Assembly: GCA_905178155.1 (NCBI GenBank) | Contig: CAJINV010000003.1 | Location: forward strand, 11,040,339-11,104,338 | Reading direction: 5' to 3' | Source of the DNA: Amoebophrya sp. A120 | Lineage: Eukaryota > Protista > Dinoflagellata | Length of the DNA stretch: 64,000 nt | Shown here: positions 1 to 64,000 of the stretch, piece by piece | How the letters are laid out: the number at the start of each line of letters is the position of its first letter | How positions within the stretch are numbered: the first letter of the stretch is position 1 | Translations under genes and position numbers: made by a program | Notes under the pieces: generated by a model | The model's input: the letters and a program-made list of their open reading frames with translations, nothing else | What the model was told of the DNA's origin: nothing | The model's database searches: none

Positions 1-66
1 ATACAACCCGGAGGACCAGCGACTTCTCAGCACTGGCGGGAACAAGGAGCAGGAACATCTTGTTGC

Positions 67-1476
67 GTGCCACCAGGAGCCCCGCATCCTTTACATGTTG
101 CACTGCATGCGTTAGCGAGAGGGTGCGCGGATACAATGAGAAGCATCTTGTGGAACAACTACCGAAACAAGAACTCCAAGGATGTTGCAAGTCGTGGAGA
201 AACGAAACACACAGACGAAAGCCGGACAGGTTGCAAGATTCCGCAGATTTCGTGCGGCGGAAGTGGGTCGCTTCTTGCATTCCCCTTTGATTTGTCCCTG
301 CGGCGCGGCCGACAACGAGGACCGCCCGCCCCGAGCTGTGTAAATGAGTTCATCGCCGCGAGTCAGGGAATCGAAGCGAAGCCTGCACCGACGCGGCGCA
401 CTCGCAGTTCTTTCGGTCACAGTAGTAGAGATTGTCTTTGTCCTGGCCCGCCGGAGTGGGAGTGCATGGCCGTGCGAAAGTGGATCCGGGATGTTCGGCG
501 CGGCAGTCGCCGAAGGAGGAGCGACATCGAGCCCGACCCTTCGCCTCCGCTGAAGCAGCCACAGTATTTCTCGTCTCCCTCGTCCTCGACTTGGTCCAGT
601 CCGACCGACGAGGTGGGATCTTTAGACAGAAAGAATCATCAGGCGGTAAAGAACGTACCCCACGACAGTTTTTTCCGCGGGGCGGCGGACCCGAGAACCA
701 GAGATGGCACAAGTACCCGAGCGTCGAATCGTCCCGGCCCTGAATATGTCAACAGAAGCAGCTGGGGTCCTGTTTTTCTACATCAGATGCAGAATAAAAA
801 CTGCAATGACGCCCAAGAACGGAGCTCCACTAGCGGCAACAAAGCGTCGTCGACCATTTATCTGGTTGAGCGTGAGATGAAAATGAATCGTCCCGAGCAT
901 CAGCCGTCAAGAGCGGGAACCCCAGGGCAAGGTCACGGCAACATCTCGCCCAATTTTGCAGCTTCTTCTAGTTCTGCGTCTCTGCCCGAGCTGGTGCAGA
1001 ATGGACAACGACGGCAGACGGATACTAGCTATTACACTACCACTGCCGCTGCACACAGTACTTCGGTCACCACGTCGGCTGTTCGACACGAGGATTTGGC
1101 GAAAACGCCAGTATTCGTTTTGGGTGCCTGTGGTTCCGACGATCTGCCCTCGTTGGCAGAAGGGGAGGATGACGTCACAGCCACACCATCACCTGCGGAC
1201 TGGATGAGGCACGCTTGTGCTCCTGTAAGTGTAGATCCGCGGGGAGGTACAGCGACGGGTGAAAGACAGCAGCAAACAACACCCGCAGATGTCGCCCACG
1301 CTCGGGGAAGGCGCAAACGACGGAGCTCTGTTCAAGAACTAGCGCAAATGTTCGACAGGATGGCAATCGAGAAATCAGAAGCGCGCGCGGTCGAGGGCCG
1401 CGGGCGACGAGCTGCTGAACCGGCAACGCCCAGACCACGGCATGTTCGACCAACGCTTCCGACACCGGACGAATAG
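67..1476 (+). CDS. Hypothetical S/R/T-rich low-complexity protein; the true start may be the internal Met near 466
   Basis: 469-aa ORF with no recognisable domain. Confidence 0.4.
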   Translation: MPPGAPHPLHVALHALARGCADTMRSILWNNYRNKNSKDVASRGETKHTDESRTGCKIPQISCGGSGSLLAFPFDLSLRRGRQRGPPAPSCVNEFIAASQGIEAKPAPTRRTRSSFGHSSRDCLCPGPPEWECMAVRKWIRDVRRGSRRRRSDIEPDPSPPLKQPQYFSSPSSSTWSSPTDEVGSLDRKNHQAVKNVPHDSFFRGAADPRTRDGTSTRASNRPGPEYVNRSSWGPVFLHQMQNKNCNDAQERSSTSGNKASSTIYLVEREMKMNRPEHQPSRAGTPGQGHGNISPNFAASSSSASLPELVQNGQRRQTDTSYYTTTAAAHSTSVTTSAVRHEDLAKTPVFVLGACGSDDLPSLAEGEDDVTATPSPADWMRHACAPVSVDPRGGTATGERQQQTTPADVAHARGRRKRRSSVQELAQMFDRMAIEKSEARAVEGRGRRAAEPATPRPRHVRPTLPTPDE

Positions 1477-2152
1477 GAGCAACGTGAAAGTCTGATTAGA
1501 TAGAAGTTGTGAAGTGAGAACGAGCTAGTATCTTGTTCTTGACACGCTTTGCTCGCGGTTCCAACTGTGCTCCTGCTCCTGGTCGCTCGGCCTACTGCAC
1601 CGGACAAAAGCCCACAAGAATGAGTTTTTGACGTCGATGAAAGGTCGTGTAACTGACAGAGCGTCCAAAGCATAAGCAAGAAGAGAAAGCATAACCATAA
1701 GTCAATGCAGCTCCTGCACTGCAGCTGGACTGACCTCTTAGTGTCTTGCTTTTACTTGAAATCAGAGGACTTGTTTTTCCTCCTGGATCTCATTGTCATT
1801 CTGAGCATGTTTATTTATTTTGCTCAGCACGCTTTTCTCGCGCCGGCGGCTGTAGTTCAGATGATATTATTTCCTCAGCAGGCTGCAGTACTTGCAAACG
1901 AAACCGTCGAACACGAAAGGTCTTATTTGGCGCACCTTTCACGTTAGCGCTCCTTCACAGGGAAGAAAAGGTGGCCTAGCTTTCTATCATCCACCTCAGT
2001 GTTGAGTCGATCCATTGATCTCGATCTCCTTCTTTCCTGAAATGACCATGGTACAAATTAGGCGGACCTTCGCAGTACGCGTGGTTGGAATTTAGAAGAA
2101 CGCCACTGACCTTGATGTGTTTGTTAGCGCGATCACATATTATGTGCACCTT

Positions 2153-2200
2153 TCTTCATTTAAATACAGAAAGATATCTTCATTTAAATACAGAAAGATA
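2153..2200. repeat. 24-bp tandem duplication
   Basis: TCTTCATTTAAATACAGAAAGATA x2. Confidence 0.85.
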
Positions 2201-2385
2201 TGTCATCAAACTCAGGATGATCAGGAACGATTTATTTGAAGAACGAAGAAGCATCGTGCTCATTTTGAACACGGTTGCGTAGTTACTCACTTACACGGGA
2301 ACAAGCTCATCATTGGCCTTCTTGTTTATTTTGTGCCGTCGGTCCTCCCTTAAATGTTTTTCTCAAATCGTTCGCGGCCGTCAAA

Positions 2386-5300
2386 ATGAGCAAAGACTCG
2401 AAGCGGCGCAAAACCGCGGACGTGGAGGACATCTGGGAGGACAAAGTAGGGACCGTCGACTACATCAACATTCCGCCAGAGTCAAAAAGGTCGGCGTGGG
2501 GTATCATAGTTACTTGCGGCGCAAAGAAAGATCTACATTTTGAAAAATACTACTTCAACGTATCGCGAGAGCACCTCGTGTCCGACGGCATCAGGAAAGG
2601 CGACGCGGTGACATTTAGGGGTAACCCAGCCGATCTCCCTGTTGCGGGGCACAATTTCCCTGAAGCGACTTGCGTTCGCGTGACAAAGGCGTCCGATGAC
2701 GATTCGCTCCAGCACCAGCACCGGAAAGACCCCGAACAGGAAACGCTTTCCTTCGCGAAAAAGCTGTCGGAAGTCTGGCCCGCTTGCGGGGAGCAGCTGG
2801 CCTGTCAGGTCGAATTTCTGGTAAATAATGTGGCGGACTTGATTCACCCGCAGAGCGATGTATTCAAGGGAACAAATGCACGCCCAATTGTCGTGCCTTG
2901 CCCTTACTCATTAATGTGCATCGATCGGCCGACGCCCGAAGGCGAATTCGAAGTGTTGGTGGAGTCGCGTAGTTGATTGGTACAGCTGTAACTAGCTCTA
3001 GCATCTTCGCCGTGATTCGGATACGCGTCGCAGCATCAAGGAGCTGCGCCCTGCATGACGAGTAGAAGCCGCTACTTCCCACTTCAATCATCTAAAGCCA
3101 CCCTCTTTGCAAGAACCAAATTATCTGTACCAGTGTAGTGGCCTAGTGTGCTTATTGTAAGTAGTTGACCTTGACTCGAATTTCACAATCACAAGAAACG
3201 AACGCGATGATCCGTCGTGCTCATTTAAGCTCAACGGTAACGAATAGCTTGCCGAATAAGTACTTTTCGCGGGCGGGGTATGGGTGTGCAATGTTCCTTC
3301 TTCATCATACTACGGCGCGCTGGCCCAGGGGTCCGCTAACAGCATTGTGCTGTTGGACGGTCCAACGGGGTCCGGGAAATCTACCCTCGTGGGTATGATG
3401 CGCGGTTGGACAACGTGCTGGGCGGTGGAGGGGTCGCGCACAGTCCTGCAGTACAAGAGCCCCAAGCTAGCCGCTGAAGCAGGCGCGCCAAAAATCGGGC
3501 ACTCTTTAATGCAGAGCGAAACTCTGCGCGCACAACTACACCCGCTTGGGGAGAGGCCTGGAAATGACCAGGATGGAGCAAAACACGAAGCCATTGGCGG
3601 CACTGGACGTGGCGGGGTATATTTGGTTACGGCTTGGACGGTAGTTAGAAATCCCGGCCGCGGATATTGTGCGGATATTATGACTCAAATGGAAAACGTG
3701 CGACAGTTTTTCTCTCGTCGTGGTCGATCTTTCTCGCCGACCCCCAGCCCCCCGCCCAAGGCCAGGGGCGGGCCAGGGGTGGGCCGGGGATCGATGGGCC
3801 AGGGGAGGGTCGCCCAGGGGCGGGAGGGTGGGGACCCCGTTCCGACCCCTGATCGCGGCCGACCCCGGCAAACGCCTAGCCTGGCCCCGTGCATGTTGGC
3901 CGGCCGCTCGTGGGCGGTCGGCCCATTTTTTCGCTGCAGCCTTGGGAAGCACGCCTTGGCCTTGCGAGTCTGCCTGGCATGGAGGCCAGGTGCCGGGGAC
4001 AGACTCCCAAGACTGCGGAGTTGGCGGGAGTCCCCTGTCCTGAAGCGCTCCCGCCCACCTGTAGCAGTGGCCAGGAGCCTTCAACCCCGCCCGGAAGGTT
4101 CGTTGGACAGGACTTCCCGGCCGAACCTCCGTCTTGGGAGTCCTTCTTCAAGGAGGCAAAAAAGTGTCTGCGGACTGGCGAAAAAAAGGTCCCGCGGATT
4201 TGTTGGACAGGCACGATTTTTGGCGCCCGTTGCCTGACCCAAAAAATCCACCATAGCGTGCGGGCGCGGATTTTTTGGCACAAATCCGCGACAAATCCGC
4301 GAGGCCCGCTGAAAACAAATCCGCGGACCCCCTTTCGACAAATCCGCGGACCCCCTCCGCCACGTCCGCGAATCGAGAATCCGATCGGGATTGGCGCCCT
4401 GCCAAGTGCCCTCGGGGGGCTTTATCAGGCTGCTATGGCCCATCCGCGGCGATCATCAAAGGCGCGTCCGCTTTGGGAGCGGGCGGGCCTCCGTGCCTTG
4501 GAACCTCCGGGGGGGCCTTCCAGGCTGCTATGGCCCCGGTTGGGGAAGGGCTTGGGGAGGGACTGGGGGAGGGGCCGCAGGGGTGGGCCGGCGGAGGGTA
4601 GGCCCGGGGTGGGCCTGGGGTCGGTGGGGCAGGGGAGGGTGAGCCAGGGGAGGATGGGCCCAGGGTGGGCCAGGGGTCGGTAGGGCAGGGGTGGGCCAGG
4701 GGACGGCCAGGGGAGGTCGGGCGGCCAGGGTTGGGCCAGGGGTCGGGGGGGCAACCAGGGGTGGGCCAGCCAGGGGCGGGCCAGCCAGGGGCGGGCCAGC
4801 CAGGGGCGGGCCACCAGGGGCGGGCCACCAGGGACCCAAATCCGCACAATATCCGCGCGCCCTTATTCTAACGGGTGTCCAAGCTCTAAATATTTGGTAT
4901 GGTGCTGCGATTCATATTACTTAGTCTTTGAAGATTGATATTTATTTTTATTGACTACGTAACTCCTGGCAAGCGGCGTGGCTTTTTTCGGGTCATTTCG
5001 GGCAGCGCAGTGCTGGGTGGTGCCCGTCCACTCATGAGGATGGAAAACACCCCTAAGAACCATCCGGGGCGCACACAGAAGATCCTACTATGTTTATACA
5101 ATGAACAAGAACAAGATTTTGATGATGATCTGATGATGACTCAGTCGTGCCTACAGCATGAGTTGTACGCTTTAAAAAGTGGCGCCATAATTATAATCCT
5201 CAGCGCCGGCGCCACGACGCTGTGCATTGTAGTCTTTTGCTGTAATTAGAATTCCTTGTGGTAATTGTTAGACCATCAAGTTCAGCTACATCATCAATAA

Positions 5301-8300
5301 ATCATAGACCGGAGTTCCCGATTGGTTTTTTTGCTTGGTTTGACCCTGACATGACACCACGGAAGAAGGAGCAAATTCTATGCTGTTCATCAAATCCACA
5401 AAAAAACTCACCGCTTCAGAACGGGGGACAGGCGTGGCGTTGACATGGACAAACCCCACATAACGCCAGAGGATTGCACTCTCGTCGGATCTCTTTCGAG
5501 AGCAATGAACATCGACGCCGCGGAAGAAATTGCGTGCGTCGTGGTGGTGACGACTTCCCGCACCTTAGGAGACCGACAATCTATCTCCGACTTCGAGGAG
5601 AACGCGCTGCGGAACATGCTAGGCAAGTACGGACTTGAAAAGCTTGCGTCCAGGGCTGTCCTGGTTTTCAGTGGTCCAGGCAAACCGCCCACAGACTCCC
5701 CCTACGAAGAGCGTCAAAAAAGTCTGCTGGACGATCTGCGCGCGGTAGTTCTTCAGGGTACGGGCAAAAGCCGGAACGCGCGAACGAAACCGGCGAAAGC
5801 GGTCAAAGCCCTTTGGTTTGAGGTGAAGAAGCTACTGGAGAGCGGTACCATTCGCATTTTCATCTCAGACGCGTTTTTTGGTTTCGCCTTTGTTCTTTCT
5901 CACTTTTATGGATGACGATGTTCTATAAGCACGTCAGTGCTCATCGTCATCATCCAGTCACCTATCTGCGCAGCCGTGAGTCTGAGTAGAATCGCCCCCA
6001 GTCATTAGATCTCATGGCTACGTTTTCGATGCACTGATCATCACGCGCCGGCATGAGTATCTCCTTAAGGCGATACTGACCCGGCAACGCTTGCTTTTGT
6101 TTGACTATTCAACAGGCCGCGTCTTTTTGTTTGATGGAAGCAAAGAGAGTGTCAGCGCTATCCGGGAAACCGTCGACGACTCCCGTTCCACCGATAGAAG
6201 CATGGCAAAAACCATCCTTACCGAAGAAATCGCGTTCGGCCAGCAGACGCGGGCGCTAACTGATGCCCTAGAAGCGTGTTCTAGGATATGCCCCGGAAAG
6301 TCTGCGCCTTCAGTTTCTTGCTTATGCTTGTTTCAGGCCGATTGTGGTGCATCTCAATTAGATATAGTACGGATGAGATATGCATAGCATCTGCAGCACT
6401 CAGCTTCAAACAATCGGGATCGAGACGGGTCGTACCGTGTAGCTTGCTACCTTCTTACCTTTGTTTTTATGTACTTAGACAATTGATATAAGTAGAGGTA
6501 GACTTTTATGTTGCGAAAGCCACTGCTGGCGGTGGCGCTGGCCTTGGAAACCAGACGCCGACGAGCACGAGGATCATATGCCAGTGCAGGTCTGTCCCCA
6601 GTAGAAAAGGTCTTTGTCGTACAACTCTTGTGATTAATATGAGAGAGGTAGCCAGCCTCGCAACGAGAGAAACTGTGGGCGGGTTTTTTTCCGGCTCGAT
6701 AGAGTCTCTACTGTAATGTGAAGGAGGCGCAAGCAGTAGACGAAGCAGCAGGCATGTCCGAAGGCGAGGACCACCTTTCGCTGTATTTTTAGATGTCTTT
6801 CTTTTGAGCTTGATTTTGTGTTGCTGTTCCCGTGATCTGACGCACCGGCAGTGCGAGTGCCCGCGGGTGGGTGCACTTAATCGCAGTGCCTTGCAGAAAC
6901 TCAGACAACTGACACTTTTGGTGCTGGTGATCTATGATGATGCGAAGCCTATACTTCGATGCTCATCGAATCCGACCAGCTGAACGCCAGTAGCGCATCA
7001 AATGCTCTATCGAACAACCTCATCCCTTGTGATGATTGTGTCCAGGCCAGCACAGAGCTTCTTTGCGAAGATGGACGACGAGGGTGAAAAATTCTTGACA
7101 ATTGCTTGTCACTTCATTTCAACACACGCCAATGTCTCCGCTTTTTCATTTTTAACTTTCAGGTATACCAACATAATTGAGGAAGAAAAGGAAAAACTAC
7201 ACGAAATGGAGGACGTCAATGGAGAAACCAAGGCCATGCGCATGGAGGAAGTCGAGTCTTTGCAGAAAAAGTTGACGAAAGATAAGAAGGACGTGGAGGC
7301 GATCAAGAAAAAAAGCCAACAGCAAAGGGAGACACGCGACAAGCTCACCAGGGAGATTGCAGCCCTGGAGTCGAAGGCCCGGAAGAAAGGCTCGCGGGCC
7401 TTTGTCTCGACAAACTTCTTTGAGGGATACAGTAAGGGGGCGAGGTCCCCGATCCCAGAGGAACGCGTCCTGCGTCTCGTGCCCATCGATGACGTTTTGG
7501 AAGACATGCCCGCGGGCCCCGTGGATGCGGATGCAGGCGCGCCAGGCCAAGGCGGGCGGCATCGAAATGGGAAGAACGACGGGAGCGATTGGGAGGGGGA
7601 GGAGACCGACGCGGAGGATGGCCAGAATTCCCGCGACAACATCGACGACGCGGACGCCCTTATCCTGGGCGAAGTGGCCCGCGCCCCCGCTGCAGGGTTC
7701 ACGTGGGAAGACCAAACGGCGAGCGACGACAAGGGGCTCGAAGTACTATTGCGCTGTGCGTTTGTTATCATCTGTTTGATAATATGTTTCATATGTTATA
7801 GCGCTCATTTTCTATTTCTAAATGAACCACGTGGTGAGTCGCTGGAATTGGCGAGATGTCTAGTGGCAGGCGCAAGACTACGCTTCGCAGTATCTTCACT
7901 TGCTTGCTCGTATAATTGCATCACTTACTGCTGCAAGTAGTATCTTTCTTCTTGGAGCCTCTTGGTTTACAAGCAGGAAATGCTGCTGCAGCTCTAGAAC
8001 GTTTTGAAGTTAGTGACTTCAAAGGCCAGCTACGAATGTATCGCACGTAAGTAGCACGATCCCAGTGCGATAGCTTTATTGGATGATCTGCGTGATGTGT
8101 GTCCACGCGTGATTTCGAGCATTCCTCTGAAGCGTTTCCCTGCTTTGGCTTTGTAAGTCTAGGTGTAAGAACTACTGCCCCAAAAATAAAATAAAAACAG
8201 CACGAAAAAGAGATCGGAGCCTTCAAGGGCCAGAGACGTCTGGTGATCGAGTTTCCGACCGAAGAAGTTGAATTATGCCCAGCCCGCAGCTTTTCTCCTG

Positions 8301-9139
8301 CGTTGACGGTGAAAACTCGGCGCATTATGTTCGCGGAAGACGAAATGCCGGTAGAGGAGGAGGACGATGAGGAGCAGCCTCAGAAGAAATTTCCTTTGCT
8401 GCATGTCACCATCGGGAAGAATAAAAGCGTCGAGCTCGAGTCGTATGATGAAGTCGGCGGGAAGGGGAGGCTGATATTTAGGATTTTCTTCAAAACGACA
8501 AAGAACGCGAAGCCAACGCTTACAGCCAGGCTCAGACAAGAGGTCACCGATCTCATTTTGCCAAAGCTAACTAAGCTGCGGGACGCCAGAGATCGCTTAG
8601 CCACCAAGGTCGAGGATGATCAGAATCTGCTGGAGGAAAAAATAGCAGCAATTGATAAACTTCAAAGCACCATTGACGAAGTGAAGATGAAGCTTGACAA
8701 CAAAAAAGCGAGCGCGGAAAGCGTTGAGGAAGCACGAGAAAAAATCAAGCAAGCTACGAAGCAGCGAGACTTTGTCAAGGGCATGGTGCAGAAGCTTGCC
8801 CAGTACAAGAGTGACAAATAAAAGCTAGACGCGGCTCGCGACCTCCTTCAAGCGCAGCCATTGAATCTTGTGCCGGATCTAGTGCGGTATTGCTTAACAC
8901 AGAAGAAAGAAGAGTGGAGCGCTGCTGCGGGCGGCGCGGATCCAGGCTACACCCTCCGCCCATTGGCAGAAAAACTACTGCGGCCGATGATAGTCAATGC
9001 GCCGTATTGCCACACAGTTTTGGCGGATCTGAAGATAAACGTCGACAAGCTTGAGGCGGAGTCCGATGCCGCGCAACCAGCTTGCCCATCAAGATCAAAA
9101 GCCGCTGTGGGGTCGTCCTCCTCGTCGTCTGCGTGCTAG
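2386..9139 (+). CDS. Multi-exon gene or pseudogene: cold-shock/OB-like N-terminus, P-loop NTPase (GTPase-like) and long coiled coil; exon boundaries not fully resolved
   Basis: Coding-like segments at about 2386-2970 (VGTVDYI..WGIIV..YYFN..GIRKGDAVTF), 3300-3616 (Walker A IVLLDGPTGSGKSTL then IGHSLMQSET), 5410-5850, 6115-6320, 7160-7745 and 8230-9139 (K/E-rich heptads). In-frame TAA at 8819-8821. That all pieces belong to one gene is an inference. Confidence 0.5.
3627..4889. mobile_element. Non-autonomous hAT-like DNA transposon, 1263 bp, GC-rich, inside a probable intron
   Basis: Imperfect TIRs TTACGGCTTGGAC..GTTAGAA..CGCGGATATTGTGCGGAT / ATCCGCACAATATCCGCG..TTCTAAC..GTCCAAGCTCTAA. 8-bp TSD ATATTTGG at 3619-3626 and 4890-4897. 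Internal AAATCCGCG and GGGCCAGGGG repeats. Confidence 0.8.
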
Positions 9140-9976
9140 AAATGCCGTCAACGGTCAGAGAATTTTGCAAAGTGAGGTTTGGAAATGTGCGCAGAAGCGT
9201 CTGCTTCTCTCGGTCATCACAATCTTCCAGTGTTATTTCGTATTCCTATTCATCCAAGAGCAAATGAACTCAAAGGCTTCGCAAATGTAAATTACGCTGC
9301 AGGCGACGAGGAAACGGAAAGTCCAGTCTGTCAGAAGATCTCGTAAACAAAGTGTGCTGGCGATGACAAAGATTTAGGGCGATGGATCGACTCGAATATG
9401 GTACAACGTGCCGCGAAGCAGTGGCTCGTGTTCTATAATATACACTACAGCAGGCTACCGCTACAACCAGGACCAGGAGGGTCCGACTCACAGAAGATAC
9501 GGACATAAATACGGTGGCAGCGCCGCGCTGTGATAATAGTAGGAGGGCAAGACGAAGACGGAGTGTCAGTCTTTGTTTGTATGACAGACCAGGACCATTC
9601 GGCCTCTCGAAGCGCAATGAACGCAAGGCAAGCACGAAAACGACTTCGACCACGTCGAAGCATGATATACACAATAAAGCACCAAGACCAGAACTACAGT
9701 TGGCTGTGTTGTTTTTCTTATTTCTGATTCTGATTTATTGAAGCTATATAATGTTTTGCTTTCGTCCTGTGTTCAGTTCGTCTGTAGCATTTTAAGCGCA
9801 TTATATCGGGTGCGTCTACGTGTAGCAGTAGATGAAAATGGTTTATTCGTCAGCGTCAGCATTCGTTTGTGTTGCTAGCTGCAATGAATCGAGCTATTTG
9901 CTACTTTTCTTCTGACTTCCGTTTTGCTCTTTCCGTGAAAAAAATGAGAGGACAGGTGGTATAACCTAAAGTAAAA

Positions 9977-12900
9977 ATGTCTTTCTTTCTGCAGCTTCTT
10001 CAAGCTTTACTCTTCGTAGTCGATCGGGCCGCTGGTGCTGGTGCAACATCACCACTGGTCAAGGTGAAACCCTGGAAATTTCTTGGTCCGTGGCCTGTGG
10101 GGAAGAACGAGTTGGATGTATGGATGTGTCAGGTTTGAAATCGTCAAAGTTGAAATGGTTTGCCATGCATAAAACGCATACCAGTTAGACCTACAGTTTG
10201 TAGTCGGTGCGTGACAAATTTTCCCGGCCCCGGAGGCGAGTCTGTCATGCGGTTTAGGGCAAAAGAGCTGCCTTCTGTCATGCTAGTCAGTAGTCCATTG
10301 GACTACTGACTAACTTGTGACCAACTTGTGACCCTTACCAGGACTATAATCTGCCTCCCTTGCGTCCTCTGCAATAGAGTCACTTTTTGCATCGCATTTT
10401 ATGCATTACAAGTCATTTCAACTTTGTCGATTTCAACTCTGACGCATCCATAGGATGCGGATCCTACATACACGGCAGCTCGCGGCGGCGTCTTCGATCT
10501 GTACCGGAGGGCCTTTCTGGTTGGGACTGAAAAGGGACACGAAAAAGAAGCGGAGCACCACGGCGTCACTCCAGATTCACACTCAGATGGAGATGGAGCC
10601 GATGCCGAAGATTTTCCGAATTTGTTCTCGGAATTACCTTCCGGCGGTCACTTGACTGAGCAGTTTTCAGCTGCCGACGGTCTGCGGTCGAGCGAAGCTT
10701 CCAAATCAACCACGAGGACCCTCACGAAGCAGGGAAGACTAAGAAAGCTGTTTGACAGCGAAGCTATCGCAGCTTCGCAGTCTACGGGAGGTGCAGCGAA
10801 AAATTTCAACGATGTTTGGGCTCGGGTCACGCCGCGTAACGTGCAATGGAGCCAGCTGGTGCAACAGCTGTCCTCCATGGAGGTCCTGGAATGGCAAGGC
10901 TGGGCGATTGCCAAGTTCGGCCCACTGGCCGAGAACACCACATACACGGTCGGTTGCGAGGGGGTGCACACCTTCTACATCGACGGCTTTGAGCAAATTT
11001 TTCCCGGTGATATGTTTCGCACGCGCCGAATTTCCAGTGCAGTCAGCTTTGCTTCTGAAAACAAGCAGGACGGCCAGCAGCATCAGCATCACGTGCTCTA
11101 TGTACCACTCAAAATCAGGGGGAACGCGGGCGAGTTTCGGTGCCGGGTCGAAAGAGTAGTTTCAACGGAGATGAACAAGGTGGAGTCTTTTGCCACGGTA
11201 GAGGTTAAAAAAGCTTTATTGCCAGAACTCCTCCATCACGCCGAAAGAAACACGAAGACACAAGCGCTCCTCGACGGTGCGGGTGCGACTTCGGAGGACA
11301 AGGAAACAGCGAGAGCCGCCGAGGGTTCTTTTCCTACGACCACCTTGATGGGTGAGCACCTGTCTCTCGCTATCACGAATCATCTGAGCGCGGAGTGGTT
11401 GCAGTTCCGCTTTCAGCCTTGCGAAAACCGAAACTCATGCAAGCCGGACGTGTTCGAAGTCCTACCACTTGAAGGAGCGGGCGGGGTTACATCAACCACC
11501 GGTGGTCAATATTCGTTTTCTGACTTAGTGGCCCCCGGACAGGCAACGGCACTTCCAGTCCGATTTCGCTTGATTGGCGAAGGGCGCAAGAAGTACGACC
11601 TCCAGAGTCCCCCCCGCGCTTGTGACTCAGTGGGCCTACAGCTGGACGTTTTCATGCGAGTCCTCGCCCAGCCGGACGCCGGCGATGATAGGCAAGATGG
11701 ATTGAAGAAGAACGGGACTGAGGATGATTGGAATTACCTCAAGACTTTACGCTTCACGCTGTCATGTCGGACGGCGCGGCAGTCATTTGTCTACACATTT
11801 CTTGACCACGACGGCACGGTCAACCGTGGCGCTGCTATCATGCCGCGCACTCATCAAGATGAACTACTACACGAAGCAACTTCTAATCAAAAAGAGGCAC
11901 CATCGGGCCAAGGGCGAGGAGACGACGGCCGCCTAGAAGAAGAAAAACCCCGATATCCAGTTCTGCTTTCGCTTCACGGGACCGGGGTGGATCCGCGCAA
12001 CCACGCAGACAGCTACAAGTACAAGCCGAAATCGAAAGAGGTGCAGAAGGCCGCAGGTGTATCTGCACCTGTGAAGAAAGTCTACAATGCTGATGAAAGC
12101 AAGATCCCCTTTTTCTACGGTGTGGACGGGGCCTGGGTAGTTTGTCCGACGCGCGCGGGCGCGCACAACTGGGAGTATACTGGGTTGCTTTCTGCCGTTC
12201 GTGCTCTGACGGCACTAAAAGCCATCGTCGACGGGAAACCCGAACTACACCGATTTGCGCGATTGGACCTCGACCGCGTCGTCTATTCTGGCCACAGCAT
12301 GGGCGGCCACGGCGCTTTGGTTCTGGCAACCAGGGTTCCGGAACCCATGGTGGGGCTCGCGCCCTTGGGGGCCTGGATCAAAAAGGAGGAATACGGTGAC
12401 AGCAACCGGTTCTTTCTGCTGGACCTGCAGAACGAGTTCGCGCCCCCAGAGCTGAAGGCAGTTCTGGAAACGAGCATGCTGGAAAACAGTGTGGAACCGC
12501 TTTTAGACAACGTTAGATCCAGTATCGCTACAGCTCATTTAGGCGACGATCGCGAGATGCACAAGCTGGACGTCGAGCAGGAGACAGAAACTACAACGAA
12601 GAAGGTAATTTCCAATAGGGCCACAAGGAGAGTTGAAAAAGACTCAATCCCCGCCGTCTCAAGGGTCAAGCTACGAGTCGGTGCAAAAGACGGCGCCACG
12701 CCTCCGTGGTACTCCAGGCGCTTGGCTAGAAGTCTGGTGGTTCCCGAAAGCGGAGTACCTGGATCTTTTGGAGGCGGGTTGACGACTCATCCCCGAGTTG
12801 GGCGGAGCAGGGGGCCGTCGATAGACTACGAAGAAGTGCCCGACAAGGAGCATTGGTGGTGGGACACCAATCGGCCGAACGATGGCGGCGTGCTAAACGA

Positions 12901-15900
12901 TCCCCGTATGCGTCAGTGGTACAAGCAAATTTTCCAGGTGGCAGCTGCGACGCCGACGATTGCAGATGCTTTCGTAACGTTGACCGAATCGATGAAATCG
13001 AATATCATGATCCCCGCCGAGAACAATGCTTCATCGTGTGTTGCAGGCAAAGGTGGACGAGACAGCCACATCACGGGGGACGGAGATGAAAAGTGCCTCG
13101 TAGATGCTGGCAACAGAAGCTCTGCGGCAGAGAAGGTGCTCCTTTCACTGAAACCCCTTACGCTGACAGCCACGAACTGCGCGAGCACTGTCGGGGGCTC
13201 GATTCAATTACTGGAACAGAAAGCACCCTTTCGCACCTCCAAAATTTTTGTGTCTGAGCGGCAGATCGTGCTGGCCACTACGGAAGGGAACGACCAGGAG
13301 GACGCGCTGGCTGGAACAGGCAGCGGAGTGCAAGGCGGCAACATGATCCGAGTAATTTTCAGACTTACAATTCAGCAAGTCGACAACGTTTCAGCTTTTG
13401 CCGTCGCCTTTCCAGGTCATTTTAACCACGAGAAACAATCAGACCGTCAAAAAAAGCTGGTCGCTTCGAGCATTGAGGTCTGTTTTGCAGAGCAAGGGTT
13501 AGAGTCAGAGACTGTCACCCCCTCCGTGGCTTGTCTACGCACCACAAGCACCGCCGACTCTGTTCCGGGCGCAGGCCATTTGAGGTTGCACGTTTGCCGG
13601 GTGGTGAAACTGAAAACGCAAGGTGATAGCAGGTCCTCCTCGGCCGGTGATACTTGGGAAATTTGTGATCCCGATCGACTACGGCAAGCGCGATGGCAGC
13701 AAGGCCCGTTACGTAACGTTTTTGCACGCCCGTTTGTTACGGTTGCGGCGGAACCTTTTTTGCGCCAGTCCGTCTACCTGGCTGGACTGCACTATGCTGC
13801 GGCGGACACTCGCTCGCCTGTGGTTCTGGACAGCATGCACAGCACAATTGAGACAGCGCTCGATGTTGGGGGGCATCCGCATCAAAACATCGTGCTCGTC
13901 GGAGGTCCCAACGTAAATCAAGCTGCGGCAGCCTTGTGGAGCCGCCATCGGCACCTCAAGGGTTTGCTCTCGTTCACGTTTGACGAGCGACACAGATTCT
14001 TGGAAACTTATCCGGCTGAAAAAAACTATCACTATCACAAAAAGCCACTTTTTGGCAAAAATTGATTTTTTTTTGATTTTTTTTGCGGCGCATTGGGGCT
14101 CGATCCTTGTGCCTGGTATATTGTTATTGTTGTTGCGATTAATGAGTGATATAGTTAGCTAGCTAGTGGTCGCTTGTGATGATTGTCATAGCTAACAGGA
14201 GAGCCGAATGGAAGGCCGGGCCGGGCCCTCGCTCCGAAGGCGAGCTCCCGAACCCTTGGTGGTGCCCCGGCCTTGGCGGGTCGGTCCCTTCCGGCCCGGG
14301 GCGGGAGGCGGCCAAAAGGTGCGCGGCGATCGCCACTCTCCCACCGTGTTTGAAAAATACTATCACGCCACTTTCTGGACCTGATTCCCAGCTTTCAGAC
14401 CTGGGCTGATTTGATGCTCCGGCGGTGGCGGGTGAGCTGCCTTCCGTTCCGAGGCTAGAGGCGGCCAAAAAGTGAGGCTCGATCGCCAGTCTCAGCTCGT
14501 GTTTGAAAAACACTATCACTCCACTTTTTGGATCTGGCTGCCGACAGCCAGTCCTCCCCGGATTTTTTTGGTTTTCAACACTGCGCGCGCAAATTTTTTC
14601 AAGAAATTCAAAAACCCGGAAATTCGATCATTTTGGCTGTGATAGTGTTTTTTCTGGCGGTGGTCCTATGTGGGCCGTGCCGCCGTGTTTGAAAAACACT
14701 ATCACACTTTTTTCCGGCACTCAAAAAATACCAACTTCACACCTTTTTTCACTTTTTCTATATCAAATCGCTCAAAAGTGTAGTGTGATAGTGTTTTTAA
14801 GCGCGAGCTAATGCTGCGAAAACACCGAAAATCAGCTCTTTTTAAAAATGCAAATTACGATGCTACGGCCCGGGTCAAAAAGGGACCCAAAATCGCCGTA
14901 GCGCCGTGGCTGAAAAACACTATCACACACAAAAAAGCGCCATTTTTGACCTCCCCGGAGAAGAAAAATCAATGTGATTTCAAAGTGTGAGCACCAAAAA
15001 AATTAGTGCTTGCGCCATCACCAATTTCTGCCGGAGGTTGTGGCCTTTGGCCTAGCCCCCGGGGGCTCCGGATGTCAGACCTGGCCTTCGAGCCCCCAGA
15101 TCCATCTGGGAGCAGGTCTGAGAAACGAGCCATAGAAAAGTCGCTCTTTATCCACCAAACCCACCAATTCCAGACTCGTCGTTAACGAGCATGGTGGAGA
15201 CACGCTTCCGCGCCCTCATGGCGCTGGCCGACTGGGCCGCAACGAGTTTGCTCTCGTTCACGTTTGACGAGCGACGCAGATTCTTGGAAAGTAGGCACGC
15301 ATCTACAAAAGTTTTGCAGCGAAGTAGCGTAATCGTGGTCAACATGCCACCTACGCAAGAATGGATACATACTATGCAATCTTCACAGTTCTTTTTCGTC
15401 AAGACGAAGAAACAAAGCAACTGCGCGAATCTGTGACTGTCAAGCTAAGTGAAGCCAAGATCATACCAGGCTTTTACGGGCACATCCGTGAAAGATATTC
15501 AGTGGCTTTCTTCTCCTGGCGCGGTTTTGCCCGTGCTTGCATTTGCAGTTTCGATTTGTACGAATTTTTACGCAAGGCAATGCTGATACTTTTGTAAAGG
15601 ATAGTAGCAGGACCGAAATCAGATTTCAGGAGAAATACAGCTTTCCGGCAAGCCGGAGCATCGGGCTTCTCTTATGGTTCCCGTATCCAATTGGCGACCC
15701 AGATGGTAGAGGAACCGATGCATTTCATCGACTTAGCGAGGACTCCACAATCCCCGTTGACGCGGAGGAGGAGATGGAGAGCGAGCGCAAAGTCTTGCTG
15801 ATATGTGGCACAGACGCCGAAGGACTGCGCGCGGCAACGCGGCTTGGGCAGCCAACAATTCCGCCAATGATGCGCGCGCCCTTCACGAACCAAGTGCCAG

Positions 15901-16025
15901 ACTATATCGTAGTGGACGCTCATGAGCTACGAGCGAAAGGCGCCGGCGGTATTTTGCTGGCTGGATTCTGGAACCGCACGAACGAAGCAAACTTCGTTCG
16001 CACAGATTTCATGCATGAACACTGA
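9977..16025 (+). CDS. Secreted alpha/beta-hydrolase, peptidase S9/esterase-like; exons about 9977-10117, 10457-14007 and 15590-16025
   Basis: Signal-like N-terminus MSFFLQLLQALLFVV; WKFLGPWPVGKNELD|ADP; PVLLSLHGTG; nucleophile elbow YSGHSMGGHGAL; HWWW; C-terminal GGILLAGFW. Removing the IR introns joins the pieces in frame. Confidence 0.8.
10118..10453. mobile_element. IR intron (introner), 336 bp
   Basis: About 40-bp TIR GTATGGATGTGTCAGGTTTGAAATCGTCAAAGTTGAAATG / CATTTCAACTTTGTCGATTTCAACTCTGACGCATCCATAG; TSD GAT; restores NELD-ADP. Confidence 0.9.
13962..15290 (+). repeat. 45-bp direct repeat of exon sequence (13962-14006 and 15246-15290)
   Basis: GTTTGCTCTCGTTCACGTTTGACGAGCGAC(A/G)CAGATTCTTGGAAA, 1 mismatch. 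Confidence 0.9.
14008..15589. mobile_element. Large composite intron containing a DNA-transposon remnant with subterminal AAAAACACTATCAC repeats
   Basis: Termini TTATCC...TGATAC; about 7 copies of AAAAA(C/T)ACTATCAC in both orientations at 14020-14930; removal joins FLET to FVKDSSR in frame. Confidence 0.6.
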
Positions 16026-17197
16026 TTCTCATTTTCTTTTCTTTATGCTTTCAGTGTACACGTTGAACCGCTCACATAGCCTGCGTCACATTCACTATCA
16101 CTATCATTACTTCTCCCTCAAAATAAAAAGATGCAACGGCACCCCACAACAAGAATAGTGCTCTTGATGAAAAAAATAGAGTCGTTGTTGATGAAATGAA
16201 AATATGACGATTTGAATTTGCAAGCAGGCTGATCGATAGCTAATGTCTGCGCGAACTGCTTACCGTGTAGAATTCTAGCGCTGTGCCGAAGTCGAGTAGT
16301 TAAATTGCCTAGCATGGTACTCTAATACTCCAAATAAAGGAACTAGCTTTTATCCGTGTGGCCGCCATTTTTGTAGACAAATGTCGTAGAGCTTTTCTGC
16401 AGCAAGGAGGACAGTAGACTCTGTAAAGCAAAAGCATCATCCAGGAGGAAGGTATGGCGCGGCTTGGCTGCTGCTGCTGGTGTAGTGCTATGGAAACGAA
16501 TGCAATGAAGGCACCCCATGTCCATAACCATATGCAGTGATAACGATGACGATAGCGTCGATATTGAAGTCAAACATAATGATGAGCCCCGACTGCATTC
16601 GCGCCATTCCTTGGCACTCACGTCTATCCTCGTCCTCGGTCATGCTCTAAATCCTGAGATTGGTTCATGTCGGTGACACGCAAAATGAAATGTTTCTGAG
16701 AAGATCTTTCTTCAGTCTATTAGTTCGTAAGAAGGAATACGAAGCAGCTGCGCCATCCCTCTGCCACAAGATGAAGATCGCTGTCGCAAATAACGATCTC
16801 TGAGTGCAATTTTAGGATGGAGTGGATGAATGAGAATGAGTCGAATATTTATGTGTATGCAAAAATGGTCTGGGTGGTTAGAAAGCCAGAAGGTACGGGT
16901 TGTACACATGAGATTCCCGCCGACTTTCCAGATTTTTATCTTCAGAGTGTTCCTGCAAACGCACAGTGTGCACCAAAAAGTCATACGTCTTTGAATATTG
17001 AGCGTCAGCATGCCATAAAAAGATTCGTATTTTTAAGGAATTCGAAACCATCATACCAACATGTTGTACCGGCGCTTTTGTTTGTTGCGCGGCTTCTGCC
17101 AAGTAAGTGAAAAAAACTAGCCGCAAACCGAAGCTTCTTTGCTACTCGCCTCCACGACTACCTGCAAAAGGGCGTTGTAAGTACTTCATCTGTTTTG

Positions 17198-19954
17198 ATG
17201 AGCGCAGGAGCTTCTAGCTTCCCTGCCGCGAAGGGTAGCCTGACGATCGGGTCCTTCTTGGAGCAGAGCCGCAGCCATGATTGGTCTACATCCACGTCGC
17301 CCTCACCAACAGGCGCCATTTCGTACCCATTGGCCTTCCTCGCGGGTGCGGGCTTCATGGCGGACGCCTATGACCTGTTTGTCATCGACCTGGTTATCGC
17401 CATCATCCAGAAAACCGGGGAGGACAGCAGTACCTCGAGTCAGGCCCCTGACAAGGAGAGTAAGGACATGCAGGCTAAGGGAGCCATTTCCTCGGCGTGC
17501 CTGTTCGCCGCCATCGTTGGCCAGCTGGGCTTCGGCTTCCTCGCCGACTGGTTCGGGCGCAAGATCCTGTTCGTTCTCACGTGCGTGCTGATCATGGTTG
17601 GGTGCGTCGGCCAGGCCAGCGCGGGCGCTTTCAACAGCCAGAGCGCATTGCTGCTGCAGATTCTGCTCTTCCGCATCCTGCTCGGAATCGGCATCGGTGG
17701 CGAGTTATCCTGTGCAAAAGTATCGCACTCGTATAAATGCAAGTCTTGCATTACAAATCTTGCTCTTAAGGTAAAACTGCATTACAAATTTTATTTCTCA
17801 TGCTGAGGAAATTTGTAATGCGTTGTTTATACGAGTGCGATACTTTTGCAATGCATACGAGTACCCGCTGGCGGCCACCGTCACCAGCGAGAAGGCCACG
17901 AAAACGGAGCGCAAGCGCACGCTGGCCGTCGTGTTTTCCATGCAAGGCTGGGGCCAGCTCCTGTCGGTCTTGGTAGTGTATGGTCTGCTGCAGGCCCAGG
18001 GCATGTCACTGTCGACCGCGTGGCGACTGTCGATCGCGGTTGGCTGTCTCCCCACGCTCATCGTGGTTTACTTCCGGGTTAAGATGACGGAAACTGAGCC
18101 GTTTCGGAGAAGCAGAAAGGAGGATGAGCAGCTTGAGGCCTTGATGTTGTTACGAGTGCAAAGAAGACATGTAGAGGTCGAGATGGGCGGGAGGAATATT
18201 TTTTGGAAGAGTGGGCTCCAGATCATGTCACCTTCCTCAGATCATCCTTAAGATCTTCGTTGCTGCTACCTTTTGTAGCATCGCTCTGTTACTCAGACCG
18301 ACGCAAGACAGGATCTTGCTACTTCACCTCCAAAATGTTGTAAGTACCTAGTGCATCATACTTGTGCAGGTGCACTTCCCATGATTACAAGTGTCTTGGC
18401 GGATGCATCAACTTGATGCCCTTGTCCATCATGTCCTTGTCCCTCATGTGCATTAGAGCACAAAAGAACCGCAACCGTTTGCAGTAGCTGAGGGGCTCTG
18501 CCCCCCATGCAAAGATGAACGCAGATCATCTTCGCACTTCTTACACGTACTTATACAGTATTCTAATTCTCCTGGGTCGTTTTTTTTTGCAGCTCAGCAG
18601 CGCAGTTCGAAACATTTCCCCCTCCTGCTCCCTCCTCGGTTTCTTTTCCTTTCCATACAGCACACACAAGTCAGCGTCGCCAACATCCGGAGAACACGAC
18701 GAGCAAGACGATTTACCAGACACTTTCACTTACGACCCCCCCGTGACAGGCACAGGCTCCGGAGGTGGTCCTCCTGCCGGAGCACTGACGTCAACGACCA
18801 GTGCCGGTGGGACAATACGGGGGCAAGAAGAAGGCGGCAAGGCACTCGCTGCTCTGTCCTCTCGTCACCAGTCCGCGTCGAATAAACGCCCTTCGTTTGG
18901 GAGGCAGTTGGCGAATCAGTGGAAAATCGCTCGCACCGCGGGACTATCAAATGTAAAAATGTCTGGGTCTGGAAGAATGCAGCAAGATTTGTCATGCATA
19001 TTTCAATTTCTCATGACCCATGATGCGTGTAATGCATGCCCTAGCATCACAAGTTTTTTGAGGGATTCTTGATGCCCATTCCGCATGACAAATGCCCTCT
19101 CCGCGTAGCAAAGATTAGACTCTGTTTGCTGCTCATGCAACGCAAATTTTTTAGACATCGAAACGCAGCATCACAAGTTGCATTCTTCCAGACCCAGACA
19201 CTTTTACATTTGATAGGGCCTCCTGCCGGTGCTGGTGGGAACCAGCGTCTCGTGGTTGCTGCTGGACGTAACGTTCTACGGCACGAATCTGTTCAAGACC
19301 GACATTGGGCAGCAGATTTTCCCCGACGACGAAGATGCCAGCGTACGGCACGCCCTGCAGCTGATGACGCTTCGGGCTTCCATCCTGGTGTTCGCCGGTC
19401 TGCCGGGCTACCTGGTCACGATCTTTTACGTCGACCACATTCCGCTCCAGAAGTTGCAGTTTTACGGGTTTGTCACCCTCGCTGTTCTCTTTCTGTGCGG
19501 AAGTCTTGCGCGGATCGGGGGCCAGGAGATACTCACCTTCGTTTTCATCAGCGCCACCGTCTTCTTTTCCAACTTCGGCCCCAACGCCACCACCTTCATC
19601 CTGCCCGCCCTGGTGTACCCAACGCCGGTGAAGGCCACCTGCCACGGCTTCTCCGCGGCCATGGGGAAGGCGGGGGCGGCCCTCGGGACGTACTTGTTTC
19701 CGACCATTGTCACGCACTTCGGGCTCGCCACGGTGCTACAGTGTTGCGCTGCCGTCGCTCTCGCCGGCGCGATCGTAACCCAGATATTCATCCCCGAGGA
19801 GGATGAAATTTCGAACGAGGAAATGCTTGTGTCGTCAGCCCCCGCTTCGGCTCTCCTAGAGCCGGAAAGTTTCATGGATCAACGAGCAGAAGTGGGTGGA
19901 GGTGGCAGAAATAAAGGCAAGACGCACGAGCACGAAAGAAGTAATCGAGCTTGA
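17198..19954 (+). CDS. MFS inorganic phosphate transporter, Pho84/PHT1 family; about 4 exons
   Basis: AGAGFMADAYDLF, GQLGFGFLADWFGRK, FRILLGIGIGGE|YPLAATVTSE, VFSMQGWG, SWLLLDVTFYG, FFSNFGPNATTFILPA..YPT..KATCHGFSAAMGKAGA. The middle intron (about 18146-18660) is not precisely placed. Confidence 0.92.
17705..17858. mobile_element. IR intron, family A, 154 bp
   Basis: TTATCCTGTGCAAAAGTATCGCACTCGTATAAA / TTTATACGAGTGCGATACTTTTGCAATGCATAC; TSD GAG; splits the conserved GGEYPL motif. Confidence 0.92.
18944..19216. mobile_element. IR intron, family B, 273 bp
   Basis: About 38-bp near-perfect TIR CTATCAAATGTAAAAATGTCTGGGTCTGGAAGAATGCA / TGCATTCTTCCAGACCCAGACACTTTTACATTTGATAG; flanks GGA/GGC. Confidence 0.9.
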
Positions 19955-21585
19955 CTACAGGAGAAGCAGTCCTGATGATGATGTAATCAAAACTGAAAGA
20001 TTGATCGTTTCTGATGTCCCCGAGGTTTGGCTGATTCTATTTTCCACTTTTTCCCCTCGTCGCCCGGTTAAATCTAAATGATGGTGGAACTACCACTGGG
20101 CCACAGGAAAAAAGAGACATACTATACTTATTTTGTTTTTGGTTATTTAGTTTGAGGGACATTACGACGAAACAGAAGACAGAAAGCTTTTTGCTGGCAA
20201 AAGTAGATGACGCAACAAGAGCTCCCGAATCATACATATGGGGAGCACCTTGGGAAAACTTACAACAACTCGACCTGAAAGTAATGCGCGCCGCATGTTC
20301 ATCAGCCTCAGCTTCGAGCTCGTCACTGGAAAAAGGTAGAATACGATCGATCAGTTCCTATAATCGGTTGCCACGAATTGCACTCTTTTGATTACGAAAA
20401 TCAGGAGGACTGCAGTAGATCTCCTTCGCCGTCCTGTTACTTTTCACTTTAGCTCAGTTTTCATGCCTCATAGTATCACTCGGTCATCGTTTTTTTTCAG
20501 CCACCATCCATACCATTTCACTTCGGAAGAAAAAAGGTTGCGCTCTTCGAACTTTTCCTGGTCATCGTGATCACATCTTCCGGTTTTTTGTCGTGATAGG
20601 GGTTACTTGATGCGTTTCGTGGTTAGTCTAGGTAGTAGTTTACCTAGAAGTAGAAGTACAAGCATAAGCAAGCACCAGGGTGTCGTCTTTTTGAGTTTAT
20701 CTGCTCATCTTTTCTTTTCTTTTGTTTGCCTTCAAATTCAGCTTCGTTTTTGAACCATTAAAACCTCGGCACCGAAATCGATGCGTAGGGTCGTGTATCT
20801 GCCAGTTGATGTAGCTTTGAGAATACAGAATGCCTCATGTGAAAAACCTCTCGTCCTCATCCAATGGCGCCACTATCACTTTGGGAGAGTTTTCTACCCT
20901 TGAAGATATACATATTAAGCAGAAGCAAAACCTGCATCAGCATCTCTGGACAAGAAATGAGAATGAGAAACCAGCAAATATCGCCAGAGTTCTAGTCGAC
21001 AGAGATGGAACCACGTCAAGTGACGCAATCAGCTCGTCGTCCTGGTGCGGGGGCTTCATCGATTATATAGACCTGCTGTGCGCCGCTACCAGGCAGTTCA
21101 TCTCAGTCGCAGCATGTAGAGCAACTTGTCATTGCTGGCATCGTTGTGGTCCATGTTTGGGGCCTCACGGCACCGAAAGTCGTTTCTTGCGAGACATCAG
21201 TATCACACACCGCCCATGCGCGCCAGGAGGCGTCGTGAATCCGAAGCGGTTCCTCGTCTTCGATGGGGAGGACGAGGAGCGAAGACACGCGCGACGAAGC
21301 CTGCCGAAACGTCCAGGAGCCGCAATCTGCTCTGCTCCTGCTTCACCTTACGGAGATTACAGAGGAAGGCAATCGCAAAAATCGGCCTCAGTTTACGCAC
21401 TTTGTTCCTCCTCAGGAGTGCCAGAGCATCAACCGCCGTCTATGCAGCTTATTTATATTTGCCCCGATCCGCACTTCGCGAGCCGAAGGGTTGGTGGTAC
21501 GGTAACGGTAACAGTATGTAGCAGGAGATCCCGAATAAAAAAGCGGGAGGTATTAACATCCTTCAGTGCTCCGCACGACCACGAG

Positions 21586-24500
21586 ATGACATCGACGGCA
21601 TGGGCGGAAAGCTGCGACAACGCGAGTTCGATTTTGGCGAGTCGCCGGGGAGGTAGACAGAATATGCAAATAACAACACCTTCTGCGGGCCCTTGCTCGG
21701 ACGCCAGTGGTGTGTCCTTGTCCCCAAGTTTGTTTGCTTCTTCTTCACGAGCACGACGTGGACAAGAACTGAGCTGTCTTTATTACCTTTCCGCGGCCAC
21801 TGTGTCGCTGGTGCTGATGCTCCTACTTATCGCTTGTTCCGACCACACGTTCGAGGGACGTACTAGGGGATCGCAAGCAACTGACTTTTTACCCGCAGTA
21901 GAGGCAACGGCTCTGCGAGGCACCCTGCACGCTCCCAGGAAAGAGCCCGAAACGCCGAGCGTCCCGAGCTGGTTCGACGTCAGCATGCAAAAGAAATTTC
22001 GGAAGCGCTTCGCAGATCCCCAAAAGCGGCGGAACACGGCACTGACGGGCAAGAATGTAGTCTGCGTTGAGGGACCCCACCGCTGGGCCAATGCGCAGGT
22101 ACTGGAGAGCATCTACATCAACGTGGTGCGACCTCTGGGGCCCGACACCGATGTCGTTGTGGTCGCGCCCGATGTCAACTATGCCCAAGAGCAGGACGGG
22201 CGGCACTTCAATACTGGCCGAAATCGTGTGGGGAAGGGGCGCACGTACCTCCAAGCCGAAGCTTTGGCGGAGTTTTACTTGCAAAAAAATCACTCCGCCT
22301 TTGAAGAAAACAGGAACTACCTCAATGAGGAACAGAAGCAAGATCAGGAAACCGCGGAAGCGAGCGAGCGGACCTCAGGAGCAGAGAAATCTCCTCGAGA
22401 AACAGCAGGAGCGGATCCGGGGGACAACCGCGACCAGGTATTGGCAAACACGATCGTGTATGAATTGCAAAAATGTCTGGGTCTGGAAGAATGCAACTTG
22501 TCATGCTGCATTTGGATTCCAGAAAAATCTGTATTGCATGAGTACCACAAGGAATGTAATTTTTGCTACGCGGAGAGGGCATTTGTCATGCGGAATAGGC
22601 ATCAAGAAGCTCTGAAAAAATCTGTGATGCTAGGGCGTGCAGCATCACAGACATCAGGGCCCATGCAAAACGTGCATGACAAGTGGTAGAATGTTCCAGA
22701 CCCAGACATTTTTACAGTTGATATCGTGCAAAGCGCCAACTTGCGTAGCGAGATCGAGCGCACGCACGAGTATGTGCGGGAGACGAAAGTTGGCACGCTA
22801 GAACAGCTATGCAATGCAAAAGTATCGTACTAGTATAAATTGCATCACAAATTTTTCAAGAAGAAAAATGGTGGAATTTGTAATGCTGATTTACCTAAAA
22901 AGGAATATTTGTCATGCATGATAGCAATTACTACGAGTACGATACTTTTGCACAGCATAACAACCGCACTTACACGCACTGAAGCACAGTCCCTGTCTGT
23001 ACAAGCGCATCTTCGGCAAGCACCTGATATCCCACAGGAAAGCACACCCATCGCCATCCAGGAGAGAACAACAGCAAGAATGTATGAATATTCTATATGA
23101 TGTGTGCTGCTCGTCTCGTCCTAGATTTTTGATACAACTAGAAATTGAAATGAAGCAACGCGGCGGGAATGAAGGATGTTGCTAGATCTGGAAATGCAGC
23201 AATGCGGAAACCGCAACAAAGGAGCAAATTTTCTGTTATGCAGCAGAATGCCCTTCCCCTTTCTTTGACTTTGTAGTGTCAGTGTCTGTGTTGCTCCTGG
23301 CGTTCCAGTAATTAGCGAGGTCGTACCAAACAAAATAAGCAGAGGCGGACATTAAACCAACTCGCGCACACAATTTTAGAAGTTTTCTTCTGGTTAGATG
23401 GGCGTGCTTTTTTTGGGCATACCTGAAGGCATTGGACATGCAGCAGGATGAGACGCGTCTAGAGCTGGTCAATGACTTCTCTCTATCCTGAGTGAAAATG
23501 TCACCACCCCAGGGTTGTCCTCGTCATGCCGATCTGCATTCAATAGCAATGCGGTGGAAACTACTCACATATAACATTTGCATATGCGCATCTGCAACAT
23601 GAGGCGAATTCCTAGGTGGCAGAGGAAATGCTGTCAATTAGCAGGATTAAGTAGATGGGTTCGTCGTGAAACTCCGGCTGCCCTCCTTTCTCTGAACCTA
23701 CTAGCCCTGCTCATCTACCGCGTGACCCCAAAAACTTCACGATTTGTTTTCTTGACTTTGGGGCGCGGCTGGGGCGACGCCTTTGCACGGGATCTTCTCT
23801 GGAGTGGTTTCGCGACAGCAACAGCGAGCAGCCCGGCTACCGGTTTGGCATGCACCTGATGGCGAGTAAGTGGAAGTGCCTGCTCGCGATGCGGCTGAAC
23901 AAGCTAAAGCTGAGCAGTTACGACTGGTTCGCCTACACCCGCAATGACGTGTTCTGGGCCTATCCTCACCCCCCACCCTATTTGCTGAACCACGAGAAGT
24001 GGATGCAGCCCGGCACCGGGTGGGGCGACGCGGGGGGAAAGTTCGACGTGCGACCGGTGGACATCTGGATTCCCGCATGCTTCGACTACGCTGGCATCAA
24101 TGACCGGCTCTACACCATCCGCCTGCTATCCTGTGCAAAACTATCGTACTCGTAGTAATTGCTATCATGACAAATATCCCTTTTTAGGCAAATCAGCATT
24201 TACAAATTCCATTTTTCTTCTTGAAAAAATTTGTGATGCAATTTATACTAGTACGCTACTTTTGCACAGCATACCTGCGCCCCGGCGGCGATTTTCAGTG
24301 GACCACCGCGGCGGAGAAGAAAAAGAAGATCCGGGAGCAAATCCGTAAGGCCAAGAAGGTGTTCTTCCGCTTCACGCGCGCTGTGTACGCGCGGCCGGGA
24401 GGGATGCCCATGGTCCGCGCCGACGCGCTGCCACCGCCGAATGCGAGCGACCCCACCGACGTCAGCTGGCGCTTTCTCAAAGGGTTTGAGGGCGGCATAG

Positions 24501-27500
24501 GTGCCCAGGAGGTCAATGGGGAGTTCTCTTTCCGCCGCTTCCTCGACGCGCACGACTTCAAAATTGGCCGCTTCGATTGCATCGCAGCGCTTGTGAAGAT
24601 GGGGCAACTGGCGAATGATTTGATATCCACTATTCTTCCCAAGGTGATCGAGAGTAAAATGAAACAAGAAGAGGCCCGCGCGGGAAATGCAACCTCTGCA
24701 GCTGGTGGGGATGTAGTTGATATAATAAGTGCTGTAACGGAGGGGACAAAATCGAATAATGGCAGCCAACCGCAAACCCGCGCACTTGCAGAAGACAAAC
24801 TGACCGTCACTCCTGCCGCTATGTCGACTGATGTTGAAGGGAAAGAAATGATGAAGAGCGAAAATAGTTTGGGAACAAAAAATGTTGCAAAAACACCTAC
24901 CGTGAAAACAGATGATGTTGAAGACGAGGAGAATGATCCGTACTACTGCAGGGAGCTGCAGACGCCTGGCTTTTCGGAGGTTTTTGGGCGGCACCGAATC
25001 AGTTTTCGGAACCACTTGCTCTTCGATGCCACCGTGCAACTGAACAGCGACTTTCAGCCGAATGGGGTGCAGCGTTGGTTCCAGGGGAAAGCAGGCAATG
25101 ACTCGTGGACCATCGCACTGCCCCTCGCAATCCCCGACGAACACAAAGCCGCGGAGGCAGCTCCTCCTACATCAACTGTAGTGGATCTGGAACAACATCA
25201 TGATCAGAGCGATACTAGCGATAAGAGCAAGCGCCCTGGAGGGAGCAAGGTGGTGGACACGTACCAACTGGCCTCCGCGGCCGTTCTCCAGGAACTCTCC
25301 AACGGCACGCTGCTGAGTCCTTCGCACGAAAAAAGCTGGGAACACCGCCACCCCGACTTTCTCCCGTTGGTGAAGGCCTACCGCCACTCCCACGACGGGG
25401 TGATGAAGTTTTCGCAGGCGCAGTTAGACCTAAACCAGGCCCCCGTGGACCACGCGGCGGCACAGGCGGTGTTGCAACAGCACCGCGCGAAACCAGATAT
25501 GTGGAGTGCCTACAGTCGCAAAATGGTACGGCCGCGGCTCGGGACGCACATGTTCCTGCAGCGCCAGAGCTGCGAAAGCTTGGTACGCAGAGGCCTAGCG
25601 CAGTGGAACACGCGCTACGGTGACAGTGTGGATTGGTTCAGGCCAGACACCATGGAGGCTAGCCTCGACGAGAAAACTCAGCCCAAATTCGTGCTAGAGC
25701 AGTTTCTCACGCGGAAAAATCGTGTGTGGAACGCAACACGGTATCACAACCTTGCCACAGCCCAAGAAGATGCTGAGCACAAAAGCAGGACCGCAACCAC
25801 ATCGACCGCGACAGGCGCGGCCGCAGCAGCTCCAGAAGCAGCAGTTGAACCACTTAAGGCAAAAATCGTTGACCCGCCAGAAAAATTTTCTTCCTCTCTC
25901 AGTGCCTTCGTGCAGGAGAAGCTGGGCGAGGCGGTTGAGTACCTGGTGTCAAAGTACTGTGATACAGCGCCGATATGGTGGGAGCCGGGTTCTGCAACAG
26001 TTCTGCGACACGACACGCAACACGTCTGGACACAGATGCAGAATTATCTCAAAAAGCACTTGGACGAAAGGTTCGTCACCAGCACTTCTACTGCCAAGAC
26101 AGGAGCAGGGAAGCAGCTGGAAAACGTTGAGGACCCAGACGACGCCGAGGGCGAGAGAGAAGCGGAGTCGCTCATTGCGGAAGCATATGGATTGCAAACA
26201 GATGTATGGTGGGTCTGGTTGGTCGAGAAAAAAGCAGACTCACGTTTATCATGCATTTTTTGTAGAAGTTGAATGACTGGAATGCACATAAATTAAAGCG
26301 TGATGACAATTAGATATGCGAAGCAGGCTTTGCCTTGCCTCGGTGAGAGATGCCCTCTCTGGGATTCGAAAACGCGACAGATGCTGTTGAATTTGCGTCG
26401 AGAGCAGGACAGATTTTTGTCTGCTCCAGACTCAGCATCGCAAGGTGCAACGACATTCCAGACCCCGACACATCTGCAATGTGTCTATAAAGCGAACGCG
26501 GAAGGCAGAGCGTTCGATTCGTCGTCCTCTGGAGGGCCGGCTGATGTTTCGCTTTCACCACACGCGCTCGATCACCACGTAGAGGCCAAGGCTTTCGCGC
26601 GCAGGAGGATTTCTGCCGCTACAGCAACTGCTGTTTCTGCTTCCTCCTCCTCTTCCTCGACAACTGGCCTACATGAGCAATCGGAGCAAAACGAGGACGG
26701 CATCCGTCTGACGCGCCGTGCGGAGGAAGGTGAATCTGGTACGAGGCGACGGGTGAACGAAATCGTCGGGTTTCATGCCGAAAACCTGCCGCTGGGGAAC
26801 TACGATCGGACGCTGCAGAGCTGGGTGGACGACTTTCGCTACGAACTTGCTTGTCCCATGCTGGACTGGAGCGACTGGAACTTGACGCGGTGGCACCCCG
26901 TGGCGCTATCCACCGCAAATAAGTATGTAGTTCGGGCCTGGTGTCACGCATCTTGAGGATGAATCCACATAGATGGTCATAGTCTGCAAGGAAAACAAGG
27001 GGCCGCAAAGCAGTAGAGGTTTTGCCCATACCTATCTCCTCGAATGAGACATTCTGCGTCCTGCAGATCAATTGACACCAGCATCGCAAGTTTGCATGTA
27101 CCACCCACCAAATCCAGCACGTCATTTGTGGTGGATAGGCGCATCATCAGTACAACTGCAGCGCGCTGTCCGAACCCGAGCACGTGTACGTGCACCGCAT
27201 GCTATGCGTCGAAAAACAAGTATCGTACATCGTAGGCGTATTAGAAATCGCATTTAGATTTAGAAAAGTCTGGTCGGAAAATGAAACTTGTCTGCCATGC
27301 TCATGCTGCATCACGTAGAACAGGAAAGGACCACCTCGACCTGTCAACCTGCAGAAGTATATGCGATTCATACGACCACGATATCGGTCTGCAGAGGATA
27401 CCTGGTTTCCTTCACCGATTCGGTGCAAGCGGGCGTGCCGGGCATGGAGCACATGGACTTACACATGGAGGACCGCGTGCTTGCCTTCATGTTGCTCTCC

Positions 27501-30500
27501 CACCGCAGCGCCCCGGCGGGCCTGGGGTACGGGCGCGAGTTGAACCTGCAGGCTTTTGGGCAGCTGTATGCTAGTCAAAATCTCGGGCCGCCCCCGCTGG
27601 GCCCCGCGACGCCATTCGACGACTACTTTTTCATGTACAACCACACGCTGCTGTGTAAGCCCTACGACCGCGACGTGGCCTACACCTGGAACCGCGGCAC
27701 CGCGGTGGTGAAGCAGCAGCAGCAGGGTTTTCTCCTCGAGAACACACTGCCGGAGCGGGTGCGGCACCTGCAGCGAACGGTCGCATACAAGTTGACGGAT
27801 CACCAGCTGCTGCGCGCGAGCGGCATCCACAACCGGTCGCGCGAGTACCTGCTCGACTTCTACGATCCGGCGATAAAACCGAAGGACGGGGTGCACAACT
27901 GGGGCGCCTACGCGCACTATGTCGAGATGCCGCGCACCACGCTCACGCGCACCTATCCTCGATGCAAAAATTGCATCCCCTTCGCACTTACTCGTATACT
28001 ACAAGAACACGTACAAACATGCCAGGCTGGCATGACGTTGTGTACAGATCTGCTTGTACTTCTTTCTCTTTGCCTGCATCTGCGACGTGAAGACGAGTTT
28101 CATTTTTCCTTTTGCTGGCCGACTTTGAATTTCAAGTTCCCTTCTGCTCCCATGCGATTTCTACAACGAGAGGTACGATAGTTTTGGAATGCATAGCACA
28201 GGGGCACGGACGAAGACCAACCAAGTCAGCGTGATCTCTGCGCCGTACGGCGAGGAACCTTTAGCGGTCTCCACCATGGTTCTGTCGCGGCGCCTGGCCC
28301 GCTATTTTGGGCAGCAAGACCCCGGCGAGCCACACCCAGACGACCTCTATACCGACGGCATGCGTCACCGCGACAACGCGCGTGGATTAGACATCCAGCA
28401 CCAGCGCCGCTTCCTCCAACTAGTGACCCACTTCCCAAACCTGACCCGGGAAGATCTGCTATCCTGTGCAAAAGTATTGTATCGCAATTGGTCGTCGAAG
28501 TCGATGTAGCTGCAATGAATCGGAACACTCGTCCGTGACAAATCCCATTCCGAAGCAGGTTCGCGTGAGGACAGACCCTATTTGTATTTTCCAAACACTC
28601 GTGCGAAGATATAATACCTTCTGTCATGCAAATCTACATAGTGCGATATTAGAAGACAAGACATAGAATACTTTTGCACTGCATACCTGTCACACCTCGA
28701 CGATGCTCAAGCATCAGAGGAAAATCACAAAAGTCTTCACGCTCTAGACAACGTATTTGGAGCTGCATATGCCCCAGCAGCTTCCGCGGTGTCAGAAAAA
28801 ACATTAGATGGTGACGCTCATGTATCACCTTCAACATTTGGATCTGGTTCATCCGTCGAATTATCAGCTCGTCTCCGGCAAGCCGCAGCTGCGACCACTG
28901 CCGCGCCAGAGATTATGCGAGACGCCTGGAATCCAAAGCTTCTGCAAAGAGGAGCGAAAAGCAACTACGGGTCAAAGCAAGAGCAGCTAGGTGGGAGCAT
29001 TAACCACGCAGTACCAAGAAAAGGACCTAGCCCCAGCGCTAGTGGGGCAGACGAGCATCTTCAAACTGGCGCCAATGGTACCTTCCCTACAAGAACACTG
29101 GTAACGCTGAATGAGACTCTTTCCTCATTCGAAGCGAATCTAGACCCGGTCATCGACTATGATGAGTATGCGGACCGAAATTTTCGTCGGGCACACCGTT
29201 TCGCAGAAGAGCTCGCGGTCGCAAAGGTGGCTGCGCAAGAGCCGCGGCCAGAAGAAGAAACCCCAAAGACAGCAAGTGGAAGTGACACCAAGGCTAAAAA
29301 CAGGCTGCAGGCAGCTGCACTAGAGGACGAGATGCACACACTTCATCCGCTATCGCAAGAAAAAAGTGTTACAGTTGCACTCTGTGTTGCAAGACCGGCA
29401 ACACAGACAACCTTTCTCATGCAGAAAATGCTTGGGAGCCTCGTTTCCTTCCTGTTTTCCCTTGTTATGATCTTCGCATTACAAGTTTTCTTTGCCACAC
29501 ACAGAAAATTTGTGATGCAGAAACTCCAACAAGTGTGTAACTGTAACACTTTTTTCTCGTGATATCCGCTGTATCCGAAATACTATGCGCAGATGAAGGA
29601 AGCCTACGAGAGCCAGGAATCTGGACACCTCGATGTGGCGCACATCCCGTCCAACTTGCAATTGTCAATACTGGAGGAGCTCAACAAAGAGCGCGAGGCG
29701 GATCCAGGACATGATGAAACCCAAACACAAGAAACGGAAACAGGGCAGAGCGGCGATCCGAAGTATCAGCTATTCAAGTCGCGCACACCCCGCAAGCGCT
29801 ATGGAAGAGTCAGGCTCGTCGCCATCGACAGGGAGTTGAGCCTGAGCCGATGTCTAATGCATAAAATTCCTACCAGATGATGACCCCTTGATTATAATTT
29901 TTGAGCGACGCATCACAATTTTTCAACACCTTCTACTAAAGCCAGTGAGTCATAGTTTGTGGTGCAAAAAGGGGTGCCCACCCAGATACTTAAGCTCTCG
30001 AGTAGCCCCATTGAGTCTATAGCATTGCCGCGTTTTATCAGGCTAGGAGTCGGTCTCATTATTTGAATTTGCCTTCTTTGCAACAAGATAAGCACTCTGA
30101 TGCGCCCCGCATTTTATGCATGATCATAAATCGTTTCAGGTTCAACTTTGACTTGGTCGATTTCGTCGAGCTTGACGCGTTCATAAACGTGTGTGCGCGG
30201 GTATTGAGTATTTTTCCGAACTTCCCTTCGGGTACAGCACGATCGACTTCTGGGAACCGGAGGCGAAGTATCAGCACGCACAACTTCCGCCCGTGCCCCT
30301 CACTTGTCTTTTTTATGCCGAATTCCAAATTCAGTTGCTGCCCAGTGGACCTGTCGCACTGTTTGCATAGGCATACTTGTACAAAATCTGGAAGCCCAAA
30401 CAATTATATCGCACTCGGCACATGGAGACATCCTCATGCTCGATTCCCGCGCCGCGGTGGCGGTGCTGGTGTTTGTAAATATATTGCCGTTCTTCAATCA

Positions 30501-30906
30501 TGCCATAGCCATACTTACGAGTGAAGGTAAGGGGGAGTAGTAAGTTGCGCACTCTCATACGAAGCAGCAGCATGCCCGGGATCCTGGCCAGAAGGACTGT
30601 CTCTCCTGTTGGTTACGGGGCCCGAAGTACTCGCAAAACACGGGGTGGATGTGCTGGAAAGCCAAGGGCATGAAGGTGAAAGACCCAAGCCGCTGCTGCG
30701 GGCGGCTGGAAACGCCGTTCTTGCACGCCAACCTTTGGACCCACTACCCGCGCACAGATTGTTTGCTGGCGGAGCATTTGTGCTCCGATTTTCTCTTTGG
30801 CATGTGGCGCCGGAGCCTGAAAACGGGATTACCCAACGTGCAAGAGGCGCAGCGGCCCGACCGCCGGGAGTACGCGGATACGCCACTTAGCAATCTGATC
30901 TACTGA
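21586..30906 (+). CDS. Very large multi-exon type II membrane protein, glycosyltransferase-like; at least 10 IR introns; start uncertain (ORF open from 20830) and structure beyond about 29850 unresolved
   Basis: TM segment YYLSAATVSLVLMLLLIAC; motif YDWFAYTRNDVFWAYPHPPP...IWIPACFDYAGINDRLY resembles uncharacterised algal GT-like proteins. Removing each IR element plus 3 nt keeps the frame open from 21586 to about 29850, except for one unresolved short intron near 26243-26310. Confidence 0.65.
22458..22724. mobile_element. IR intron, family B, inverted relative to the 18944 copy, 267 bp
   Basis: GTATGAATTGCAAAAATGTCTGGGTCTGGAA / TTCCAGACCCAGACATTTTTACAGTTGATAT; TSD CGT; interior is the reverse complement of the 18944 interior. 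Confidence 0.9.
22807..22960. mobile_element. IR intron, family A, inverted relative to the 24126 copy, 154 bp
   Basis: CTATGCAATGCAAAAGTATCGTAC / GTACGATACTTTTGCACAGCATAA; flanks CAG/CAA. Confidence 0.9.
23027..23422. mobile_element. IR intron, 396 bp
   Basis: ATATCCCACAGGAAAGCACACCCATC / GATGGGCGTGCTTTTTTTGGGCATAC; TSD CTG; frame restored (GKHL-KALD). Confidence 0.85.
23483..23795. mobile_element. Degenerate IR intron, 313 bp
   Basis: CTATCCTGAGTGAAAATGTCACC / GGCGACGCCTTTGCACGGGATCT; TSD TCT; frame restored (NDFS-LEWF). Confidence 0.7.
24126..24274. mobile_element. IR intron, family A, 149 bp
   Basis: CTATCCTGTGCAAAACTATCGTAC / GTACGCTACTTTTGCACAGCATAC; TSD CTG; joins ORFs 23850 and 24221 (YTIRL-RPGG). 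Confidence 0.92.
26906..27138. mobile_element. IR intron, 233 bp
   Basis: CTATCCACCGCAAAT / ATTTGTGGTGGATAG; TSD GCG. Confidence 0.88.
27202..27401. mobile_element. Degenerate IR intron, about 200 bp
   Basis: CTATGC..TATCGTACATCGTA / TACGACCACGATA..GAGGATAC; flanks ATG/CTG; an alternative in-frame end at 27302 is possible. Confidence 0.6.
27953..28196. mobile_element. IR intron, family A-like, 244 bp
   Basis: CTATCCTCGATGCAAAAAT / ATAGTTTTGGAATGCATAG; TSD CAC; joins LTRT-GARTK. Confidence 0.8.
28459..28686. mobile_element. IR intron with family A termini, 228 bp
   Basis: CTATCCTGTGCAAAAGTATTGTAT / ATAGAATACTTTTGCACTGCATAC; TSD CTG. Confidence 0.9.
29350..29565. mobile_element. IR intron, 216 bp
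   Basis: CTATCGCAAGAAAAAAGTGTTACAGTTGCAC / GTGTAACTGTAACACTTTTTTCTCGTGATAT; TSD CCG; joins LHP-LYPKYYAQMKE. Confidence 0.9.
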
Positions 30907-33089
30907 AGATGAAGAAATGGAGTAGCTGCAAGACTATACTACCGCTAATGCATTTTTACAGAAGTAGAAACACCAGGAGGAGGCTGCTCCTACGTCTTTT
31001 CGAACATTTTTCTTACTGATCCATCCCATCAAGATCAACAAAGTTTCAATATGGACGAAAATCTGCATCGAAGGCATCTTGCGCATTCATTTTCGAGAGA
31101 ATAAGGAAATATTGCACGAAAAGCGAGCGTAATGTAAATCTCTGAATTCCTTGTACAACGAAAGATACGGGGTATTAGTATTTCTACTACTATTAGGCGT
31201 ATTATTCTTCTACACCATATATTACCCTTACTGGGTAACATCATCATCGTCATCAAATCTCCATCTCGGGAAGCTAACATTTGACCTTTTCTTTTGTTTT
31301 GTCTGCGTGAGGTGATGGATGAACAAGACGCGCAGACGACCACGTACGTTGTGCCTGTGTAAGTAATGCGATAGCACGACTGGACGTGGATGTGATGGAT
31401 GTATCTACATGAAGACCAGCAAAGAACGTAGAGGTTTTCGCTTTCTCTCTCAGAGAGCTACACTGAGTGAACAAAGGTGAGTGAAAGAACTCCTTTGAGT
31501 CCCGTGCGCCAAGCAATCTCTGCCACGGTAACTTTCAGCACCCACGCCTTAGCCTTTCTCTGTGCGTTATTGACCGGCGCCCGCCTGAAGGTGATGGAAG
31601 ATAGGAAGTCCAAACAGCAGAGTCGTGACAACGAGAGCCATTGCGCACTTGAAGAAAATACGGCTGCTATGCAAGTTTTTTCATTTCAAGCGGGCTCATA
31701 TTTGGTGAACAGGGGATCGCGACAGTGGCGAGTAGGTGGTAGGTAGCTAAGTGCGTGTCATAAAGCTCAAGGCTGTTTGGCCTGGCGGCGTCTTTGCATC
31801 ATCTTCAGACAGAGGAACGATAACGCAAGAGGACGTAGACACAGACACTGAATGCAACAGATAAAAATCGAGGGATCGTGCGGCCGGTCATGCGTCTGGA
31901 AAAAGGAGGCACATGCTTCGGGTTCACGTTGCTGCGACTCTGCGGCGCCCATGAAGACAGACAGGAAAGATCAAAGGAGGTAACGAACGCGCAGCCTTCA
32001 CGATCTTGACGGTAGTACTCCTTACGTCGATCACGTTTTTACAGGACCTCCAGAAGCAGGCCTTGCTGCCGGCCGCGCCGCCTCGTCTCTTCTGGACTTG
32101 CACAGTGATTTTTTCTAGTGGATTCAGATTCTCCCGCTGTTCCAGAAGAAGCCGGAGAAAAAATAGTAAAGGCACAGAATAAAGAAGTATGATTGCTGCT
32201 AGGACTAGGAGACCGATTGTAGCACCAGCCAGGAGTTCATCTGCTGCTCTAGTCTGTCTGTTCTACCACTCCTCCGATTTCAGCACGGCTGACGCCGAAG
32301 AATTACAGCGACATGGAGCAACGTCTTCTGTTGTGCCGTCGGGCTTTGCGAAAACGGAGAAAACAGACCTCCCCTACCTGACCTCGTCGTGGGAAGCTAC
32401 ATCGTAAGAGCCAGAGCGTTGTGCTTTGTTCACTATTCTATCGTGTTGATTGTTAAGTTAAAAACTGAAAGTAACTAGTTTTTTTTCTTCTTGTTCGTAT
32501 GTAAGCGGATCCGTCGATGTACATCATGCGCGCCGCGTCTGGGTGAGCTGGTCAGCGGCCGCCCCGACGCTTTCTACTAGGGAGAGTAATCGACGTGTAA
32601 GTCTCGGATTTCACGATGTGTATAATTTGGAAATGATCAGTTTTGTATGCAAAAGGAAGAAGCAGCACGAGCACGACGACTAGCAGTGATCAGAAACAAA
32701 GTAGAGACGAAGAATGAATAAGAACCCACAGGCACTTTCTCAGTACGTAGAAAATGAAAAGCAAGCGGATAAATGAATTGTTGCAGAAGTCGTCGAAGGC
32801 AAAAATAGGCAGATGCAGCCGGATGACTTCTTTTTAGAAGTGCAAAGCCAACTGCTCCATGCTTGATGTACAAGAACAAACTCAAACAACATGATGAGCA
32901 AGAGGCAAGAACTCATAACAATCCCATTCGACAATCAGATCGCATCGAGCTCGCAGCTTTGCCCGACTTCTCGCACTTACAGACCTTGTGTAGCTCGCAC
33001 CTCGTGCTACATCTCGACTCGAATCCACTTCGCATGAGGATTTATTTCGCGATCGCTACTAATATTCGATTTCCATAAAGAGTAAATCT

Positions 33090-33916
33090 GGCTCAAGGAA
33101 GAGCCATTTTGGCTCAAGGAAGAGCCCCCCGGTAGCGCTAGTCTCACATGGGTGCACACATAAGGACGTTGACGAAGAAACACACACACACACACGCAAA
33201 AACACGTCGGCCAAAAACAAAAATAAAATGCGTCCTGCACAAACTGCCCTCACTCACTCACCGGGTGGATGCGCCGCCGAGGTCCGCAGATAGCTTATTG
33301 AGAAAAAGAATAAGACTAGTAATAGCTTAGTAAGAAAGAAAAAGATAGAAGTCGCAAAAACTACTACTAATGTTTTTGTGCTAGAATAGCCGCGCCGCTG
33401 AACAACGGGAGACGGCCTGTCCGGTGAGTGAGTACGCCGCCAACTGCTCGCCGGGGCGCTGCGTGGAAGGGCAGCGTCGCCGCAAGTCGAGCCGGGGAAC
33501 TAGTTTGCTTTCGACTGCCTTTTATTTTTTTTTATGTTCCCCGTCATCTCAATTCCCCCTTAACTTGCCGCCTTACTCTTCACGGACATCTCGTGGATGA
33601 CATCAGCGCGTAGAACGGTTCGAACCAGCCTCGGGCTACAAGGCGACAGGTAAACCATCCCTACGCCCTCCGGTTTGACCTTGACGAAACTGACTACCAA
33701 ACACTCTGGGGATTTCTATCAGCAACAGCATTGCCGACACCTAGGGCCACGCCACCGCGCCTTCCGAGGGTAGATCAGACGGACCACAGAAGGGCGCTGC
33801 GAGGTGGCAACGACATCACTGAAGCGGGAGAGCGGATACAAGGCCTTCGCTCAACTGTGTGGCGTGCGTTGTTTACTAGTCCTAGTTTCATCGAAAATAG
33901 GTTATCTCTCTCTCTC
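33090..33916 (+). mobile_element. Spliced-leader-headed retroposed element, non-coding, 827 bp
   Basis: 18-bp TSD TCCATAAAGAGTAAATCT at 33072-33089 and 33917-33934; 5' end GGCTCAAGGAAGAGCCATTTTGGCTCAAGGAAGAGCC; 3' (TC)n tail. Confidence 0.85.
33102..33118 (+). other. Relict dinoflagellate spliced leader (DinoSL)
   Basis: AGCCATTTTGGCTCAAG matches the 3' 17 nt of DCCGTAGCCATTTTGGCTCAAG; a second partial copy TGGCTCAAG at 33089-33097. Confidence 0.85.
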
Positions 33917-34608
33917 TCCATAAAGAGTAAATCTAAATACGTGTACGGCATAAATATCTTCCATAATCGGGGTCGTTCCGGACTAGTAGCACGTCACTTT
34001 TGCAATCTGAAGGGAGAATAGCAGCCACGAAACGACCGATTACCATTACGAATGATCATTGATACTTTTATTCGCTCCGAAAACACAAATACAGTATTCC
34101 TGTTGAAGAGCTGCAGCCAAGCGGTAGCGTGGGCGGTACTGCACCAGACGCATCAACCCTTTGTGCGAGGGTCTGTGATGGTCGCGACCGCTGTACCGCA
34201 TTCGTTCTCTTCGAAGAAAAAAAGCAATGCACCTTTCGATCACAGCCTCTCTCGACTATTCACCAGGGTACAGGAATATTTTTGATCACGACAGAATCAG
34301 TGGCTCTACTTTTTATTCAAGCAACCACCTATGTAGGTTTTTACTGTGTCTCGGCTTGACGAAGTGCGTTTGTGATAGCATGATTAAGAGTCGCCATCCA
34401 CCAGCGGAATATATATTGTCGCAGCTCTCTTCTGGTTGACTACATCTGCAGTGAAACGCTTCGATGAATTAGATTTGGATCTGGGGGAGCGACATTTGCT
34501 ATACCATGAAAATTCGATAAATTTTTGTCTCCAACATAATATTACACATACTCTCATGTTGTCATCCTACTAGCCTCGCTTCCGTCATCTCTCGGAGCTA
34601 CGCTTTTT

Positions 34609-35082
34609 GTGAGGACCGCAGGACGAGACGCCGGCGTTGAAAATACGGGGCAAATACCCCTTGATCTCTCGGCGTCGCTTCAGCAAGTTGAATCGGCACC
34701 ATCCGCCGGTGGTGAACTTCCTGCCTCGGAGGAAGAGGGCGTAGCGCAGCGCACAAGCGTTGGGAGCCTTGGGAAAAATCCTGGCAAACGTGCCGGTGCT
34801 GAGCACGAACAAGAAGTAGAAACGCAGCGGTCGTCTGCAGACGGAGTAGACCAGCAAGAAAAACCTCCTGAACAAGACCTCGTTTACCTGTTGGCGCAAT
34901 TGACGCTCGCGCATAAGATCCCTGCAAGCGACCCAATCGCCATGAAGCTCCTACACACAATAAGGCAGAGTGGCACAACGGGGGCTGCCGCAGCGACTAC
35001 CGATGTCGGTTGGTTTGGATGGCTGTTTCACAGCATCTTCAGCCTCTCGCAGACCCTGATCCTCATCCTGGGGCTTATCGGT
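34609..35082 (+). CDS. Probable exon of a hypothetical membrane protein
   Basis: Coding-like ORF ending in the hydrophobic stretch WFGWLFHSIFSLSQTLILILGLIG followed by GT; start and other exons not found. Confidence 0.35.
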
Positions 35083-37015
35083 ACTTCTCAAGTTATTTGC
35101 AGCTGCTACTTTTTACCTCTTTGTCTACATATTTATCACCTTTACCTCTTGATGTTGATGTTCCAGTTCAGCAGTACATCTCTTATTTCTGACCCACGAC
35201 AGATCGTGAACTTCTACTGCTATGCTTTTGTAGTATTGATGTCGACTGTCGCTTTGGCGTCATACATTAGTCCTCTTAGTACAACTACAACCATTTGTCA
35301 TGCAATTCTTCAATTCCATATAAACACTATACACACATACCGCGTCCGACCACTGTGATCTACTCAAGCTTCATTGATGTTTTTGTTTGCTTTATTTGCA
35401 TTGCAATAAACTGTAAACACACATACCACAGTCGTCGCCCTGATAGTATGGAGGCAATGTGGTGAGAGCCTGCAGAATTTCTGGAATTACAAAGTCCTTG
35501 CGTCCTTCGGTATCCGAAAGCAGCCGGCATACAGTCCGCAGGAGCTTGCAGCCATGTGGGACGACGACGACGGCCTCTAGCGGCATTTTTATTTTCCTTT
35601 GGTTTTTCTCCTGGAGTGCGTGTGCATGTGCACGGACGAATAAGCAGCAAATGGAAGTAGACAAAATCAAAAAGTAGATCTGGCGCGGATTACTGTGGTT
35701 CCTGTGGACACATCAGCGAAGACCTTCTTCAACAACAGAAGAGCATCGCCGCAGCCAACAACTATCTATATCGTAGTTGTGGTGATCGCGTGGATTGTTC
35801 TGTTCATCATGATGTCGTCGCTGCTTAATGGCGGGTACCCGGATCGTAGATCTGCGAGAGCGGACGGAGTTTCGTGGATGTGGTGCCCACATTAGCACTA
35901 TCGTCACTTCCTCGCCGGCATTATGGTATCACGTACAACGAGAACAAGTACCAGGACCACACTAGCTGCGAAGCATTGGCCCCAAGTAACACGTTCCACT
36001 TCCACAATCATGACCGGTCTTGGCCGCGCCGGTAGTTGCTACTTAGCGTTGGGCTTATGTGCTCCGTCCGCTTCTTCCTCCTCGCGCTCGATTTTGGGCG
36101 CTTGTAATTCACCACCCCCTGCCCTATTTGTATTTCTTGATATTGTACAGACAGCTGCATTTTTAACTACACCTATAAACCACGAAGAGAAAGGAACGCC
36201 CGAGGGTGCGCATGCATTACGCGCAACTTCTGACAGGCCGCACACAGAACCAGGCAAAGAACACCAACACCTCACTTGTGCAATAGTAGAGATCCAAAGC
36301 GACAGAAGGAGTAGCAGAAGCAAGCAGGACCAGATGATCTTCGTTGATGCAATAAACGAGAATATAGATCTGAAGGTGGTCATCAAGTTCATGCTAGTGC
36401 TAGTAACACGCGTACTCCTGACGAATTTGCCTTTTGTGAAATGAAACGAAAGCACAAAAATGAAGCATCAAACAAACACGGAGAGGCTCCCCGTGCTTCT
36501 GCGCGGCCAGGCGGCCCGCTTTGCATTTATTCTGTCCCGGTGTTCCACAGGCTGAAGATGACCCCTCGTGTCTTTATTCTCTTTTGTAGTGTGATTGATT
36601 GAAGAGTGAAGCAAGTACCAAGACGCTGAGTACTGGGCAATTATGAGCATGAGAGTAATGACTAAGGCGAAACAAGCAATGTAGATCCAGGCAGCTGTAT
36701 TGCGTCCTACAGTGTTCTTTGTGCTACGATCGAACCGGAACTTCAACAGGAGAAGCAGCTTGATGATAAAAAGCTAAAGCGCACCACCACCACGCAGTAC
36801 GCATTTTTAATTTAAACGACGGAAGACTATGTACAGTCCTTAATTGAATGCGGGGGCAAAAATTCTTTTTCCAAGGATGATCGATGGCTTGGCCATCGAC
36901 CACGACGGGCTGAAGCTGTAAGATCAACAACGCAGCGCCCTATCCACCCGTCGTCCCCTGCTTCGGTCGGTTGCTGGTCTTTGCTGCAGAACCAGGAGCA
37001 GATAATATCGTCAAG

Positions 37016-40000
37016 ATGGCGGCAAGTAGCAGCGCAGACGCGTTTTCTGCACCAGATCCGCCTGCGGCCGCCACGGCGCCGACCTTTGCGGAAAAAGAAG
37101 CGGACTTTGAGAGTATGGTCTCCGATCTGCGGGGAGTCTTCATGGACTGGCTCCGGCGCTCAGAGAGGGAAATGGCAGATGCACGAGCGGAGCTAGCCGC
37201 CGCCAAAAAGGCCTTCGAGGACGAAAAAGCAAAGGTGTGGAAAGAGTTCATGAAAGAGAAGCAGGCAGAGTAATATTGACCTTTTTTTTTGTGACTTTTC
37301 CTTGGTCGTCTTCGTCATCATTGATCTGAGAATATGACGGGCTGCATAGCACTAGTACTAGAAGCATCTGGACGGATGATCCGGATCCGCTGCGTCACCG
37401 GCATGTATGTGTTTCACATGCGCCGCGTAATGTAGGATGACCACCATGTTTCTTCTTTGTTTGTTCCGGATCGATCCTGCTTCGTTGCCTATATCTATAC
37501 CTTCTACGGTGCTATGTCGATACTAGGATATGCTGTATCCAAGAGCTACACCTCTCGTCACAACATATGTCGTGTGTACTTCTAGGTACGAGAAGATACA
37601 AGGCGAGCGGCGAAAGAACGAGGCAGAGATAGCAGCTGCGATCAAGCAGGTGGCGGTAGAACGCGAGGACGCGCGGTCCAAGATTGCCGAGGAACGGGCG
37701 AAATTTGAAGAAGAGAAAGAGAAGAGCAAACGACGACTCGCCTTGGACCGTGAACGGCTCAGACAAGAAGTTGAAACCTTCGAAGAGGAGAAAGAAAGGA
37801 TAAAAGACCAGGTTTGATGCAATGGTGCAGCTATTCATCTTTTTGTCACGACTTTGTTCCGATGGACAAAAGAGAAACAATTCATTGACTCTAAGTAGAA
37901 GTAAGGCTTGTAGTCACATCTTCAGTGATGTTGCTCAGCACCACGAACTACATATAATCCTTGCCGCGAGTGCATCGTTACCTTCTAAGGGATGGAGCTT
38001 GCGCAAAAAGTTGTATGTATGAGTCCCAAAAGAATAAGAAACATCAAAAATTCTGGAGGCTCTCGCGTCTGAAGAAATAGTAGACCTCAACGTGGGCGGT
38101 GTTACGTTCGAAACTTCAAAGGCGACTCTCTGTAAGCAGCCCGGATCCTACCTGGAGGCGCTGCTATCGGGAAGAGAGCACGTCGGCCGCGACAGAAATG
38201 GCAGAATTTTCATAGACCGCGACTCCGAATCGTAAAAAATTTTTTGCTCTTTCGTGTTCTTTCTTTTTGGTTTGGCTCTGTCACTAAGAAGTCAAAAAAT
38301 GATATTATATTGGTCATTTTCAGCCACAGCGTGGCTCATCATGGAAATATTGCTTCGTCATCTTCTTTGTCCTGTCTACATACATTATTGCTTTAGATAA
38401 TATGTGCTGCTTTATACTGGGTAATTGAGAGTCAAGAATTACTACTCATTCACGAAAAAGAGCATGTAAAAACGAACAAGGTTCCGCACAATTTTGAATT
38501 ACCTCCGTGGTTCAAGTGACGCTGCCGTGCCGCTGCCCAGCTCTGCTCAAGAATCCGAATCTCTTGTGAAGGAATCAAATTACTACGGGGTCAAATTTTT
38601 CCCATACCCGCTCGTCTTCGCAGCCGGAGGGCACAACGGCTATGAACATTTGTCCGCTATGGAGGTTCTGGACGTCGGGAATCAGTGCTGGAGGCCTTGC
38701 AGATCAATGCGCACAGAAAGAACCTACTTCGCGGTAATGAAACTAGTACAGTGGACCACGACCATCTTTAATAGGACAACATGAACATCATTGATGCAGT
38801 TTTCTTTTTTCCTTCACTCAACCACAATTGCACAATTGGCGACTTGGACTTGCGCGGGATTCCACCTCCAGCCAGGATTTGTATCTACAACTATAAGAAG
38901 TGTGACTTCACTTTGAAACTAGTTCTAGTTCTGCGATCCTGGTTTTCATCGTCGCCTTGAGCTTAACTCGCTTCTAACACGGCTGCAGGCATCGACGCTT
39001 TCGGCAAAGCTGTACCTCATGGGTGGCCAGAACTTGGGTATGACCCTTAAAAATATGTCTGGGTCGGAAACGCAACGAAACAGAAAGTGTGGCTGGTCCT
39101 GTTGCTGCCTCGTATTGAAGCTGCATCGATATCATTGAAAAGTTACTGATCTTTGTGTCTTCAGCCTTTTGCCATCAGCATCACGAGCTGTTCTTCTTCT
39201 CAAACAAGTAGACGGACCCAGACGTATTTGAAAAAATGCATAGTGGAATACAAGGCACTAAACGAGATGGAAGTTTACGACTGTCTCCGTGACGCCTGGA
39301 TGGCGGGTCCGCCTCTGAATTTTCCAAGAAGAAATGTTACCAAAGTGAATCAGAAGATAGGACGTAGTTACTCACCGGTTGATGAAGATGTGCATGTGCT
39401 CGAGAGCCCTTTCGAATTAACCGTAAGTGTACGATGTGTAAATAAGGAAGTAAAACGACCATTGCTATTCACAACTCCGCAGTGGTACTCTCGTCGACCT
39501 TCCCATCGCAGGGAAACTTGAACTTCTACGCAGGAAGACCTCAAAAAAAGAATTGAACACACACGAGTCTTCACAGTGAAGATGTTCACGCTCCATAAGT
39601 GGCTACTCGTAGATTCGTTCCTTGAGCGCGGCCTGAAAGGATTCACATCTTCGTGGAACAGCAAACGTTCTTCTCCCGGTGCCTCTCCATAAGCGCCTGC
39701 TCGGAACAAGTGGACGGAAAAGTGTACATTATGGGGGGTTTTGACGGATCGCAAATTCTCTCTCACGTGGAGTCTTACGACCCACGCATGAAGTCTTGGA
39801 TGGAAAACGCGGGAATGACCACACCACGCTCCTCGGCTATGTCCTGTGTGCATGGCGGCAAGATCTTCGTGCTCGGAGGTAGCCTACCTTGGTTCTTGTA
39901 GTTCCGCTTGTTGCACATCAATATCTGACAATTGTACTGATTCCACGGCGGGCCACCGCTTAGATTTCAATAGTCAGAGTGGTCTCCGCCAGAAGTAGAA

Positions 40001-41258
40001 ATGACAGACTTTGATTTTACGTGGTGTCTTCTACTTCTCCACTTCATGTTGAACTCCACTATTTGTAACTTATTGTCGCTCTTTAACTTTGATCAAAAAC
40101 TCCGATCTCCATCATCGACCGCCGGATAAATATCTGGAGAAATGGAACTCCCACAGGTACAAGCGGCAAGAGGCTCAAAACAGTCGAGTTTTTCGAGCCG
40201 AAAATGAATCGATGGAGCCCATTTGACGTGGACATGATTGACGTTCGAAGTGCTGGGCAGGCGCTGACCTGCCTGTCACAAATATACGCACTTGGCGGCA
40301 CAGACAACCAACAAACAATACACTACTCAGTACTTCTTTTCTCCTACTGTAGGTCGATAATTCAAGAATCTGATTGCATGGTTGCGCGAGGCTGTCTTTT
40401 ACAACTTCTGAGCCGGTTGGGTAGTTGCCTTGCGATTTAGCACGCAGCCCATAATTCAATTTAGTTTCTTTCGTGATCGCATGACACCGAACAAGACATT
40501 TGCTTTTATCCTCATCAGGTGGAATCATTGGACCAGGAGACCGTGACGTGGATGTATAACAAGAGCATGCAAGTCAGTCGGATGGATTTTGCAGCTACGG
40601 TGATTTTACGCGGAGCAAAAGTAAGCTACCCCCAGGTGTAATCTTCAATTTAAGCATGATCGCAAAAGTGCAGCACTGGGGGTGATGCTTACATACACGA
40701 ACACGGCAGTGCACCGCGAGCGCTTGAGCCTGAAGTTTGTTTCAATTATGAAAATGATGTGAGCACCTGCGGGATGGTTTTTCACGGGATACATTTCCGA
40801 TTCCATCATGGTCGGCGGCGGGCAAAGTGGCGACATTCTCGCGAGCACAGAGTATCTTCTTATCATTTTGTTTACCATCAATGATCTTCCGCTTTTATCC
40901 TTGTCTCTTCTTCAGAGAGTATCTTCCGTTTTTATCTTTGTCTCTTCTTCATCTTCCTTGGTGTCGCTTTTGATAAGCGGAAAAAACAAGGGCAGAATTA
41001 AAGCTGGTCCTAGTTGTTATATTGAAGCTGTCTGCTTTGCAAAGTAGGCGCCAGGCTACCTTCTGTGCTACGCAGGCCAAGGCCAACGACATCAACCTTG
41101 AAAAATCAATCTGTTGCTGTACTAAATTTTGAATAAAGGATCTGAAGAACATCTTTTCTGAAAACAGGTTCTACCGGCCCGAGCTCGACACGTGGCAAGT
41201 CGGTCCGAGTATGCTCACGCCGCGTTACGGGCATCAGTACCTAACTGTGTCTCTGTAG
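37016..41258 (+). CDS. K13: Kelch13 orthologue (coiled coil, BTB/POZ, 6-blade kelch propeller). 11 exons: 37016-37269, 37586-37811, 38059-38231, 38481-38733, 38989-39037, 39247-39336, 39696-39878, 40157-40329, 40519-40605, 40796-40851, 41168-41258
   Basis: Colinear with Plasmodium K13 as recalled: ADFESMVSDLR, DLNVGG..FETS..LLSGR.HV.RD..GRIFIDRDSE.FR.ILNYLR, YGVKFFPYPLVF..GG, YKAL.E.EVYD.LRD.W, PRSSAM, WQVGPSML.PRYGH. 7 GT-AG introns and 3 IR introns. Confidence 0.95.
39038..39243. mobile_element. IR intron, family B-like, in K13, 206 bp
   Basis: GTATG..AATATGTCTGGGTC / GACCCAGACGTATT..GCATAG; TSD TGG. Confidence 0.85.
39337..39692. mobile_element. Degenerate IR intron in K13
   Basis: TTACC...CCATAA termini; flanks ATG/GCG; the nearest GT-AG pair breaks the frame; removal gives PRRN-ACSEQVDGKVY, aligning with PRRNNCGVTSNGRIY. 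Confidence 0.7.
40606..40792. mobile_element. IR intron in K13, 187 bp
   Basis: TTACGCGGAGCAAAA / TTTTTCACGGGATAC; TSD ATT; restores FAATVI-SDSIMVGG. Confidence 0.85.
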
Positions 41259-42761
41259 GTGTTGCGGTCAAATAGAGGCGCGTGTCTTGTCATGCAGGAG
41301 GTACACTAGGAAAAGGGACTGGCAATAGCTGCATCTTCACATTGGAGGTTCTCTTCACTGTACTTTTCTCTAAATCTGACACCGATATGATAAATTAAAC
41401 AAGCTCTCCGCCAGGAGCATCTTTGCGGTTCATCACCTCAGAGATGAAGACCAAAAAATCGAGATTATCGACATGTTCGAACAAGCTTTAGTTAATATAT
41501 ACTCAATGTCAACAACCTCATGCGTTTTTAACGTTAAATCACAATGACTAAAACTACACGACGGCGAGCCACGCGTTGTGGACAAAGGCGTGCTAGCACT
41601 TGTTGTCCGTCTTTGCCTGATATGTAGTAGAACGCTTGGAATGCCGCGTCGTGGTGTTCATTCTGTTTTTTTGCAACTGTAGGATTCTGCTGATCATGGC
41701 TATCTAGCGAGCCATGTCCACCCGCGTCGCGCGAAAGCGAAAATGCGTGGCCGTGAAGAGCCGATTGCTAGTTTATGTCTAACAACATTTGGTCGTGCAG
41801 GAGGAGGAGGAAGTGATTTTTTTGCAAGTAGTAGAAGCACAAATTGATGTACGTAGTGACGCTGCAGAGAAAAAAAGATGTTGTCGAAGAACCGGCATCC
41901 TTCCATGCCAAACCAAGCTTCTCTCCGCGTCGCTTGAGACACGCACGATATGGCTACGCGGCGGCGCGTGTTCTTGTTCTACATTTGTTACTAGAACTGG
42001 ACGCTGAGTTCAGATCGGAGGAAGCGAAAGCAATGAATATTTCGTGGTGTTGTGCTGGTTGGTGTACCTGTACGGTCACTGAGTACAATTTTCAGGTGGT
42101 CTACTGCTTGCGGCGAGCCCCGATGTAGATGTTGAAGGATTTTCGTTGAGGATCACGTCGCGCGATCTACCTTTTCCGTGGCAATGACATGATTAAAGAA
42201 TAATACTCGACGGATTTTTCAGCTGTTATGCTTGTGTCGTTCTCTTGATGCAGATCCGCGGCTTGTTGTTGGTGCAAGGATCAGTATATATCAGGGTCCT
42301 GTTGCAATGCGGTTGTGATTGTTTCACTCTAGTTGTAGTACGATCTTCGTTTCATCAATTAGGATTAGCTCAATGCGCCGGTTGCGGTGCTGTGTCTGTG
42401 CAAGCATGCAAAGATCCTGTGACGGCCACGGCCAGCACATTGCGAGACTGCATCGATATACACGGTTCCTCGTTCCTCGTTGTAATCCCACTCAGAATTA
42501 TTTGTGGTGCTGTGACGGTGTTGTACCAAAGTTTCGGCATTGGTCGACAATGACGCCAATTAGTGGGAGGAGGCCCTGGCCCGCTCCCCTCGCTTTCAGA
42601 AACATTTCCGATGAATCCAAATTACTAGAACGACAACATTACGACCAAACGAATCCAATCCTTCATTCTAGTAGTCGGTTGCGGTACAACCTACGCAAAC
42701 ATTTTAATCTTCTGGCACCTCTGAGATAGAAGTAGAAAATAAATTATTTTCCAAAGCAATT

Positions 42762-44306
42762 ATGTCGGTCCAGAGCATGCTGTCAGCTTCCACGACGCAG
42801 TATGCGTTCCACAGTACTCCTGCCCCGCTAACCGCAGGAATCCCTGATCCTGCAACGGTGCAGACACAAAAAGAAGCATATTTGAACATGCTCGAGCAGC
42901 AAATGAAACAGGGAGTCACTGCATTGGACGCCCAGCTCAAGCACCAAAAGGAGTATCTCGCAGCGCAGGCAGAACAGCAGAAGAAACAGTATTTTTTCTT
43001 TTGCTGTTGTATTTTGGGATACGATAGGCTCTTGTATAGATACTGAAAACCGCGCTTGAGCTGGAGGCAAGGAAAAAAAGAGTGGAAAAAGATATAAGAA
43101 GTTGTGACACCAAATCACTGTGACTGTGAGGACGCAACGGCAAGAGAGCGGCGCCTCAACGGAAGTCGATATTAAGGGTTTATGTCTAACGGACCAAAAT
43201 GTGTTTTGTATGGAGGTTGAGTAAAAAGTCTTCCATCCCTGCTCTCGTTTTTGGTAACTTATGTTTGATGTCTATGTCCTCTTGCTAATCTCTCCAGTCA
43301 TCCTTTTTCCCAACACCTGCTAGATTCGCGATGCAAGTGGATCTGGAAACCAACCAGCAGCAGATGGCACTTCAACAACAGTACCAGGAACAGAAGATGA
43401 CGCTGCAAAATCAAGCGGGAACACAAAAATCGCAGCTCGAGCAACAGAGCATGCAACTCATACTCGACTACTTACGAAGCGCAAACAATGCCTGTGGTAG
43501 TCGTAGTTCCTTATGCCGAAAACGGCATGTTTGTATTTCTGATGTTAAGGAGGTATTTATGATATGAATGCTTCGGAAGAAAATATGCGACAAAGGAAAG
43601 CATGATATATCTACAATGAAGGAACAGTAACAGACGTAGTAGAAGTGGAGCAGCGATGAATAATTTTGCCATTGAAACATAAATCTGAATCTGGCAACTA
43701 CAAGTAGGACTGCGTTGCTGCAGCGAGCAAATGTCGTAACGACTTCCAAACAGAGAAGCACTTTCAGCAGTTTACATTTTCATTTTCTGCCGTACAGGTC
43801 ATTTGTAATTGCATAGTCCACTCAGAAGAAAGCCGAGGAGGAAATGCAGAAGCAGCAATACGACATGGAGAGACAGCAACAGGAGGTACCAGCTTAATAT
43901 TTCCAAAGCTCCTCACGCGCTTTACTTATCTATGTGCGGTGGTGATCATCTCACTGCTCCTGTAAATTTCTGCTTACCAGGCACAAGTGAATGCGGCAAG
44001 CCATAGAAAGAACAACAGGGACAGAAACAGGCCGTTAGTGAATATGATTTTCTAAAATTTAAGTACGCACCACATGATCTTGATCATCTTGTTTGACTGG
44101 AACTAGATACAACAGTCGCTTCATGATCATGGGATGTTCATGCTGTCCAACTCCAAAAACAGATGCAGATGCGGTTGCAGTCTGAAATGGCAAGGTTGCA
44201 AACGAGCTCTCAGTTCTCCTCTGGTATGCAGCCACCCAACATTCTCGCGACCTACAGTGGCACCGCTCCTACACTGCAACACCCTGCCGCATCAGTGTCG
44301 GGCTGA
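42762..44306 (+). CDS. Glutamine-rich coiled-coil protein of a type common in dinoflagellates; exons 42762-42988, 43324-43471, 43820-43885, 44163-44306
   Basis: GIPDPATVQTQKEAYLNMLEQQMKQG...QAEQQKKQF.MQVD..LEQQSMQLILDYTQKKAEEEM; two GT-AG introns and one IR-type intron give a continuous frame. Confidence 0.8.
43472..43816. mobile_element. Degenerate IR intron, 345 bp
   Basis: TTACGAAGCGCAAA / TTTGTAATTGCATAG; flanks TAC/TCC. Confidence 0.7.
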
Positions 44307-45769
44307 AATTCAAATTGAGCGAAAGTCGTGCTTTTGGTTGTAGATTAAATATGTAGCTGTGCCTTTCACTCTCTCTCTCTCTCTCTCTCTCACAAAAGTT
44401 TCCCGCTTCGATGAAAACGATAACGCACGTTCTTTGAGCTTCTTCATCTCAGGAGGTATGGCATTTTCTTTCCCGTGGCGTGTTGCCATTTTGCCGCTCG
44501 CCGCGCACCAAAAGTTACTCAACCTTCCAAGAAGATTGACCATGATTCACAAACAAGGACCTCCTTTTCTCTTTTTGCCATTTTTGGCCAAGAAACATAG
44601 TACTGGATACAACGACACACGTCATCAAACATCTTCAGTGCCAATTTATCATGTGCGATCTGTAGTATTGTTCGTACTCCTTTTGAAGCTGTAACGTCAA
44701 GAATTTCATCAGACTTTACGCCCGCCCCGCAGGCGCGCTTTTCTTATTTTCCAACAGGGATCAACACGCGGAGGATAAGTGTCATAGGTGATGTCAGGAT
44801 CCAACCTTGAGTCATGTGCTCAGCTCATGGATATGAGGCACGTTGTCGCTCTCTCGTCACTCAGCACGTGAACCACAAGATGTGACGACAGCTTGTTCTA
44901 CGAGCAATGGCATCAACATGATCGTTTACGTTTTGTTCCTGGCCTATCGCTGCCAGTGGGCCAAGTTTATAATACTTTGAGGAAAAAAAGGAAAACTTCA
45001 CTATTGTTGTGCGTCGAGTGCATTTTCATTTTGTTCTTTTTTCACCTCATCGCGTCGTGCGAAGATCAACAAATTCAAGGCGGAGAAGCTCTCGAAGTGG
45101 ATCAAGTTAGTCGACGCAGTTTGTTTATTTGTACAACACTACTTCTACTGATGGCTATCGATGTAATGTTGGCTCTACTTTCCGATCCTCTTCCTGTATC
45201 TGTTTGCGCAATCGCTGTTCCGCCCAGGCCCTTTGCTTCGGCATGGTTTATTTTATTTTGTTTCAAAAAGTCTCCACTGGTAGATTTAGTACGAAAGGTT
45301 TGCAGTTTTCTGTTTGAAATACAAATAACTGCGCCTGAAGATTCCTTATTGCGCTGTTCTTGCTTTAGTGTCCGCATGCATGGATGTTAAGACTACGATG
45401 ATATCCATATCGGAATAAAAAACATCGGAACCGGAAGGCGTGTAAAGAGACTGAATAGACGAACAAGACCTATCAGTCGTGTGCTTGCTCCTACGAATTG
45501 ATTGCTCCCATTTGCTTAACAATCGAAGTACGATTTGGTGTAATTTCTACCCTGCGACGCGAAAGCACGTCGCACCTTACAACCGATTTTATTATTTTGG
45601 GAGATTGCCGAAGAATAAGAAGATCAAGATCATCATCGTCAAGCTCAAGATCGAAGAAAATAATAGATAGCTCTCCTCTGAACATAGGCTGAGATATTTG
45701 AGTGGTGCATTGGACCCGGCACCCTCGTGTATCGCACTGTTCTTGGTGTTTCATCTTATTTCTGTCGAC

Positions 45770-46340
45770 GTATATTAGAGTGTTTTACAAGACAGATGAC
45801 AGATGAAACAGATGACACAGATGATACAGATGACCAACTTTGCGAGTTTTGTTGCGGGGCTTTTTTTGGTCATCTGTGTTCACAGATGACGAGCATTCGA
45901 ACAGCGAAAACCGGAGCCCCAAAATCAAAAACAAAACAAAAAAGAGGGTCGGCTCTCCAGTGTCGCCGAGAAAGTGCGCCTTTCACGGTGCGAGCAGATG
46001 GAGTGGCAGCACCTCCATAGGCCCCACCCTGTGGGCCGATGCGCCAGCATTCCTAATAGCAAAGGCACGAGCACGACGGTGCTGCGCATATACGCCGATA
46101 GCTAGGCGGTGCTGTGCACTACACCTTCCCGCCTCGAACAGATTCAGGCAAAAAATACTTAGGGTAGACCGACGACGTTCCGCCTCATTCCAAATCTCTC
46201 GCTCCGCCCAAGAAATGGCGAGTGAAGTGCGGGCTGTCATCTGTCATCTGTGCCTTTTCTTCGGCTTCCCGTCGAACTTTCGTCATCTGTGTCATCTGTT
46301 CATCTGTACCTTCGTCATCTGTGCCAGCCCCCCCTTATAC
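45770..46340. mobile_element. MITE-like element with inverted subterminal ACAGATGA(C) arrays
   Basis: About 5 ACAGATGA copies at 45792-45835 and several (G)TCATCTGT copies at 46236-46322; termini GTATA...TATAC; flanks GAC/AAC. Confidence 0.65.
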
Positions 46341-46427
46341 AACAGCCTAGTATATGTACATCATCGTATCTGCTGCCTGTGTCTGGTTCAATTGCGTTTT
46401 GGAAAATCTTCTTGAAGACACAAATAA

Positions 46428-48341
46428 ATGTCGTTGCATTTCGCCGGGGCTGCGTCACCACGACCGACCCCTCCTGGGCGACGAGCGACGATCTCGGAAG
46501 AGGGAAATCGTAACGAATCGAAGCAAAGGCAAGTACGTTACGCAAAAAAAAATCTGCGTCGCAGCAGCAAATTACCCGGCATTTCGTTTGCAGGAGGACC
46601 CGCGGGAGTGCTAGTGCTAGCCATAGCTGCGCCAGTGTTCATCTATGGTTTTCGGTCGAGTCGACCTCGTCCCGTTTCGCCCTCTCCTGCGGAAGAATCT
46701 TGTTGCAACGACCGGCGACTTGAACATGACGAGAAACAACAAGCTGCGCCAGACGATGTTTATTCCAACAAGCTAAAGATGAACATCGAGGAGCTACTGA
46801 CCCCAAAACGAACAACAAGGTCCACCCCCGTGTTTGCGGAACACGACAGCCGGGATGATCATGATCATGTCAACCCTGCTCAATACCGCGACTGGTTTCT
46901 ATCCAGTGATAACAAGACAGAAGGAGAAGCATGGCTGCAACACGACCCGACGTCGAGTACAAAAACAGAAGGCGAAGGAGCGAAAGACAAGGACCACGAC
47001 GAGCAAGCGGGTGGCTACTACATTAGACGCAACGCCACCGACCTCCAAGATGCGGACTTCGACCTCAAGGCGCGTCGGACGCTAGGGGGTTGCACCACTG
47101 CGACGCCTGCCTCGTCTGATTTCTGTTTTATATCGGAGGACGCGACCACCACCCGCGAGGGCGAGGTCGTGGGCGATCGCGACGATGCTGCAGCAGCACG
47201 AAGAGTCTTTTCTGGGTTGCCCATCACTGCAGGATCATCCTCTCTGGTGGAGAGCACTTCCTCGCCGTCCTGTCAAAAACAAGAAGACCCGCGCAGGGAA
47301 TATTTGCTGGAAAAGCATCCGGAGCATGATCGTCTACTTGAGCACCAGACTACTTTTCTCCCGCCCGGTGGGAGTACCGGGGACGGACATGACACATCCA
47401 TTACGCACCAGCTGCGGGAGGCTTCTCACATTGCACAACTCCCTGATGCGGAGCGCCAACAGCAGTGCGAGCAGACCGGAGAGGCACAGGGCCCTGCGTA
47501 CAGCTTTCCACGAGTTGCAGCACAACTGGCGGACCACGAGCCTCTCATCCTAGAAAAAAAACCGGCAGCAAACGAGGATCCGCATTTGCCAGACCTCGCC
47601 CCCTACTACTTGCAGCCCAAAGGGAAAGTAAGCTCGTATGCCTCCGCGCTGGGGCAACATAGTGGCTCCTCCAGCAGCTCTGCCACTGCCAGAATGTTCA
47701 AGTTGACAAACTACCCGGTAGAGCCGCCATACCCGTCATACGACCACCGGCCGATAGACGCGTCAACATCTCTTCATCCGCGGTTGCAGCCTACTGCTGG
47801 TGGCAGCATTGCGAGAAATTCGTCGTCCTTGTCATTTTCCCTGTCCTCGGAGGACCACAGAGATCACCAGCACACAGATGACAACCACGACGGGGACCAT
47901 GTCCATGATTTGCTCCTTCCACCACAAAGCTCGTCCTCACCACTGCGCTCTGATTTGCTCCTTCGCGGTTCTTCGTGTCAAAGGGCGCGAACCGTGGGGA
48001 CAAGCGAGGACAAAAAGCCCGACGCACCGGAGTTGCGCAAGGAAGCACGTGGAGGCGGGACAATCTCCGCGCAAGATGACGCGGGCGGTGACGAGCGGCG
48101 TAGTTACGAGGGGGGCTACAGACCTTACACACCTCACGGAGGGGAGGACGCCGGAAGGGCATACACAGACAAGAGCGACGATGTTGATGAAGAACTTCAA
48201 TTTATTCTCGACAGCAGCCGATCGCGTAATACTAGTCGGAGCAGTCGCGATACGTCCGGAAACTCGGTGGCAGCTTTGTTCGATATCGATTGCCCGCACT
48301 ATGGGACGTGCTTCAGGCGAGAGATCGTCGCGTCAGCTTGA
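46428..48341 (+). CDS. Hypothetical low-complexity protein with an N-terminal hydrophobic segment
   Basis: 637-aa ORF; GVLVLAIAAPVFIYGF. Confidence 0.55.
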   Translation: MSLHFAGAASPRPTPPGRRATISEEGNRNESKQRQVRYAKKNLRRSSKLPGISFAGGPAGVLVLAIAAPVFIYGFRSSRPRPVSPSPAEESCCNDRRLEHDEKQQAAPDDVYSNKLKMNIEELLTPKRTTRSTPVFAEHDSRDDHDHVNPAQYRDWFLSSDNKTEGEAWLQHDPTSSTKTEGEGAKDKDHDEQAGGYYIRRNATDLQDADFDLKARRTLGGCTTATPASSDFCFISEDATTTREGEVVGDRDDAAAARRVFSGLPITAGSSSLVESTSSPSCQKQEDPRREYLLEKHPEHDRLLEHQTTFLPPGGSTGDGHDTSITHQLREASHIAQLPDAERQQQCEQTGEAQGPAYSFPRVAAQLADHEPLILEKKPAANEDPHLPDLAPYYLQPKGKVSSYASALGQHSGSSSSSATARMFKLTNYPVEPPYPSYDHRPIDASTSLHPRLQPTAGGSIARNSSSLSFSLSSEDHRDHQHTDDNHDGDHVHDLLLPPQSSSSPLRSDLLLRGSSCQRARTVGTSEDKKPDAPELRKEARGGGTISAQDDAGGDERRSYEGGYRPYTPHGGEDAGRAYTDKSDDVDEELQFILDSSRSRNTSRSSRDTSGNSVAALFDIDCPHYGTCFRREIVASA

Positions 48342-49362
48342 AAAATGACCGACGCCATGCAGTAGACGCAGACCCAGCACAATTAGAATTTTTACCGCGT
48401 CGGAGTTGTGCAAAATACTAAAGGCTCTGAGTTTGCCTCCAATGCCCTCGTTTTATGCATTTAATATCCATGCCCCGCTGCGTCGGCGATGCAATCCAGA
48501 AACACCCTGGGTGAGGACCGTAGCGGCCGCGCTCACGACAATAGGCATCACATACTAGCCCTAGCTCTTTTGCAATGCCAGTGTAAGCATGTTCATGCGC
48601 GTGGCGTGGCGCAGTTCTCGCCATGTCGACTAATTCCAAGCTGGTGCCTCCCCACCTGAGGCTGGCGTTTTCATACGGATAAATATGGATCTCCCTCTCT
48701 TCTCCACACAGCCGGGCTTTCACTAGCACTACCACGCCAACAGCTACGACTTGGCGGCTCCGACTCGCAACCACTTGGGTATGTTGGCGGCGGCGACGAG
48801 CAACCACCCGGGGACTTCGCGACACCTGGCAAAGGTGCACGCCCGGCGAGATGTGAAAATGTTTGCGACAGAACCAGGTATCTGGTGCTTTGCAGTCCGA
48901 GTTGCAGTCGCAGTGAAGATGTGCCTACTCTTTTTTTTTCTTGTCCTCTACTACCTAGCATTTTCATAGGGTAGTGGTCAAACTCAGATCGTCTGGTGGA
49001 AGAGAAGTATTTATTGTTTGTCTCGGCTTATCTCTAGCTCTAAGTCTTCGTCTGCGGCTTTTACTGTAGTCCTCAATCTGCGTTGTAATTTTCCAGCTCG
49101 AGCTCAACCACATGCGAGGACATTGATGTGCATCACGCGACATCTCTGTGACGGCATGCCCAAAGCCTGTACATGCCCGCATTGGTGGTTATTGTGCCAG
49201 ATACAAATGTAGCCGCAAGCCGCGTCGCAAATGGAAACTGAGCACGAAGGCGGAGCTAGACAGTTCTTTGTAAATAAAAATATAGCTCCTCTTCATGATT
49301 CATAAAGTCAAGAAGAAGAATAAACGTAATCGCACAACAGTGATCCAACGGCAAGCGCAAGC

Positions 49363-49950
49363 ATGGAAAGGGGAACGCTGAGACTCCAAATGCCGGAGTG
49401 CAGTCGAGAGCTTTGCGCAAGCAGTCGGAGCAGCTCGCAGGGGTGTGAGGACTCCGATTCTGCGGTAGTTGAGGAAAAGCAGAAAAACAAAGATCATGAT
49501 AGGCAACGGCAACAAAAGCGGACCCGTCGCTCGTCGGATTTCTCTTCGCTGAAACGCGGCTGTGACGACGAAAGCCTAAGCAGCACGAAGATTGGCAGTA
49601 AAGCTGACGGATCTGCTGGCCCTTGTTGCGAGCGTGAACAACACGAGCCGGACTCATCAGATTCGCAGTCTTCTCTCCGCGTGCACGTCACTGCGAATTT
49701 GCACGAGATGAAGAGGGTTACACTTACAAGCGTCCTCCGAGGACAGAAGAAATGGCAGGAACGCGGCAGAAATGAAGCGGACAGAGTCAGAGGCTCTTCG
49801 TTTCTGGCAGGTGATGCAGGAGACCGAGCTGCAGCTCGTGAAGGAGGGACAGAGAATGCGAATCCCAGCAGTGCGCGAATACCATGCGAGGACGAAGCCC
49901 GTTTTTCCAGCACGTTGCGGACGCTGGCGCTTGGTAAGACTCACAACTGA
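49363..49950 (+). CDS. Hypothetical S/E/R-rich ORF or exon
   Basis: 195-aa ORF with composition like neighbouring ORFs; ends near GGTAAG, a possible donor. Confidence 0.3.
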   Translation: MERGTLRLQMPECSRELCASSRSSSQGCEDSDSAVVEEKQKNKDHDRQRQQKRTRRSSDFSSLKRGCDDESLSSTKIGSKADGSAGPCCEREQHEPDSSDSQSSLRVHVTANLHEMKRVTLTSVLRGQKKWQERGRNEADRVRGSSFLAGDAGDRAAAREGGTENANPSSARIPCEDEARFSSTLRTLALGKTHN

Positions 49951-50089
49951 TTTCGCACTGCTTGTTGATGACGAGAAGTTTTCAGAGTTTTACCTGTTCT
50001 AATACAAGTTGCGCAATTCCTGTCGCCACCGATCTTTGAGAAACGAGAAACATAGAAACACACGAGGGGAGTAGATCTATCAATGCCGA

Positions 50090-52440
50090 TAGTCAGGCCG
50101 TTCCGGTTCCAGCCCGGCAGGCTGAGAAGGCCACAGACACTGGGGTCGAGCTGGCCAGGAGCAGCACCACAGAGACCGTAGAAGACGCACCCCGCCGCAC
50201 CACGACGGCGGCCCCCATGCATCCAGGCAAAGAACACGGGGGCAGCGGCAGAAGGTGCAGGACGACAGTAGGGGGGGCGCCCGTAGGTAGCGCCACGGCA
50301 ATGGCCAGCAGATGCACGCCCGCGCGCCCCCTTTGGCGAACGCCCCACGACGCGAAGAAGCCCCGCGGCGGAAGCCAAGGTGGCGGGCGCTTGCGAAAGT
50401 CCGGCCGCCCAGGCCCCTGCCCACCCGGAAGGCGTGGCGGCCGGGGAGGCAGGTGCCGCATTGGCCAAAGGAAGACGCCACATAGATCGTCGGGGGCGGG
50501 CGCGCCCGGGCGGGCCACGACGGCTGCCGCCACTGCCACACAGATCCGGCGGCGGGACAGCGGGAGAAAGGGCAGGGTGCAGAGGGGGGGTGTCCGTAGT
50601 TGCGCGTGTAATGCCGGGGCATGCGCCCCCGCCGCCTCGGCGTACGCCGGCCCCGCGGCGTCAAAGGCCGTGGGGACGATCATTGTTGAGCGGCCGCCCG
50701 GCCGCTTAGCCGCATACCCTGCCGGAGTGAAGGCCGCAGCGGCAGGGGCCGACTGTGCCGGAAGCGACGGCGAGGCGCATCCCGACATGCAACGCTGGCC
50801 GCTGCCACACAGACTGACATGGACGCACGCGCCCAAGCACTAGGCGCGCCGGCGAAGCGAAGGAAGGTCCGCGGAAAAGGCGCCCCCCCTGCTCTCGGGC
50901 CTTTTTTCCGCTCTCGGTCGGGCTGGGCTTTTTGCTTTCGGGCTGGACTGGCGCTTTCGGGCCTGGCTTTTGCTTTCGGGCCCGCCTGGTCTCCGCTTTC
51001 GGGCTTGGCCCCTGCTTTCGGGTTGCGCCTTCGCCTTCGCGCGTGGCGTTTCCGCTGCCTGCGCTTCCGGGCTCGGCTTTCGCATCCGGGCCCGGCTTCC
51101 GCTTTCGGCCTTGGCCCTGTTAGCTTCTTTCGCTTGTCGGCTTGGCTTTATTTCGCTCTCGGGCCCTATGGGAGCGTCAGGATCGAAATCGACAAAATCG
51201 AAAAAAAATTCCGGCAGTCCTTTGAGGGGGCCTCCAGGGCAACCCCTCGGGGACCCCTTTCGATTCTGACACACTCAAGCATACCGTGGTGGCTAGCTCG
51301 AAAAGGGCCGAGTGCGTCAGAATCGAAATGCGAAACACCAGCCCCCCTCCAGGGGGTCCCGGGATTTTTTTTCGATTTTAAGAATTTCGATCCTGACGCC
51401 TCCATAGGCCCGGCTTGTGTCTCCGGCCTTGGCTTTCGCTTCCGGGCTTGGCCTTCGCTATCGGGTTTGGCCCCCATCTGCTTTCTCGGACGGACGGGCG
51501 CCGCCTTTTTTCGCTGTCGGGCCTGGCGCCCGCTTTCGGGCTGGGTTTTGTTTCGCGTTCGTGTTTTGCCTTGCTTCGCTTTCGGGCTCGGCCTTCGCTT
51601 TCGCGCCCAGCCCTCGTTTTCGGGCTTGGCTGCCACTTACTTTTGGGCTTGGCTTCGCCTTCGGGCCTAGCTTCCACTGCCGGGCGTGGCTCTCGCTCTC
51701 CTCCGCTCTGGCGCTTGTGTTTCGGTCTCGGAGCTGGCTTTCACTGCCGGGCCGCTTTGATTTCGCAGCCGGGCCAGGCTTTCGCTTTCGGGCCGTCTCC
51801 TTGGCTTTCGCTTCGGGCCCCGCGTGGCTTCCCTTCGTTTTCGGGGCCGGCCTTCGCTGTCAGGCTCGCACGCTCGGCGAGTGTTAAGCAAGCCCCGGGC
51901 CCTGGGGTCTTGGGGCCGCAAGATTGAAGCACGAAAGCGCGAAGGGGCGACGCCCGAAAGTTTGACGCGCAAACACATCGGGCTCGCAGGCCGGAAAGAG
52001 GTCCGTCCCGAAGGCGCTCGAAAGCTCGAAAGAAGTCCCGAAAGGCCGAAAGAAGGCCCGGAGGCAGGGAGGCCCGCAATCCGCCGCGGCGGTTTTGGAA
52101 GCCCACACACAGCCTGGCTGTGGGCTTCCAAAGCCGCCGCGCCTGAATATCTCGAATCTGAATACCCCGAGTCTGAATCTCTCAAATCTGAATCTTTCAA
52201 ATCTGAATCTCTCAAATCGGAATCTCGCAAATCCGAATCTCTCAAATCTAAAATATCTCGAGACTCGAGATTCGAGCTTCGAGATTTGAGGTTTGAGATT
52301 CCAGATCTGAGATTCCAGATCCGAGATTCCAGATTTGAGATTCCAGATTCGAGATTCCAGATTTGAGATTCCAGATCTGAGATTCCAGATCTGAGATTCC
52401 AAGTCTGTTTTTTCGTTTCTCAAATATCGGTTAATTTGAG
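50090..52440. repeat. GC-rich composite repeat or probable transposon body with internal tandem arrays
   Basis: Abrupt GC shift; degenerate CTTTCGGGC arrays at 50890-51860; 15-bp TCTGAATCTCTCAAA array at about 52143-52255; 14-bp GAGATTCCAGAT(C/T)T array at about 52270-52400. Confidence 0.7.
51166..51407. mobile_element. MITE with introner-type termini, outside any gene, 242 bp
   Basis: CTATGGGAGCGTCAGGATCGAAAT..AAAATCGAAAAAAAATTCCGG / CCGGGATTTTTTTTCGATTTT..ATTTCGATCCTGACGCCTCCATAG; TSD GCC. Confidence 0.88.
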
Positions 52441-53339
52441 GTTTGTTCAGCAACTAGATTTATAATGACTCGTTCGTACTAGCGGCCGCGATTGCAACTC
52501 CAACGTAGGGCAAAGCGTCAAGAGGCTTGTATTCGATGCCTCGCTCGTCTGGTGTTTCTTTTGCATTGGTGGTCACGTAAGTTCAGCAAGATTTTGCTGG
52601 ATTTTGTTGTTGCAACCTGTCAGAGCTGGTCTTCTAGCAGCGGCTTGGGCTCTGTTATCAATCCGCGTTTATTTTGCGCGAATATGTATAGTGCTACAAC
52701 AAACTCACAGAGTGCTTCAGTTCCGATCCTCAGTCTTTCCCGCTCGTCAGCAAGAAGGAAACCGGTAGAGAACCGGACACGGATTCTGCTGCCCAGAGTC
52801 GGCGCGGGGAGCAGAATTGTCTTGATTGGGTTCCCGATATTGACCGCCCGATTGTCACGAACATGAATGGAAAAATCTTTCTAGTACTGCGCCCCTAAGG
52901 AAAGAAGAAGCTGCGTCTGCAGCGTGGTCCTTGTTATCCTCATCTGCCCTACATAAAGACCACCACGAGTTGCGCTTCATACGATTTGCAATTGCGTCAT
53001 CATGTAGCTGAGTATCATCGGAGATGGTGGAGTTCCTACAAACTTATTCCGACAGGGGTTCGTCTCCCATCCAGAAAACAACAATTCTCAATTGAACAAA
53101 AGCGCCTCTCAGGCGGCGCCTCCTGCTGTCAGAGGAGGTTCGACGCATGCTTTTGCCACATATGCTAGCGCGCCCTGATCGAACGGGTTTGATGCTAGGT
53201 TCGTTGTGGCACGAAAGTGATAGCGTGATAAACCACGCATTCGCATCTGGGGGCCGAGCTCCATTTTTTCCCTGTAGCAGCTAAGAATTTCGTTCTATAT
53301 TGGTTGCGCAGTTAGAGGCTCACGCTCACCGTGATCCCG

Positions 53340-56300
53340 TTGCAGAAGGTGTAGGGTCTTTCCTTGCATACTACGGACGAGGCCCGCCTTTCGTCTGAAC
53401 TGCTGGATTTGGAAGACAACTACGCAGTGGCAAGCGGCCGCGGACGGCATGGCTCTCCGGAGGAGGTCGCATACCGGAGGTATTTGCAGGAGAAGTATCG
53501 CGATATGCGCACTCGGGAGGTATCGTCCCGATTTCACTTCTATGTGGCACAGGAGACCTATGCATGGTTCCGTCAGTTGGGAATAATCTTCACGAAGATG
53601 CAGAAAGTTGCGCCTACAATTTTTTCGCATTCCCCTGCATGATGGAAGTTCATCATGCTAGATGACGAGTGCACTTTTTATTTTCTATTTCATTCCGCAT
53701 ACCAGTTGCAGTTGTCATGCACCTGGTGCATATCAGTTCCGAGGTGGCAATTTCCAACCTGACGCTTCCATAAGTCTGTTCGCCCCCTGTCATTTGCTTT
53801 CCCCGGAGAAGCGTCACAGGTGTTTCTGTCAGGGCCGACTCGTTGGCCGACTGGTGATCCTGAAAAAATTGCTCGGGACCTGAAAATGACTACAGCTCCG
53901 ACTAGTGGAAGCCTCGTGTCATTGTCTGCGGACCTAACTGGTGCAGGGGACGGGGACCACGCAGCGTTTGAAGTGCTTTCGTCCAGCAGCGCGCACGGAA
54001 GAGCTTCGGCATCCGCAACTTCTGCAGTTTCGGCGAAGCCGGTGCAGTCCCGTAGTACCGTGAGGAGCGTTGACGTCACCGGGTTCGCGCGGGGCGCTTG
54101 CGCACCTTCGCACCATGGTCCTGCATCAGTTAGTAGCGAAAGCTTCTGGGACAAATCAAGTAGCGTCCCCCGTTCGGCGCCTTCCGCGGCTTCTGTATTA
54201 ACACATAAGAACCGCGGCACAGCTGGTCTCGCGGTCTTGACGTCGGGGGTACGGACAACTCCACCCGATGGGGAAGATGATGACAAGGTCAGCGACGCCC
54301 CCGTGTTTAGCACGAACTGCGACGTGATCCCGCTAGCCGATCTGCTTTCCATCGAAATCCTTAGGCGACAACGAAAATCCTGCACCGACGGCCAGCTGCG
54401 GTGCGAGCCGGGTCTTGTCCCGCTCTATGCGCTGCAAATATCTCATCTGACGAGTAAGTTGTACCCGGGAAAGCTGTGAAGACGCCGGAGGTTTTTGATT
54501 CATGAATGAGAAACCGAGCGCCCGACGCCGCCAAGTGCAACGAATTGCTATTTAGGGGCAGCTCTCTAATTCATTCTGTTACGTGACTGAGAGGTCCTCG
54601 CTCCCGCCTTTTATTTGTAAATAAAGAAAAAGAATCACGCACTGTAGTTTCTTAATGTTTCGCAGCATCCAGGATAGTGTGCAGCAGGAGTGAGCCTTCC
54701 TGAGCGAGCTCAGCGACACAGAAAGTTATGCGATCTTCATCCGGGAGACCGACACCGCCTCCACAGGACATATTTGCAGCGCATACTTTTTTTGGGGATG
54801 CAAAGAGTAAGACAGCCACTGTGGGCTCTGTCCCGCCGTTTGTCGGAGAAGATGATACCCATACCATGAATGACGAAGAGAATACTGGGGCAGGAGGCCA
54901 ATGGACTACTACAGCGTCACCTTTCGCGAGGACAACCGGCGCCGCCGCGACTGAGGATATCTTGCCCGTCTTGGAGCCGGGACGCCAGCTGTATTTCGCC
55001 CTTACTGAATGCAAAAGAACTTCTAGCGACCGACCGGAGGACCGGCGCCGGGACTGGGACAGCAAGCGCAGTAATTTCGATACTTCTTCCTTCAGCTTCT
55101 ACGCATTGGCACGAAATTTCTGGGTCTCAACGACCTCGGCCACGCGGCCGACGCCGCCAAAAATTGAAACCAAAGTATTGCATGTTCTGTAGGCACTAAG
55201 TTTTTCTGCAAGTTTTTGCTCCGCTGTTCTTGAAGCTGGTGCTGGACGATGACGGGTAGCAAATTTGGATTTCTTGATGATGAAGTATCTAATGAACTAC
55301 GATGCCCCTGGCTCGTCTCAGTCAGAAGCTGGAGCTTTACATCGTTTCTCTATGTCGTACGAAAGTAGGTTGGAGCACGCTTCGTGTAGCGATCAGGGGC
55401 AGCAACAAGACGCAGCAATTGCATTCTGTGAGATATCCACGAGACCCAGATGAAATGTTTGTTATGGATAGCGAAGATAGTAGTAGCAACGCCCGAGGAG
55501 CTGCTGGCGCGTCGGCCTCCTCCTCGGTGGCACAACCTGCGCCAAGAACCGTCAAAACCACTCCAAAGGCCGCCTGCTACGAGGTGGTCCTTGTTGAGCA
55601 CCGTCCGTTACTCCAAAATCCTGTCGGCGGGTCCAGCAGCTCTGACTCCTTTTCCCATTCGCTTTCCCCGAAACTTTGGCGGGCAGCGGTCTTGGATGCC
55701 CTCGCCTCGTTGGTAGTGGGCGATATGACACCAAAAAAGAATCAGATCCGCGCAGCGGTGTCACAGTTGCGTGCGCGTTACCAGGAGCCGGTGCCCCCAG
55801 GGGATGCGGCACCAGGCAGAAGAACACCTCGACACAGCCACGGGTATGCTAGTGAACACACGGCGGCCTCCGAGTATTAAACTCCTGACTCGAAAACTTT
55901 CCCGTTCCTCGTACTCCTCGGTTGGGGTTCTCACGCTTTGATTTGTCAACCCCTGACTCACGCAGCAAACGCAACAAGCGACGTCCTTGTTCGTTGATCA
56001 TGTGCTTCGTCCTTCATAGTCATGTCATCTCGTAGCATTGATAGCGAGGCCGCCGGTACTTGTGCGTGTGGTTTTCATAGTCCGCGATGGAGAGCCAACG
56101 TCGCCCCGTCTCCTGCGGACCACCCAACTTGGCTGACGAGTCGTGCTGGAAGAACTTCGACCTACATGCGCGCGGAAGAGTCTGACCATCGACCCGCGGC
56201 TGTGTCAGCGCCCATTACACTACAACAAGCAAGCGAACCCCAACAATACGGAACGGGAACGGCTGAACAAGCAGAGGGAGAGGCGGCGGCGCCAGAGTTA

Positions 56301-56912
56301 TCCTCTTCCTAGCTTCAGCACTTCTAGGATCTAGAGGAGAGAAGTACTTTTTACTTTATTAAACTGCAGCGTGGCAGATTTGCTTTGGACGGTAGGGGCA
56401 GAAGTGTTGTCCTTTCCCTCCACTCTCTCTCTCTTTCGTCGTTTCTTGTTCTTCTTCTATGTCTGTAAAATCGGTTTAGAATTATTCCACATCAACAATT
56501 TAGTATTTTGTCTATTGCATGAAAGAGCAAGATAGATTAAAGGGGTATGATGTAGTATGCAGTGTTACATCCCTTTACTTTTTATCCGACACCACTTGTC
56601 TTAAGGTTCTTCATCGATCTTGTAGCTCCTGGCTCAAAAGACAAGTCGTGACATAGGACGCAAGGTTTTGGTGATAAAGATTTCGCCTCTTGCGCCGTGT
56701 CTGTGGCTTCGCCGGAGCAAAGAGATTACCTGAGCCAGAAAATGGTAGCCCACTTCGAACGAAGTGTGTCCCCAGCGGCAGAACTCAAATACCATGTCGA
56801 GGATAGTTTTCGACAGAAGTCGTGTCGCGAACTTCCTTTTTGGGATGTGATGATGCCAGATATTGAAGCCTGTATCTTCTGGGAAAAGAACAACACAAAA
56901 TCGACTTGGTGA
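53340..56912 (+). CDS. Probable multi-exon hypothetical gene; exons not resolved
   Basis: Coding-like segments at 53364-53610, 53820-54435, 54728-55180, 55437-55880, 56022-56312 and 56697-56912. Confidence 0.35.
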
Positions 56913-57355
56913 TGGCGCCTATCTAAGTCTACAACTACATAGACTCGAACTTGAAGAGTAATCGCAATCTCCTGCATTTCCTATCTCCTTGGTTGTTTTT
57001 TGTTTTTCGACGTGGTTGGGGCTCAATTGATTCCATTGCATTGATTCGCTCTAATTCGATTTCGATGCGCTGCGGAATAAAGCGGGCGGGGAGGGGTTGA
57101 AAGTGGTCTCTCTCGGTATAAAACTCCTTCAACAAAAGCATTTTCTTGTTATGCGAATCGAAACAACGAGACTCAGACTTGCGAAAAAAAAAAGTGGCGG
57201 CCGCGTCGCTGATTGTTATTGCTGTTTTAAGAAGCAAGAAGCTCCTTCGTCTCCTATGTTGGCAAGGAAGACACTTCTGAAGCTAGAAAGCAACACACTG
57301 AAGCTAGAAAGCAACAGACGAACGGACTCGCTTCGTTTCGTTTTCTTGCAACGTC

Positions 57356-57449
57356 CCATCATTGCCGTACTACTTAGTGCGATAGCGATGACTAGCTCTT
57401 GCAAAGTTCCATCATTGCCGTACTACTTAGTGCGATAGCGATGACTAGC
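57356..57449. repeat. About 42-bp direct repeat at the LINE target site
   Basis: CCATCATTGCCGTACT(ACT)TAGTGCGATAGCGATGACTAGC x2; partial third copy after 58223. Confidence 0.8.
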
Positions 57450-58208
57450 AGTGTCTTCCTCCCGGACCGCCCGGCCTGCAAGAAACTGCACAAAGAACTC
57501 AGCGCGCAGGGCGAAAGTCGCGAGGTCCAAGTAACTGCGGCAAGCCTACTAGGCGCCACCCGCTTCAAGCAACTCACCCCGGCCGGGCTTCTCGGCCGTA
57601 TTTGTCCCAAGTGCGACGCCGTTGCGGACACGCCGGCCCACTTCCTAGAGTGTTACGAAGTCGGGGACCTTGTCGGGCTATCGGACCCGCAGCGCCTGGC
57701 GCGCCTGTTCTCCTACGTCGCATACGAAACGCGCGCACACCAAGACGAGCGGCGCCGTGCCGCCGGCGGCGGCGACGCAGCCGGGCCACCGCCGCCCCAG
57801 CACAGGGGCAATTTTTGAGCACGAGGGGCATTTTGCCACCATGAACGTACAACCGTCACTACTTCTGGCCTGGTGCCAGTCGCACGTGGAGCCTGCCGCT
57901 CAGGCAGCGTCTCCCTACACACCGTAGTATAATCATTCTGTGCTGCGCACCAGGAGTGCGCCCTCTGATTGATGAAACTATAAGGAACCAGCGCAAGAGC
58001 CGGCCCGCCATGGTCACACCCTCCAGCGCGATGCTCTCCTCCAGCCTCGCGTCTAGATGTCGTGTTGCGTAGGTGGGTTTCGTTTCACTGTGCTTCCACA
58101 ACCTCGTTGTTCAGTGGGTCGCTGCCAGAACAGCAGGATCAAAGAGCGAGCGCCACGTCTGTTTGAAACAAGAGTGGATCAAATAAATAAAAAAAAATAA
58201 AAAATAAA
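57450..58208 (+). mobile_element. 5'-truncated non-LTR retrotransposon (LINE 3' end)
   Basis: 15-bp TSD ATAGCGATGACTAGC at 57435-57449 and 58209-58223; A-rich tail at 58181-58208; ORF remnant with the CCHC zinc knuckle CPKCDAVADTPAHFLEC. Confidence 0.85.
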
Positions 58209-59207
58209 ATAGCGATGACTAGCTGCATTATAACGTACTACTTAGTTTCCAAAAAAGCAGAGCTGGAGGATTTTTCATAATCCTCCAGCTCTGATTGTGA
58301 ATGAATGCGGAAATAATGTGACAGAAACTTTATATTAATATTATTCGATACGAAAAAGTTGTATAATAATTTCGTAAACCGCTGCGTGATTTCTCTTTCT
58401 GCGAATGGAAAGTCACTCTTGCCGCATTTCCTGATTTTTCTTATAGATTGTTTTGTGGTTGCAGGTATGACAATGAAAATACATGATGGACAGCGAAGAT
58501 GGCGGTTTAGCAACATGTCACTGTCATCATGTTTTGTGTTCTTCTTCTAATTATCCTCGAAGAGGAATTGGAATATTACGCACTCTGGCTTGTCGTAGTG
58601 TAGTATCGGTCCTCAATCCTCGAGTGTGCAGCTGCAATCTGTGTTTCGATATCTACTTTTTCCTCCGTATGATGTCGTAGAAGTGTTATTCTGTTCTTTC
58701 TGTGGTGTGTTTTTTACCGGCAGTCAAAGAAGAGGATCGACTACATATTCCTTGATCGTATCACGCAGAGGTCATCTCGATCCCGATCGTATCTACATTT
58801 ACATGTTTTATAATGTAGTGCTGACGTTTCGCAGCTGCTATAGTGGTAGCGGACGCGGAATTTGCAGAATTATAATGAAGCTGATGTGGATGACATCATG
58901 TTCTTCTGACTTCGGTTTTTCAAGCAAATCATAGCCCAATTGCAATTCTTGTCCGCTTTTTTTTCTGAGGCTCTAGTAGCACAGTGCCAGTTTATGATTA
59001 TGTTTGAGTTAACCGAAGACGCACATTCTTCCTCCATTCATATATTAGAGGCATTGACGATGGAAGAGCTCACTATAAATAAACATAATGTTGTTGCTGG
59101 CAAACGAAGACCAAGATTCGTGTTCGTGTATTTATGCTGGTCTGCCAAAAGTAATCGAAAATTGAAACTTACTACCTCCTGGCTGTGAAGGTGCTTATCG
59201 TTATCAG

Positions 59208-62200
59208 ATGGCGTCGACCGTGTCTAATGCGTTCACTCGCGCGTCGTTCGTTCTTTCTGTGTTGTTACTGCCTGGAGGCAGGTTCTTCCTTTTCTCCATC
59301 GCGGCAGGTGGTCATGAATGTCTTCGATCGTCGACCTCATCTTCAAGTCCCCTGCGAAGCTGCCTGCGGCCGCCCGCTTCCTCTTCTGCTATCCACGAGG
59401 AGAGGATAGTCGCAGCCGCTGGAGGCGAAAAAGAAAAAGCACCAGGCGCAGCCGGCGCGGAGACGGCAACAAGGTGCAACAAGCATAAGCAAGTGAATTT
59501 GACATGTACACCTAGAAAAGATGAAGCAGCGGGAGTGCCGCTGAAGAGTGTTCGCTTTGCGGAGCGGGTTGCTGAAGTCTATGCCTATTCGGACTCCCCG
59601 AACAGGGAAGCAAGATCGGGATGCTGCGCCGCCTGGGACGATGCAATAAATGACTCCGATTCATCCTCGGCGTCTGACTCTGGTGGTACGACGGCGCTGC
59701 TGGCGCATCGAGCGCATATACGAAACTAGCCCAGGCCCGAGCCCGACCTCCATGGATGGAATAGACAGGCGTGGCGAAGATGAAGATGGTGATCATGCCA
59801 CCTCCTTGCGTAGTCCTTTTCTGCTCGAGTTGAATCAGGTGCATGGACTATCGACACCCGGATACGAAAGGCCCGAGGAAGGAGGCGAATTCTCGTTAGA
59901 TTCTTCATCCAGCTTGATTCGTCCCCAGTCCTCGAAGAGAGGCTCACGAGGACGACCTGGCGCACCTTCATTCCTATCCACGGCTGCTCCTGACCAACAC
60001 AAACGGAGCCTTCAGTGCGGTCCCCCATTGCTGTGTGAAATAAAACATGTCGAACAAGACCAAGAAACGCCGGCTGTTGCACTGCATAGCGCTTTGAAGA
60101 CAATAAACGCTAACATTAACGAGTGTATGCCAACATATGCCACCAGCCAGCAAGACGGGGGAACGATAAAGAATACGAAAGCTGCACCAAGTAGACGGGA
60201 GTCTGATGTTGTGCTGGACGACAACGATACGTTGAAGGGCAGGAAAGGAAGCGACACCGATGAGCCGGAACCGGAAATCCAACTCAGATCAGACGCAGAC
60301 TTTGAGGCCATTGATGCAGAAAAAGAAATCACAATAAGCGAGAATCAAATAAACGACGAATCTCCGGACTATGCAACGAGCAACAGGAAGGGTTTACTCC
60401 AGCATGTCGATGGTGACAAAGAAGCATTGGAAAGCAAACGGTGTCTGCGCGGAGGAGTGCCTACTCGGTCCTCTCTGTTTTTCAGACAACCGACGCCACC
60501 TTGTTTGGTAGAACCTGAACCCTCGGATGCCATTACCATTTCGCAAGCCCCCCTGCCAGCAAGTGTGCAACCGCCAGCACCTGCCACACCTCGGAGATCG
60601 CGATTCAGATCAGTAGATGAACCAAGCTCATGTCGAAAGGCGAGATGTCTTCAATTGTCTCCAAGTCCAATTGGAGAAGATTTTGCAGGAGATGATGAGG
60701 GCACTAGTTCTAGTAGCACCAAGAAAATCCAGATTGATTCGCATGGCAACAAAGATGGAAAGAGCAACGTGCTTGGGCTGCACATCCAGGACAGGAGAGA
60801 CGAGAACCTCAGTTCTACTCAGGTCGCAGGATTACAACAAGAATTAGAAGAAGAAGGGGAAAACCTTTGCGAAACGTTTTCACGAACCGGTCCTCGTGAC
60901 GTGGAAACTTCCAGCAGTGGCACGCTATTCCAGTCGTTCCGGCCAACATCGTCCCCGCTGTCTTGGTTCGCGCTTTGTGGTCCTGCGAGAGCAACATCGA
61001 GGAGGTCCTCCACCTCCAGTGGTAGCGACAGTTCCTCATCGCTCTGGTCGAGTGCCGCGGCTTCGTCAGCTTCCCCTACATCAACATCTATGGAAGTAGA
61101 TGAAGAAGTAGACCAACATCGACATGATCGTGGTGGACAACCTCCTTCAAGAATACGCGACCGAGTTCGAGACTTCAAGAAAAATAGGAGTATGAATACG
61201 ATGTCGACTTCTGATTTTGGCGAATCAGTAGAATTGTCTTCGTCAAGAACATTATCATTAGTCCAAAGGATGGAGGCTCTTCAGATACGTGCAGACGGTG
61301 AAGACACGACCTCAAAGACGCACGAAATGAAAGGTCGCGATACTGATGAAAATATTCAGGAGGACACCACAAGAACAACAGAAGCTGAAACAGGAGCACG
61401 CTGCTCTCGGCTGCGACAAACGAGTGGAGCAAGTCGGAAAGCGAGCAACAAGGTTCGCAGCGAAGTCGCGAAGCAACGCGCTGCGAGCAAAAACGACCAA
61501 GGGACGAAAAATATCAGCTGCAAGAAGACCTCGACTCATGATCAAGATCGTGCTGTGCCGCAGGCGCAGCCGCAGGAGCGAGCATTACAAAGAAAGGCCA
61601 AGCATCAAAAATGGCCTCCACTATCGGGGAGGGCGCCTAGTTGTCCGGCCCCAGGTTCATCTTCCGAAGGAGCGCCGAGTGTACGATACAGGTGGTCCTT
61701 GCGGAAAAAACTTTCTGGCGCTCGATGTCCTTCGCGCAAGCGCTGCCGTGCCGCAATGCTGGCTGCCTTCACTGCGGTTCAGAAAACAGCTCGCGAAATC
61801 TTTTCGGATGGGAGCGACTTTGTGGCCATGGTTCTTGCCCTGTTGTTTCAACTTCTGACATGGCTACCAGCCGTTGGGAACTTGGTGGAACGGCTGGTCT
61901 GGTCCCACCACGCCGCCTGCCTTGTGTCTCGATGGTACACGGAGGAAGTGTACGAGTACCAGCGACGGACGGGACGCAGCTTCTTCTTCGGATTCAGAAT
62001 CCCGTCTCACCAGAACGATCGCATGTTCCGGAAAGGAAAGCATGCGCCGCGACGGGAGGCAGTCGTGCAAGCACGAAGGGGGAAGCAGGACGAAAAAGTA
62101 ACGGAGGTGCCGATTATACAAAGTAGAGGTCGACGCAGCGACGGGGAGCCGCTCACTTACGGAGCTTCGTCCGACATTGGCACCGGCGATCCTGAATGCA

Positions 62201-62817
62201 GCTCTGCTGGACCGTTATTTCCGCTTCTGGCCCGAACTGCGCCGGGTAAGGAAGATGATCATGCCTACTACCATGATGCACACTCCTCGGAATTTGCATT
62301 TGCGAACGAGAGCAGCATTGCGAGCTCTGGCGACGGTGAGGTAACTGCTCGAGCGAGTGTCGGATGTTTTTTCGATAAACCGCCGTGGGCTTGTTCACGA
62401 TCCCAATCAGAACCACTGCAGGAGATGAACTACAAGCACAAGGATCATCTTCAACAGGCTCGTGATATCCAGCACGACGACCAGGAACATGACCAGGTTT
62501 CATCTACAGCTGGTGCCACAGAGAACGGCTTAATAACGCAAGCACGCGGGATTGATGCTGGCGATGAGGAGACACTAGCGGAAGGTGGGGCAGCGAGCGA
62601 TGATGAGGGTACTAACGTCGACATGGAGCGTCGAAAAACCACCGAAGATTATCTTCCGCCAGACGACGACTTGTCATCGCAGTCTACTACTACTGGTGTG
62701 CATCCTTGTAAAACAAAAACAAGCGTGCCCGGTATGAGAGTGCATAACTACTGCTCCCGCCCCCCCCTCATTACTAGCCTTCTCCCGCTTCCCGTGTTCA
62801 GTAACCTGCAGACTTAA
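59208..62817 (+). CDS. Large hypothetical low-complexity protein; N-terminal ORF 59208-59729 overlaps the 1055-aa ORF 59650-62817 in another frame
   Basis: Long open frame; signal-like N-terminus ASFVLSVLLLPGGRFFLFSIAAG; internal TM-like FVAMVLALLFQLLTWLPAV. Confidence 0.55.
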
Positions 62818-62869
62818 TAGTATTCCGCTAGATGAATAGTAGCACTCAGCGTCTCTCTGTGGAGAATCG

Positions 62870-63676
62870 TTGTCGGCGCTTCAGCACAGGCAGGCCCATC
62901 TGCCGGCGATTTTCAAAGCGCCGGAACGGCTTTGGCGCGATCGATCCGGCGCCGGCCGGCGCGGCGGGCAGGTTGCCCGCTGCCGTCATCTTGCATGCTG
63001 GCGCCGGCGGGGCCGCGATCTGGCGGCGGGGGGCGGGCATGGTCGGGCACCGGCGTGGCCAGGGCCCGACACCGGCGTGGCCAGGGTCCGGCACCGGCGT
63101 GGCCACGACGTGGCACCGCCTTGGCCGCGGCCTGGCACTTGCAGGCATGGCCATGATCCCGCACCGGTTTGGCTATGCTCTGGCACAGGCAGGCAGGCAG
63201 GCTTGGCCATGATTCATCTGGCACCGGCTTGGCCACGACCTGGCGCCGGCGGGCGCGGCCAGGCCATGTTCTGGCACCGGCCTGGCTTTGTCATGAGATG
63301 ATCTGGCCCCGGCTTGGCCATGACTTGGCGCCGGCTCCGGCTTGGCCACGACCCGGAGCCGGCTTGGCTTTGCCACCCCGGACCTGGAACCGGCTTGGCC
63401 ATTGCCTGAGGAAGCGCCGGCCTTGCCGTGATCTGGCACCGACCGGCCTTGCCACGACCTGGCACCGGCAGGCTTGGCCATGGCGTGGCACCGGCCTGGC
63501 CATGACCTGGCACGGGCCTTGCCATGATCTGGCACCGGCTTGGCCATGATCTGGTGTCGGCCTTGCCGCGACCCGGCACCGGGCGGCTTGGCCATGATCT
63601 GGCGCCGGGTAGGTCGGCCATGATCTGGCACCGGCTTGGCTTGCTTTGGCCATGATGTGGCACCGGGCGGCTTGGC
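62870..63676. repeat. GC-rich degenerate ~22-bp array (GGCACCGGCTTGGCCATGATCT)
   Basis: Many imperfect copies at 63040-63670. Confidence 0.8.
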
Positions 63677-64000
63677 AGGCTTCGCTGCTTCGAGGCTGGC
63701 TTCGCTGCTTCGAGGCTTCGCTGCTTCGGGGCTTCGCTGCTTCGGGGTTTCGCTGCTTCGAGGCTTCGCTGCTTCGAGGCTTCGCTGCTTCGAGGCTTCG
63801 CTGCTTCGAGGCTTCGCTGCTTCGAGGCGTTGCCGCTTCGAGGCTTTGCGGCTTCGAGGGTGCGCTGCTTCGAGGCTTCGCCGCTTTGAGGGTTCGCTGG
63901 CTGCTTCGAGGCTTCGCTGCTTCGAGATTTCGAGGCTTCGCCGCTTCGAGGCTTCGCCGCTTCGAGGCTTCGCCGCTTCGAGGCCTCGCCGCTTCGAGGC
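63677..64000. repeat. 16-bp tandem minisatellite (AGGCTTCGCTGCTTCG)n running off the window end
   Basis: About 20 near-identical units. Confidence 0.9.

Follow-up and report, generated by a model that had tools for sequence, protein, structure and literature searches.

MITE-like introns with 5-bp target duplications in five genes of Amoebophrya sp. A120 and a probable shared asymmetric register of their removal

The window analyzed here is the whole stretch of 64,000 nucleotides. Two exons within it are 100% identical to NCBI proteins of Amoebophrya sp. A120, which identifies the host genome; inverted-repeat/direct-repeat introns are reported from this organism (Farhat 2021, PMC7789003), as the first-pass annotation had stated for Amoebophrya genomes. 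Five genes of the + strand carry in their coding sequence 22 elements with terminal inverted repeats (TIRs), where at least 17 had been noticed initially: two in a hydrolase gene, three in an MFS transporter gene, 13 in a ‘GT-like’ gene, three in K13 and one in a gene for a Q-rich protein. The host genes and introns are listed below, with the number of matching bases in the target site duplication (TSD) and the joints found in contigs of run X1; intron borders are placed by the register described further on, that at 18150..18661 also being fixed exactly by its joint.

9977..16025, + strand: host gene 1, esterase/hydrolase (A120 protein P0059, 1369 aa, PF00756)
10118..10456, + strand: intron, gene 1; element 10119-10452, TSD 5/5; X1 joint 10113->10453
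14008..15607, + strand: intron of 1600 nt, gene 1; element 14009-15603, TSD 1/5, 1.2 kb of internal repeats
17198..19975, + strand: host gene 2, MFS (Sugar_tr) transporter, from Pfam
17705..17861, + strand: intron, gene 2; element 17706-17857, TSD 5/5, 150-bp family; X1 joint
18150..18661, + strand: intron, gene 2; degenerate TAC...ATA, TSD 0/5; X1 joint 18149->18662, zero ambiguity
18944..19219, + strand: intron, gene 2; element 18945-19215, TSD 4/5, 270-bp family; X1 joint, cut >=4
21664..30906, + strand: host gene 3, tentatively ‘GT-like’, start approximate; 13 elements, 1946-aa frame after their removal
22458..22727, + strand: intron, gene 3; TSD 5/5, 270-bp family; X1 joint
22807..22963, + strand: intron, gene 3; TSD 4/5, 150-bp family; X1 joint, cut 4-5
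23027..23425, + strand: intron, gene 3; TSD 5/5; X1 joint
23483..23798, + strand: intron, gene 3; 3' end ATC instead of ATA, TSD 4/5; X1 joint
24126..24277, + strand: intron, gene 3; TSD 5/5; placed by frame, absent among the 15 X1 joints listed
26185..26493, + strand: intron, gene 3; TSD 4/5; X1 joint, cut <=4
26906..27141, + strand: intron, gene 3; TSD 5/5; X1 joint, the sole one also readable as GC-AG
27202..27404, + strand: intron, gene 3; TSD 3/5; X1 joint, cut 2-4
27953..28199, + strand: intron, gene 3; TSD 4/5; X1 joint, cut <=4
28459..28689, + strand: intron, gene 3; TSD 3/5; X1 joint, cut 1-4
29350..29568, + strand: intron, gene 3; TSD 5/5; X1 joint
29799..30189, + strand: intron, gene 3; TSD 3/5; placed by frame only
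30268..30563, + strand: intron, gene 3; TSD 5/5; placed by frame only
37016..41258, + strand: host gene 4, Kelch13-like (K13) BTB-Kelch; seven GT-AG introns and three element introns
39038..39246, + strand: intron, K13; TSD 3/5; published protein permits cuts 1-4
39337..39695, + strand: intron, K13; TAC...ATA, TSD 2/5; published protein permits cuts 2-4
40606..40795, + strand: intron, K13; TAC...ATA, TSD 4/5; register not pinned by the protein
42762..44306, + strand: host gene 5, encoding a Q-rich protein from a conserved family, end approximate
43472..43819, + strand: intron, Q-rich gene; TAC...ATA, TSD 2/5; conserved Tyr demands cut >=3

Removal of the elements restores long reading frames, in line with the initial observation: 602 aa in the transporter (Pfam Sugar_tr/MFS), 1946 aa in the ‘GT-like’ gene and 544 aa in K13, where the first 515 aa of the model are identical to the published A120 protein. 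The name ‘GT-like’ found no support in Pfam (zero matches on four exon pieces). The Q-rich product gave no match in a first protein search and 155 relatives at E<=0.001 in another; the Tyr at its junction is conserved in 32 of 35 scorable homologues.

The target duplication is 5 bp long and directly abuts the TAT...ATA ends. In a second assembly, a perfect 5-mer abuts the ends in 222 of 317 pairs collected without regard to family, while duplications of 2, 3, 4, 6, 7 and 8 bp are found in 27, 7, 3, 0, 0 and 1 pairs, respectively; in the 270-bp family the perfect 5-mer occurs in 101 of 126 pairs. The first-pass annotation had described a 3-bp duplication with NTAT...ATAN ends, which does not agree with these counts. 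The ‘3 bp plus N’ parse was rejected, since its 3 bp are the middle three bases of the 5-bp duplication: in 155 loci of the second assembly the middle 3-mer is perfect in 106 pairs, and 101 of these match at both outer bases as well. The 21 short window elements include 14 with a perfect middle 3-mer, eight with a perfect 5-mer and six with a 4/5 match. A strict window scan (TAT..ATA, TIR of at least 14/20, perfect 5-bp repeat) yields nine matches, and none in each of 30 shuffles. The TAT..ATA span is 147–507 bp, with one further element of 1595 bp, so the range of 149–396 bp given initially was too narrow.

The inverted repeat starts with TAT, followed by seven bases and a run of A (A at positions 11–13 in 15–18 of 21 window left ends). 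The 222 perfect elements fall into 17 interior clusters that differ in end sequence; TAT ends and the abutting 5-bp TSD are common to all of them, and the A run at positions 11–14 to most. None of the 212 TGT-ended pairs of the second assembly carries a TSD. Stops occur in all three frames of 21 of the 22 elements, and the remaining one shifts the frame. The elements are short, non-coding and multi-copy and possess TIRs and TSDs, like MITEs, which supports their treatment as one structural class of MITE-like insertions. As a class they do not show the GT/GC...AG ends of U2-type introns. A second-assembly match was found for 10 of 24 window elements.

Related copies are present in both orientations (15:13 in the largest family of the second assembly). 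Within families, two pairs of spliced elements are related as reverse complements: the 22458 element is opposite to 18945 in the 270-bp family (79% over the full length), and the 22807 element is opposite to 17706 and 24127 in the 150-bp family. Full-length pairs in the window are 79–90% identical.

All element joints come from contigs of a single run, X1, and lie in + strand genes. X1 is probably an RNA run, judging by its word share of 0.59, inside the exon expectation of 0.55–0.69 (X5 and X6: 0.93–0.94). The run index marks none of the runs that contain this DNA as RNA, which counts neither for nor against. Raw-read RNA runs X8–X10 contained element ends only with zero exon coverage, and are therefore uninformative on the five host genes. 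In X1 contigs 14 elements are missing, and every one of the resulting joints admits the form exon/N-TAT...ATA-NNNN/exon. The cuts allowed at these joints intersect at a single position (register -1/+4). With uniform cuts, the chance of any common register is P=0.042 for the RNA alone and 0.004 when four annotation junctions are added. The earlier view that most elements could not be spliced as GT-AG is borne out, GT-AG being possible at none of the 14 joints and GC-AG at one. Loss at the RNA level alongside ordinary introns, also proposed there, accords with the 14 joints in probable transcript contigs and with the coexistence of three element introns and seven GT-AG introns in K13.

Alternative GT-AG or GC-AG borders were considered and rejected: a same-length shift within 12 nt exists in only 4 of 22 cases, and in the testable one, at 18150, the same-length GT...AG lying one base upstream is not used in the X1 joint.

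The register also predicted an intron that had escaped the first-pass annotation, the 1.6-kb one at 14008-15607. Its cut was fixed before P0059 was looked up, and the protein then agreed: the junction peptide fits P0059 only with cuts 4-5. Once it is removed, the open frame grows from 1202 aa to 1322 aa. The 1.6-kb element is, however, retained in X1 contigs. An any-frame-open test did not discriminate, scoring 96/104 at +5 versus 90–93 at other offsets. Of 74 copies in a flank-frame test, 34 were called on the same strand, with 24 of these in register, 13 were called on the opposite strand and 27 gave no call, which weakly suggests that these copies are mostly exonic.

A hairpin between direct repeats is a classic substrate for template switching, and the joints could be produced by reverse transcriptase jumping over such hairpins, with the genes really disrupted. 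The derivation of the evidence from cDNA contigs of one run and the retention of the 1.6-kb element would suit this explanation. It is nevertheless very improbable: the 18149 joint has neither a repeat nor a predicted terminal stem, the register is fixed and asymmetric, and elements that would wreck the frames by stops or a frameshift reside in K13, whose queried exon is 90% identical to the A25 orthologue.

Eliminated DNA with TA ends exists in ciliates, and the RNA status of X1 is a guess, so IES-like excision at the DNA level, or an origin of X1 from the DNA of a strain that lacks the insertions, could be envisaged. We give this the least credence. X1 lacks even fully decayed elements, its listed exon pieces differ from the window by 0–3 letters, one X1 contig covers exactly the transporter unit (16934-20226), and the word share is in the exon range, unlike that of X5 and X6. 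Moreover, a symmetric DNA cut predicts the mirror register in about half of the cases, whereas the mirror cut is ruled out at four RNA and three protein-level junctions.

We lean towards the view that the elements are MITEs of a Ginger-like integrase, removed by a retooled spliceosome. Insertion takes place in either orientation and duplicates 5 bp of whatever sequence is hit, as the copies show. The mRNA, as represented by X1 contigs, would then retain bases 1–4 from the left copy of the duplication and base 5 from the right copy, so that a fresh insertion is erased without trace. The splice signals could reside in the element ends, with the interior not involved. The 5' end N-U-A-Y-S would present the same U+2/A+3 register as GTA donors of the genome, and the 3' cut could be placed by distance from the S-AU-A motif without use of AG. 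Such a retooled major spliceosome may still require only the U at +2. An end-to-end hairpin probably aids young copies, but several old ones that are spliced have none predicted. MITEs could fill exons because RNA repair would work at any landing site.

Base variants bear on this proposal. All 21 of the 5' ends scored in the window have TA (U+2/A+3), and GTA is the donor at seven of eight canonical introns. Among first-base variants of the second assembly, all nine that could be oriented with confidence carry the change at the 3' end, hence the intron U+2 is spared (the strand caller was correct in 49 of 52 test windows); L003, a copy with an unsure strand call, would break this rule, starting with GC. 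The A at +3 is altered in four second-assembly copies, which are not known to be spliced. A candidate branch A at -7 is present in 21 of 21 window elements, which is suggestive, and altered in 2 of 5 third-base variants of the second assembly, which weakens it; a smaller version of the variant test gave 8 of 11. In Yarrowia and Trichomonas, by our count, the distance between the branch A and the 3' end is 6 or 8 nt.

Further observations concern the spliceosome. A normal one should prefer GT...AG, and that lying one base upstream of 18150 is ignored, which counts against it. In its favor, the top non-canonical pairs of A120 and A25 have T as the second base: in the available part of Table S4 (PMC7789003), 9 of 9 top A120 pairs start with N-T, and A25 pairs start with TT in all 8 covered rows of 9. 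U1 is also undetected in A25 and A120, while it was found in the GT-AG strain from Karlodinium.

The same transposon origin and register could be combined with a spliceosome-independent endonuclease-ligase, or a second particle, cutting at fixed offsets. This possibility has appreciable but lesser weight. Such an enzyme would bind the TIR stem or the motif, as proposed for nonconventional introns of Euglena; strong terminal pairing (p>=0.9, inner pairs) is predicted for 11 of 21 elements, the adjacent GT-AG is ignored, and insertion sites show no preference for G+1 or AG (first G in 21/60, last AG in 6/60, both in 1/60). However, UA at +2/+3 is exactly the spliceosomal donor frame with U+2 as the spared base, four precisely skipped elements (18151, 23484, 27203 and 27954) lack predicted terminal pairs, and U1 is apparently lost in just A25 and A120. 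In its boldest form, which we put forward only tentatively, the transposon end would be the full signal of a second, non-spliceosomal splicing code convergent with that of Euglena, with a -1/+4 ruler overriding GT-AG. If so, any insertion of this class with a 5-bp TSD would be erased from mRNA without a scar, wherever it lands and whichever way it faces.

Concerning their origin, the elements are likely to be non-autonomous transposons with an integrase-type (Ginger-like) enzyme as mobilizer. The 5-bp TSD and TAT...ATA ends fit integrase-type (Ginger/GingerRoot-like) transposases better than superfamilies with a 3-bp TSD. One superfamily probably accounts for all of the elements, while the single transposase proposed in the first-pass annotation stays a conjecture, as end sequences differ among the 17 clusters and no transposase was found in the sequence covered. 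Mobilization by several unrelated transposases or by a 3-bp-TSD family, which concerns the origin only and fits either splicing route, is unlikely, given that the abutting 5-bp TSD and TAT ends recur in 222 of 222 perfect elements across the 17 clusters and that the 3-bp reading fails on the outer bases. For diverse mobilizers speaks the placing of A120 introners in diverse classes in the accessible part of Gozashti 2025 (PMC12130899), as does the lack of an autonomous element in the 64-kb window and 413 kb of loci. The search there for a transposase used an integrase motif, with one irrelevant match, and the ORFs of three long elements, with nothing recognizable by eye; the available text of Farhat 2021 (PMC7789003) likewise reports no transposase in A120. 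An Rfam search returned zero matches.

At issue is the removal route of more than 60% of A120 introns. If the register holds genome-wide, annotation of many ambiguous junctions would be fixed, the ability of these transposons to land at any point of an exon, facing either way, with the protein unchanged would be explained, and exact substrates would be available for telling relaxed spliceosomal removal and a novel splicing activity apart. The uniform 5-bp TSD narrows the search for the missing mobilizer to integrase-type enzymes.

The window elements are the published A120 introner elements (Farhat 2021, PMC7789003). The elements themselves are already in print, and the addition made here is the -1/+4 register, for which a literature search found no printed description. 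In the sections of that paper available to us, the inverted repeat is TAT, seven variable bases and at least three A in the same genome, and canonical and non-canonical introns are mixed within genes, as in K13. The direct repeats are given there as 3–5 nt (5 bp in the Fig. S19 legend), compared with 5 bp in the window, and splice sites as variable relative to the hairpin with an unknown border, in contrast to one register here. These sections also argue against general mobilization by a transposase, while we find one 5-bp TSD class, both orientations and a spared U+2.

Among the 50 A120 rows covered (58 in total) in PMC12130899, family 38 is filed as Ginger, with a 5-bp TSD, TA/TA termini, TIRs and partial Copia/Gypsy-like homology; the majority of the remaining rows carry the label ‘unknown’ and automated TSDs of 2–6. 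The present data suggest that the anatomy of family 38 is the general one. GingerRoot/IS3EU elements, in the parts of PMC6839031 and PMC10045372 at hand, share TIRs and TA..TA ends, but their TSD is 6 bp, against 0 of 317 pairs here, which excludes membership. For Ginger2 one of these papers gives a TSD of 4–5 bp and the other 6 bp; Ginger2/TDD ends are TG..CA, unlike the TAT ends here, where no TSD occurs on 212 TGT pairs. None of these groups is described as introns in those parts.

Fritillaria borealis introns, according to the portion of a review consulted (PMC11282704), are also MITE-derived with TIRs and TSDs and are removed by an adapted spliceosome; they favor the end pairs AG-AC and AG-AT and show target preference, whereas terminal bases here are free save U+2. 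A working analog is offered by the nonconventional introns of Euglena, which in the available text of PMC12501133 have an inverted motif at their ends, with a constant but different spacing to each of the two cuts, direct repeats that blur the junction, coexisting GT-AG introns and a suspected MITE origin. The Euglena signature is 5'-N3CDG...CH'GN5-6/R with spacers of 3 and 5–6 and a purine as first exon base, and that of Amoebophrya is N-TAY-S...S-ATA-N4 with spacers of 1 and 4. The authors favor non-spliceosomal factors in that text, and excised euglenid introns are described as circles, with no lariats, in the covered part of the review (PMC11282704). Euglena and Amoebophrya are unrelated lineages, and the likeness is best read by analogy as convergence of systems that work alike, not as membership in one group.

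Twenty-two elements interrupt five plus-strand genes between positions 10118 and 43819 (hydrolase, MFS transporter, a gene labelled 'GT-like', K13 and a Q-rich gene), which bears out the five-gene invasion described in the first-pass annotation. The list was compiled partly from RNA joints and partly from motif and frame and is therefore a biased sample; a strict scan gives nine matches in the window vs. none in each of 30 shuffles. If retained, 21 of the 22 elements introduce stops in all frames and the remaining one a frameshift. The anticipated restoration of frame is also confirmed, with the element plus 5 nt taken out (transporter, 602 aa; 'GT-like', 1946 aa; K13, 544 aa). The K13 exon 38482–38733 and the long hydrolase exon 10457–14005 are each 100% identical to an NCBI Amoebophrya sp. 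A120 protein. The first 515 aa of the K13 product are identical to the published A120 protein (P0001), and its tail matches the related strain A25 at 44 of 45 residues. This tail is obtained by splicing a GT-AG intron at 40852–41167, into which P0001 reads; judged from sequence, the C-terminus of P0001 looks wrong.

The target duplication (TSD) was earlier taken as 3 bp beside N-TAT...ATA-N ends. It is instead 5 bp abutting TAT...ATA, the two descriptions having equal total length. In a second assembly, the 270-bp-family pattern yielded 157 stretches of metagenome contigs (from a scan of roughly one quarter of the collection; at least 80, among those listed, under one contig-name prefix), and 155 loci (413 kb) were analysed, with ends paired by terminal inverted repeat (TIR) only. 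Perfect abutting 5-mers flank 101 of 126 pairs of this family, 3-bp repeats two and 6–9-bp repeats none, some failures reflecting wrongly paired ends. Scanning without regard to family found perfect 5-mers at 222 of 317 pairs (222/299 after exclusion of 18 symmetric inner pairs, with another 34 at 4/5), and these perfect-TSD elements fall into 17 interior clusters. Eight alternative terminal triplets produced 0–1 perfect repeats each in the same assembly. Target sites have no sequence preference above the GC-rich background. In this assembly, the gene spanning L075–L078, presumably that of the largest RNA polymerase II subunit (recognised by eye), carries at least eight elements, the length of one being 972 bp. 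At L068:3001–4031, a perfect-TSD element of 1031 bp has a second element nested inside.

In run X1, taken by guess to be RNA, contigs show 18 joints in 9901–29900, 15 of them listed. Of these 15, 14 skip an element; the other links two related elements and is a repeat artefact. X1 is likely an RNA run, since decayed elements are absent yet listed exon pieces are near-identical to the window, one contig covers the transporter unit alone, and its word share (0.59) lies within the 0.55–0.69 expected for exons (0.93–0.94 in sequencing runs X5/X6). Reverse-transcription artefacts are an unlikely source of these joints, and excision of the elements from DNA is likewise unlikely. RNA reads of two further runs, X8/X10, at 17836–17858, 18984–19001 and 22469–22507 join element ends to other sequence, with no exon match to the five genes; in 87 reads a piece of the 270-bp family is joined to an end of the 150-bp family, indicating a retained, possibly hybrid, element in a related organism.

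Where TSD copies differ, they reveal which duplicate a joint keeps, expressed here as the number of left 5-mer bases retained. At least four are required by three joints (18151, 18945, 22808) and at most four by five joints (18151, 26186, 27203, 27954, 28460), so the register common to all 14 is exactly four, and the intron is N-TAT...ATA-NNNN. The following junctions in published proteins were compared:

39039, plus strand, K13 junction; cuts 1–4 permitted
39338, plus strand, K13 junction; cuts 2–4 permitted
40607, plus strand, K13 junction; cuts 0–5 permitted
14009, plus strand, hydrolase junction; cuts 4–5 permitted

The probability of a shared register under independent uniform cuts is 0.042, or 0.004 with these four added; being annotations, probably from related RNA data, they are extra independent junctions rather than independent data. 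Homologues are consistent with the register at 39338 (Asn in 41/41 scorable proteins) and 43473 (Tyr in 32/35 scorable, of 150). The intron 14008–15607 was predicted from the rule ahead of comparison, and the published hydrolase protein, which splices it, then agreed. X1 contigs read through this 1.6-kb element unspliced, which counts against universality of the rule; contigs are deeper from 15199, which may reflect either duplication of a segment or a further transcript. Short repeats in mixed orientation make up about 1.2 kb of the element, and the upstream exon end (~13960–14006) is near-copied at ~15245–15290.

At the intron 18150–18661 the TSD is decayed to 0/5 and the joint unambiguous; a same-length GT...AG one base upstream is unused. 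In each of two families, copies of opposite orientation are both skipped (17706/22808 and 18945/22459), so the signals probably reside in the element ends. Relative to inferred gene strand, orientations in the second assembly divide 15:13 for the largest family and 6:2, 2:2, 4:0, 2:0, 1:1 and 2:0 for smaller ones. Among 21 window elements, TA and S at +5 at the 5' end and A-7 and T-6 at the 3' end are invariant (21/21 each), and +4 is Y (C in four, none compensated at the opposite end). At 20 °C, 8 of the 21 lack predicted terminal pairing, and four of these 8 have RNA joints. Twenty-five second-assembly elements have one variant end (one nested, two of unsure strand). With confident orientation, first-base variants lie at the 3' end in 9/9, U+2 never being changed; third-base variants occur three times at the 5' end and twice at the 3' end, and middle-base variants four times at each (first vs. 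third base, Fisher P = 0.027, some variants sharing a locus). One unsure-strand variant could be a U+2 exception, starting GC. These distributions suggest that U+2 is a robust requirement, while A+3 and the candidate branch A-7 would not be absolute.

Other repeats lie outside the five genes:

6379–6639, doubtful TAT...ATA element; perfect 5-bp repeat, TIR only 10/20
51167–51406, TAT...ATA element; TIR 18/20, TSD 5/5, ends shared with 10119
54426–54785, TAT...ATA element; TIR 18/20, TSD 2/5

Long open frames become continuous when either of the last two is taken out together with 5 nt (for 54426 on both strands); the block at 50900–52050 reads as a repetitive frame that the 51167 element interrupts. 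An 18–21-bp inverted repeat pair at 45807–46300 (~460 nt apart, short subrepeats, without TAT ends) is a different repeat type. GC-rich low-complexity or tandem-repeat blocks occupy 3700–4860, 50000–52450 and 62900–64000.

Removal by a retooled major spliceosome is preferred, with modest confidence, because the register places UA where canonical donors have UA (GTA in 7/8) and because the top non-canonical pairs, in the published portions covered, are N-T in A120 (9/9) and TT in A25 (8/9 rows), where aligner bias is possible. U1 is undetected in A120 and A25, its absence being reported in the sections covered of Farhat et al. 2021 (PMC7789003), and is published as present in a GT-AG strain. 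Excerpts on Fritillaria offer a precedent for an adapted spliceosome (PMC11282704), and short fixed branch-to-end distances are described for Yarrowia, Trichomonas and Giardia (PMC2483917, in part). A more tentative explanation is removal by an endonuclease-ligase distinct from the spliceosome, of the kind proposed for Euglena (PMC12501133, in part), which is favoured by AG and G+1 being wholly ignored.

The window comes from the genome studied by Farhat et al., so the element class is already published for it. The sections covered (PMC7789003) report over 60% of introns as non-canonical, an A120 inverted-repeat motif (TAT, seven variable bases, three or more A), 3–5-nt direct repeats, single genes mixing both intron types, no transposase in A120 and an intron border that 'remains unknown'. 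The fixed -1/+4 register, U+2 asymmetry and ignored GT-AG are probably a new, directly testable splice rule, being absent from the covered parts of the literature naming Amoebophrya, PMC7789003 (text, legends and tables), PMC11453091 and PMC12621601. Earlier publications already cover the elements themselves, their TAT motif, a Ginger-like family and, by way of example, 5-bp repeats.

No transposase was found in the window or the 413 kb of loci. In having a 5-bp TSD and TA ends, the elements are similar to integrase-type transposons. Membership of GingerRoot/IS3EU was rejected, its definition in the portions covered (PMC6839031, PMC10045372) being a 6-bp TSD, and that of Ginger likewise, defined there by TG..CA termini. 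Gozashti et al. 2025 (PMC12130899) assign to Ginger one of the 50 A120 family rows covered (of 58), its TSD being given as 5 bp and its termini as TA/TA.

Follow-up and report, generated by a model that had tools for sequence, protein, structure and literature searches.

Introner elements closest to those considered here have been described in Amoebophrya sp. A120 itself (Farhat et al. 2021, PMC7789003). According to the parts of that article available to us, they bear inverted repeats composed of TAT, seven variable bases, and AAA, are bordered by direct repeats of 3-5 nt, form a hairpin, and have non-canonical ends, with splice sites variable relative to the hairpin; the element families are strain-specific when A25 is compared with A120. 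U2, U4, U5, and U6 and most spliceosomal proteins were found in A120, and no U1 snRNA. In Table S4 of that article, each of the nine top non-canonical motifs of A120 carries T at +2; for A25, the motifs seen there start with TT, and the repeats start with TTA. Three other systems are relevant, each cited here from the accessible parts of its source. The introner-like elements of Polarella glacialis and Aureococcus make target duplications and give introns from either insertion orientation, with GT/GC/GA and AG sites provided by the element end or the duplication and an orientation bias in classes 6, 8, and 10 (Roy et al., 10.1101/2020.10.14.339549). The nonconventional introns of euglenids, for which a MITE origin has been proposed, have palindromic trinucleotides at fixed unequal offsets, terminal pairing, and direct repeats that let the junctions slide; in Euglena, where the pairing was shown to be required, the excised introns take the form of circles (Nomura et al. 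2025, PMC12501133; PMC11282704). The IS3EU/GingerRoot DNA transposons have TA..TA termini and usually 6-bp duplications (PMC10045372).

Neither the elements themselves nor introners that work in two orientations with near-canonical sites are new to the literature. Three features reported below were not found in the literature searched: a single register of removal; an unbiased orientation in a sister genome, with the frame kept in all testable copies; and no GT-AG or branch consensus either way. On the introns of Amoebophrya, neither element orientation nor a fixed register was found to be discussed there, the available text and supplement of PMC7789003 included (its figures 3, 4, and S19-S25 lie outside the search and may show part of the register). 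The accessible parts of PMC8219788, PMC12787238, PMC11453091, PMC9860276, and PMC13149111 contain nothing on orientation in Amoebophrya, the method of PMC9860276 allowing for opposite-orientation copies, and the supplement of PMC12130899, as covered by 12 of its 14 files and 2 of the 118 Amoebophrya rows of file 8, makes no statement on orientation or a fixed register.

The window, i.e., the whole stretch of A120 DNA that was analysed, is 64,000 nt long. Two copies of one element family, called A, lie in a single gene:

21586..30903, + strand: host gene of copies 1 and 2, encoding a 1964-aa protein (A120 protein P0001), with 13 introns of the TAY...RTA type, one of them ending in ATC
22808..22959 (152 nt), - strand: family A element copy 1, TAT...ATA, with imperfect inverted ends of ~28 bp, opposite to copy 2
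22807..22963 (157 nt, element + 5), + strand: copy 1 intron as removed, with ends CT...AA in the -1/+4 register; its joint permits -1 or 0
22803..22807 (left, ACAGC) and 22960-22964 (right, ACAAC): 5-bp target duplications of copy 1
24127..24273 (147 nt), + strand: family A element copy 2, TAT...ATA, with imperfect inverted ends of ~28 bp
24126..24277 (152 nt, element + 5), + strand: putative copy 2 intron, placed by the A25 ortholog and by P0001, which is reproduced solely by 152-nt removals
24122-24126 and 24274-24278: perfect duplication CCTGC of copy 2, within which the intron is slidable

A preliminary description of this DNA had claimed that copy 1, reverse-complemented, is nearly identical to copy 2, and its intervals prove to be the exact elements plus one base per side. 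The near-identity is borne out: the reverse complement of 22804-22962 is 88.8% identical to 24124-24277 over 161 columns (E 3e-51), and the global identity of the two elements is 0.91. The inverted ends are not the cause of the apparent orientation, since the internal cores alone score 141 in opposite orientation versus 28 in the same one. TAT...ATA-shaped elements with a flanking duplication exceed chance in the window, where 11 pairs were counted against 0 in 20 shuffles. Copies 1 and 2 are introner elements of the type published for A120: both have TAT, seven nucleotides, and AAA at either end and a direct repeat, here of 5 bp, at the exon/intron boundary (features known from the accessible parts of PMC7789003); they belong to a family repeated at unrelated gene positions, and they are removed with non-GT-AG ends, as indicated for copy 1 and a further copy at 17706 by the contigs of run X1 (RNA by guess), and for copy 2 by the annotated protein and its ortholog only.

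An exon 3' of copy 2 is 100% identical to P0001 and 42% identical to its A25 ortholog P0002; a Pfam search gave no match for the 634-aa exon of the host gene. P0001 is reproduced letter for letter from 21586-30903 by the removals seen in 11 contig joints together with one 316-nt and one 152-nt removal, and the A120 gene model already includes both family A introns. As the preliminary description held, both copies interrupt the same + strand frame, the translation stopping at 325 aa if copy 1 is retained and at 475 aa if copy 2 is. Its further point, that both must be removed to keep the frame open, stands insofar as retention truncates the protein, but the need for removal leaves the boundaries unfixed, because copy 1 has 16 and copy 2 has 23 theoretical GT/GC-AG alternatives that keep the frame; the boundaries are fixed by the contig joint and the ortholog. 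P0002 is contiguous at the copy 2 site and aligns there with no gap and no extra residue, so the removal of copy 2 is fixed apart from the A120 annotation; on the strength of these two proteins, copy 2 is probably removed as 152 nt. For P0001 residues 125-400, around copy 1, no homolog was found among shorter proteins.

The window contains further elements of this kind, in the host gene and in a neighbouring one:

17198..19951, + strand: transporter gene, sugar/phosphate-type (Pfam Sugar_tr), with three TAY...RTA introns
17706..17857, + strand: third copy of family A, in the same orientation as copy 2, with a perfect CGAGT duplication; joint 17700>17858
18150..18661, + strand: old intron with decayed duplication and stem; the non-slidable joint 18149>18662 fixes the register -1/+4
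18945..19215, + strand: family B element in one orientation; joint 18943>19220
22459..22723, - strand: family B element in the opposite orientation, in the host gene of copies 1 and 2; joint 22452>22723
23028..23421, no strand assigned: TAT...ATA element, a host-gene intron; joint 23021>23421
23484..23794, no strand assigned: degenerate element ending in ATC, a 316-nt intron needed for P0001, with no joint among those listed
26186-26489, 26907-27137, 27203-27400, and 27954-28195, no strand assigned: TAT...ATA host-gene introns 1-4 of eight within 26186..30559, with joints and registers
28460-28685, 29351-29564, 29800-30185, and 30269-30559, no strand assigned: TAT...ATA host-gene introns 5-8 of the same eight, with joints and registers

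Pfam Sugar_tr matches lie on both sides of the 17706 copy. The family B cores (18945-19215 and 22459-22723) score 170 in opposite orientation versus 17 in the same one. The intron at 23484-23794, with ATC in place of ATA and with arms predicted to be unpaired in the full intron, is a natural test case of motif versus stem. Elsewhere in the window, two TAT...ATA elements, 10119-10452 and 51167-51406, have their ends in common and a perfect 5-bp duplication each, making a third family; the latter lies inside a tandem-repeat coding-like region. Another TAT...ATA element, 54426-54785, has arms identical at 18/20 positions and a poorly matched flanking 5-mer. Four dispersed 34-nt repeats and a 126-nt duplication occupy 14260-14930; X1 contigs differ from the window in 7 places between 14209 and 14856. 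G+C-rich tandem repeat tracts are found at 3600-4890, 50900-52430, and 62990-64000, the first flanked by a 50-nt inverted repeat with its arms 1.2 kb apart.

The evidence on joints comes from contigs of run X1, labelled RNA by guess and strandless, for which 15 of 19 joints are listed, one being a jump between copies. X1 contigs skip 14 elements in the two genes, including both copies of family B, the family A copy at 17706, and copy 1, whose joint 22806>22964 is supported by a single contig (depth 4.7, 58 letters on its shorter side); among the 15 of 19 joints listed there is none for copy 2. Every joint (14/14) removes the element plus 5 nt, that is, the element and one duplication, and the sole register common to all 14 has the intron starting 1 nt before TAY and ending 4 nt after RTA. 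One joint (18149>18662) is non-slidable and seven more are narrowed by mismatches between the duplications. Unlike the account in the available parts of PMC7789003, in which the sites are variable, one register fits 14/14 joints here; orientation, of which no mention was found in its text or supplement, is unbiased in the sister genome. The T at +2 of the nine published A120 motifs is predicted by the -1/+4 register, and the introns of A120 and A25 would both start with N-U-A. A preference for C at intron position +1, seen in the window, was not upheld in 80 copies outside it (A 26, C 24, G 20, T 10). The claim of the preliminary description that splicing is independent of orientation is supported at the level of removal, a reverse copy (copy 1) and a forward one (17706) of family A being skipped in X1 contigs and family B being skipped both ways. 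The raw RNA runs X8-X10 gave 7, 5, and 91 reads, partial and on element sequence, with zero exon coverage, and are uninformative for splicing; 87 reads of run X10 (19001 / 17836) connect two arms, one family B-like and the other family A-like, via 22 other letters and extend into foreign sequence, corresponding to a short hybrid element, unspliced in RNA of another locus or strain.

Family A has three copies in two genes of the window and 160 copies in 150 loci outside it. These loci (L001-L150) belong to an assembly filed among metagenome contigs, which is that of an A120-like Amoebophrya relative with family A up to 91% identical; it is a close relative and not the A120 genome, one FtsH exon being 88% identical to A120. 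The sharing of family A by the two contrasts with the strain-specificity given for A25 versus A120 in the accessible parts of PMC7789003. The census covers 150 pattern-selected stretches of ~420 estimated, all from one assembly and with no RNA support; of 190 homologous regions, 171 had both ends and 160 of these were unique, leaving 159 once one reverse-complement duplicate had been dropped. The 5-bp duplication is perfect in 119/160 copies and has at most one mismatch in 150/160, the perfect duplication being of 4 bp in 1/160 and of 6 bp in 0/160. The target 5-mers show no sequence preference, any 5-mer being tolerated.

Orientation relative to the host gene was called in 80/159 copies (79/159 remaining without a call) by a coding model for which the two genes of the window were the sole training set: 41 copies are oriented like copy 2 and 39 like copy 1 (p 0.91). 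The roughly 50:50 count that the preliminary description had proposed as support, there for expressed exons genome-wide, was thus obtained in a sister genome from coding-model strand calls. Adjacent copies are in the same orientation in 19 pairs and in opposite orientations in 19, despite 98.5% of A120 genes lying in co-oriented blocks. Where both flanks are coding, removal of element + 5 keeps the phase in every one of the 25 copies concerned (11 same, 14 opposite), the other 134/159 having failed the two-flank test. A Pfam check of the strand calls, on the 41 most confident copies, matched the called strand in 11/76 stretches and the other strand in 0/79, and the matches on the called strand cover 7 forward and 3 reverse elements. 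In a reverse copy within an FtsH gene (L003), removal as element + 5 gives a 99/99 match to the A120 protein. Self-trained strand calls gave 36/36 copies in phase, 18:18, but are partly circular, so the window-only model was preferred.

That the joined forms are DNA, from an insertion-free strain or from excision at the DNA level, and not spliced RNA is very improbable. The label of X1 as RNA is a guess, which leaves room for this reading, but X1 is devoid of all 14 elements, old ones with decayed duplications included, and in the exons of both genes no deviating letters are listed for it; its depth differs from gene to gene, dropping to ~2 in between; where the duplications are mismatched, the joined form has four bases from the left copy and one from the right; and the published RNA-seq-based annotation yields the same product. 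X1 behaves like cDNA and is probable RNA. Canonical splicing in each orientation, with GT/GC and AG in or near the inverted ends as in the Polarella and Aureococcus introners, is equally improbable and is largely refuted. It can point to an internal GT at +15 of copy 1 and a pyrimidine-rich stretch ending in GCACAG four bases inside its 3' end, to the presence of both the internal GT and AG in 22/39 reverse copies, and to in-frame GY-AG pairs near copies 1 and 2; however, the internal pair of copy 1 is not among the frame-keeping pairs, its AG occurs in just 1/41 forward copies, in the contigs, element + 5 is left out at non-canonical ends, and the A25 ortholog leaves no room for an extra residue at copy 2. 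Sites of the Polarella/Aureococcus type, a GT/GC/GA donor with an AG acceptor, are largely missing: GT..AG stands at the -1/+4 register in 2/80 copies and GY..AG can be read in any register in 7/80. Unlike the elements of those two organisms, as far as their source is accessible, family A needs no G or AG, tolerates any 5-mer target, and shows no bias. Nor do the copies have the branch-point consensus near the 3' end expected of U2 spliceosomal introns: TACTAAC is present in 0/80 and YNYTRAY in 9/80, at scattered positions (both motifs taken from general knowledge). Of the usable branch point and near-canonical sites in each orientation, which the preliminary description had named as the outcome that would speak against it, neither a consensus branch point nor the use of GT-AG was found either way. 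Self-splicing is the least probable of the alternatives: the folds of young copies are strong (z about -7 to -13), but activity of a ribozyme core in either orientation would be unexpected, the interiors differ between families, and Rfam gives 0 matches in the window.

The element interior and canonical sites are excluded as the signal by the arm differences described below, the lack of target preference, the rarity of GT..AG, and the lack of a positioned branch consensus. Because the inverted repeat gives the same terminal sequence in both orientations, the result places the signal in the symmetric ends, and since the repeat supplies stem and motif alike either way, the two are not separated by the orientation data. 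The preliminary description had named the symmetric terminal stem as the most likely recognition signal, a step that does not follow from removal in both orientations. Under such a structure-first model, a nuclease and ligase or an unconventional complex would read the hairpin and cut 1 nt before and 4 nt after it, leaving a linear or circular intron, as proposed for euglenids. Arm duplexes exceed those of shuffles (p <= 0.01) in 12/16 window introns, copies 1 and 2 fold with their ends paired in register (P 0.81-1.00), no branch consensus is present, and no U1 snRNA was found in A120 (in the accessible parts of PMC7789003); by analogy, the palindromic CAG/CTG code of Euglena, with its fixed spacers, also requires base-pairing. 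In 4/16 window introns (18151, 27203, 27954, and 30269), by contrast, the arms pair no more strongly than those of shuffles, yet these introns are skipped at the common register, with TAY/RTA at the exact offsets, which speaks against a stem-only signal. Moreover, G-U does not prevail over A-C appositions on the transcribed strand (85 versus 78, no bias; stem versus loop p 0.27), although a single stem position, picked post hoc, has 30 G-U versus 5 A-C. Pairing is expected of any transposon end, and the invariant +2 U resembles a spliceosomal donor, whose consensus is GU. Excision led by structure is rated as rather unlikely but as a serious rival, well above the alternatives of the preceding paragraph.

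Differences between the left and right arms track the element ends and not the 5' and 3' ends of the RNA, hence reverse copies are without adapted ends. In most family A copies, positions 4-7 of the arms do not match, so that the ends form a stem of 3 bp, followed by an internal loop and then an invariant TGCAAAA stem; a U-tract derived from the AAA motif is not universal across the window introns. Bare motifs are frequent, the two genes having 66 TATS sites and 59 SATA sites over 12 kb; being too common, TAY and RTA are insufficient alone, and old stemless introns need a further cue, for which no candidate was found. As a candidate for the signal, the palindromic end motif with likely assistance from the stem is favoured over the stem alone.

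We consider it fairly probable that a palindromic end motif, read at a fixed offset by what is probably a modified spliceosome, directs the removal of TAT...ATA elements together with one duplication. The elements are likely non-autonomous DNA transposons that make 5-bp target duplications and insert either way round; no transposase was found. They have the TA..TA termini of IS3EU/GingerRoot, but differ from these, as described in the accessible parts of PMC10045372, in the size of the duplication. The 5' site would be N-UAU(S), a donor that keeps the +2 U and drops the +1 G, and the 3' site would be set by distance, four nucleotides past (S)AUA, with no AG. Both orientations would present the same ends because the two motifs are reverse complements. 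In young copies, the terminal stem of 20-30 bp likely draws the ends together and so makes recognition more specific; it seems not to be strictly required in old ones. As 1 + 4 equals the 5-bp duplication, an exonic insertion would restore the original mRNA in any target or orientation, and such scarless restoration would explain the mass invasion by the elements. Given the retained +2 U and the reported U2, U4, U5, and U6, a U1-free spliceosome is most likely. With its palindromic end trinucleotides, unequal fixed offsets, terminal pairing (in 12/16 window introns), and sliding junctions, the system is like that of euglenids, while its formula N1-TAY ... RTA-N4 (14/14 joints) differs from the N3-CDG ... 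CH'G-N5-6, then purine, of Euglena, as given in the accessible parts of the euglenid sources, and the lineage is unrelated. A bolder proposal, which we put forward tentatively as possible, is a second splicing code, N/TAY ... RTA-N4/, non-spliceosomal or U1-free, under which every insertion of the superfamily, at any site and in any orientation, would be a scarless intron from birth; the 1 + 4 cut would correspond to the 5-bp stagger of the transposase, and the code would be convergent with that of euglenids.

In 2021 it was left unexplained how >60% of Amoebophrya introns are removed when GT-AG and, apparently, U1 snRNA are lacking. Given a fixed register and indifference to orientation, this splicing problem comes down to a stem and two short motifs that mirror each other. 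The register gives a rule for re-annotating Amoebophrya genomes and makes the open splicing question testable. It also offers a simple reason why coding sequence could be invaded by ~30,000 introners with no change to the proteins: if it is true, almost any new insertion would be a harmless intron.

Follow-up and report, generated by a model that had tools for sequence, protein, structure and literature searches.

One cut register, N|TAY...ATA-N4|, fits 13 non-canonical introns in a 64-kb window of Amoebophrya sp. A120

Transposon-derived introns in A120 and elsewhere

The genome of Amoebophrya sp. A120 carries introners described as having TAT-N7-AAA inverted repeats and no fixed dinucleotides (Farhat et al. 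2021, PMC7789003). In the text and legends of that paper, more than 60% of the 66,565 RNA-supported introns of A120 are non-canonical, introner direct repeats are 3–5 nt long and of varied position (5 bp in the S19 legend), and introner splice borders are called variable or unknown, with borders and mechanism left open. The window analyzed here, a stretch of 64,000 nucleotides, has many TAT...ATA inverted-repeat elements, which are these known introners. Relative to the description in those texts and legends, we resolve a single -1/+4 register, including an unambiguous case that is free of a direct repeat. A fixed register in Amoebophrya is unstated in the portions of the literature consulted, including PMC12130899, PMC11453091, and PMC12005148, although such a statement could be present in Roy et al. 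2023 or among the figures of the genome paper. What is new here is a motif-and-spacer splice code for introners that were already known.

The closest working analogue is the spacer code of Euglena nonconventional introns, given as 5'-N3CDG...CH'G N5-6|R in the sections of PMC12501133 used here. In both systems complementary terminal triplets stand at set distances from ends that are themselves free, a MITE origin is likely, and GT-AG introns occur alongside. The A120 introns work alike but are not members of that class. The triplets in Euglena are CAG/CTG with spacers of 3 and 5–6, whereas those of A120 are TAY/ATA with spacers of 1 and 4, and the lineages are unrelated. Likewise, the Euglena rule places CDG at +4..6 and CH'G at -8..-6 with a purine after the intron, whereas in A120 TAY is at +2..4, ATA is at -7..-5, and the first letter of the following exon is C, T, or A.

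Other systems share some of these features, as far as the cited sections describe them. Fritillaria borealis has introns with terminal inverted repeats and target-site duplications (TSDs) but without GT-AG, in a genome retaining U2-type components (10.1101/2025.08.15.670264; PMC11282704). Its introns prefer the ends AG-AC and AG-AT and U1 is kept, whereas in A120 the end letters are free and come from the target site. In Micromonas and other algae, as in A120, removal of an introner takes out the transposon and one TSD length and leaves the mRNA unchanged (PMC9860276, PMC11282704). Ginger2/Tdd transposons offer a lead only: TDD-4 and TDD-5 make 5-bp TSDs and their TGT termini are one transition from TAT (PMC2836005). 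The group is defined by a gypsy-like integrase and those TGT termini; the termini in A120 are TAT, and the likeness concerns ends and TSD.

Contig joints and the cut register

Intron joints were read from assembled contigs mapped to the window, the contigs being labeled as RNA by guess. Every contig with joints comes from runs X1, X2, X3, and X4, which belong to one study of two samples. In the region 28001–48000, examined with contigs of X1 and X2, 15 of 19 joints were inspected; ten are readable as GT-AG and five are not. In the region 16901–30600, examined with contigs of X2, X3, X4, and X7, 15 of 34 joints were inspected, and seven of these were excluded as repeat cross-mappings because their positions are within or between copies of the elements and their short sides are 20–27 letters long. 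The total used is 23 joints, ten of which are GT-AG and 13 of which are non-GT-AG introns supported by transcript-like contigs (guessed to be RNA). Assembled contigs reveal major splice forms, and minor registers would stay hidden. The genes behind all joints, and all features given below, are on the plus strand; a check of 52.4–57.2 kb yielded no informative intron in a minus-strand gene, and an Rfam search of the window returned no RNA family match.

A BTB-Kelch gene (37016..41261, end approximate; 11 exons, 544 aa when spliced) has seven GT-AG introns and three of the form N-TAY..ATA-N4. Pfam finds BTB_2 and Kelch_1 in it and a PDB search matches Kelch proteins; "K13" is only the label given by an earlier sequence-only reading of this DNA. 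Its non-canonical introns are GT..GG at 39038..39246 (TSD TTGGG/GTGGA, of which the mRNA takes base 1 from the upstream copy and base 5 from the downstream one; runs X1 and X2), TT..CG at 39337..39695 (AATGT/AGCGC, three or four upstream bases kept, stem decayed), and TT..TT at 40606..40795 (GATTT/CATTT). At the edges of the second, hereafter the K13 intron, ATG (39334–39336) precedes TTA, and TAA (39690–39692) precedes GCG (39693–39695). The sequence-only reading had proposed that the upstream ATG is kept and yields a conserved Asn. This is borne out by the joint 39335>39695 in contigs of X1 and X2, which has a slide of one letter and encodes Asn-Ala. Protein alone is a weak basis for this case because keeping one, two, or three upstream bases yields Asn each time, and it is the RNA-like contigs that decide. 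An alternative K13 intron ending in AG, with AAC at the junction, is ruled out by the same joint.

Downstream, a Q-rich gene (42762..44307, end approximate; four exons, about 194 aa) has three introns, of which two are GT-AG and one is non-canonical, and its exon 1 has no Pfam match. The non-canonical intron, TT..CC at 43472..43819 (TSD CTACT/GTCCA, three or four upstream bases kept), is seen in X2 only, where the joint 43470>43819 (slide of 1) encodes D-Y-T-Q-K-K. Retention of the upstream TAC, and with it Tyr, had been suggested from sequence and agrees with Asp-Tyr-Thr at this joint. Farther along, an AT..AC intron at 45772..46343 (ACGTA/CAACA, four or five upstream bases kept) is seen in X1 only. 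A TAT..ATA candidate at 44457–44786 with 3/5 repeat matches is retained in an X2 contig; its motifs may have paired by chance, or it may be an intron left unspliced.

The second region adds younger copies and the most informative joint. An MFS transporter gene contains a young introner (17705..17861) that has a perfect 5-nt TSD and is uninformative on register. The TT..GC intron at 18150..18661 has flanks GTTGT/CAGCA, which match at 0/5 positions, and it lacks both a repeat and a strong stem. Its joint 18149>18662 has a slide of 0, is supported in X2, X3, and X4 with contiguous contig coordinates, and falls exactly at -1/+4; a GT..AG register of the same length (512 nt) at 18149–18660, one base upstream, is unused. 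In a young introner at 18944..19219 (GGGAC/GGGCC, base 4 upstream), GGA is retained in X2, X3, and X4, consistent with the proposal that the upstream codon of a GGA/GGC pair is kept, the pair being assigned to this element (18945) by motif.

The remaining introns of this region are in the gene for P0003 (21586..30903; 1964 aa, 14 exons), identified by an exon at 27405–27950 (182 aa) that is 100% identical to this Amoebophrya sp. A120 protein. All 13 of its introns are element-type; five are in RNA-like contigs and eight, each of rule length, are in the deposited model only. We did not count the model as independent because it may rest on the RNA behind the contigs. Contig-supported introns are at 27953..28199 (GCACC/GCACA, base 5 downstream; X2), 28459..28689 (young; TCTGC/CCTGT, base 1 upstream and base 5 downstream), 29350..29568 (young, perfect TSD), 29799..30189 (AGCGC/AACGT, base 2 upstream and base 5 downstream), and 30268..30563 (GT..AA, perfect TSD). 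Among the model-only introns, one at 27202..27404 (CATGC/CCTGG, two to four upstream bases kept) gives Met-Val in deposited P0003, which fits the suggestion that the upstream codon of an ATG/CTG pair is kept, the pair being placed at this locus by motif. The CAG/CAA pair of the sequence-only reading is likewise placed at element 22807 by motif, and its two codons are synonymous. Another, at 23483..23798, ends in ATC-N4 rather than ATA-N4 and is an exception to the 3' motif.

All 13 non-GT-AG joints fit N-TAY...ATA-NNNN, with one base between the 5' cut and TAY and four between ATA and the 3' cut. This offset (1,4) fits 13/13 joints and the runner-up fits 10/13. The first five joints, anchored on TAY and ATA, have a single common register in which four upstream bases are kept. 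The register was written down after these five with four named predictions, and all eight later joints fit it, including three named cases, among them 28459..28689 and 29799..30189; 22807, also named, is not among the joints inspected. Three of the eight were outside the earlier motif scan. If registers were uniform, the chance that all eight joints of the second set admit register 4 is 0.015. ATA is at -7..-5 in 13/13 non-GT-AG joints versus 0/10 GT-AG joints (Fisher p = 9e-7), and none of the 13 introns has a GT-AG register within its slide. Their final dinucleotides take nine forms, and first and last letters are free. The joints keep reading frames open through three genes, and removal of an element at -1/+4 restores the original coding sequence. 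We hold the -1/+4 register itself with high confidence. It matches a claim of the sequence-only reading, that the cut is fixed, staggered, and has no need of the direct repeat: in the frame used there, with the stem ending one base outside TA, cuts are at 0/+3 in 13/13 introns, including 18150–18661 with its unmatched flanks.

We consider it highly improbable that the joints are artefacts, whether from reverse-transcriptase jumps over hairpins, from errors of assembly, or from editing after canonical splicing. Template switching is known to occur at hairpins with direct repeats, the runs are RNA only by guess, and the short side of several joints is about 29 letters long. But open frames are restored through the three genes in agreement with the deposited model, the depth of the K13 joint is 152–240 versus 14 for an unspliced contig, and GT-AG introns are also absent from those contigs. 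Furthermore, the 18150 joint, which has no repeat or strong stem, recurs in three runs, and run X7 has none of these joints.

Target-site duplications, terminal motifs, and stems

The length of the TSD was assessed in copies from one other assembly, where a search with the family pattern gave 124 matches at 119 loci, with 98 full elements, 91 of them with TA ends. A 5-nt TSD is perfect in 76/91 of these copies, whereas TSDs of 3, 4, and 6 nt are perfect in 1, 1, and 0; among lengths 1–8, five alone stands out and a 3-nt TSD is rejected. Young elements of the window likewise have five identical bases on either side. The flanking triplet that had been taken for the TSD is bases 2–4 of a 5-nt repeat.

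Matches between TSD copies range from 0 to 5 of 5 among the 13 window introns, and ten joints are informative on which copy enters the mRNA. At bases 1–4, the upstream copy is in the mRNA for 17/17 mismatches; at base 5, the downstream copy is in the mRNA for 7/7. The earlier proposal that the downstream copy is intronic thus holds for bases 1–4 but not for base 5, which is exonic from the downstream copy while upstream base 5 is intronic. The more the stem has decayed, the less alike the two copies are (rho 0.57, p 0.04), and the intronic copy probably drifts. In usable external copies, TSD mismatches (nine in 69) are too few for an analysis by position.

The mismatches at the window joints bear on whether cut positions vary within, or are guided by, the direct repeat, with the rule a small-sample effect. 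The Fig. 3 legend of PMC7789003 describes splice sites as variable relative to the hairpin and its S23 legend places inverted repeats 1–5 nt away from the splice sites, and our sample is 13 joints from contigs that give major forms only. Yet all 24 mismatched bases obey one register, the fit of the second set would be an improbable event under uniform registers, and intron 18150 is cut in register without any repeat. Slide within a 5-nt repeat would by itself mimic an apparent 1–5 nt spread of splice sites. The sequence-only reading had proposed tabulating cut positions in RNA at mismatched triplets; in the contig joints there is one register and no free variation (n = 13). We regard variable cuts as very unlikely.

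Targets and orientations of the copies were also compared. Algal introners need particular targets because they carry or recruit GT/GC and AG, according to the sections of PMC9860276 and PMC11282704 cited above; in A120, AG-G targets are not enriched (4/182 strand-pooled readings versus about three expected from base counts). Two families occur in the window, 18944/22458 and 17705/22807/24126. The two copies of the first face opposite ways, and in the second 22807 is reversed relative to 17705 and 24126. Of these elements, 22458 and 22807 count as introns by the deposited model only. No relatives of the K13 and Q-rich introns were found among window elements. External copies split 13 versus 14 in orientation (27 confident calls among 69 usable loci, strand validation 71/81), which is weak evidence because a classifier without signal would give the same split. 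Variant ends occur in 10/98 external copies, two of which have ATG in apparently coding flanks.

Five positions are invariant across the 13 joints: T+2, A+3, A-7, T-6, and A-5. Position +4 is T in nine and C in four, and none of the C cases has a compensating G at -7. The terminal inverted repeat of A120 introners, described as 8–20 nt long and starting with TAT, is clear in young copies and decayed to TAC..ATA in the K13 intron and four others; these five introns with a decayed repeat are likely of introner origin. The terminal duplex is at or above the 95th percentile of shuffles in 8/13 introns versus 0/10 GT-AG introns. In the other five, K13 included, it is no better than shuffles and the register still holds, and three of these five have 7–14 expected end-to-end pairs in other registers. 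The TA:TA pair has a probability of 0.01 or less in 6/13 whole-intron folds, predictions that take no account of proteins. The outer stem pair of the sequence-only reading joins TSD base 5 to downstream base 1; the two could pair in 26/91 external copies, about chance. Measurement of the excision from the stem, as had been proposed, is not supported, and a strong stem is dispensable. The register survives in the five of 13 introns with weak stems, which suggests that the short TAY/ATA motifs, and not a long helix, are the anchor.

Candidate splicing machinery

We lean toward a putative modified U2-type spliceosome that would count from TAY and ATA rather than read GT/AG. The introns themselves are TAT...ATA transposon insertions with a 5-nt target duplication. 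The 5' site would be a relaxed form of the GTA donor of this genome, with TA at +2,+3 kept and +1 free, and the 3' site would depend on the spacing from ATA. In young copies the terminal inverted repeat would help to bring the ends together, and it would later be free to decay. With the motifs present in both arms, a copy would be removable in either orientation and at any target. Restoring the exon requires loss of the element and five further bases, which six registers would achieve; in the register observed, TA falls at +2,+3, where nine of ten local GT-AG donors also have it (GTA). Given this GTA-like position, the stem decay, and the precedent of Fritillaria, the best reading is a spliceosome whose +1 requirement is relaxed and whose 3' site is placed by distance. 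As reported in the sections consulted, non-canonical transposon introns of Fritillaria depend on the U2 spliceosome (10.1101/2025.08.15.670264); a passage of that preprint also links lower U6 m6A to a preference for U at +4, a lead only. The text and legends of PMC7789003 report nearly all spliceosome proteins in A120, with U1 not found. Counting against a spliceosome, the 13 introns show no evident consensus of branch-point type near the 3' motif. Moreover, freedom of the +1, -1, and -2 letters is a large change for a spliceosome.

The same register could instead reflect a putative, non-spliceosomal machine that binds paired ends (TA:TA plus stem), cuts them in a staggered fashion, and then joins the exons. 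The sequence-only reading pointed this way with its staggered cut measured from the stem, and a model proposed for Euglena is similar. The complementary motifs always occur together, in 13/13 introns versus none of the ten GT-AG introns, and a significant terminal duplex is present in 8/13. There are no hybrids among the 23 joints: ATA-N4 ends are always paired with TAY, and 0/10 GT-AG introns have ATA-N4. The Euglena authors interpret scarce hybrids as pointing to separate machines, and in the cited sections Euglena requires a complementary triplet pair at fixed spacers (PMC12501133). The available GT-AG register at 18150 is passed over, and both orientations appear usable. But loss of the stem in 5/13 leaves the register unchanged, T-to-C at +4 is uncompensated in 4/4 (weak, p about 0.13), the model intron with the ATC end breaks the outermost pair, and coincidence with the GTA donor position would be a 1-in-6 chance if a separate machine made the cut. 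We find this explanation doubtful, and it keeps an appreciable share of our belief because hybrids are absent, all end letters are free, GT-AG is skipped, and U1 is missing. Possibly, then, though we would not expect it, A120 has a dedicated second splicing machine that reads TAY/ATA, is blind to GT/AG, and has a 1+4 stagger equal to the 5-nt duplication. If so, copies would be protein-silent at any target and in either orientation, and the code would be convergent with that of Euglena.

With a single register, splice sites that look diverse reduce to one code, N|TAY...ATA-N4|. One code would fix exon borders in A120 by the tens of thousands and would explain how transposons can invade coding sequence harmlessly at any target. 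It also provides exact substrates for deciding between a spliceosome that has fully lost its reading of GT-AG and a second splicing machine.

Introns and candidates at the edge of the splice rule

The longest intron that fits the rule (N-TAY…ATA-NNNN, a -1/+4 geometry), at 45772-46343, is 572 nt long and is seen in contigs of X1 only, one of the contig runs that we presume to be RNA. Its surrounding sequence looks non-coding, and it carries within it an inverted array of ACAGATG-like units of its own. In the deposited model, the element-type intron at 23483-23798 ends in ATC-N4, with the terminal A replaced by C. A TAT..ATA pair whose 5-nt repeat is partial lies at 44457-44786, 3' of the stop codon of the Q-rich gene, and is left unspliced in a contig of X2, another of these runs, that reads across it.

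Elements and inverted repeats in and beyond the window

A young element with a perfect 5-nt target site duplication (TSD), at 51167-51406, sits in GC-rich repetitive DNA (50-52.4 kb) that includes short tandem units at ~52140-52400. The strong inverted repeat at 54426-54785, whose TSD matches at only 2 of 5 positions, has open frames on either side, on both strands. Where a 3.5-kb open exon ends, copies of a ~45-nt direct repeat at 13963 and 15247 flank ~1.28 kb that contains several AAAAACACTATCAC-type inverted repeats; this segment (13963-15291) could represent either a nested element or else a large intron plus a duplicated exon end.

Outside the window, the element family pattern found 119 loci, of which all 80 listed come from a single assembly in a metagenome collection. 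Their flanks match the window at other elements only, and for several copies of the family, other elements lie no more than 300 nt away.

Element-type and GT-AG introns by gene

All 13 introns of the gene at 21586-30903 (+) are element-type (eight of them in the deposited model only), whereas seven of 10 are GT-AG in the conserved BTB-Kelch gene (37016-41261, +). This contrast fits the bias towards less conserved genes that has been published for such introns. Five of 10 GT-AG introns (at 35081, 40330, 40852, 42989, and 43886) start with GTAY, the same letters as an element following G. These five could be old elements that have since been captured by GT-AG splicing.
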